From the NCBI RefSeq assembly GCF_016592615.1, contig NZ_AP013043.1, positions 1,410,001-1,442,000 on the forward strand: a stretch of DNA of 32,000 nt, in the 5' to 3' direction. Positions within the stretch are counted from its first letter, which is position 1; each line of letters starts with the position of its first letter. Shown here in pieces: positions 1 through 32,000 of this stretch. The notes below the pieces were generated by a model, which made no database searches, was not told the origin of the DNA, and was given only the letters and a program-made list of their open reading frames with translations. Position numbers and translations under genes: made by a program. The DNA comes from Isorropodon fossajaponicum endosymbiont JTNG4. GTDB taxonomy: Bacteria > Pseudomonadota > Gammaproteobacteria > PS1 > Pseudothioglobaceae.

Positions 1-1
1 T

Positions 2-553
2 GGCGCTTTAACCTGTATGACTGATAAACACCACACTTCTGGCACATCAAGAATTGCACAAGTGCTAGCAGAGTTAGGTATTAATGATGATGAAATTATT
101 GTTAACGCGCAGGGCGATGAGCCAATGCTAAGTCCAAGTGTGATTGATCAAGTGGCTAATAACTTGGCAACCAGTCCTATGCACATGGCAACTTTATATG
201 AGCAAATTGCTAATAAGGCACAGTATCTTGACCCTAACTGCGTTAAGGTGGTTTTTAATAAAGCCGGCAAGGCTTTATATTTTTCACGTGCTGCCATTCC
301 TTTTTTTAGAGAAGCAAAGGATTTTGATTTAAAGTTGTGCTTTAAACACGTTGGTATATATGCTTATCGAGCAGGGTTTATCAAACAATACTTAACCATG
401 AGCAGCTCTTCCTATGAGCAAGTTGAAAAATTAGAACAATTAACGGTACTTAACGAAGGGGTTGATATTCATGTGGCATTGGCTTGCGCTAGTATTGGGC
501 ATGGTGTTGATACGCAACGTGATTTAGATAAAGTAAGAAAAGAGTTGAGTTGA
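2..553 (+). CDS. kdsB: 3-deoxy-manno-octulosonate cytidylyltransferase (CMP-KDO synthetase), 5'-truncated by window edge
   Basis: The reading frame is open from position 2. GALTCMTDKHHTSGTSRIAQV...VNAQGDEPML matches the conserved KdsB core (HxSGT.R, QGDEP). It ends in TGA at 551-553, 3 nt before the folD start. Confidence 0.85.
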   Translation, partial: GALTCMTDKHHTSGTSRIAQVLAELGINDDEIIVNAQGDEPMLSPSVIDQVANNLATSPMHMATLYEQIANKAQYLDPNCVKVVFNKAGKALYFSRAAIPFFREAKDFDLKLCFKHVGIYAYRAGFIKQYLTMSSSSYEQVEKLEQLTVLNEGVDIHVALACASIGHGVDTQRDLDKVRKELS

Positions 554-556
554 ATT

Positions 557-1390
557 ATGAATATTATTGATGGCAAGAAAATTGCACAGAATTTACGAGC
601 AAGCATTAAATTAAAAGTTGACACACTTGATAGAAAGCCAGGGTTAGCAGTTATTTTAGTTGGCGATGATGGGGCCTCGGCAGTTTATGTTCGTAATAAA
701 GACAACGCTTGTAAAGAGGTGGGTTTTTATTCAGAAAAAATTAACAACCCCGCCAATACCACTCAAGCGGAATTATTATCTGAAATTGAGCGTTTGAACA
801 ATAGTGATAAAATTGATGGTATCTTGGTGCAATTACCACTACCTAAACATTTAGATACTAATTTAGTGATTGAAGCTATCTCACCTAAAAAGGATGTAGA
901 TGGTTTTCATAGTGAAAACATTGGTAAATTGATGCAGAATAAACCTTTTTTACGACCATGCACACCCAAGGGTGTGATGACGATGTTCGAAACCATTGGC
1001 GTGGATTTAGTGGGTAAAAATTGTGTGGTGGTGGGTGCGTCTAATATTGTTGGTCGCCCGATGGCGTGTGAGTTGTTAAATGCTCAAGCAACAGTTACTA
1101 TTTGCAACAGCAAAACTAAAAACCTTTCTAATAAATTAAAACAGGCAGACATTGTTGTCGTTGCAGTTGGTATTGCTAAGATGATTCAAAGCGACTGGAT
1201 TAAACCAGGTGCTATCGTGATTGACGTGGGAATTAATCGATTGGATAATAATCAATTGGTTGGCGATGTTGATTTTGAATCTGTTAGGCAAGTTGCTAGC
1301 TGGATTACTCCAGTACCAGGTGGTGTTGGACCAATGACCATTGCTACCTTATTAGAAAATACATTAACCGCATATGAGGCAAAAATATGA
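557..1390 (+). CDS. folD: bifunctional methylenetetrahydrofolate dehydrogenase/cyclohydrolase
   Basis: 277 aa. IIDGKKIA...[19 protein letters not shown]...VQLPLP...VDGFH...GRPMA...[10 protein letters not shown] are hallmark FolD motifs at full length. Confidence 0.93.
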
Positions 1391-1761
1391 AATTATTATT
1401 AAAAGGACTTAGGAATGGCTTAGGCGCTATTATTGCTTTTATTAGTTGGCTGATTCCAGCTGGAAAAATTAAGCGCACTAGTGCGCAACAGAAAAAAGCA
1501 GATGAGCAAACTACTAATATTGAATTATATCAGTTTTTTGGTTGTCCGTTTTGTATCAAAACTCGCCGAATGATTAGACGATTGAATCTAAATATTGTTA
1601 TGCGTAATGCACAAACTATTGGCAGTGAGTTTCGAGATGAAATGCAACGAGAGACTGGCAAAGTTCAAGTGCCTTGCTTAAAGATTACCAAGGGTGATGA
1701 AGTGCAGTGGATGTTTGAATCTAATGACATTAGCACTTATCTAAATAAGCATTTTAGCTAA
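1387..1761 (+). CDS. membrane-anchored glutaredoxin-family protein (CPFC active site)
   Basis: 124 aa with an N-terminal hydrophobic segment, then [14 protein letters not shown]...KVQVPCL, a typical glutaredoxin fold signature. The start overlaps the folD stop (ATGA). Confidence 0.7.
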
Positions 1762-1767
1762 TACTTG

Positions 1768-2856
1768 TTAAGGCAAAAAGTCTTTTAACTTTGCAATGCT
1801 ATCTTCTAACTCGGTTTGAGAATTGGCGGTCATGTTAATATGACCAAGTTTTCGGTTTTTACGTTCAGATTTATCATATAAATGTAGGTGCGCATTTGGC
1901 ATTTCAAGAATGGCATCAATATCTCCAAGCTGACCAATAATATTAATCATTGCACAAAATAGATGCGTTGGCGTAGTATCCCCAAGGGGCATGCCAGTAA
2001 TAGCACGAATATGATTTTCAAATTGTGAGGTGTTAGCCCCTTCTATGCTCCAATGTCCAGAGTTATGTACCCGTGGCGCCATTTCATTCACCACCAGGCC
2101 GTTTTCAGTGTCAAATAGTTCAATGGTCAGAACGCCAACGTAATTAATTTCGTCAAGTAAAGTTTGCATATAATGTTGCGCTATTTCTTGAACCTTTTTG
2201 TCAATATTTTGAGCAGGTGCAATGGTTAATCTTAAAATACCCTGATGATGTGTATTTTCAACCAGTGGGTAGTATTTGTGGCTATTGTCAATACCACGTA
2301 CAGCAATTAGGGACAGTTCACGTTTGAAATTTACAAACCCTTCTAGAATTGACTCAACCCCGTTTATACTTTCCCAAGCCTTGGTAATCTGACTAGTTTC
2401 ATGAATGAAAAATTGACCCTTACCATCATACCCTTCGGTTGCAGTTTTTAAGATTGCGGGCAAGCCAATTGTTTCAACTGCCGCTTGTAAATCCGCTTCA
2501 GAACTTACCATTTGATAGGGTGCGCATGGAATGTTTAGCTGATTAAATAAAGCCTTTTCTCGACCACGATGTTGCGTAATAAATAGGGATTTCTCATTGG
2601 GATAAACAGGTATTTTTTTGTTAATTTCTTTAACAATACCAACCTCAGTATTTTCACTCTCAAAAGTAATAACATCAGCAAATTCTACTAAAGAGTCAAT
2701 ATTATCAGAGTTGTTTTTTTTGGCAAACATATGCCCAAGTAATGCAGCGGGTTCGTTAGTAGCGTTGCCAGAAAATCCAAATTGATGATTTAGTGAATAA
2801 CCACTAAGTGCAAGCATTCTGCCTAGCTGACCTGCACCCAATATGCCTATTTTCAT
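1768..2856 (-). CDS. purK: N5-carboxyaminoimidazole ribonucleotide synthase
   Basis: 362 aa. [17 protein letters not shown]-terminus and ATP-grasp body ([12 protein letters not shown]). It overlaps purE by 4 nt in the classic purEK arrangement. Confidence 0.92.
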
Positions 2857-3344
2857 TTGGCTGATGGATTTGGATGGTCTAAAATGTCTTGTGTTTGTTG
2901 GGCTCTAAAAGCGAGTATTTTTGCCCTAATAGTGTCATCATCATTTGCAATGATTTGTGCTGCTAAAATACCTGCATTTTTAGCACCTGCCTCACCAATA
3001 GCCAGTGTACCAACAGGAATACCGCCAGGCATTTGAGCAATGGACAGCAAAGAGTCTTGACCACTAAGTGCGCGTGATTGGACAGGCACGCCTAACACGG
3101 GCACAATGGTTTTGGCTGCGACCATGCCCGGCAAATGTGCAGCACCGCCAGCACCCGCAATAATGACTTTAAGTCCGCGTTCAAGTGCACTGGATGCATA
3201 GTCAAACATCAAGTCAGGCGTTCGATGTGCAGAAACCACCTTAACCTCATGTGGTACACCAAGTTCTTTGAGTATATCCACTGCATTTTTCATGGTTGCC
3301 CAATCTGATTTTGACCCCATAATAACACCCACTAGTGCACTCAT
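2853..3344 (-). CDS. purE: N5-carboxyaminoimidazole ribonucleotide mutase
   Basis: 163 aa. IMGSKSDW...VVSAHRTPD...[13 protein letters not shown] are diagnostic PurE motifs. Confidence 0.95.
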
Positions 3345-3358
3345 CAGTCTCTCCGGAG

Positions 3359-4096
3359 TTAAGTATTATTTAGATTATACTTAACTTCAAGCATTGAGGA
3401 TAGGGCAAAATCTTGATGTAAAAAAGGCAAGTGTCCAGTATTTAATATTAATGTTTTGATGTTATTTTGATGGTACCAACGGCTGATTTTAATAGGCACT
3501 AAGGTGTCATATTTGCCCAGCACTACCTCTATGGGTATAGATAGTTTTTTAAGTTGATTATTTAGATCTGTATTGAGTAAGATTTCCAAGCCCTGATTAA
3601 GTGCTTGTGTTGTTGCTAGGTATTGTTCAATGGCTTTATTTAGCGCTTTAAGTTTTGATTTGTCTTTGGTTTGCAAGCTAATAAAGCGCTTTAAGCCTTT
3701 TGATAGATTCAGTTGCAGAGCGCTTGAAAATTGCTCAAAATTATCTGTGTCTATACCAAATTCCCAAAAGTCTGTTTGGATAAAATTAGGCGTTGATGCA
3801 ACAAGAATAAGCTTTGAAAGCGTTATTTTATTGGCAATCTTGATGGCAAGTAATCCACCTAATGACCAACCTAATAAAATAGGGTTTTTTGGCAAAATTT
3901 TGATAATTTCATCACACCACTCATCAAGCCCACCATCAACATTAGCACTCCTACCATGCCCAGGTAAATCAATAATGGTGATACGACATTGGTTTTTATA
4001 ATCATCAACCAAAGTGTTAAACAACTCTGAATTAAACCCCCAGCCATGAAGCAACACTAAATCAACCCCAATACCTTGTGTGTTACTGTATAGCAT
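3359..4096 (-). CDS. bioH: pimeloyl-ACP methyl ester carboxylesterase (alpha/beta hydrolase)
   Basis: [12 protein letters not shown] and nucleophile elbow GWSLGG, lying directly downstream of bioF. I chose the internal Met (MLYSNTQG) as the start because the longer ORF (to 4147) would overlap bioF by 65 nt. Confidence 0.75.
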
Positions 4097-5192
4097 GTTT
4101 AAGTTGAGTGAGCAGTTGTTTAATTTGGCTTTGTGTATGGTCGGCACTTAATGTTATTCTTAAACGCGCTGTGTCTTTTGGCACGGTGGGTGGGCGAATG
4201 GCACTGACATAAAAGCCTGCATTTAGCAGTTCTTTTGAAAGGTGAATTGCCTTTTCACTACTACCCACAATGAATGGCTGAATGGCACTATTAGAGTTTG
4301 TAATGGGTAAATATAACGTTTTAGAAAGGCTCTGAAAATAACGAATATTGGCTAATAATTTAGCATTTTTCTCACCTTGTTTAATCAGTTCCAAACTTTT
4401 TAGCGTGGCAACGCATAAAGCGGGTGCAATTGCTGTGGTATAAATATAAGGACGTGATTTTTGGATTAAAAAATCAATCAAATCCTCATTACCAGCTACA
4501 AATGCCCCCATTGTGCCTGCTGCCTTACCTAGCGTTGCCATGTAAATCGAATTTTGAGGAATATTTGTCTTAAAAATACCAAATCCATGCGCATCATCTT
4601 GCGTTAAAAGTGCACCAGACTCATTGGCAATTTTTTCAATACTTTTAATATTAGCTCGGTCACCATCCATGCTAAATACGTTATCAGTCACAATTAATCC
4701 TTGCCCAGTTTGCTTGTCTATTTTTTTCTTTAATGATTCAACATCATTATGCAAGTAGCGCTGAAGTGGTAAACCAATTAAATGATTAGCGTCAATAAGT
4801 GAAGCATGGTTAAGTTTGTCTTGCAAGACCCAATCAAGCTCATCTTTAAGTGCAGAAAACACCCCAATATTTGCCATATAGCCCGTTGAAAATAGTAAGG
4901 CCTTCTCTTGCTTTGTATAATCAGCCAACGCCTCTTCTAACGCCTGATGCGCCGATGTATGCCCACTAACCAAGTGTGATGCACCAGCACCAACCCCAAA
5001 TTTATCAACCCCTTGTTTGAATGCCTCTTTAACTTGTGGATGGCTGGCAAGCGATAGATAATCATTTGAACAAAAATTTATCAATGATTTTCCATTGATA
5101 ATCATTTGAGTATTTTGTGTATTTTCAGATATTTTTCTTAAGCGATAAAGATGATTTTGTTTAAGGTTTGATAATTTTTTTGAAAAATCCAT
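4083..5192 (-). CDS. bioF: 8-amino-7-oxononanoate synthase
   Basis: 369 aa. NFCSNDYLSL...GSGASHLVSGH...DDAHGFG...TLGKAAG (PLP lysine) is the typical alpha-oxoamine synthase pattern. Confidence 0.9.
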   Translation of the reverse strand: MDFSKKLSNLKQNHLYRLRKISENTQNTQMIINGKSLINFCSNDYLSLASHPQVKEAFKQGVDKFGVGAGASHLVSGHTSAHQALEEALADYTKQEKALLFSTGYMANIGVFSALKDELDWVLQDKLNHASLIDANHLIGLPLQRYLHNDVESLKKKIDKQTGQGLIVTDNVFSMDGDRANIKSIEKIANESGALLTQDDAHGFGIFKTNIPQNSIYMATLGKAAGTMGAFVAGNEDLIDFLIQKSRPYIYTTAIAPALCVATLKSLELIKQGEKNAKLLANIRYFQSLSKTLYLPITNSNSAIQPFIVGSSEKAIHLSKELLNAGFYVSAIRPPTVPKDTARLRITLSADHTQSQIKQLLTQLKHAIQ

Positions 5193-5267
5193 GAATCTAT
5201 TTTATAGTTTGTAAGGTAGCTTGATAATACAATATAATCAATCTCTTGCTATTTATCTAGACACATC

Positions 5268-5588
5268 ATGAAAAAAACATTCAGCTTTTCACACCCTAAA
5301 AAACAAAGACCCAGAGTGGTTGAAGCCATTAAATACGAACTTAAAAAGTATATTAAACGTGAGCGTAATAAAAAACGACCTGAAGAGGTAGATTTTTGGG
5401 ACTTTGATTGTCGCTATGGTGCTGACGAGGCTTCTTGTGGCGTGATCCATGTTTCTGAAATTAACAAAGTAATTTCAGAGGCTGATGCAGAAGGTTTAGA
5501 TTCTTTTTTCTTAGAAGTTCTGTCCAAGCCTGGTGTACGAACTAAAAAACCTGAAGAGGAAAAAGAGGAAAAAAACTTTCCGGATTAA
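5268..5588 (+). CDS. small Lys/Glu-rich conserved hypothetical protein
   Basis: 106 aa with clean ATG and stop, highly charged (KKQRPRVVEAIKYELKKYIKRERNKKRPEE). I recall this as a DUF6172-like pattern but cannot verify it. Confidence 0.5.
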   Translation: MKKTFSFSHPKKQRPRVVEAIKYELKKYIKRERNKKRPEEVDFWDFDCRYGADEASCGVIHVSEINKVISEADAEGLDSFFLEVLSKPGVRTKKPEEEKEEKNFPD

Positions 5589-5606
5589 GTTCTTAATTTG
5601 TCAGAC

Positions 5607-6413
5607 ATGAAATTAAATACAATTGCTAAGACAATAAGGATTCCATTTTTATTATTAGCCCTAGTTTGCGTATTTTTAGGGGTGAGTATCACCATAGCAA
5701 GCCCAACCACAGTATAAACCACTTGTTGTTCGCGCTTACGATGCTTGGTGCTGTATTTGCGCATATTAGTGTTAATACCCCTTAATGAATATTTCGATTT
5801 CAAGAGTGGATTGGATCTAGCAACAACAAGAACACAATTTAGTGGGGGTAGTTGGCGCTCTTCCAGAGAATCCAGAAATGGCCAATACTGTGCTTATTAT
5901 TGGCGTATTTTTTGCCTTTGAACATGGGAAAGAAGTTATTCCATTAGGTGTTGTTTTGATTGTTACATACACTGATTGGATTAATAAAAATCCCATTTTG
6001 TGTTTGATAGCACCGGGAATTGGTTTTGGTTTTCTTATGGTTGTAGGCACTCAATTTGCGCTAGAGGGGGGTAACATGCCAAAATCTTGGCTTATTGCAA
6101 TCATTCCTTTCTTTTTAGTCAACAACCTTCTTTTACTTAATCAATATCCTGATATTCATGCTGATGCTAATGTTGGTAGAAAGCATTTTCCCATTGCTTA
6201 CGGTGTAAAAACCAGTAACATAATTTATGGGTTATTTATTGCATTAACAATAATTACAATTGTGTTATTTATTGTTAGCGGCTATTTGCCAGTGCTAAGT
6301 TTGGTTGCATTGCCGCCAATACCACTTGCGTTTTTTCCCTAAAAGGTGCAGTGCAGTATGCAGAAGCCATTGGTGATTTTCCTTCTTTGTTTAGCATAAA
6401 AATAAACAGCTAA
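5607..6413 (+). pseudogene. UbiA/MenA-family prenyltransferase, degraded (nonsense plus at least 4 frameshifts, C-terminus truncated)
   Basis: The homologous peptide is spread over shifting frames. MKLNTIAKTIRIPFLLLALVCVFLGVSI...TV then TAA at 5715-5717. Then INHLLFALTMLGAVFAHISVNT, LNEYFDFKSGLDLATTRTQFSGGS, and VVGALPENPEM...NQYPDIHADANVGRKHFPIAYG. The tail LKGAVQYAEAIGDFP follows the T6 run at 6331-6336. Confidence 0.85.
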
Positions 6414-6520
6414 ATTTTTAGAGCCAAGCATAATGGCTAAAAAACCAAACCAATCATAAAGTCAACTAACGGCTTTTCTTGTAGTAAAGTAATAAACCAA
6501 AGTGAATTACCCATAGCTAG

Positions 6521-7303
6521 TTAAATTAAGTTTTCCATTGGGGATGAGGCTGAAGCGTAAGCTTTTTTCATCATTCTACCTGCAAGGAAGGATTCACGCC
6601 CTGCAATGACAGCGTGTTTCATGGCACTTGCCATTAAGACTGGATTGGTGGCATTGGCGATGGCTGAGTTCATTAGTACGCCATCGCAGCCTAGCTCCAT
6701 AGCCTTGGCAGCATCTGAGGCGCAACCAATACCAGCATCAACCAGTACGGGTACATTAGCGTGCTCTTTGATGAGTTTAATGTTTGCTGGGTTGGCAATG
6801 CCTTGGCCTGAGCCAATGAGTGAGGCAAGTGGCATAATGGCGCAACAGCCGATGCGTTCTAATTCTTTAGCAATGATTGGGTCATCACTGGTGTAAACCA
6901 TAACATCAAAACCATCATTAACTAGGGTTTGTGTAGCAGATAGGGTTTCAACAATATTGGGGTATAGGGTTTTTTCATCGCCTAATACTTCTAATTTAAC
7001 CAAATTATGCCCGCCTAAAAGTTCACGTGCTAATTGGCACGTACGTACGGCATCTTTAGCGGTGTAGCAACCTGCAGTATTAGGCAAAATGGTGTATTCA
7101 TCGAGGCTGATAACGTCTAATAAATTTGGCTCGTTTTTGTCTTGCCCGATGTTGGTTCGACGAATGGCAACGGTAATAATATCAGCCTGAGCGGCTTCAG
7201 TTGCTAGTTTTGTTTGCGTTAAATCTTTGTATTTTCCTGAGCCAACCAGCAAGCGAGAGTGATAAGTTTTTCCTGCAATTACCAGTGGTGTGTCAGTCAT
7301 CAT
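6521..7303 (-). CDS. thiG: thiazole synthase
   Basis: 260 aa. [10 protein letters not shown]...TVAIRR...LPNTAGC...KLEV...[13 protein letters not shown] are canonical ThiG motifs. Confidence 0.93.
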
Positions 7304-7323
7304 CGTAAGGATTTTTTAAGTAA

Positions 7324-7415
7324 TGGCGGAGAGTGAGGGATTTGAACCCTCGATAGGGGATAAACCCTATACACCCTTAGCAGGGGCGCGCCTTCAGCCA
7401 CTCGGCCAACTCTCC
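7324..7415 (-). tRNA. tRNA-Ser (anticodon GCU), CCA encoded
   Basis: The reverse complement reads GGAGAGTTGGCCGAGTGGCTGAAGGCGCGCCCCTGCTAAGGGTG...(long variable arm)...GAGGGTTCAAATCCCTCACTCTCCGCCA. The acceptor and T arms pair, and the anticodon loop is CT-GCT-AA. Confidence 0.9.
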
Positions 7416-7463
7416 GTGAGAGAAACATTATACGCTAAGTTGTTAAAATTTAAATGCCGAGTT

Positions 7464-7868
7464 TTAGAAACCATACTGGTATTTTAGGTTGATTTTTCGG
7501 TAGCGTTCTTTAGGGTCAAGTTTGAGTCGTATTTTGCCCCAGTCGCCTTTGAATTTGACTTTTTCCTCTAATGCTTCAAGCTTCATTTTGACATTGAGAA
7601 TGGCTTGTTCTGATTTGCTCCATTGCTCGTCATAACTAATGGGTATGCCTAGTTGGTATTCATGATAAAGCAGTTGGCTTTTGATGTCATCTGCTTGATT
7701 TTTAATATCAAAGACGTTTTCACCTGGCTCATAGCTAATTTCAAGGTTAAGTACTTTAACATCTGATGCTTTGACTGTTTGGATAATATTTGTTGTTTGC
7801 GCTAAACTGTAATTGACTAGAACACTAAAGCCAAAGGTTAAAGCGAGTAATGATTTTAGGAAAACCAA
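7464..7868 (-). CDS. hypothetical exported protein
   Basis: 134 aa with a TTG start, signal-peptide-like N-terminus (LLALTFGFSVLVNYSLAQT) and a C-terminal ...YQYGF. I recognise no family. Confidence 0.45.
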   Translation of the reverse strand: MVFLKSLLALTFGFSVLVNYSLAQTTNIIQTVKASDVKVLNLEISYEPGENVFDIKNQADDIKSQLLYHEYQLGIPISYDEQWSKSEQAILNVKMKLEALEEKVKFKGDWGKIRLKLDPKERYRKINLKYQYGF

Positions 7869-8077
7869 TGGTAAATTCCTAATGTATTAACGCAAACAAA
7901 AACCGTATTAAGCAACACTAGAGAATTATCATTATTTTTAGCACCTTGAACAATCCAACTAATGGCCGATGCCATAAAAAAAAAATAGCCAAATTTAGAC
8001 CATTCAAAGTTAAGTGCTACTAATAAGCCACCCGTAATGCCAGTAACCGTGCCAAACCAGCCCCAAGCGTTATTCAT
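7856..8077 (-). CDS. 73-aa three-TM membrane protein, PnuC-repeat/SemiSWEET-like
   Basis: Three hydrophobic helices. The last helix, LLNTVFVCVNTLGIYHWF, resembles the PnuC ...N.YGWYNW motif. The gene is tightly packed, overlapping both neighbours. Confidence 0.4.
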   Translation of the reverse strand: MNNAWGWFGTVTGITGGLLVALNFEWSKFGYFFFMASAISWIVQGAKNNDNSLVLLNTVFVCVNTLGIYHWFS

Positions 8078-8483
8078 GAATTTCGAAATCGTGCGTAACT
8101 TGGGCGGTTTTCCCTAGCATGATGGCAGCAGAGCAATGTTTATCTGCAGATAAACTGATTGCTTTGGCTACTTTTTTGTCATTTAAGTTGTGCCCCTTAA
8201 TAACAAAGTGAATATGAATCTCAGTAAATACTTTTGGATGCTCATCTGCACGTTTAGCGGTAATTTCTGCGTAGCAATCTTGCACTTCTTCACGCATTTT
8301 TTTTAAAGTTGAAACAACATCAACGGTGGTGCAACCACCCATACCAAGTAGTAGCATTTCCATGGGGCGAATGCCTAAATTTTTGCCACCCAGCCCTTCA
8401 GGGCCGTCCATAACCACAGCGTGACCACTGGCTGATTCGCCGACCATCATCATGTTATCAATCCATTTAATGGTTGTTTTCAT
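8070..8483 (-). CDS. OsmC/Ohr-family protein
   Basis: 137 aa. GIRPMEMLLLGMGGCTTVDVVSTLKKMR and a second Cys in ADKHCSAA are typical of OsmC-like peroxiredoxins. Confidence 0.75.
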   Translation of the reverse strand: MKTTIKWIDNMMMVGESASGHAVVMDGPEGLGGKNLGIRPMEMLLLGMGGCTTVDVVSTLKKMREEVQDCYAEITAKRADEHPKVFTEIHIHFVIKGHNLNDKKVAKAISLSADKHCSAAIMLGKTAQVTHDFEIHE

Positions 8484-9277
8484 GCAAAAATCTCTCGTAA
8501 TGCTTGCCCTGGGTTGGGCTGGCGCATAAAGGCTTCACCCACCAAATAGCTGTGAATATTATTTAATTTCATAAGTGCTACGTTTTCAGCGTTTAAAATG
8601 CCACTTTCAGTGATGACCAGAGTATCCCCCTTGATTTCTTTTAATAAGTCTATTGTCGTTTGTAAAGAGACTTCAAACGTGCGCAGATTGCGATTGTTAA
8701 TACCTATCATTGGCAGGTTAAGTTTGAGTGTGCGTTTAAGTTCTTTTAAGTTGTGCACTTCAATTAATACATCCATACTTAGGGAGATTGCTAATGATGA
8801 AAACTCATTCATTTGCGTGTCAGTTAAACAAGCAGTGATGAGTAAAATACAGTCTGAACCCATTACGCGTGCTTCATAAACTTGGTAAGCATCAATAATA
8901 AATTCTTTGCGTAAAACGGGTAGTGACACGGTTGCTCTTGCGTCAATTAAGTATTGATTATCACCTTGGAAAAAATCTTTATCAGTAAGGATGGATAAGC
9001 AAGTAGCACCCCCTAGCTCATAACTTTTGGCGATTTCAACCGGGTTAAAACCTTTGCGTAAAACACCTTTTGAGGGGGAGGCTTTTTTAATCTCAGCAAT
9101 CACAGCATTTTGCTTGGCATCTACTTTGGTTTTAAGGGCTTGGTAAAAACCACGTGTTTTTGATGCGTTTTTTGATTGCTCAACAACCTCTGCCAAAGGC
9201 ATGGTTTTTATACATTGCGCAATTTCTTGTTGCTTTCTAGCAATAATTTTTTTTAAAATATCAGGGGTATTTGTCAT
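8480..9277 (-). CDS. trpC: indole-3-glycerol phosphate synthase
   Basis: ILKKIIARKQQEI...IAEIKKASPSKG...LSILTD..FFQG...LPVLRKEFI...NNRNLRTFEV...ESGI. I chose the start at Met 9277 (MTNTPDIL). The 36-codon upstream extension of the ORF looks non-homologous. Confidence 0.9.
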   Translation of the reverse strand: MTNTPDILKKIIARKQQEIAQCIKTMPLAEVVEQSKNASKTRGFYQALKTKVDAKQNAVIAEIKKASPSKGVLRKGFNPVEIAKSYELGGATCLSILTDKDFFQGDNQYLIDARATVSLPVLRKEFIIDAYQVYEARVMGSDCILLITACLTDTQMNEFSSLAISLSMDVLIEVHNLKELKRTLKLNLPMIGINNRNLRTFEVSLQTTIDLLKEIKGDTLVITESGILNAENVALMKLNNIHSYLVGEAFMRQPNPGQALREIFA

Positions 9278-9345
9278 GATTAAGTATTTTAAATGAATTG
9301 TATAACTTATAATTAAACTTTGAATTTTTAAGCAAGACTTAAGCC

Positions 9346-10179
9346 ATGAAATTACTAGGTTTTGAAGTAGGTATTGATCAGCCATTTTTTTTAATAGCAG
9401 GTCCCTGCGTTATTGAATCTGAAGCTTTGGCAATGGAAACAGCGACTTATTTGGCAAAAGTCACCAGTGATTTAGGCATCAACTTTATTTATAAGTCATC
9501 CTATGATAAGGCAAATCGAACCAGTGCCAATAGTTTTAGAGGTTTGGGGTTGGAGCAAGGTCTAAGAATTTTGCAAAAAGTTAAAGATGAAGTTAGTGTG
9601 CCTGTTTTAACCGATGTTCATGAAGACACACCACTTGATGAAGTGGCAAGTGTGGTTGATATGATGCAAACACCTGCTTTTTTGGTGCGTCAAACTAATT
9701 TTATTCAAAATGTTTGTAAACAGGGCTTGCCTGTTAATATCAAAAAAGGCCAATTTCAAGCCCCTTGGGATATGAACAATGTGATTGAAAAGGCTCGTGC
9801 CACAGGCAATCAACAAATTACTGTGTGTGATCGTGGCACTTCGTTTGGCTATAACACTTTGGTTTCTGATATGCGTGGTTTGGCAAGTATGCGTAGTACA
9901 AATTGCCCCGTGGTGTTTGATGCTACGCATTCAGTACAACAGCCTGGTGGACAAGGCACAACCTCAGGTGGTCAGCGAGAAATGGTGCCAGTTCTGGCAA
10001 GAGCGGCCGTTGCTGTTGGTATTAGTGGTATTTTTATGGAAACCCACCCAGATCCTGGGAATGCCAAGAGCGACGGCCCTAATTCTATGCCGATTGATAA
10101 AATGGACGAACTGCTTAAAACCTTGCAAGAATTAGACAATATAACTAAGAAAAATGGCTTTTTAGAAGATAATTTGTAA
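9346..10179 (+). CDS. kdsA: 2-dehydro-3-deoxyphosphooctonate aldolase (KDO8P synthase)
   Basis: 277 aa. IAGPCVIES...[18 protein letters not shown]...TDVHE...[10 protein letters not shown]...KKGQF...[12 protein letters not shown] are canonical KdsA motifs. Confidence 0.93.
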
Positions 10180-10193
10180 AAACATTTGTCTGT

Positions 10194-10599
10194 TTATGTG
10201 GCTAATCTTAAGGCGCGAAAAAATCTTTTGCGTTGTTGTTGGTCTAATGATAGCGCCGTTTCTTTAATAAAGTTTTTTATCAATTTATCCTTTTGCCGTT
10301 TTAATTGCGCTAGTTGTTGGCTTTTTTCCTCATATAAACTTGGTTCGAACACAGGCGCTAATAATAGATTAAAAATATCTGAATATAAGTGCCTGGTTTT
10401 CTTATGATTGGTTATTTCTTGTTGTTGAAATAGTTGTAATTTTTCTTTTAATTGTTGTTGTGCATTGGGTAAATACGCCAAGCTGTTTGAGAATTTTATA
10501 TGTAATGGCTTTTTATGATGACCATGCCAATGTGAAAGCCGATTAGTAAAATATTTAACAGTAGTGAAATGGTTAAAATAATTTTAATTTTTTTACTCA
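10194..10599 (-). pseudogene. Spy/CpxP-like periplasmic protein, frameshifted (third gene of the ECF sigma module)
   Basis: The signal anchor MSKKIKIILTISLLLNILLIGFH runs from ATG 10599 and hits TAA after 34 codons. The body continues in another frame: ...SHWHGHHKKPLHIKFSNSLAYLPNAQQQL...LSLDQQQRKRF, with an LTxxQ-like motif. The family call is tentative. Confidence 0.5.
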
Positions 10600-10877
10600 T
10601 AAAAAGCACCTTGTTGATAATCAGAAAATAAATAAGCGTCTTGGTCTGCTATATCGTTAGTTGAGCCCCAGCCAATAACAATTCCTAGGATTAAAATAAA
10701 TATCAGTATTATTTTTTTCGGTAGTATTAATAGACTTAACGCCATGACTTCTGAAGGCATGTAGGCGTTTGATTGAGCTTTTCTTTTTTTAATAATATTT
10801 TGAATGGCATAAGCAGAGGGTGCTTGAACCTTTAGCTTGTTAAGTTGTAATTGGAGTTCTTTATCGTTATTAAACAT
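10593..10877 (-). CDS. putative anti-sigma factor (single-pass membrane protein)
   Basis: 94 aa with one central TM segment (IILIFILILGIVIGWG). It starts 9 nt after the sigma-factor stop. The assignment rests on position and topology only. Confidence 0.45.
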   Translation of the reverse strand: MFNNDKELQLQLNKLKVQAPSAYAIQNIIKKRKAQSNAYMPSEVMALSLLILPKKIILIFILILGIVIGWGSTNDIADQDAYLFSDYQQGAFYE

Positions 10878-10885
10878 AATTTTTA

Positions 10886-11425
10886 TTATAGATTAAGTTT
10901 TTGCTTGAGTTGTGCCTTGCCACGCATGAGTAATGATTGCAAGGCCTTAAGTCGGATGTTCATAATTTGAGCAGCTTGTTTGTTGCTCATGTTTTCATAA
11001 AAGCATAAAACAATTGCTAAACGCTGTCGCTTAGGCAATGAAATAATGGCTTGTTTAAGATTAAATTGCGCTTATTCTTGTTCTAAATTTTCTTCCAAAT
11101 CGGACGGGTCTGCGACATGGTCAATATGTTCAATTAATTGTGTTTTAATTTTTTTCTTATAATCTAGGCACAAATTAGCAATCACTCTATAAAACCAAGT
11201 GGTAAAAAGACTTTTTTCAGATTGATAACTATTAGGATTGTTCCAAAGTTTTAAAAAGGCTTCTTGGACAATATCTTGAGCATCATTTTGATTGAACAAC
11301 ATGCGATAAGACATAGCATAAAAACGCTGATGATGTCTTTGAACCAAAATATCAAATACCTGATGATGGTGTTTTTGAATCAAAATCATCAAGCATTCGT
11401 CATTTTTCTTACTAATAACGCTCAT
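10886..11425 (-). pseudogene. ECF (sigma-70 family) RNA polymerase sigma factor with in-frame TAA between regions 2 and 4
   Basis: Region 2 (DAQDIVQEAFLKLW...FTTWFYRVIANLCLDYKKK) ends at TAA 11072-11074. The same frame continues directly with region 4 (LPKRQRLAIVLCFYENMSNKQAAQIMNIRLKALQSLLMRGKAQLK) to the stop at 10886-10888. The total is 540 nt, or 180 codons, in one frame. Confidence 0.85.
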
Positions 11426-11459
11426 TAAATTATTAGAGAGTTACTTTTAGTAAGCGTAA

Positions 11460-11721
11460 TTAAAACATCCTCCTCATTGGTTGATGTTGATTTCGTCTAT
11501 AATTCCTCATTTCATTTTGTGTTAATACGCCATCACCATTCGTATCCATTTGAGAGAATTTTGCTTTTTTAAGTGTGATAAATTCATCCAAGGTAATTTT
11601 TTTTATCAGCATTATTCACAGGGTCTTGATCACATGTTTTGCCATTATCGCTAAAAGCATAACTACTTGTTGTTAACAATAAAGTTGTTGTTAGGGTTAA
11701 TATTAATAGTTGTTTTTTCAT
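11460..11721 (-). pseudogene. small secreted EF-hand calcium-binding protein, frameshifted in a homopolymer run
   Basis: Signal peptide MKKQLLILTLTTTLLLTTSSYA...ADKKNYLG then stop. The next frame gives ITLDEFITLKKAKFSQMDTNGDGVLTQNEM, where DxNxDGxLxxxE is the EF-hand loop. The shift sits in the 8-nt T run at 11597-11604 (plus strand). The 262-nt length is not a multiple of 3. Confidence 0.65.
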
Positions 11722-11822
11722 GGTTATTTCCTTATATTTTAGTTAGGTCACATAAAATATCTTACTGACACTAATTGATACGAGATATTAACTTAAAGTC
11801 TTCGGTTGTAAGCCTCAAATAT

Positions 11823-12379
11823 TTACTTTTTACCAAGCATTCTATGCAAGGTGCTATCTTTATCGATAAAATAGTGTTTTAACGCACCGATGATATGCAA
11901 TGTAATAGAAAATATCATTATTTTTCCACCCAATCCGTGCAAGGTATTACCCAAACTTGCAAGAGATTTACTAAGTGGTATCACTTTTCCTGGATTCCAT
12001 TCATCCGGATTGATTGCTAGCAACTCCAAGCCAAAGATAGATAAGCCATGTCCACCTGCACCTGACATTAACATACCGGAGATTGGCATCATCACTGTGC
12101 CAATAATTAACATCCAGTGAATGGTTTTTGCGCCTATTTGTTCAATTCTTTTATATTGACTGACAGGTACAGGCCAGCCATTTTTAATGCGCCAAATTAC
12201 CCATATTAAAATAACGTTAAAGAGTAGAATGCCGATTGATTTGTGTATTGGGTATAGAAAAAAACTTTGTTTTCCTCCATGTATATACCCACTACAATTA
12301 ATGCAATAAAAACAATGGCAACGAGCCAATGTAGTGAGATGGTAATTAAAGAGAGTTTTTGCTTGTTGTCTTTTGTCAT
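11823..12379 (-). pseudogene. cytochrome b561-family membrane protein, frameshifted
   Basis: The N-terminus MTKDNKQKLSLITISLHWLVAIVFIALIVVGIYM is in one frame. The rest (IHKSIGILLFNVILIWVIWR...KTIHWMLIIGTVMMPISG...LHIIGALKHYFIDKD) is in another. The junction is at the A7 run 12258-12264. Confidence 0.7.
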
Positions 12380-12532
12380 TTTGCATGCCTTCAAATCAGT
12401 TAAAAAATAATATCCAACTTACGTAGTACGAGCCATATATTAAAAACCTTCGTTTTTTCGTAAATTTTCTTTATAAATGGTATTATTTGAAGATTGTACG
12501 ATATTTTTTTAAACACCTAGACAAAGCAATCC

Positions 12533-14342
<1,810 letters not shown>

Positions 14343-14519
14343 CTAAAAATAAAAAGTATAAACACCCAATATTCTTAAGAATTAAACCAAAAGCAACCAA
14401 TTAAAGCAACTGTGGTATGTTTTGATTTAAGGCAGATAAGAAGTTTTATGTAATGGTCTTTCTGTGATTATTGTTTTTACGTTGTATAATTACAACTTGA
14501 TTTAACAAAAGATGAACAA

Positions 14520-15263
14520 ATGGTAAGAATAGCAGTATCGGGTAGTAATGGCAGAATGGGTCAGGCGATTATTGAAGTGATTGAGCAATCAGATGAGGTT
14601 GAGTTAGGCGTTAAGATTGATCAGGATAATAATTTAATTGATTATTTGGATAAATTTGATGTGCTTATTGACTTTACTTGTCCAGTAGCCACACTTGGCT
14701 ATTTAGCAATTTGTGCTAAGGCAGGCAAGAAAATGGTTATTGGTACGACAGGTTTTAATGATAATGAACTAAATCAATTAACCGCCCTTGCACGGAATAC
14801 ACCTATTATGTTTGCGCCTAATATGAGCGTGGGTGTTAATTTATCTTTAAAGCTTTTGGAAATGGCGGCAAAAGTAGTGGGAGAAGAAAGCGATATTGAA
14901 ATTATTGAGACGCATCACCGCTTTAAGGTGGATGCCCCTAGTGGCACTGCATTAAAGATGGGTGAGGTGATTGCTGATACCTTGGGCAGAGACTTAAAAA
15001 CGTGCGCCGTTTATGGACGAGAAGGCATTGAGCAGGTAAGAGATAAAAATACCATTGGATTTTCCACAATTCGTGGTGGTGATGTGGTGGGTGAACATAC
15101 GGTGAGTTTTTTTATGCAAGGCGAGCGTGTAGAAATTACCCATAAGGCTTCATCAAGAATGACCTTTGCACTTGGGGCGCTCCGTGCGGCAATTTGGCTG
15201 GATAAAGCACCCTCTAACAAAGGCTGTATTTACTCAATGAAAGACGTATTGGAGATTACTTAA
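14520..15263 (+). CDS. dapB: 4-hydroxy-tetrahydrodipicolinate reductase
   Basis: 247 aa. [15 protein letters not shown]...VIGTTGF...APNMSVGVN...[18 protein letters not shown]...[11 protein letters not shown] are canonical DapB motifs. Confidence 0.92.
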
Positions 15264-15269
15264 AAAAAA

Positions 15270-15883
15270 ATGCGACTACATGCACATAAAGTGCCACTCA
15301 TTTTATTGGCAATTTATACAGTTTTGCTTACTATATTAGCAATTAGTCCTTATGATAGAGCCACTTGGTGAGCGGAAAATATTCCAGTTTTGACTGTTGT
15401 GGGTGTTTTAGTGCTTACTTATTCTAGCTTCAAATTTTGCTTATGTGTTAATGGGTTTATTTTTGTGTTATCACACTATTGGTGGGCACTTTACTTTTGA
15501 ACTAGTGCCATTTGATTGGAGTAATCATCTATTATCAACATTGGGTTTTGATTTTGTTATCCCTGAAGGGCGAAATAATTTTGACCGCTTAGGGCATTTT
15601 TTGGTTGGTATTTTCTCCTATGCTGTGGTTGAGATTAGTGTGCGTAAAAAGTGGGTGAGCAACAACTTTATGGCTTGGCCATTGGGTGTATTTGCCCTAG
15701 GTTTTTGGGCGGCAAGTTATGAAATAATTGAAATGGTTTATGTCATTACTGAAGGTGGAGAGTCGGGAGCAACTTTTTTAGGCTCTCAAGGTGATATTTG
15801 GGATACTCAAAAAGATATGTTGCTTTGATATATTAGGCGCTTGTATATTTGGGTTATTAGCGCTGTTTAATCAGCGTAATTAG
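15270..15883 (+). pseudogene. DUF2238 (YjdF-like) inner-membrane protein, nonsense plus frameshifts
   Basis: MRLHAHKVPLILLAIYTVLLTILAISPYDRATW, then TGA at 15369-15371, then AENIPVLTVVGVLVLTY in frame. A frameshift precedes VLMGLFLCYHTIGGHFTFELVPFDW (ORF 15445-15828). A further shift near 15822 precedes the tail [19 protein letters not shown]. Confidence 0.75.
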
Positions 15884-15905
15884 CAGGAGAGGCATTAAAA
15901 AAATT

Positions 15906-16205
15906 ATGTTATATGCTATTATTTCACAAGATGTTGAGGATTCGCTAGAGAAAAGAGTGTTAGTACGTCTAGAACATATTAAGCGATTAGAGGCTTTAAA
16001 AAAACAAGGGCGCTTAATTTTGGCAGGTCCTCATCCTGCCATTGATACTAATGATCCAGGTAGCGCCGGCTTTACAGGCTCGTTAGTGGTGGCAGAATTT
16101 GATTCTTTAGAGGCTGCAAAAGTTTGGGCAGATGCAGATCCTTATATCGAGTCTGGTGCCTATGCTAGCATTATTGTTAAACCATTTAAGAAGGTATTGC
16201 CATGA
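15906..16205 (+). CDS. YciI-family protein
   Basis: 99 aa, with MLYAIISQD...[22 protein letters not shown]...ADPY typical of YciI-like proteins. Its stop overlaps the next start (ATGA). Confidence 0.75.
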
Positions 16206-16744
16206 GTTTACTACTACGTCCTTTATTTGAAAAAATCAGTTCAACTTATACGTATCTTTTGGCAGATATGCAAACTTTGGACGCTATTATCATTGATGCG
16301 GTAGATGAAACTAAGCAACGTGATATTGGCTTGATTGAAGAATTGGGTTTGAATCTTAAATATATTCTTGAAACACATGTGCATGCTGATCACATTACCA
16401 GTTCTTGTCCATTAAAACAGCACTTTACACAGGCTAAAATTGTATACTAGGTTCAGCCAATGAAGTTACTTGTGTGGATATTTTACTCAATGATGGCGAT
16501 ACTTTATCATTTGGCGCTTATATTTTGAGTGCTATGACAACCCCTGGGCATACAGATGGCTGCATGTCTTATGCGGTGGATAATCAAATCTTTACAGACG
16601 ATACCTTATTGATTGGAAGTTGTAGATAAGCAAGAGTTTGCTCGTCGAGTTAATGCAATGGAGCTAGATTTGCCTAAAAAAATCCATGTTGCAGTACCTG
16701 CTAATCAAGTTTGTGGTGCAAAAATTATGATTAAGACACCATGA
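16202..16744 (+). pseudogene. MBL-fold hydrolase, ETHE1/persulfide-dioxygenase-like, degraded
   Basis: FEKISSTYTYLLAD...ILETHVHADHITS runs to TAG 16448-16450. A shifted frame gives GSANEVTCVDILLNDGDTLSFG...TTPGHTDGCMSY...DTLLIGSC to TAA 16627-16629. A third frame gives the C-terminal KQEFARRVNAMELDLPKKIHVAVPANQVCG. About 70 aa that this family normally has between these parts is absent. Confidence 0.8.
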
Positions 16745-16989
16745 AGGGCTATTCACTAGACCCACATCCAAGTATTAGCGTTGTTAAAGAAGTATTTGCT
16801 GTGGTCAGAATTCCAAGAATTAAGCGTGAGCGTGTACCGTCCAATAATGTTGAAGTGGTTGAAGATTTAGACATTGCTATGGAGAAATCAGACCCTGGTA
16901 ATCATCTGTATGCTGCAAAAGTACTAGGTCCGTCTAGGTCATCTGAAGGCATGACTTTGTATTATATTTTAGAAATGTATAACGCTTAA
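16741..16989 (+). CDS. hypothetical 82-aa protein (no family recognised)
   Basis: The ATG overlaps the preceding TGA (ATGA), and its TAA overlaps the next ATG (TAATG). Translational-coupling geometry is the only support. Confidence 0.35.
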   Translation: MKGYSLDPHPSISVVKEVFAVVRIPRIKRERVPSNNVEVVEDLDIAMEKSDPGNHLYAAKVLGPSRSSEGMTLYYILEMYNA

Positions 16990-18242
16990 TGAAGTGGTTT
17001 AGTTTACTGTTGATTTTATTAGCACCACTTGTTCATAGTGGACAAAGCACCGAGTTTGAATTAATATCAGGCGATACAATCAGTGCTGATGTTTATTCAG
17101 CAGACACACAAGTGTTATTTTTATGTTTGCCTTCTGAACGTGGTTTTAGCAAGGGCTATGTACCCACAGTACAACAATTAGCATTTTTTGATGTTGATAA
17201 TGTTGATGTTTGGGCGCTTGACCTTCATAGTAGTTACATGGTACCAAAACATCGCAGCAGCATTAATCGGTTTAAGGTTAAAGATGTGCTTGAAATTATA
17301 TCAACTGCCGAACGTAAAGGCTTTGAAAAAATATTTTTTCTAACCTCGGGTAGAGGCGCACAATTGGCGCTTAAAATTGCACATCAGTGGCAATTAGAAA
17401 ATCCTAAATCTAGTTTGATTAAAGGGCACATCTTTCATTCGCCACATTTGATTCATGGCAAGCTAGAGTTAGGCACTAAAGCTAAATATGTTGATATTTC
17501 AACGGTTAGCAACTTGCCTATTTATTTGTTATTACCACAATTTAGTACTAAATATTTTAGAGCAGATGAAATCTCTGAGCAATTAAAAATAGGGGGCAGT
17601 TCCGTATTTACACATCGATTAAAAGGAGCGCATGGTTGGTTTCATATGCACGATGAGAAAGACTTAAGACCCATGGATTTAAAGGCCAAAGAAAGTTTGA
17701 GTAATACTTATGTACTTGCTATGAATTTGATGAGCACTGTTGATATTCCCAAAGTAGTAACGCTAAAAAAACAAACTAAGAATAGCCAAAGCCTTTCGTT
17801 TGGCAAGCCTGTACTGAAGCTTTATAAAGGTAAATCAAACATAAGTCTTAAGTTCAAGTCAATTGATGGGCAATTATTAAATATTAAAGACTTTGATAAT
17901 CAAGTGATCTTAATTAATTTTTGGGCGAATTGGTGCAAACCCTGTGTGAAAGAAATTCCATCATTGGTTAGGTTGCAAACTATACTGAAAGATAAGCCAT
18001 TTAAGATTCTTACGGTGAATGTCGGCGAGTCAAAACAAGAAATAGACGCGTCCATGAAAAAAGTAAAGTTTGATTTACCAATTATGCTTGACCACTCTGG
18101 ACAGGCGGTGAAAGATTGGGATGTGTATGCTTATCCATCTAATTTTTTTCTGGATAAAAATGGCAAAATTAGATACACTTACCGCGGCGCACTAGAGTGG
18201 GATGCTAAGCCAATTGTTAAAACCATTCAGTCATTATTTTAG
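16989..18242 (+). CDS. exported two-domain protein: N-terminal alpha/beta-hydrolase-like domain fused to a TlpA/ResA-type thioredoxin domain
   Basis: Signal peptide MKWFSLLLILLAPLVHSG. The C-terminal 140 aa carry ILINFWANWCKPCVKEIPSL...YAYPSNFFLDKNGKI, a TlpA-like CxxC redoxin signature. The N-terminal roughly 270 aa has no GxSxG nucleophile (LTSGRGAQ). Confidence 0.7.
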   Translation: MKWFSLLLILLAPLVHSGQSTEFELISGDTISADVYSADTQVLFLCLPSERGFSKGYVPTVQQLAFFDVDNVDVWALDLHSSYMVPKHRSSINRFKVKDVLEIISTAERKGFEKIFFLTSGRGAQLALKIAHQWQLENPKSSLIKGHIFHSPHLIHGKLELGTKAKYVDISTVSNLPIYLLLPQFSTKYFRADEISEQLKIGGSSVFTHRLKGAHGWFHMHDEKDLRPMDLKAKESLSNTYVLAMNLMSTVDIPKVVTLKKQTKNSQSLSFGKPVLKLYKGKSNISLKFKSIDGQLLNIKDFDNQVILINFWANWCKPCVKEIPSLVRLQTILKDKPFKILTVNVGESKQEIDASMKKVKFDLPIMLDHSGQAVKDWDVYAYPSNFFLDKNGKIRYTYRGALEWDAKPIVKTIQSLF

Positions 18243-19429
18243 TGCCTTATGAGGTTGTTATTATTGGTGCAGGTGCAGCAGGGCTTATGTGTGCAATTGA
18301 GGCGGGTAAGCGGCATAAAAAAGTTTTAGTTATTGATAAAGCCAATAAAGCAGGTAAAAAAATTCTTATCTCAGGGGGTGGTCGTTGTAATTTTACTAAT
18401 CTTGCCATTGAGCCAGAGGCTTATTTATCACACAACCCACATTTTCATAAATCTGCACTGGCGCGTTATACGCAGTGGGATTTTATAAAATTGATGAATA
18501 AGCACAATCTAAGTTGGCATGAAAAAACACAAGGCCAGTTGTTTTGCGATCAAAAATCAGCTGCAATCTTACAAATGTTATTGAATGAGTGTATCCAAGT
18601 AGGAGTTGATTTTGTTTTTAACGTTTTAGTAACAAGTCTAGAGTTCGATACTAAATACAACCTTAAAACCAATCAAGGTGATTATCAAGCAAATACTTTG
18701 GTCATTGCAACTGGTGGCGCTTCTATTCCTAAAATAGGTGCTACTGATTTTGGCTTGCAAGTTGCTAAGCAATTTAATATTAACACGACTGATTTTACCC
18801 CAGCACTGGTGCCATTGACTTTCCATGTTAATGATATTAATCGTTACTTCAAAGGTTTATCAGGTTTGTCGTTAGAGGTGGTGGTTGGATGTAACGGACA
18901 ATCCTTTCGAGATTTTATTTTAATAACGCACAAAGGTATTAGTGGTCCTGCTATTTTACAAATCTCTTTATTTTGGCATTCAAGTGACAAGCTAAGCATT
19001 AATTTATTGCCAGACATTGACGCAACTGATTGGTTAATTGCACAACAACAAACGCGAGGTAAAGCAACATTAAAAACCGTTTTATCAGTACACTTTCCTA
19101 AACGACTTGCGCAGCGACTAGCAAATACATTATTATTAACCCCACTGGAAAACACACCACTGGGTCAAATTAATAAAAGTGAGCTTTCTCTTTTTGGGCG
19201 TGCGCTTAATAATTGGCAACTTTATCCAAATGCCGCTGAGGGCTTACGTGTTGCTGAGGTGTGCTTAGGTGGGGTTGATACCAATGAGTTATCCTCCAAA
19301 ACCATGCAAGTTAAAAAGCAACCTAGTCTATATTTTATTGGTGAAACTGTTGATGTGACAGGTCAATTAGGCGGTTATAATTTCCAATGGGCTTGGTCAT
19401 CTGGCTGGGTGGCTGGGCAGATGGTTTAG
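18242..19429 (+). CDS. NAD(P)/FAD-dependent oxidoreductase, HI0933/YhiN (BaiN-like) family
   Basis: GTG start overlapping the preceding TAG. VVIIGAGAAGLMCA...ISGGGRCNFTN...GPAILQ...GGVDTNELSSKTM...LYFIGETVDVTGQLGGYNFQWAWSSG are typical of this family. Confidence 0.85.
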   Translation: MPYEVVIIGAGAAGLMCAIEAGKRHKKVLVIDKANKAGKKILISGGGRCNFTNLAIEPEAYLSHNPHFHKSALARYTQWDFIKLMNKHNLSWHEKTQGQLFCDQKSAAILQMLLNECIQVGVDFVFNVLVTSLEFDTKYNLKTNQGDYQANTLVIATGGASIPKIGATDFGLQVAKQFNINTTDFTPALVPLTFHVNDINRYFKGLSGLSLEVVVGCNGQSFRDFILITHKGISGPAILQISLFWHSSDKLSINLLPDIDATDWLIAQQQTRGKATLKTVLSVHFPKRLAQRLANTLLLTPLENTPLGQINKSELSLFGRALNNWQLYPNAAEGLRVAEVCLGGVDTNELSSKTMQVKKQPSLYFIGETVDVTGQLGGYNFQWAWSSGWVAGQMV

Positions 19430-19464
19430 TTTAAGAAGGTAATAACTTAAAGACAAGGGATGGC

Positions 19465-19983
19465 ATGTTTGCATCTAGTGATAAAATTAAAGGCTATGAG
19501 GTACTTGTGTTCAATGAGCGCGAGGTAAGAGCAGCAACAGGCATTGTATTTTTGTTTGATTTTTTTAAATCCTAAATATGCCCCATCCATGGTCATGGGT
19601 CGTTGGATGGTTAATAACCAAACACCAGAATACGTTGGTGCGCCACAAAAAAGATGGGCATGGGCTTTGTTTTGGCACTTATTATGTTTTATTTAGTGGT
19701 GCTTAATAATGTTCGAGGGCCGGTTAATATTCTTGTTTGTGCTTCGTGTTTGGGGTTATTATTCTTTGAAGTAGTGTTTGGTATTTATGTGGGTTGTAAA
19801 ATTTATAACCTATGTCACAAGCAAGAGGCTCAATATTGTCCAGGAGGACCGTGTGATTTAAGCAAAGCACGGATATCAATTCAAAGCTTAAATTTAGCAC
19901 AAAAGGCAATATTTGCTTTATCAGTACTGGCGCTTCTTTACTTAATATTTGGTGATATTGTTGAGTTTTTTATTTTTAATTAA
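19465..19983 (+). pseudogene. DUF4395-family membrane protein, frameshifts plus internal deletion
   Basis: KGYEVLVFNEREVRAATGIVFLFDFF, then a stop. The +1 frame gives NPKYAPSMVMGRWMVNNQTPEYVGAPQKRWAWA. The original frame resumes with GFVLALIM...CLGLLFFEVVFGIYVGCKIYNL...AQYCPGGPCD. The first shift is at the T7 run 19560-19566, and roughly one TM helix seems to be missing there. Confidence 0.7.
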
Positions 19984-19999
19984 TCATAAGGAGGCCCCT

Positions 20000-20317
20000 A
20001 TGAAAAACTTAAAGACATTAGCAAGTTCGTTGGTTTTAATACTTGGCAGCAGTTTACTGTCATTTTCTTTTTTTGCTGTTAATAACAATACTGTTAAAGA
20101 AGAAAACACAACAACAAAATCAGTTGAAGAGTGCCGGCACCAAGCTGGGCAATTGCTATTGGTCATGAACAAAAATGGAGGTTGCACAATGGCTGCCCTA
20201 CTAAACAAGAGCCTCAGCAAGAAAAGAAAAACAGTTCTAAATAATGGCGTACTGGTATTTAGCAATAGCAATTATCGCGTAAGTTATTGCAACCAGTGCG
20301 CTCAAAGCTTCAACTGA
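20000..20317 (+). CDS. hypothetical exported protein (C-terminus uncertain)
   Basis: Strong RBS AAGGAGG 5 nt upstream of the ATG and a signal-peptide-like N-terminus (LASSLVLILGSSLLSFSFFA). The last 25 codons or so run out of frame across the SMR remnant, so the native end is unclear. Confidence 0.4.
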   Translation: MKNLKTLASSLVLILGSSLLSFSFFAVNNNTVKEENTTTKSVEECRHQAGQLLLVMNKNGGCTMAALLNKSLSKKRKTVLNNGVLVFSNSNYRVSYCNQCAQSFN

Positions 20318-20340
20318 GTTTACAAAACTACTACCAAGTT
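20244..20340 (+). pseudogene. SMR-family (EmrE/SugE-like) small multidrug transporter, N-terminal remnant
   Basis: MAYWYLAIAIIA-TAA-VIATSALKASTEFTKLLPS. The stop at 20280-20282 replaces the conserved membrane Glu of the ...AEVI(G/A)T... motif. Homology ends abruptly at the IS3-type terminal repeat starting at 20341. Confidence 0.7.
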
Positions 20341-20467
20341 TGCAATGCTCTAACCTACTTGGACACATTTCAAGCCGCTTTTTTCAATTCAGCCATCTTT
20401 TGAGCAGGTGTTAAATACCCAATCGCTGAATGAATCCTTTTGTAATTATACAAGTAGATATAACTCA
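20341..20467 (-). mobile_element. IS3-family element remnant (right end only: terminal IR plus last 35 codons or so of the transposase)
   Basis: The minus strand reads ...GLQGLSYIYLYNYKRIHSAIGYLTPAQKMAELKKAA then stop, a typical IS3 OrfB C-terminus. It is followed by the terminal sequence whose plus-strand form is TGCAATGCTCTAACCTACTTGGACACA. The upstream boundary is approximate. Confidence 0.65.
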
Positions 20468-21074
20468 GACCCTGTAAACCAGATTGTGTAAACCCTCATA
20501 TTTTATAATCCCCGAAAAGGAGAAAAAACATGAGTAACACAATACCAAGAAACAAAAAAAAGCAACTTAACAACACAGGCATCAACCAGAAAAAGCTCCG
20601 TGCTTTTGCTGATGAACTTGCCAAAGACATCCACACCCAAGATGATTTAGCAGATCTAGCTGCTTCACTGGTTAAAATGACCATTGAAGCAGCATTAGGT
20701 GCTGAGATGGAACATCATCTTGGTTATCCAAAATATGGGCAAAATAGCAGCGAGCTTAATACAGACAGCAATGCTCGTAATGGCTATTACCCTAAAACCG
20801 TCAAAGGCAATCATGGTGAAGTTGAACTTGCTATCCCAAGAGACCGCAGAGGTAGCTTTGAACCTTTAATTATTGAAAAAGGTCAAACGCCGATTGGGTG
20901 CTTTTGATAGTCAGATATTAAGCCTATATGCCAAAGGCATAGGTACCCGTGACATCGTCTCAACCTTTAAAGAAATGTATGATGTAGACATCTCAGCAAC
21001 ATTGGTATCCAATGTCACTCAGCAGGCGGTTATCACCCAAGCGATTGAATGGCGTAATCGTCCACTTGATGAAA
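20468..21074 (+). mobile_element. IS256-family element, 5' part only; transposase frameshifted and truncated
   Basis: ORF 20530-20907 reads ...IEAALGAEMEHHLGYPKY...NARNGYYPKTVKGNHGEVELAIPRDRRGSFEPLIIEKGQT. The next frame reads RLGAFDSQILSLYAKGIGTRDIVSTFKEMYDVDIS...WRNRPLDEM. This is the IS256 transposase N-terminal third with a 1-nt frameshift near 20889, cut off at 21074 by the next IS. The left boundary is a guess. Confidence 0.75.
20789..20952 (+). repeat. 164-bp segment of the IS256-like transposase gene, copy 1 of an exact direct repeat
   Basis: A base-by-base comparison with 31670-31833 shows 164/164 identity, including the frameshifted GGTCAAACGCCGATTGGG stretch. Confidence 0.9.
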
Positions 21075-21141
21075 TGTAATACCCCAAAAAACCACCATTC
21101 TAAAGTAGAAAATTCTATAATAAAAAATAAGGAGTTTTCAC

Positions 21142-21411
21142 ATGAAAAAATCAAGATATACAGAGTCATAAATAGTCAACATACTCAAACAAAACCAATC
21201 AGGCATATCTGTGGCTGATCTATGCCGTGAATACGCAATGTCTCAAGCCACATTTTACAAATGGAGATCTAAATACGGTGATACAGATTTTGTCTCTATG
21301 GTTAAACGCTTAAAAGAGCTAGAATCAGAAAATGCTCAATTCAAGCGTATGTATGCTGAGAGTGAGTTGAAACTGCAAATTACAAAGGATGCCTTAGCAA
21401 AAAAGTTCTAA
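21142..21411 (+). pseudogene. IS3-family transposase OrfA (HTH), nonsense at codon 10
   Basis: MKKSRYTES-TAA(21169-21171)-IVNILKQNQSGISVADLCREYAMSQATFYKWRSKYG...VKRLKELESENAQFKRMYAE, a typical IS407-type OrfA with a leucine zipper. Confidence 0.8.
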
Positions 21412-21438
21412 AGCCATCCCAGTGGCGTGAGGATGGCT
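21399..21438 (+). promoter_or_regulatory. -1 programmed ribosomal frameshift signal of the IS3 element (slippery A_AAA_AAG plus hairpin)
   Basis: The heptamer A AAA AAG at 21399-21405 is in the orfA zero frame. After a 6-nt spacer comes a perfect 8-bp stem, AGCCATCC (21412-21419) with GGATGGCT (21431-21438), and an 11-nt loop. Confidence 0.7.
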
Positions 21439-22212
21439 TTAAACATCAATGAACAAAATAAGAACACAAGTATCAAACTTATTTACGAAGTTTGTAGCAT
21501 TAGTAAAAGCACTTATTATTATCAACCAAAACTCAGTGATGACAATGCTTTAATTGCCGATTGTCTACTGCGCTTAACCGCAACGCACAAGCGTTGGGGT
21601 TTTAAACTGTGCTATTTATATCTACGTAATGTTAAAGACTACAAATTTAACCATAAACGAGTGTATCGCATTTACCAAGAACTGGAGCTCAATCTAAGAA
21701 TCAAGCCAAGAAGAAGAATCAAAAGAGATAAACCCGAAGCACTGAGTGTGCCAACAACTATTAACCAAACTTGGTCAATGGATTTTATGTCAGACTCACT
21801 CACTGATGGCAGGCACATTAGAACTTTTAATGTTGTCGATGATTACAATCGGGAAGGCTTGAATATTGATGTGGACTTGTCCATGCCAGCAAGACGAGTT
21901 ATTCAATCATTAGAACGTTTGATTCAGTGGCGTGGCAAGCCCAAGGCTATCAGATGTGATAATGGTCCTGAATACATTAGCCAAGCATTAAGAGACTGGG
22001 TACAAGCCTTAGGTATTGAGTTAATGTACATCCAACCAGGTAAGCCAACTCAAAATGCCTACATTGAGAGATTTAACCGTACAGTAAGACAAGAGTGTTT
22101 AGATCTGCATTTGTTTGATTCTGTTGAGCAAGCACAAGATGCAACCACACAGTGGTTATGGGTTTATAATAACGAACGACCGCACTTTGCCCTAGGTGGC
22201 GTGATAAGATGA
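21427..22212 (+). pseudogene. IS3-family transposase OrfB (DDE integrase core), frame relation to orfA broken
   Basis: STYYYQP...HKRWGFKL...NQTWSMDFM...DDYNREG...IRCDNGPEYIS...IQPGKPTQNAYIERFNRT...YNNERPH is the DDE/rve core. It lies in the same frame as orfA rather than -1, and the -1 frame from the slippery site hits TGA at 21450-21452. Confidence 0.8.
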
Positions 22213-22384
22213 CTAGCCTCTACTTTAGAGTTGTATGGAAAATTGGGATATTAAACACTTGCCGCACCTGATTTTCAAGTTGAAATGGAACTTGTTGTAA
22301 GACTTCCAGATTAATCCTCATTAGGTAATTTGCCAGTTCTTTAAATTCAAGCGTTATAACTCTTAAGAAAAGAAAAATCGTAAA

Positions 22385-22952
22385 ATGAAGCAAATCAACA
22401 TCCAATATTACAAAACAAAAATTGGCGAACTAATTCTTGGTTCTTATGATGACAAACTTTGTATTCTTGATTTTAGATACCGACAAATGAGAACAACTAT
22501 TGATAATAGAATTAAAAATGGATTAAAAGCTTAATTTATAGAACGGAATGACAAAATTTTAACAAAAACTAAAAAACAACTTAACAGTTATCTTGCAGGT
22601 AATAGAAATTTTTTTTGATATTCCTTTATTGTTAGTAGGTACTAATTTTCAAAAAAAATGTTTGGCGCGCTAATAAAAATACCATATGGTATTACCTCAA
22701 CTTACTTACAACTAGCGAAAAAATATTAATAATGAAAAAGCTGTTCGGGTAGTTGCTAGCGCAAACGGTGCAAACTCTATTAGCGTTATCATTCCTTGTC
22801 ATCGTATTATTGGCAGTAATGGAGAACTGGTTGGTTATGGCGGTGAATTATCAATTAAAAAACGCTTGTTAAATTTAGAAAAAAAAATAACAATTCAAGA
22901 CGAGTCATTTCCAAATGACATGCAAATAGATTGTGTTTTCTACTCTATTTAA
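22385..22952 (+). pseudogene. ogt: methylated-DNA-protein-cysteine methyltransferase, multiply frameshifted
   Basis: The N-terminus MKQINIQYYKTKIGELILGS... is stopped by TAA 22532-22534. Later frames give LNSYLAGNRNFF, DIPLLLVGTNFQKK, ALIKIPYGITSTYLQLAKK and AVRVVASANGANSISVIIPCHRIIGSNGELVGYGGELSIKKRLLNLE. The PCHR active-site Cys codon is at 22797-22799. Shifts occur at the T8 run 22609-22616 and the A8 run 22651-22658, among others. Confidence 0.85.
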
Positions 22953-24270
22953 AAATGTTTGATAGTTTTTCAGCGTCTTGCTGAGCAATAATTTTATCTT
23001 TAGCTTCAACCATTACTCTTATAAGTGGCTCTGTGCCTGAAACGCGAATTAATACTCGACCCTCATCACCAAGTGTTTGCTCAACTTCGAGTTGAGTTTG
23101 TTGTAGCTTGGTGTGATTTTCAAGATTAATTCTTGTTTGGGTTTTGACATTAATTAAAACTTGGGGATATTTACTCATTGATTGCTTTAACTTAGCAAGG
23201 CTGGATTGGCTTTTTGCCAGTACTTCTAATACTTGCAAAGCAGAAATAATGCCATCGCCAGAGGTGGTTTTATTCAGGCATATAATATGCCCTGAACCTT
23301 CGCCACCTAATATTGAGCCGCTTTTTTGCATTTGCTCCATCACAAAGCGATCGCCCACATCAGCCTCAATAAATTTAATGTCTAAATCTCTTAGTGCGTG
23401 GCGCATGCCTAAGTTGCTCATTTTTGTGCCAACCACTGTGTTATTAACCAGCCTACCTTGAGATTGCCAAGCCTTGGCAATAATAAATACCAGCTCGTCA
23501 CCATCAACCAACTCACCATTTTCATCAACCATCATTAAGCGATCGCCATCGCCATCAAAGGCAATGCCCAAATCTGCTTTTGACTCTAATACCACTTGTT
23601 GCAGGTGTTTGGTGTCGGTTGCGCCACAATGCTCATTAATATTAAAGCCATCTGGCGTGTTGTTGATGATATTAATATTTGCACCCAGTTCTGAAAACAC
23701 GCTTTGGGCAATGTGATAAGTAGCGCCATTTGCACAATCAATGACGATATTAAGCCCTAAAAGACTTTGTGTTCGGTCAAAAGTTGATTTGCAAAATTCG
23801 ATATAACGCCCAAGCGGTTGTTCGTGTCTATGGGCTTTGCCAATCTTGTCAGCCCCTACGCTAACCATGGGCTCGGCTAATTTTTTCTCAATTTCGCTTT
23901 GGTCTTGGCTGCTTAATTTAAGACCTTTGGCAGAAAAAAACTTAACACCATTGTCTTGAAAATGATTGTGTGAAGCGCTAATGACTACGCCAGCATTGGC
24001 ATTATAAGTTTGCGTTAGGTAGGCAACTGCAGGTGTTGGCATCGGACCTAGCAAGCCAACATCAACACCGGCGGATAAAAACCCAGCCTCAAGCGCAGAT
24101 TCAAATAAATAACCAGATACGCGAGTGTCTTTGCCAATAATAACACTGGCTTTACCTTGTTTGGCTAGTACCGAACCAACTGCCCAGCCTAATTTTAAGA
24201 AAAAATCAGCGGTAATAGGCTCAACACCTACCTTGCCACGTATGCCATCAGTACCAAAATAATTACCCAA
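22945..24270 (-). CDS. glmM: phosphoglucosamine mutase
   Basis: 441 aa with a TTG start. YFGTDGIRG...[16 protein letters not shown] (phosphoserine loop)...FDGDGDRL...GGEGSGH are canonical GlmM motifs. Confidence 0.93.
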
Positions 24271-24271
24271 T

Positions 24272-25090
24272 TTACTCTCCTGTTACGCTTTGTAAAACCT
24301 TAAACGCATCTTTAGTTTCTAAAACGTCGTGCACACGTACAATATTTGCACCGTTTTGAGATGCTATTATAGCGGTTGTTACACTACCAATCATTCTTCC
24401 GTCTGTGTTTCTATTATTAAGCATACTACCAATCATTGATTTGCGCGACATACCCACCAAAACCCTCAAACCAAAGCTTTTAAACTCGTCAAGGCGACGT
24501 AGGATTTCAAGATTGTGATTGAGTGTTTTACCAAAGCCAAAACCCGGGTCTAGAATAATCTTATTTTGGCTAATACCAGCGCCAATGCAAGCCTCAATTC
24601 TTTGATCAAAAAAATGTTTTACTTCATCAATGACATCTGTATAAACAGGGTTGTTTTGCATTGTTTTAGAGTCGCCTTGCATGTGCATAAGGCACACATC
24701 CTTAGCAGTTGATGCCACCACTTCAAGGGATGATTTAGCTTGCAAAGCACGTACATCATTAATCATACTTGCCCCTGCCTCAATGGCAAGTTGCATGATT
24801 TTTGCTTTTGAAGTGTCAATGGAAATCGGCACACTGATTAATTTAGATAACGCTTTAATAACAGGAATAACACGGCTGACTTCGTCATCAATGGATACTT
24901 GCAGGGCATTGGGTCTGGTTGACTCGCCACCAATATCAATCATATCAGCACCTTGGTCAACCATTAGTTGAGCCTGATTAATGGCTTTGTCAATGGCAAG
25001 ATATTGACCGCCATCTGAAAAAGAATCGGGTGTGACATTAAGCACACCCATAATCATTGCATTAGAAGATTGCATCGTGATGTGGCGCAA
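24272..25090 (-). CDS. folP: dihydropteroate synthase
   Basis: [16 protein letters not shown]...DIGGESTRP...INDV...DPGFGFGK...SRKS are canonical FolP motifs. The true start may be Met at 25075 (MQSSN). Confidence 0.9.
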
Positions 25091-25114
25091 TGTTCAAAAA
25101 CAAGAAAAGAAAAA

Positions 25115-27037
25115 CTAAGCGACTTGCTCGGTAGAACTTCCACTTAATGGCTTTTCATCAGAATCTTTATTACCGTTATCCAGCTCAATGCCCGAACCCA
25201 ACTCGGTAGAGGCAACATCAGAATCAACAATCACGGCTGATTCACGTATTGGTTTTCTGTTCATCAAATCAGCAATTTGCTCTTTATCAATGGTTTCAAA
25301 CTCCATCAAGGCCTTGCTCATTTCAATTAAGATGTCTTTATTATCTTTTAGAATTTTTGAAGCCATTTGGTAGTTGCTGTCAATAATTTTACGAATTTCA
25401 ACGTCAATGGTTTTAAAGGTATCTTCTGAAATGTGCTTGTGCTTGGTGACTTGTCGGCCTAAAAACACTTCACCCTCTTCTTCACCATACGCTAAAGGTC
25501 CTAGCGTCTCAGACATACCCCATTGTTTTACCATTTTGTGTGCAATTTCTGTTGCACGCTCAATATCATTACTTGCACCAGTGGTGACGCTGTCTGCACC
25601 GTAAATTAACTCTTCTGCAATACGCCCACCAAAAAGTGAGGCCACTTGAGAATTTAACTTGCGTTTAGAAATACTATAACTGTCTTTTTCTGGCAAGAAC
25701 ATCGTCACACCTAATGCTCTACCTCTTGGAATGATGCTTACTTTATACACAGGGTCATGCTCAGGCACTAACCGACCTACAATGGCGTGACCTGCCTCAT
25801 GATAGGCAGTCATTTCTTTTTCGGCTTCATCCATGGCCATAGATTTACGCTCAGAACCCATCATAATTTTATCTTTGGCTTTTTCAAACTCTTGCATGCC
25901 AACCAATTTTTTGTCCTTACCTGCTGCAATTAACGCAGCCTCATTAGTTAAATTGGCAAGGTCTGCACCAGAAAACCCCGGTGTGCCTTTAGCAATATTG
26001 ATTGATTTAACATTTTTTGCAATGGGTAATTTACGCATGTGGATTTTTAAAATTGCATCACGACCATTAATATCAGGCAAGCCTACCATTACTTGACGAT
26101 CAAAACGACCTGGTCTAAGTAGAGCGGGATCTAATACGTCTGGTCTGTTGGTTGCAGCAATGACAATAACACCTTCTGAGCCTTCAAAGCCATCCATTTC
26201 AACCAACATTTGGTTTAGTGTTTGCTCACGCTCATCATGACCACCACCCATACCAGCACCACGTTGGCGACCAACAGCGTCAATTTCATCAATAAAAATA
26301 ATGCAGGGTGCATTTTTCTTTGCTTGTTCAAACATATCACGTACACGTGATGCACCAACACCGACAAACATTTCTACAAAATCAGAGCCTGAGATAAAGA
26401 AAAACGGCACGTCGGCTTCGCCCGCAATTGCTTTGGCTAACAAAGTTTTTCCCGTACCTGGAGGACCTATTAAAAGCACCCCTTTGGGGATTTTTCCACC
26501 TACTTTAGTAAACTTGCCGGGATTAGATAAAAAATCCACCAATTCACTCACATCGTCTTTAGCCTCATCAACACCTGCCACATCATCAAAAGTAGTGTCA
26601 GATTCATCCTTAGTAATCAGGCGTGCTTTAGATTTACCAAAACTCATTGGATTTTTTCCGCCCATTGCACCACCAACACCCTTCATGGTGTAAAGAACAA
26701 CACCAATTAATAATAAAATTGGCGCTAAAGAAATGATTAATTGCTTGAAAAATCCGTCTTTTTCAGGCGGTTTAGCAACCACATTAACGCCGTTGTTCAA
26801 TAAATCGCCCATCAGACCTAAATCACCTGGGCTATAAGTTGAAAATTGCTCACCGCCAGCACCCACACCAGTAATATTGCTACCAGCAATCGTTACTTGG
26901 GATACATCGCCTTGCTTGACGCTTTGAATAAACTGAGAATAAGTAATGTCGTTTTTTTGATCGCCCACTTGGAACTGACTAAAAATCGAAGTAAGGATAC
27001 TGCCTAAAACCAACCAAAGTAACAAATTTTTAAACAT
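25115..27037 (-). CDS. ftsH: ATP-dependent zinc metalloprotease FtsH
   Basis: 640 aa with two N-terminal TM segments, Walker [14 protein letters not shown], Walker [10 protein letters not shown], the [23 protein letters not shown] and the zinc site HEAGHAIV. Confidence 0.97.
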
Positions 27038-27187
27038 AATGTAAAAAATATTGAAAAAAAATAAGAGGATAACTATACCCTATTGTGCACCTATATATGG
27101 TCTGATGGCGTTTTTTCAAGGTTTATCTACAAATAAATTAAAATTCTGTCATAATTCTTAATTTAATTAAATAGATACTTTTGAATC

Positions 27188-27643
27188 ATGTCAAAAATCA
27201 ACTTATTAGTCGCTACTATCATCATAACACTCCTTAGTTCTTGTGGGTTTCATGCGTCGTATAAAAACTCAGCAATAAACGCCTCTATTACCAGTAGCCG
27301 TCATAATGCCTTTGCTGATGAATTGCAAAAGCGCTTTAATCAAAACATACCTAAAACTCTAGCCGTTCAGGTGGGTGCTGAAAATCAAAATCAACGCACG
27401 GCTTCATACAATACTTCAAGTAATGAAGCTAGTAGCTACACACTAAGTCTAAGCGTGCCTATTAAGGTCTTCAATCAGCACAACAAACTATTACTATCCC
27501 AAACATTCAGTGCTAATACATACCTGAGTAAGATGGACGTATCCCAAGCAGATAGACTACAAATTGAAGAGGGTTACCAGCAATTGCGCCATTTAATAAT
27601 CAGGCAGCTGTTAAGAAAATTATCCAAACTTAATGAAAATTAA
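27188..27643 (+). CDS. lptE: LPS-assembly lipoprotein LptE (RlpB)-like
   Basis: 151 aa with a lipobox LLSSCGF, lying immediately upstream of and overlapping holA, which is the conserved lptE-holA order. The sequence itself is poorly conserved. Confidence 0.6.
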   Translation: MSKINLLVATIIITLLSSCGFHASYKNSAINASITSSRHNAFADELQKRFNQNIPKTLAVQVGAENQNQRTASYNTSSNEASSYTLSLSVPIKVFNQHNKLLLSQTFSANTYLSKMDVSQADRLQIEEGYQQLRHLIIRQLLRKLSKLNEN

Positions 27644-28652
27644 ACCGCAGCAACTCAACACTCAATTAGCCAATAAACTTAATGCTATTTATTTTGTTTT
27701 TGGTGCCGAAATATTACTCATTGAGCAAAGTCTAACGCAAATAAACAAAACAGCAAAACAAGCTGGATTTGACGAAAAAGTAAGCTTTGAAATTGATGCT
27801 AATTTTGATTGGAATCAAATCTTTGGAGAAATCTCAGCTGCCTCGCTTTTTTCACCAAAACGCATTATTAAATGCCGGTTAGAAACAGGGAAAATCGGCA
27901 TTAAAGGCGCCAAGGCATTGGCTGAAATTGCCAGTACCCTGCCTAATGATATTTTATTGATTGTTTCCACTGGCAAACTGGACATGGCACAGCAAAAGAG
28001 CAAATGGTTTAAAACACTAGAACAATTTGGCAGTGTTGTCCAACATTTTGAAGTGCAAAGTAATCATTTGGTTGGCTGGATTGCAAATCACATGGCAGAA
28101 TTAGGGCTTGAAGCTAATACAGAAATTGCACAAAGTATTGCTTTTTGCACAGAAGGCAATTTGACCGCTTCTATGCAAGAAATTCAAAAACTAAAAATAG
28201 CCTATCCAAATGGCAAAATCAACACACAAGAATATCTTGAACAAGCCAATCAGCAATCTAAATACACCGTTTATGGCCTGATTGATGCCGCTTTATTTGG
28301 CAATAGTAATCAGGTTAATAAAATTTATCAAACCTTAGTCTCTGATACGGCTATGCCAATTCAACTGAGTAGTTCCTTGTATCGAGAAATTAAATCAGTC
28401 ATCGAAATGTCAGTTGAACTTAGACAGGTGAAAGACATTAATACAGTCTTGCAAAATCATCGAGTTTGGAACAAAAGAAAACCCGTTATTACTAGTGTAT
28501 TAAAACGTCACCCTTATCAGCGTTTACAAAAATTATTATTATCACTAGGGCGTATTGACCGCTCAATTAAAGGTATGGATAGTCTTAATGTCATTGATGA
28601 ATTACACACATTATTACTAAGTTTGGCTGGGAAAACACAATGGACTCAATAA
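27633..28652 (+). CDS. holA: DNA polymerase III delta subunit
   Basis: 339 aa. The N-terminal pattern (QL...[18 protein letters not shown]) and length fit HolA, and it sits after lptE. Confidence 0.72.
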
Positions 28653-29899
28653 AAAATTTAATCACCACACTGGGTGAAAATGCAAAAAATGCCGCAAAAA
28701 CATTGCGCAGTGCTACAACGGTAGCTAAAAATAGCGCACTAATCAATATTGCTAGTCAAATTGACCAAAACAGAGCAAACATACTTAAAGCTAACAAGCA
28801 AGACCTTACCAATGGCAAAGATAAAGGGCTGGAAATGACGCTACTTGATAGGCTTATGCTTAATAATGAGCGTCTTAATGGCATTATTAAAAGTCTGAAT
28901 CAAATTGTCAACCTGCCAGACCCTATTGGTGAAATTACAGATTTAAAATACCAGCCAAGTGGTATTCAAGTGGGTAAGATGCGCGTACCACTCGGTGTGT
29001 TGGGGATTATTTATGAATCCCGTCCTAATGTCACTATTGATGCTGCGGCACTTTGCTTGAAATCAGGCAATAGTGTTATTCTACGTGGTGGGTCAGAAGC
29101 TATTCACTCCAATCATGCGCTTTATACCTGTGTCAAACAAGGCATAACACAAGCAGGCCTTAATGAAAATTGCGTACAACTCATTGACACTCAAGATCGT
29201 GAAGCTGTTATTGAGTTGGTCAAAGCAAGTGATTATGTTGATGCTATTATTCCTAGAGGCGGTAAAGGCTTGGTTGAAGCCATCAATAACAGTGCCAAAG
29301 TGTCTGTTATCAAACATTTAGATGGCATTTGCCACACTTACATTGATAAAGATGCCGACACACAAAAAGCCATCAGCATTGCCTTTAATGCCAAAACGCG
29401 CCGTTATGGTGTGTGTAATGCTACTGAAACTTTGCTAATTCACAGCTCGGCAGTAGGCAGAATATTGCCCGAACTGATTGCGCAATACTTGGCAAAAGGA
29501 GTGGAATTACGCGGTTGTGAAGAGACTATAAAGCTGTCAAATAAAATCATTGCAGCCACTGAAAAAGACTGGAATACAGAATATTTAGATGCAATTTTAT
29601 CCATTCGTATTGTCAATTCAATGAGTGAGGCCATTAAACATATTGATAAGCATGGTTCAGGTCATACTGAATCAATCGTAAGTGAAAACTACACTCGTTC
29701 ACGCCGTTTTATTACCGAAGTAGACTCTGCCTCAGTCATGATTAATGCCTCCACTGGCTTTGCCGATGGCTTTGAATATGGCCTAGGCGCAGAAATCGGC
29801 ATCAGCACTGACAAATTCCACGTGCGTGGCCCTGTTGGCTTGGAAGGATTAACCTCACAAAAATTTATCGTCCTAGGTGACGGACACATCAGACAATAA
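28640..29899 (+). CDS. proA: gamma-glutamyl phosphate reductase
   Basis: 419 aa. [36 protein letters not shown]...[10 protein letters not shown]...HGSGHTE...NASTGFADG are canonical ProA motifs. Confidence 0.93.
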
Positions 29900-29905
29900 A
29901 AAAAT

Positions 29906-31090
29906 ATGGACATAGAACAAGCACTGGCTATTTTTGCGCGTGGCGCTGATGAGATATTGCCACTTGATGAACTCAAGAAAAAACTTAAAAAAGACAAGCC
30001 ACTACGCATCAAAGCAGGTTTTGATCCAACCACGCCTGATTTACATTTAGGGCACACAATTTTAATCAGTAAACTCAAGCAATTACAAGATTTTGGGCAT
30101 GAAATATTGTTTTTAATTGGCGATTTCACTGCCATGATTGGCGACCCAACAGGCAAGAGTAAAACCCGTCCGCCACTCTCACGGGAACAAATTCAAGAAA
30201 ACGCCAAAAGCTACACCAAACAAGTATTCAAGATCTTAGATAAAGACAAAACCACAGTCGTGTTTAACTCGCAGTGGATGGATAAAATGACATCAATGGA
30301 ATTTATCCAACTCGCCAGTAAACAAACGGTCGCTAGAATGTTAGAACGCGATGATTTTTCCAAACGCTACAAATCAGGGCAAGCTATCTCTACCCACGAA
30401 TTTTTATACCCTTTGGTTCAAGGCAATGATTCTGTTGAATTAAAAAGCGATGTAGAAATCGGTGGTACGGATCAAAAATTTAACTTATTAGTGGGCAGAG
30501 AACTACAAAAACAAGCAGGACAAGGGCAACAAGTTATCCTCACCATGCCGATTTTAGAAGGCTTGGACGGCGTGCAAAAAATGTCAAAATCCTTAGACAA
30601 CTACATCGGTATTGATGATGCACCTGATGAGATGTTTGGTAAAATTATGTCAATTTCTGATGAGTTAATGTGGCGTTATTTTGAGCTACTAAGTTTCCAA
30701 AGTTTAGAGACGATTGCTGATTTAAAACAAGCAATGGCTCAGGGTAAAAACCCAAGAGATATTAAATTTATCCTAGCTGATGAGATCATCACCCGCTTTC
30801 ATAATATTGATGCCGCCAAACAAGCGCAGCAAAATTTTATTGATCGCTTTAGTAAAAATCAAATGCCTGATGACATGGATGAATTCAGCTTTAAAGCTGG
30901 CATAAAAATTGCTAATTTACTCAAAGATGCTGGACTTTGTCCTAGCACCTCAAACGCCTATCAAATGATTAAACAAGGTGGCGCTAAAATCAATGGCGAA
31001 AAAATCACAAACAAAAACCTTGAACCAGAGGTTGGTACAAACGTTTATCAAGTAGGCAAACGCAAATTCGCAAGAGTGACAATTCAATAA
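29906..31090 (+). CDS. tyrS: tyrosine-tRNA ligase (TyrS type 2)
   Basis: 394 aa. The class I signatures are HLGH (DLHLGHT) and KMSKS (QKMSKSL), with a C-terminal S4-like domain. Confidence 0.92.
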
Positions 31091-31095
31091 AAAAG

Positions 31096-31104
31096 TGTTA
31101 TAAT
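31096..31104 (+). promoter_or_regulatory. possible extended -10 element (TGTTATAAT) for ssrA
   Basis: TGnTATAAT ends 9 nt upstream of the mature tmRNA 5' end. I identified no convincing -35 element. Confidence 0.3.
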
Positions 31105-31113
31105 ACCCATCCT

Positions 31114-31461
31114 GGGGATGACATGGCCTCGACGAGGAGTTGGATTTCAAGGACGCATGCCGAGGATAAAGACAACTCGTAAAATACGCTTTAAAAAGAT
31201 AGTTGCAAACGAAAACAACTACGCTCTAGCTGCATAGCTAGCCGTCACTTAGAGGGTGTCTGTACTTTTAGGATGACGGTCGCTCACGGACTCGCTAGGA
31301 TTATTTTTTCCACGTAATTCGGTTAAAACTTGTTGGAAATCGCTACTTACATCCCTGATGGTCGGGTGGTAGGGCGGCTAACTAAAATAGACCAAGCTAA
31401 GCATGTAGACTTCTTGTTTGAAAGTTTTCGGACGCGGGTTCAATTCCCGCCATCTCCACCA
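31114..31461 (+). ncRNA. ssrA: tmRNA (SsrA), tag peptide ANENNYALAA
   Basis: 5' GGGGATGACATGGCCTCGACG pairs with the 3' tRNA-like end GGACGCGGGTTCAATTCCCGCCATCTCCACCA. The resume-codon ORF GCA AAC GAA AAC AAC TAC GCT CTA GCT GCA TAG lies at 31205-31237. Confidence 0.95.
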
Positions 31462-31473
31462 ATTCATAATATT

Positions 31474-31498
31474 AGCCCGTTTTATACGGGCTTTTTTA
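31474..31498 (+). terminator. rho-independent terminator of ssrA
   Basis: AGCCCGT-TTTAT-ACGGGCT stem-loop followed by a T tract (TTTTTTAT). Confidence 0.8.
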
Positions 31499-31568
31499 TC
31501 GCCTAAAATACTGCTATATAAGTAATAATTGAATTATACAATCCTAGGCCGTCTTTACAAATATTAGA

Positions 31569-31638
31569 TTAAGTGGTATATTCATTGGCATATATTTGAA
31601 TATATACTAGTATCTCTGTAAAAATATATACCACTTAA
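31569..31638. repeat. 13-bp perfect inverted repeat (TTAAGTGGTATAT / ATATACCACTTAA) flanking a 44-bp AT-rich spacer
   Basis: The arms are at 31569-31581 and 31626-31638. They extend to about 17 bp (TTAG..) with one bulge. The spacer holds a nested palindrome, CATATATTTGAATATATAC. Confidence 0.7.
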
Positions 31639-31669
31639 CTAATTTAACGAGAACTATCAATGCTTACAG

Positions 31670-31833
31670 ACCCTAAAACCGTCAAAGGCAATCATGGTGA
31701 AGTTGAACTTGCTATCCCAAGAGACCGCAGAGGTAGCTTTGAACCTTTAATTATTGAAAAAGGTCAAACGCCGATTGGGTGCTTTTGATAGTCAGATATT
31801 AAGCCTATATGCCAAAGGCATAGGTACCCGTGA
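31670..31833 (+). repeat. 164-bp IS256-like transposase gene fragment, copy 2 (exact copy of 20789-20952)
   Basis: Identity is 164/164. Identity stops on the left at 31669 and on the right at the IS3-type end beginning at 31835. Confidence 0.9.
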
Positions 31834-31834
31834 T

Positions 31835-32000
31835 TGCAATAGTCTAATTTTATTGGACACAAAGATAGCCTTATAATACAAACCATAAGGAGGTCAGTAA
31901 TGACACAATATAAATCAAGAAAACAACGAGTGACTTTTACCGTTGAACATTCTGTTCAATACCCCCTTGAGGGGGGAACACTAGATTATGCCAAACTCAT
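31835..32000 (+). mobile_element. left end of an IS3-family element (same type as remnant 20341-20467), runs off the window
   Basis: The terminal sequence TGCAATAGTCTAATTTTATTGGACACA resembles the TGCAATGCTCTAACCTACTTGGACACA end at 20341. RBS AAGGAGG and ATG at 31900 open an ORF (MTQYKSRKQRVTFTVEH...) compatible with an OrfA start. Confidence 0.55.

Follow-up and report, generated by a model that had tools for sequence, protein, structure and literature searches.

As listed in Table 1, intact and broken genes alternate over the central 17.3 kb of the window, the term used here for the whole 32-kb stretch of DNA that was surveyed for decay, with this central part as its core, and to which all coordinates refer. 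The GC content of the window is about 38%. Intact coding sequence makes up 43% of the central part, pseudogene remnants 40%, and remnants of insertion sequences (IS) 10%. Gene identities were taken from Pfam and NCBIfam searches with the intact orthologs of relatives or with frame-stitched translations, and lesions were placed by alignment. The initial annotation had claimed at least 11 broken non-IS genes; all 11 proved to be real where they had been placed, and the true count is 13, since the LigE ligase remnant and a small secreted-protein gene are also decayed. The genes it described as intact (thiG, trpC, kdsA, and dapB) and those of both flanks are indeed full length. The functional division was likewise confirmed: DNA repair and efflux were lost together with stress sensing and accessory redox functions, and biosynthesis and translation were kept.

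Table 1. Genes, pseudogenes, and IS remnants of the window
Feature	Position	Strand	State
kdsB, folD, purK, purE, bioH, bioF (left flank)			full length
UbiA-family (MenA-like) prenyltransferase	5607..6342	+	pseudogene; at least 3 frameshifts, premature stop
Intact block	6521..10179	mixed	full-length single-frame matches to symbiont and free-living orthologs
thiG	6521-7303	-	intact
tRNA-Ser	7324-7415	-	intact
Conserved 134-aa and 73-aa proteins	within 6521..10179		intact
OsmC	8070-8483	-	intact
trpC	8480-9277/9385	-	intact
kdsA	9346-10179	+	intact
Spy/CpxP-like periplasmic protein	10194..10609	-	pseudogene; 22-bp deletion at codon 27
Membrane protein, 94 aa	10593..10877	-	intact; 95% nucleotide identity, zero lesions against L002
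ECF sigma factor	10886..11425	-	pseudogene; one nonsense change
EF-hand protein	11460..11721	-	pseudogene; 75-bp internal deletion, +1 in A8 run (11604)
Cytochrome b561	11823..12379	-	pseudogene (least secure call); single -1 in T7 run at ~12264
recQ helicase	12533..14342	+	pseudogene; eight-part lesion series including lost 3' end
LigE-type ATP-dependent DNA ligase	14324..14392	+	remnant; last 23 codons only
dapB	14520..15263	+	intact
DUF2238 membrane protein	15270..15900	+	pseudogene; two nonsense changes, -8, +1
YciI-family protein	15906..16205	+	intact
MBL-fold hydrolase (GloB/persulfide-dioxygenase-like)	16202..16744	+	pseudogene; +2 and -170
82-aa protein, 417-aa TlpA/ResA-like thiol-disulfide oxidoreductase, 395-aa FAD flavoprotein (TIGR00275)	16741..19429	+	intact
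DUF4395	19465..19983	+	pseudogene; ~26-codon deletion, two frameshifts
Small secreted protein, ~80 aa	20000..20244	+	pseudogene; frameshift at 20134
SMR efflux pump	20244..20342	+	remnant; stop at codon 13, then truncation
IS3-family transposase tail	20370-20453	-	remnant; decayed
IS256/Mutator transposase fragments	20530-21079	+	profile positions 11-158 of 379 only
IS3-family copy	21142-22212	+	orfA nonsense change at 21169-21171; orfA/orfB frame relation disrupted
ogt (O6-methylguanine-DNA methyltransferase)	22385..22952	+	pseudogene; in-frame stops, 3 frameshifts
glmM, folP, ftsH, holA, proA, tyrS, tmRNA (right flank)			full length

The prenyltransferase remnant (Pfam PF01040, E=4e-11) changes frame near 5714, 5775-5788, and 5845-5852 in a six-frame reading, with an in-frame stop at 5715-5717. 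Its stitched translation covers positions 16-253 of 296 of the NCBIfam MenA model (E=4e-13), so that the C-terminal ~45 profile residues are missing. On the other side of the intact block, the 22-bp deletion in the Spy/CpxP-like gene is flanked by TGGCATG direct repeats and causes a frameshift with loss of the N-terminus; the aligned ortholog in the related genome L002 is intact (147 aa). The breakage of this gene was confirmed, but its family label is weak, as it depends on motifs read by eye and a Pfam Metal_resist match below the cut-off (E=0.006), and a PDB sequence search with the protein gave no match. In the ECF sigma factor, CAA became TAA at codon 118 (11072-11074), which parts region 2 from region 4, while both Sigma70_r2 and r4_2 are detected in the intact L002 ortholog. 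The adjacent 94-aa membrane protein, for which a Pfam search returned no match, is presumed from its gene position to be the anti-sigma partner orphaned by this nonsense mutation. L002 also has an intact EF-hand ortholog (111 aa). Cytochrome b561 is intact in L005 (185 aa) and was broken independently in L002 by five different indels.

The small lesions of recQ are a +1 (12769), a 6-bp duplication (12785), GAG to TAG (13269-13271), a second +1 (13344), a -3, and a +2 (14094), and a 309-bp deletion (13523) lies between imperfect 13-bp repeats. About 100 codons across the Zn-binding and RQC region are lacking in comparison to the intact 709-aa RecQ of L001, which contains the DEAD, Helicase_C, RecQ_Zn_bind, RQC, and HRDC domains. 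The tail of recQ is fused to the ligase remnant, from which a deletion removed ~789 bp, leaving a junction with CATTT/CCTTT microhomology; the L001 ortholog has 273 aa (NCBIfam PRK09125, 335 bits), and free-living relatives carry the gene between kdsA and dapB. Downstream of dapB, DUF2238 contains TGG to TGA (15369-15371), TGG to TAG (15881-15883), a +1 (15824), and an 8-bp tandem repeat that was shortened by one copy (15427). The MBL-fold gene was disrupted by a TA duplication at 16443 and an out-of-frame 170-bp deletion at 16620 with TGT microhomology, and lacks 57 codons; its orthologs in L001, L002, L003, and L004 are intact. The 417-aa TlpA/ResA-like gene, intact here, is split in L001 and mostly deleted in L002.

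The DUF4395 deletion lies between VFLF-encoding repeats, and the frameshifts of this gene fall at ~19562-19575 and 19657-19696. The small secreted protein, with the motif EC..P.WA..IGHE..W..HNGCP, is intact in free-living relatives. In the SMR gene, a Glu codon close to the N-terminus became a stop (GAA to TAA, 20280-20282), and homology ends after ~33 codons at a synteny break; the 108-aa ortholog in L002 is intact. All three IS copies that follow are decayed. The ogt remnant (PF01035, E=4e-26; PF02870, E=4e-7) is interrupted by one in-frame stop (22532-22534), by a triple stop (22727-22735), and by frameshifts near 22611-22618 (a T8 run), 22661-22676, and 22737; the PCHR motif of its active site can still be read.

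All three stop codons are present among these lesions, and alignment confirmed both the non-homopolymer frameshifts and the deletions of tens of codons in recQ, the MBL-fold gene, and DUF4395 that had been reported earlier. However, about half of the small (1-2-bp) frameshifts fall in homopolymers of 6-8 nt (A8 at 11604, T7 at 12264, T8 at 22615, T7 at 19568, and G6 at 5848), which is likewise a signature of sequencing error, and the call for cytochrome b561 depends on one of them. Stops and frameshifts could be consensus or assembly errors, such as long-read homopolymer indels, in genes that are truly intact. Such errors would spread over all genes, whereas 21 kb of intact coding sequence contains zero lesions. 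When 33 lesions are placed randomly over 40 genes, 20.6±2.0 genes are expected to be hit, compared to the 13 observed (P≈1e-4). Base-calling error also cannot produce repeat-flanked deletions of 22, 75, 170, 309, and 789 bp or the loss of an 8-bp repeat, nor does it explain indels outside homopolymers or the six nonsense substitutions, all six of which are GC→AT. Additionally, the DUF2238 TGG to TGA change is also found in the independent L002 assembly, and sister genomes have either deleted the same genes or carry independent breaks in them. Assembly error alone is thus insufficient, as the initial annotation had argued, and it is very improbable as the general explanation.

Comparison across relatives reveals these genes intact, broken by other lesions, or deleted. 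Because intact orthologs exist in sister symbionts or free-living relatives, the lesions of the window are derived. In the Vesicomyosocius genomes L003 and L004, the whole kdsA–dapB block is gone, with 134 bp left versus 4.3 kb of pseudogenes here, and both UbiA and DUF2238 are missing as well. In L002, recQ, cytochrome b561, ligE, and the small 80-aa gene were broken by independent lesions. Only the one DUF2238 nonsense codon is shared, with L002, and the different lesions in the same genes rule out conserved split ORFs.

These observations bear on a further possibility, that the split ORFs are functional without any decay, as separate subunits or with rescue by slippage during transcription of poly(A) or poly(T) tracts or by programmed frameshifting. 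Rescue of homopolymer frameshifts by polymerase slippage has been described for insect endosymbionts, and slippage could in principle rescue cytochrome b561 (T7) and the A8 site of the EF-hand gene. Low remnant dN/dS also fits such a reading: pairwise values for most remnants (0.07-0.36) are not above those of the intact neighbours in 6521..10179 (0.06-0.37). On the branch leading to the window, N/S is 12/26 for recQ and 2/8 for the MBL-fold gene, far under neutral, a pattern of apparent constraint that speaks for consensus error as well. For decaying genes, these sub-neutral ratios indicate that inactivation was very recent in both. In recQ, indels and neutral substitutions stand at roughly 1:1, which seems high and counts against decay as the best explanation. 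In contrast, DUF2238 evolves near neutrality on its broken branches (7/3 in the window and 11/5 in the other), compared to 10/16 for the intact copy. Most of the genes also bear multiple lesions that are incompatible, or lack catalytic parts (recQ, MBL), and only stubs remain of the ligase and SMR genes. Together with a split architecture that is not shared by close relatives, this makes functional split ORFs extremely unlikely.

The kdsA–dapB and bioF–thiG intervals vary between relatives. A large accessory-ORF insert (5.2-9.1 kb) adjoins the ligase of L013, NhaA is encoded in L001, two additional small ORFs are found in L016, and both L015 and L016 contain an unrelated gene of 440 aa. Free-living relatives lack the block between the Spy-like gene and recQ, inclusive, at this position. 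Such variability, the IS remnants with the synteny break at 20.3-22.2 kb, and evidence that covers 32 kb would suit a local decay, triggered by IS activity and not by genome-wide reduction, of an accessory island that an otherwise ordinary, possibly free-living bacterium had gained by horizontal transfer. However, several of the broken genes are not island cargo: ligE, DUF2238, DUF4395, the MBL-fold gene, and the small 80-aa gene are ancestral and syntenic in the free-living relatives. SMR truncation is the only IS-associated lesion. The close relatives are also all obligate clam symbionts with genomes of 1.0-1.5 Mb in which the same process is evident, and the island reading retains only a minimal probability.

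The nearest genomes are all from vesicomyid clam endosymbionts. DapB is 94% identical to that of Ca. Ruthturnera Tsphm01, 89% to Ca. Ruthia Plio_17, and 83% to Ca. Vesicomyosocius, compared to ~70% for free-living SUP05/Thioglobus and 73% for the best metagenome contig match. Exact-protein look-ups gave no match, and the DNA is collinear with that of L001 and L002 at ~90% identity; this distance from the closest genome compared indicates that the source genome represents a distinct lineage. The source is very probably (about 0.9) a sulfur-oxidising gammaproteobacterium from "clade II" of the vesicomyid clam endosymbionts (Ca. Ruthia/Ruthturnera), a group known for ongoing reductive genome evolution at an intermediate stage, and its relatedness suggests that the lineage is host-restricted. 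The early or intermediate reduction in a host-restricted lineage proposed in the initial annotation is therefore supported by this placement, the derived and lineage-specific lesions, and the outright deletions in Vesicomyosocius.

The pseudogene-rich genomes of Sodalis glossinidius, the Sitophilus symbiont SOPE, and Mycobacterium leprae, all recently host-restricted, measure several Mb, in some cases with massive IS expansions. They resemble the window in their high local pseudogene density, mixed nonsense, frameshift, and deletion lesions, IS elements, and intact core genes between decayed accessory ones. However, the relatives of the window have only 1.0-1.5 Mb, and few, degraded IS copies are found here, which suggests a later, intermediate stage. 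Deep-sea anglerfish luminous symbionts are a looser analogy: these marine bacteria (PMC6773444) have genome features common to host-dependent bacteria, but belong to another bacterial group and are apparently acquired from the environment.

A two-step model with lineage-specific decay was described for clade II vesicomyid symbionts (Kuwahara 2011, PMC3202245; Perez 2020, bioRxiv 10.1101/2020.02.01.930370), and the finding is not new in kind. Members such as Ca. Ruthia magnifica belong to the same clade by sequence and display the same two-step pattern as the window, in which point mutations and small indels precede larger RecA-independent deletions; their losses are likewise lineage-specific and include DNA repair genes, and the homologous regions are wholly deleted in clade I (Vesicomyosocius). 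Those case studies focus on recA and mutY, whereas the casualties here are recQ, the LigE-type ligase, ogt, and envelope-stress, efflux, and redox genes. The term recQ is absent from Perez 2020, and recQ and ogt are absent from the main text of Kuwahara 2011.

Decay in the window lies around two variable, accessory-rich intervals (bioF–thiG and kdsA–dapB) and a block of dispensable genes downstream of dapB; 13 of the dispensable genes were probably no longer of selective value inside the host. Relaxed selection and drift at transmission bottlenecks would be the cause. Small inactivating events probably came first, as GC→AT nonsense substitutions and slippage indels of 1-8 bp, many of them in homopolymers or short tandem repeats. 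Progressive erasure probably then followed through RecA-independent deletions bounded by short direct repeats or microhomologies, most of the observed junctions having 3-13 bp of microhomology, and would range from the 22 to 789 bp deleted here to the complete loss seen in Vesicomyosocius, whose genomes are more reduced. At the right edge, a synteny break is marked by the IS copies, which are decaying as well. The essential biosynthetic and translation genes in between are untouched and remain under purifying selection.

Every one of the 11 genes described as disrupted in the initial annotation is broken and has the identity given to it, as judged from ortholog alignments and family profiles, with subfamily labels soft for two. 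The count was short by two genes, a LigE-type ATP-dependent DNA ligase and a small secreted-protein gene, and 13 of the 40 protein genes of the window are broken. For this analysis, ORFs of at least 70 aa from 32 related loci were translated and searched against the window; intact orthologs were identified by Pfam and NCBIfam, and each was then aligned to the window at the DNA level. The lesions of 11 genes were mapped against intact orthologs, and those of UbiA and ogt against family profiles only; no intact ortholog of either was present in any fetched locus, and the frame junctions of both are therefore approximate. As had been proposed, all three stop codons (TAA, TAG, and TGA) are found among the lesions, as are frameshifts outside homopolymers (at 13344, 14094, 15427, 16443, and 20134) and internal deletions of tens of codons. 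The core genes interleaved with them (thiG, trpC, kdsA, and dapB) are covered by single-frame, stop-free ortholog matches, and end-to-end family-profile matches demonstrate that the flanks are intact on both sides. The central 17.3 kb consists of 43% intact coding sequence, 40% pseudogene remnants, and 10% insertion sequence (IS) remnants, and an Rfam search of the window for structured RNAs or riboswitches behind the "non-coding" stretches returned only tRNA-Ser and tmRNA. In the longest trpC ORF (8480-9385), 36 additional N-terminal codons run into the start of the divergent kdsA (9346-10179), with an overlap of 40 bp; since trpC orthologs are 265 aa long, translation probably begins at 9277.

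The relatives used for comparison include the vesicomyid clam symbionts Ca. Ruthturnera sp. Tsphm01 (locus L001) and Ca. Ruthia sp. Plio_17 (locus L002), two Ca. Vesicomyosocius genomes, and another Ruthturnera MAG. Amino acid identity of DapB is 94% with Tsphm01, 89% with Plio_17, 83% with the two Vesicomyosocius genomes, 81% with the second Ruthturnera MAG, and about 70% with free-living SUP05/Thioglobus relatives and Bathymodiolus symbionts, and the best match among metagenome contigs reaches 73%. Exact-protein searches with DapB and KdsA gave no match. The Tsphm01 and Plio_17 loci are collinear with the window DNA at 88-93% identity. These DapB identities and the collinear DNA place the source, on one marker protein and local DNA, as a distinct lineage inside the clade of chemosynthetic vesicomyid clam symbionts. 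The GC content of the window is about 38%. Genome sizes of the relatives range from 1.0 to 1.5 Mb (Tsphm01, complete, 1.52 Mb; Plio_17, 1.23 Mb; Vesicomyosocius, about 1.03 Mb), and the same group has been reported to have genomes of 1.02-1.59 Mb, pseudogenes that are specific to individual lineages, and a reduction that is still ongoing (Perez et al., bioRxiv 10.1101/2020.02.01.930370). From the relatives and the literature we infer an intracellular, maternally transmitted life in clam gills. Relatedness along the window is mosaic: the block from kdsA to the EF-hand gene (8900-11700) is 94-96% identical to Plio_17 and 90-93% to Tsphm01, the dapB region (14500-14900) is 93% identical to Tsphm01 and 85% to Plio_17, and dS of kdsA is 0.15 against Plio_17 and 0.39 against Tsphm01. 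This pattern suggests recombination between Ruthia lineages.

Broken genes, IS remnants, and intact genes of the window, with the lesions found
Feature	Position	Observation
UbiA pseudogene		several frameshifts and stops; PF01040 at 4e-11
Spy/CpxP-like pseudogene		22-bp deletion at codon 27; junction repeat TGGCATG
ECF sigma factor pseudogene		CAA>TAA at codon 118
EF-hand pseudogene		75-bp deletion; +1 within A-run
Cytochrome b561 pseudogene		-1 in T7 run, sole lesion
recQ pseudogene		eight events relative to the intact 709-aa Tsphm01 gene, including GAG>TAG, two +1, +2, and a 309-bp deletion (junction repeats TGAGGTTTTGTTG / TGATGTTTTATTG)
LigE-type ATP-dependent DNA ligase remnant	14324-14392	last 23 codons left; 789-bp recQ-LigE deletion with junction microhomology C(A/C)TTT
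DUF2238 pseudogene		two nonsense codons, one 8-bp tandem-repeat copy lost, +1
MBL hydrolase pseudogene		TA duplication; 170-bp deletion (junction TGT)
DUF4395 pseudogene		deletion of ~26 codons and two frameshifts
Small secreted-protein gene, ~80 aa	20000-20244	frameshift at 20134; motif EC..P.WA..IGHE..W..HNGCP
SMR pump remnant		TAA replacing Glu codon 13 near N-terminus; ends after ~33 codons
IS3 transposase tail remnant	20370-20453	strand opposite to SMR
IS3-family copy	21142-22212	orfA nonsense at codon 10 (21169-21171); orfA/orfB frame relation broken
IS256-type transposase fragments		cover profile positions 11-158 of 379 only
ogt pseudogene		frame broken at least 5 times; PF01035 E=4e-26, PF02870 E=4e-7
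Left flank, intact		kdsB, folD, purK, purE, bioH, bioF
Other interleaved intact genes		OsmC, YciI, TlpA-like oxidoreductase, FAD flavoprotein
Right flank, intact		glmM, folP, ftsH, holA, proA, tyrS, tmRNA

In Tsphm01, the intact RecQ ortholog (87% nucleotide identity) has the DEAD/Helicase_C core together with the Zn-binding, RQC, and HRDC domains. About 103 codons spanning the Zn-binding/RQC junction are missing from the window copy, which also has frameshifts and a nonsense codon. For ogt, the stitched translation, in which the broken frames are joined for profile search, matches the Methyltransf_1N and DNA_binding_1 domains and has a legible IIPCHRIIG, i.e. the PCHR active-site motif. The LigE ortholog of Tsphm01 is 273 aa long and matches NCBIfam PRK09125 at 335 bits; in the window a deletion of about 789 bp joins the ligase remnant to the tail of recQ. 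The metallo-beta-lactamase (MBL) gene had been called ETHE1-like. The MBL fold is certain, and the ETHE1 subfamily is not separable from GloB, with matches of the intact ortholog to GloB (E=2e-36) and to the dioxygenase portion of Blh (E=4e-33) that are both under curated cut-offs. The label Spy/CpxP-like is tentative: the Pfam Metal_resist match is sub-threshold (E=0.006, 17 bits where the cut-off is 29 bits), searches of NCBIfam and of PDB sequences gave no match, and inspection by eye gave two degenerate LxxxQ motifs, with the adjoining ECF sigma factor being suggestive. Just downstream of this broken sigma factor, a 94-aa membrane protein without a Pfam match (10593-10877) is intact; it is presumably the anti-sigma partner and may by now be an orphan that has lost its function and has yet to decay.

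Part of the damage could in principle have been produced by base-calling error, as about half of the small frameshifts lie within runs of 6-8 identical bases and the cytochrome b561 pseudogene call hinges on one homopolymer indel. Indels in homopolymers lie at 5848, 11604, 12264, 12769, 19568, and 22615; the UbiA, EF-hand, recQ, DUF4395, and ogt genes, with one such frameshift each, would stay broken by further lesions even if these indels were errors. Such error cannot explain the deletions of 22-789 bp, the loss of an 8-bp repeat, the six nonsense substitutions, or the non-homopolymer indels. A uniform spread of about 33 disabling events across the 40 protein genes would be expected to hit 20.6±2.0 of them, whereas 13 are hit (P≈1e-4), and 21 kb of intact genes are free of any disabling event. 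Moreover, the TGG>TGA change at codon 34 of DUF2238 (15369-15371) is also found in the independently assembled Plio_17 genome.

Set against intact orthologs, the lesions of the window are derived. Relatives with more reduced genomes have deleted the same loci, and in sister lineages these loci have decayed independently. The same split ORFs are not conserved among the relatives, and the lesion maps differ between genomes. In Tsphm01, recQ, the ligase, DUF2238, and the MBL gene are intact, and a +2 indel splits the TlpA-like gene (L001 12643-13889), whose window counterpart encodes 417 aa and has no lesion; at L001 4778-5947, a 389-aa ORF called NhaA-like by eye stands at the site that the Spy-like to cytochrome b561 block takes up in the window. 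The Spy-like, sigma factor, EF-hand, MBL, and SMR genes are intact in Plio_17, in which recQ, the ligase, cytochrome b561, DUF2238, and the small 80-aa gene are broken and the flavoprotein together with most of DUF4395 is deleted. The small gene, broken independently there, is conserved in free-living SUP05 relatives. Except for the single DUF2238 codon, the Plio_17 lesions differ from those of the window, and all other lesions compared are lineage-specific. This common nonsense codon would be explained by inactivation before the two lineages split, by recombination with the Plio_17 lineage, or by the same G>A change arising in parallel. The second Ruthturnera MAG has lost recQ and the sigma factor by deletion and has kept cytochrome b561 and an intact ligase. 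Vesicomyosocius is without UbiA and DUF2238 and has only 134 bp between kdsA and dapB, compared to 4.3 kb in the window (10181-14507 being absent).

Free-living relatives are syntenic in this neighbourhood, with the order bioF, a 106-aa gene, a variable slot, thiG to kdsA, the ligase with or without variable genes, dapB, YciI, and further on DUF4395 and the small gene. The LigE-type ligase is the ancestral occupant of the gap between kdsA and dapB in these relatives, and their variable slots are filled by accessory genes. The broken genes are grouped in one region because dispensable genes here alternate with essential ones; a positional mutational hot spot is not the cause.

Inactivation by IS elements was rejected as a general cause, since the truncation of SMR and the break in synteny are the sole events found beside IS remnants. 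Synteny with Plio_17 stops within the SMR gene, at about 20342, beside these remnants, and the right flank from glmM onward does not adjoin the SMR/IS block in any fetched relative; 20342-20530 is likely a rearrangement or deletion breakpoint. The IS3-family copy retains the slippery heptamer A AAA AAG at 21399-21405 and has possible terminal inverted repeats at 21094-21109 and 22219-22234. With its orfA nonsense codon, and with orfB now in the orfA frame behind a TAA, this copy is probably immobile.

The small events are slippage-like, comprising changes in homopolymers, duplications of TA and TGTTAT, and the loss of one copy of TTTCAAAT. Short junction repeats were found at 4 of the 5 mapped larger deletions; the 75-bp EF-hand deletion has essentially no repeat at its junction, and the DUF4395 deletion joins two VFLF-coding stretches. 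All six nonsense substitutions, at 11072, 13269, 15369, 15881, 20280, and 21169, are GC→AT changes (CAA>TAA twice, GAG>TAG, TGG>TGA, TGG>TAG, and GAA>TAA), consistent with AT-biased mutation pressure. The model put forward for this clade begins with point mutations and small indels; larger deletions, arising without RecA through illegitimate recombination or replication slippage, come later (PMC3202245). Decay in the window matches this two-step order.

Pairwise dN/dS values of the remnants (0.07-0.36) and of intact neighbours (0.06-0.37) do not separate pseudogenes from intact genes, and branch-specific counts separate DUF2238 only. Branch-unique nonsynonymous and synonymous changes in DUF2238 are 7/3 and 11/5 on the broken branches versus 10/16 for the intact copy (p=0.05); this gene is evolving almost neutrally in both lineages with the common nonsense codon. 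The corresponding counts for recQ (12/26) and the MBL gene (2/8), like the pairwise dN/dS of these and other remnants, still give the appearance of constraint. The low dN/dS of most remnants is consistent with recent inactivation and is not evidence against decay. In recQ, which seems to have been inactivated very recently, indels are about as many as neutral substitutions, an unusually high proportion; this excess may be genuine, or it may mean that a few of the small indels are errors.

The derived lesions, the deletions in relatives, and the independently acquired lesions together support the original reading of ongoing reduction in a lineage that we infer to be host-restricted. The locus adds one more case of a process that is already well described in this well-studied clade; the current view of symbiont genome shrinkage is unchanged, and a specialist would not be surprised. 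For annotation, the ORF fragments in this region should be called pseudogenes.

Within 10 kb, the window has lost the function of three genes for DNA maintenance: recQ, ogt, and the LigE-type ligase. In E. coli, illegitimate recombination is kept down by RecQ, so that microhomology-flanked deletions such as those of 22-789 bp in the window would become more frequent once recQ is lost. That the loss of the three genes marks the entry of this lineage into an accelerated, deletion-prone phase, in which microhomology-mediated deletion is sped up, is a speculative and rather unlikely proposal. If true, the loss of recQ would also explain why indels are unusually numerous relative to neutral substitutions in the youngest pseudogenes, and Ruthia lineages with an intact recQ (Tsphm01) and a broken one (the window and Plio_17) would constitute a natural experiment on the tempo of shrinkage. 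The locus provides a textbook snapshot of genome shrinkage, in which the same genes are intact, freshly broken, eroded, or gone across five related symbiont genomes, and its still readable deletion junctions make it useful for measuring deletion spectra. With this region, recQ, a periplasmic-type DNA ligase, and ogt join the DNA-maintenance genes that are being lost in clam symbionts.
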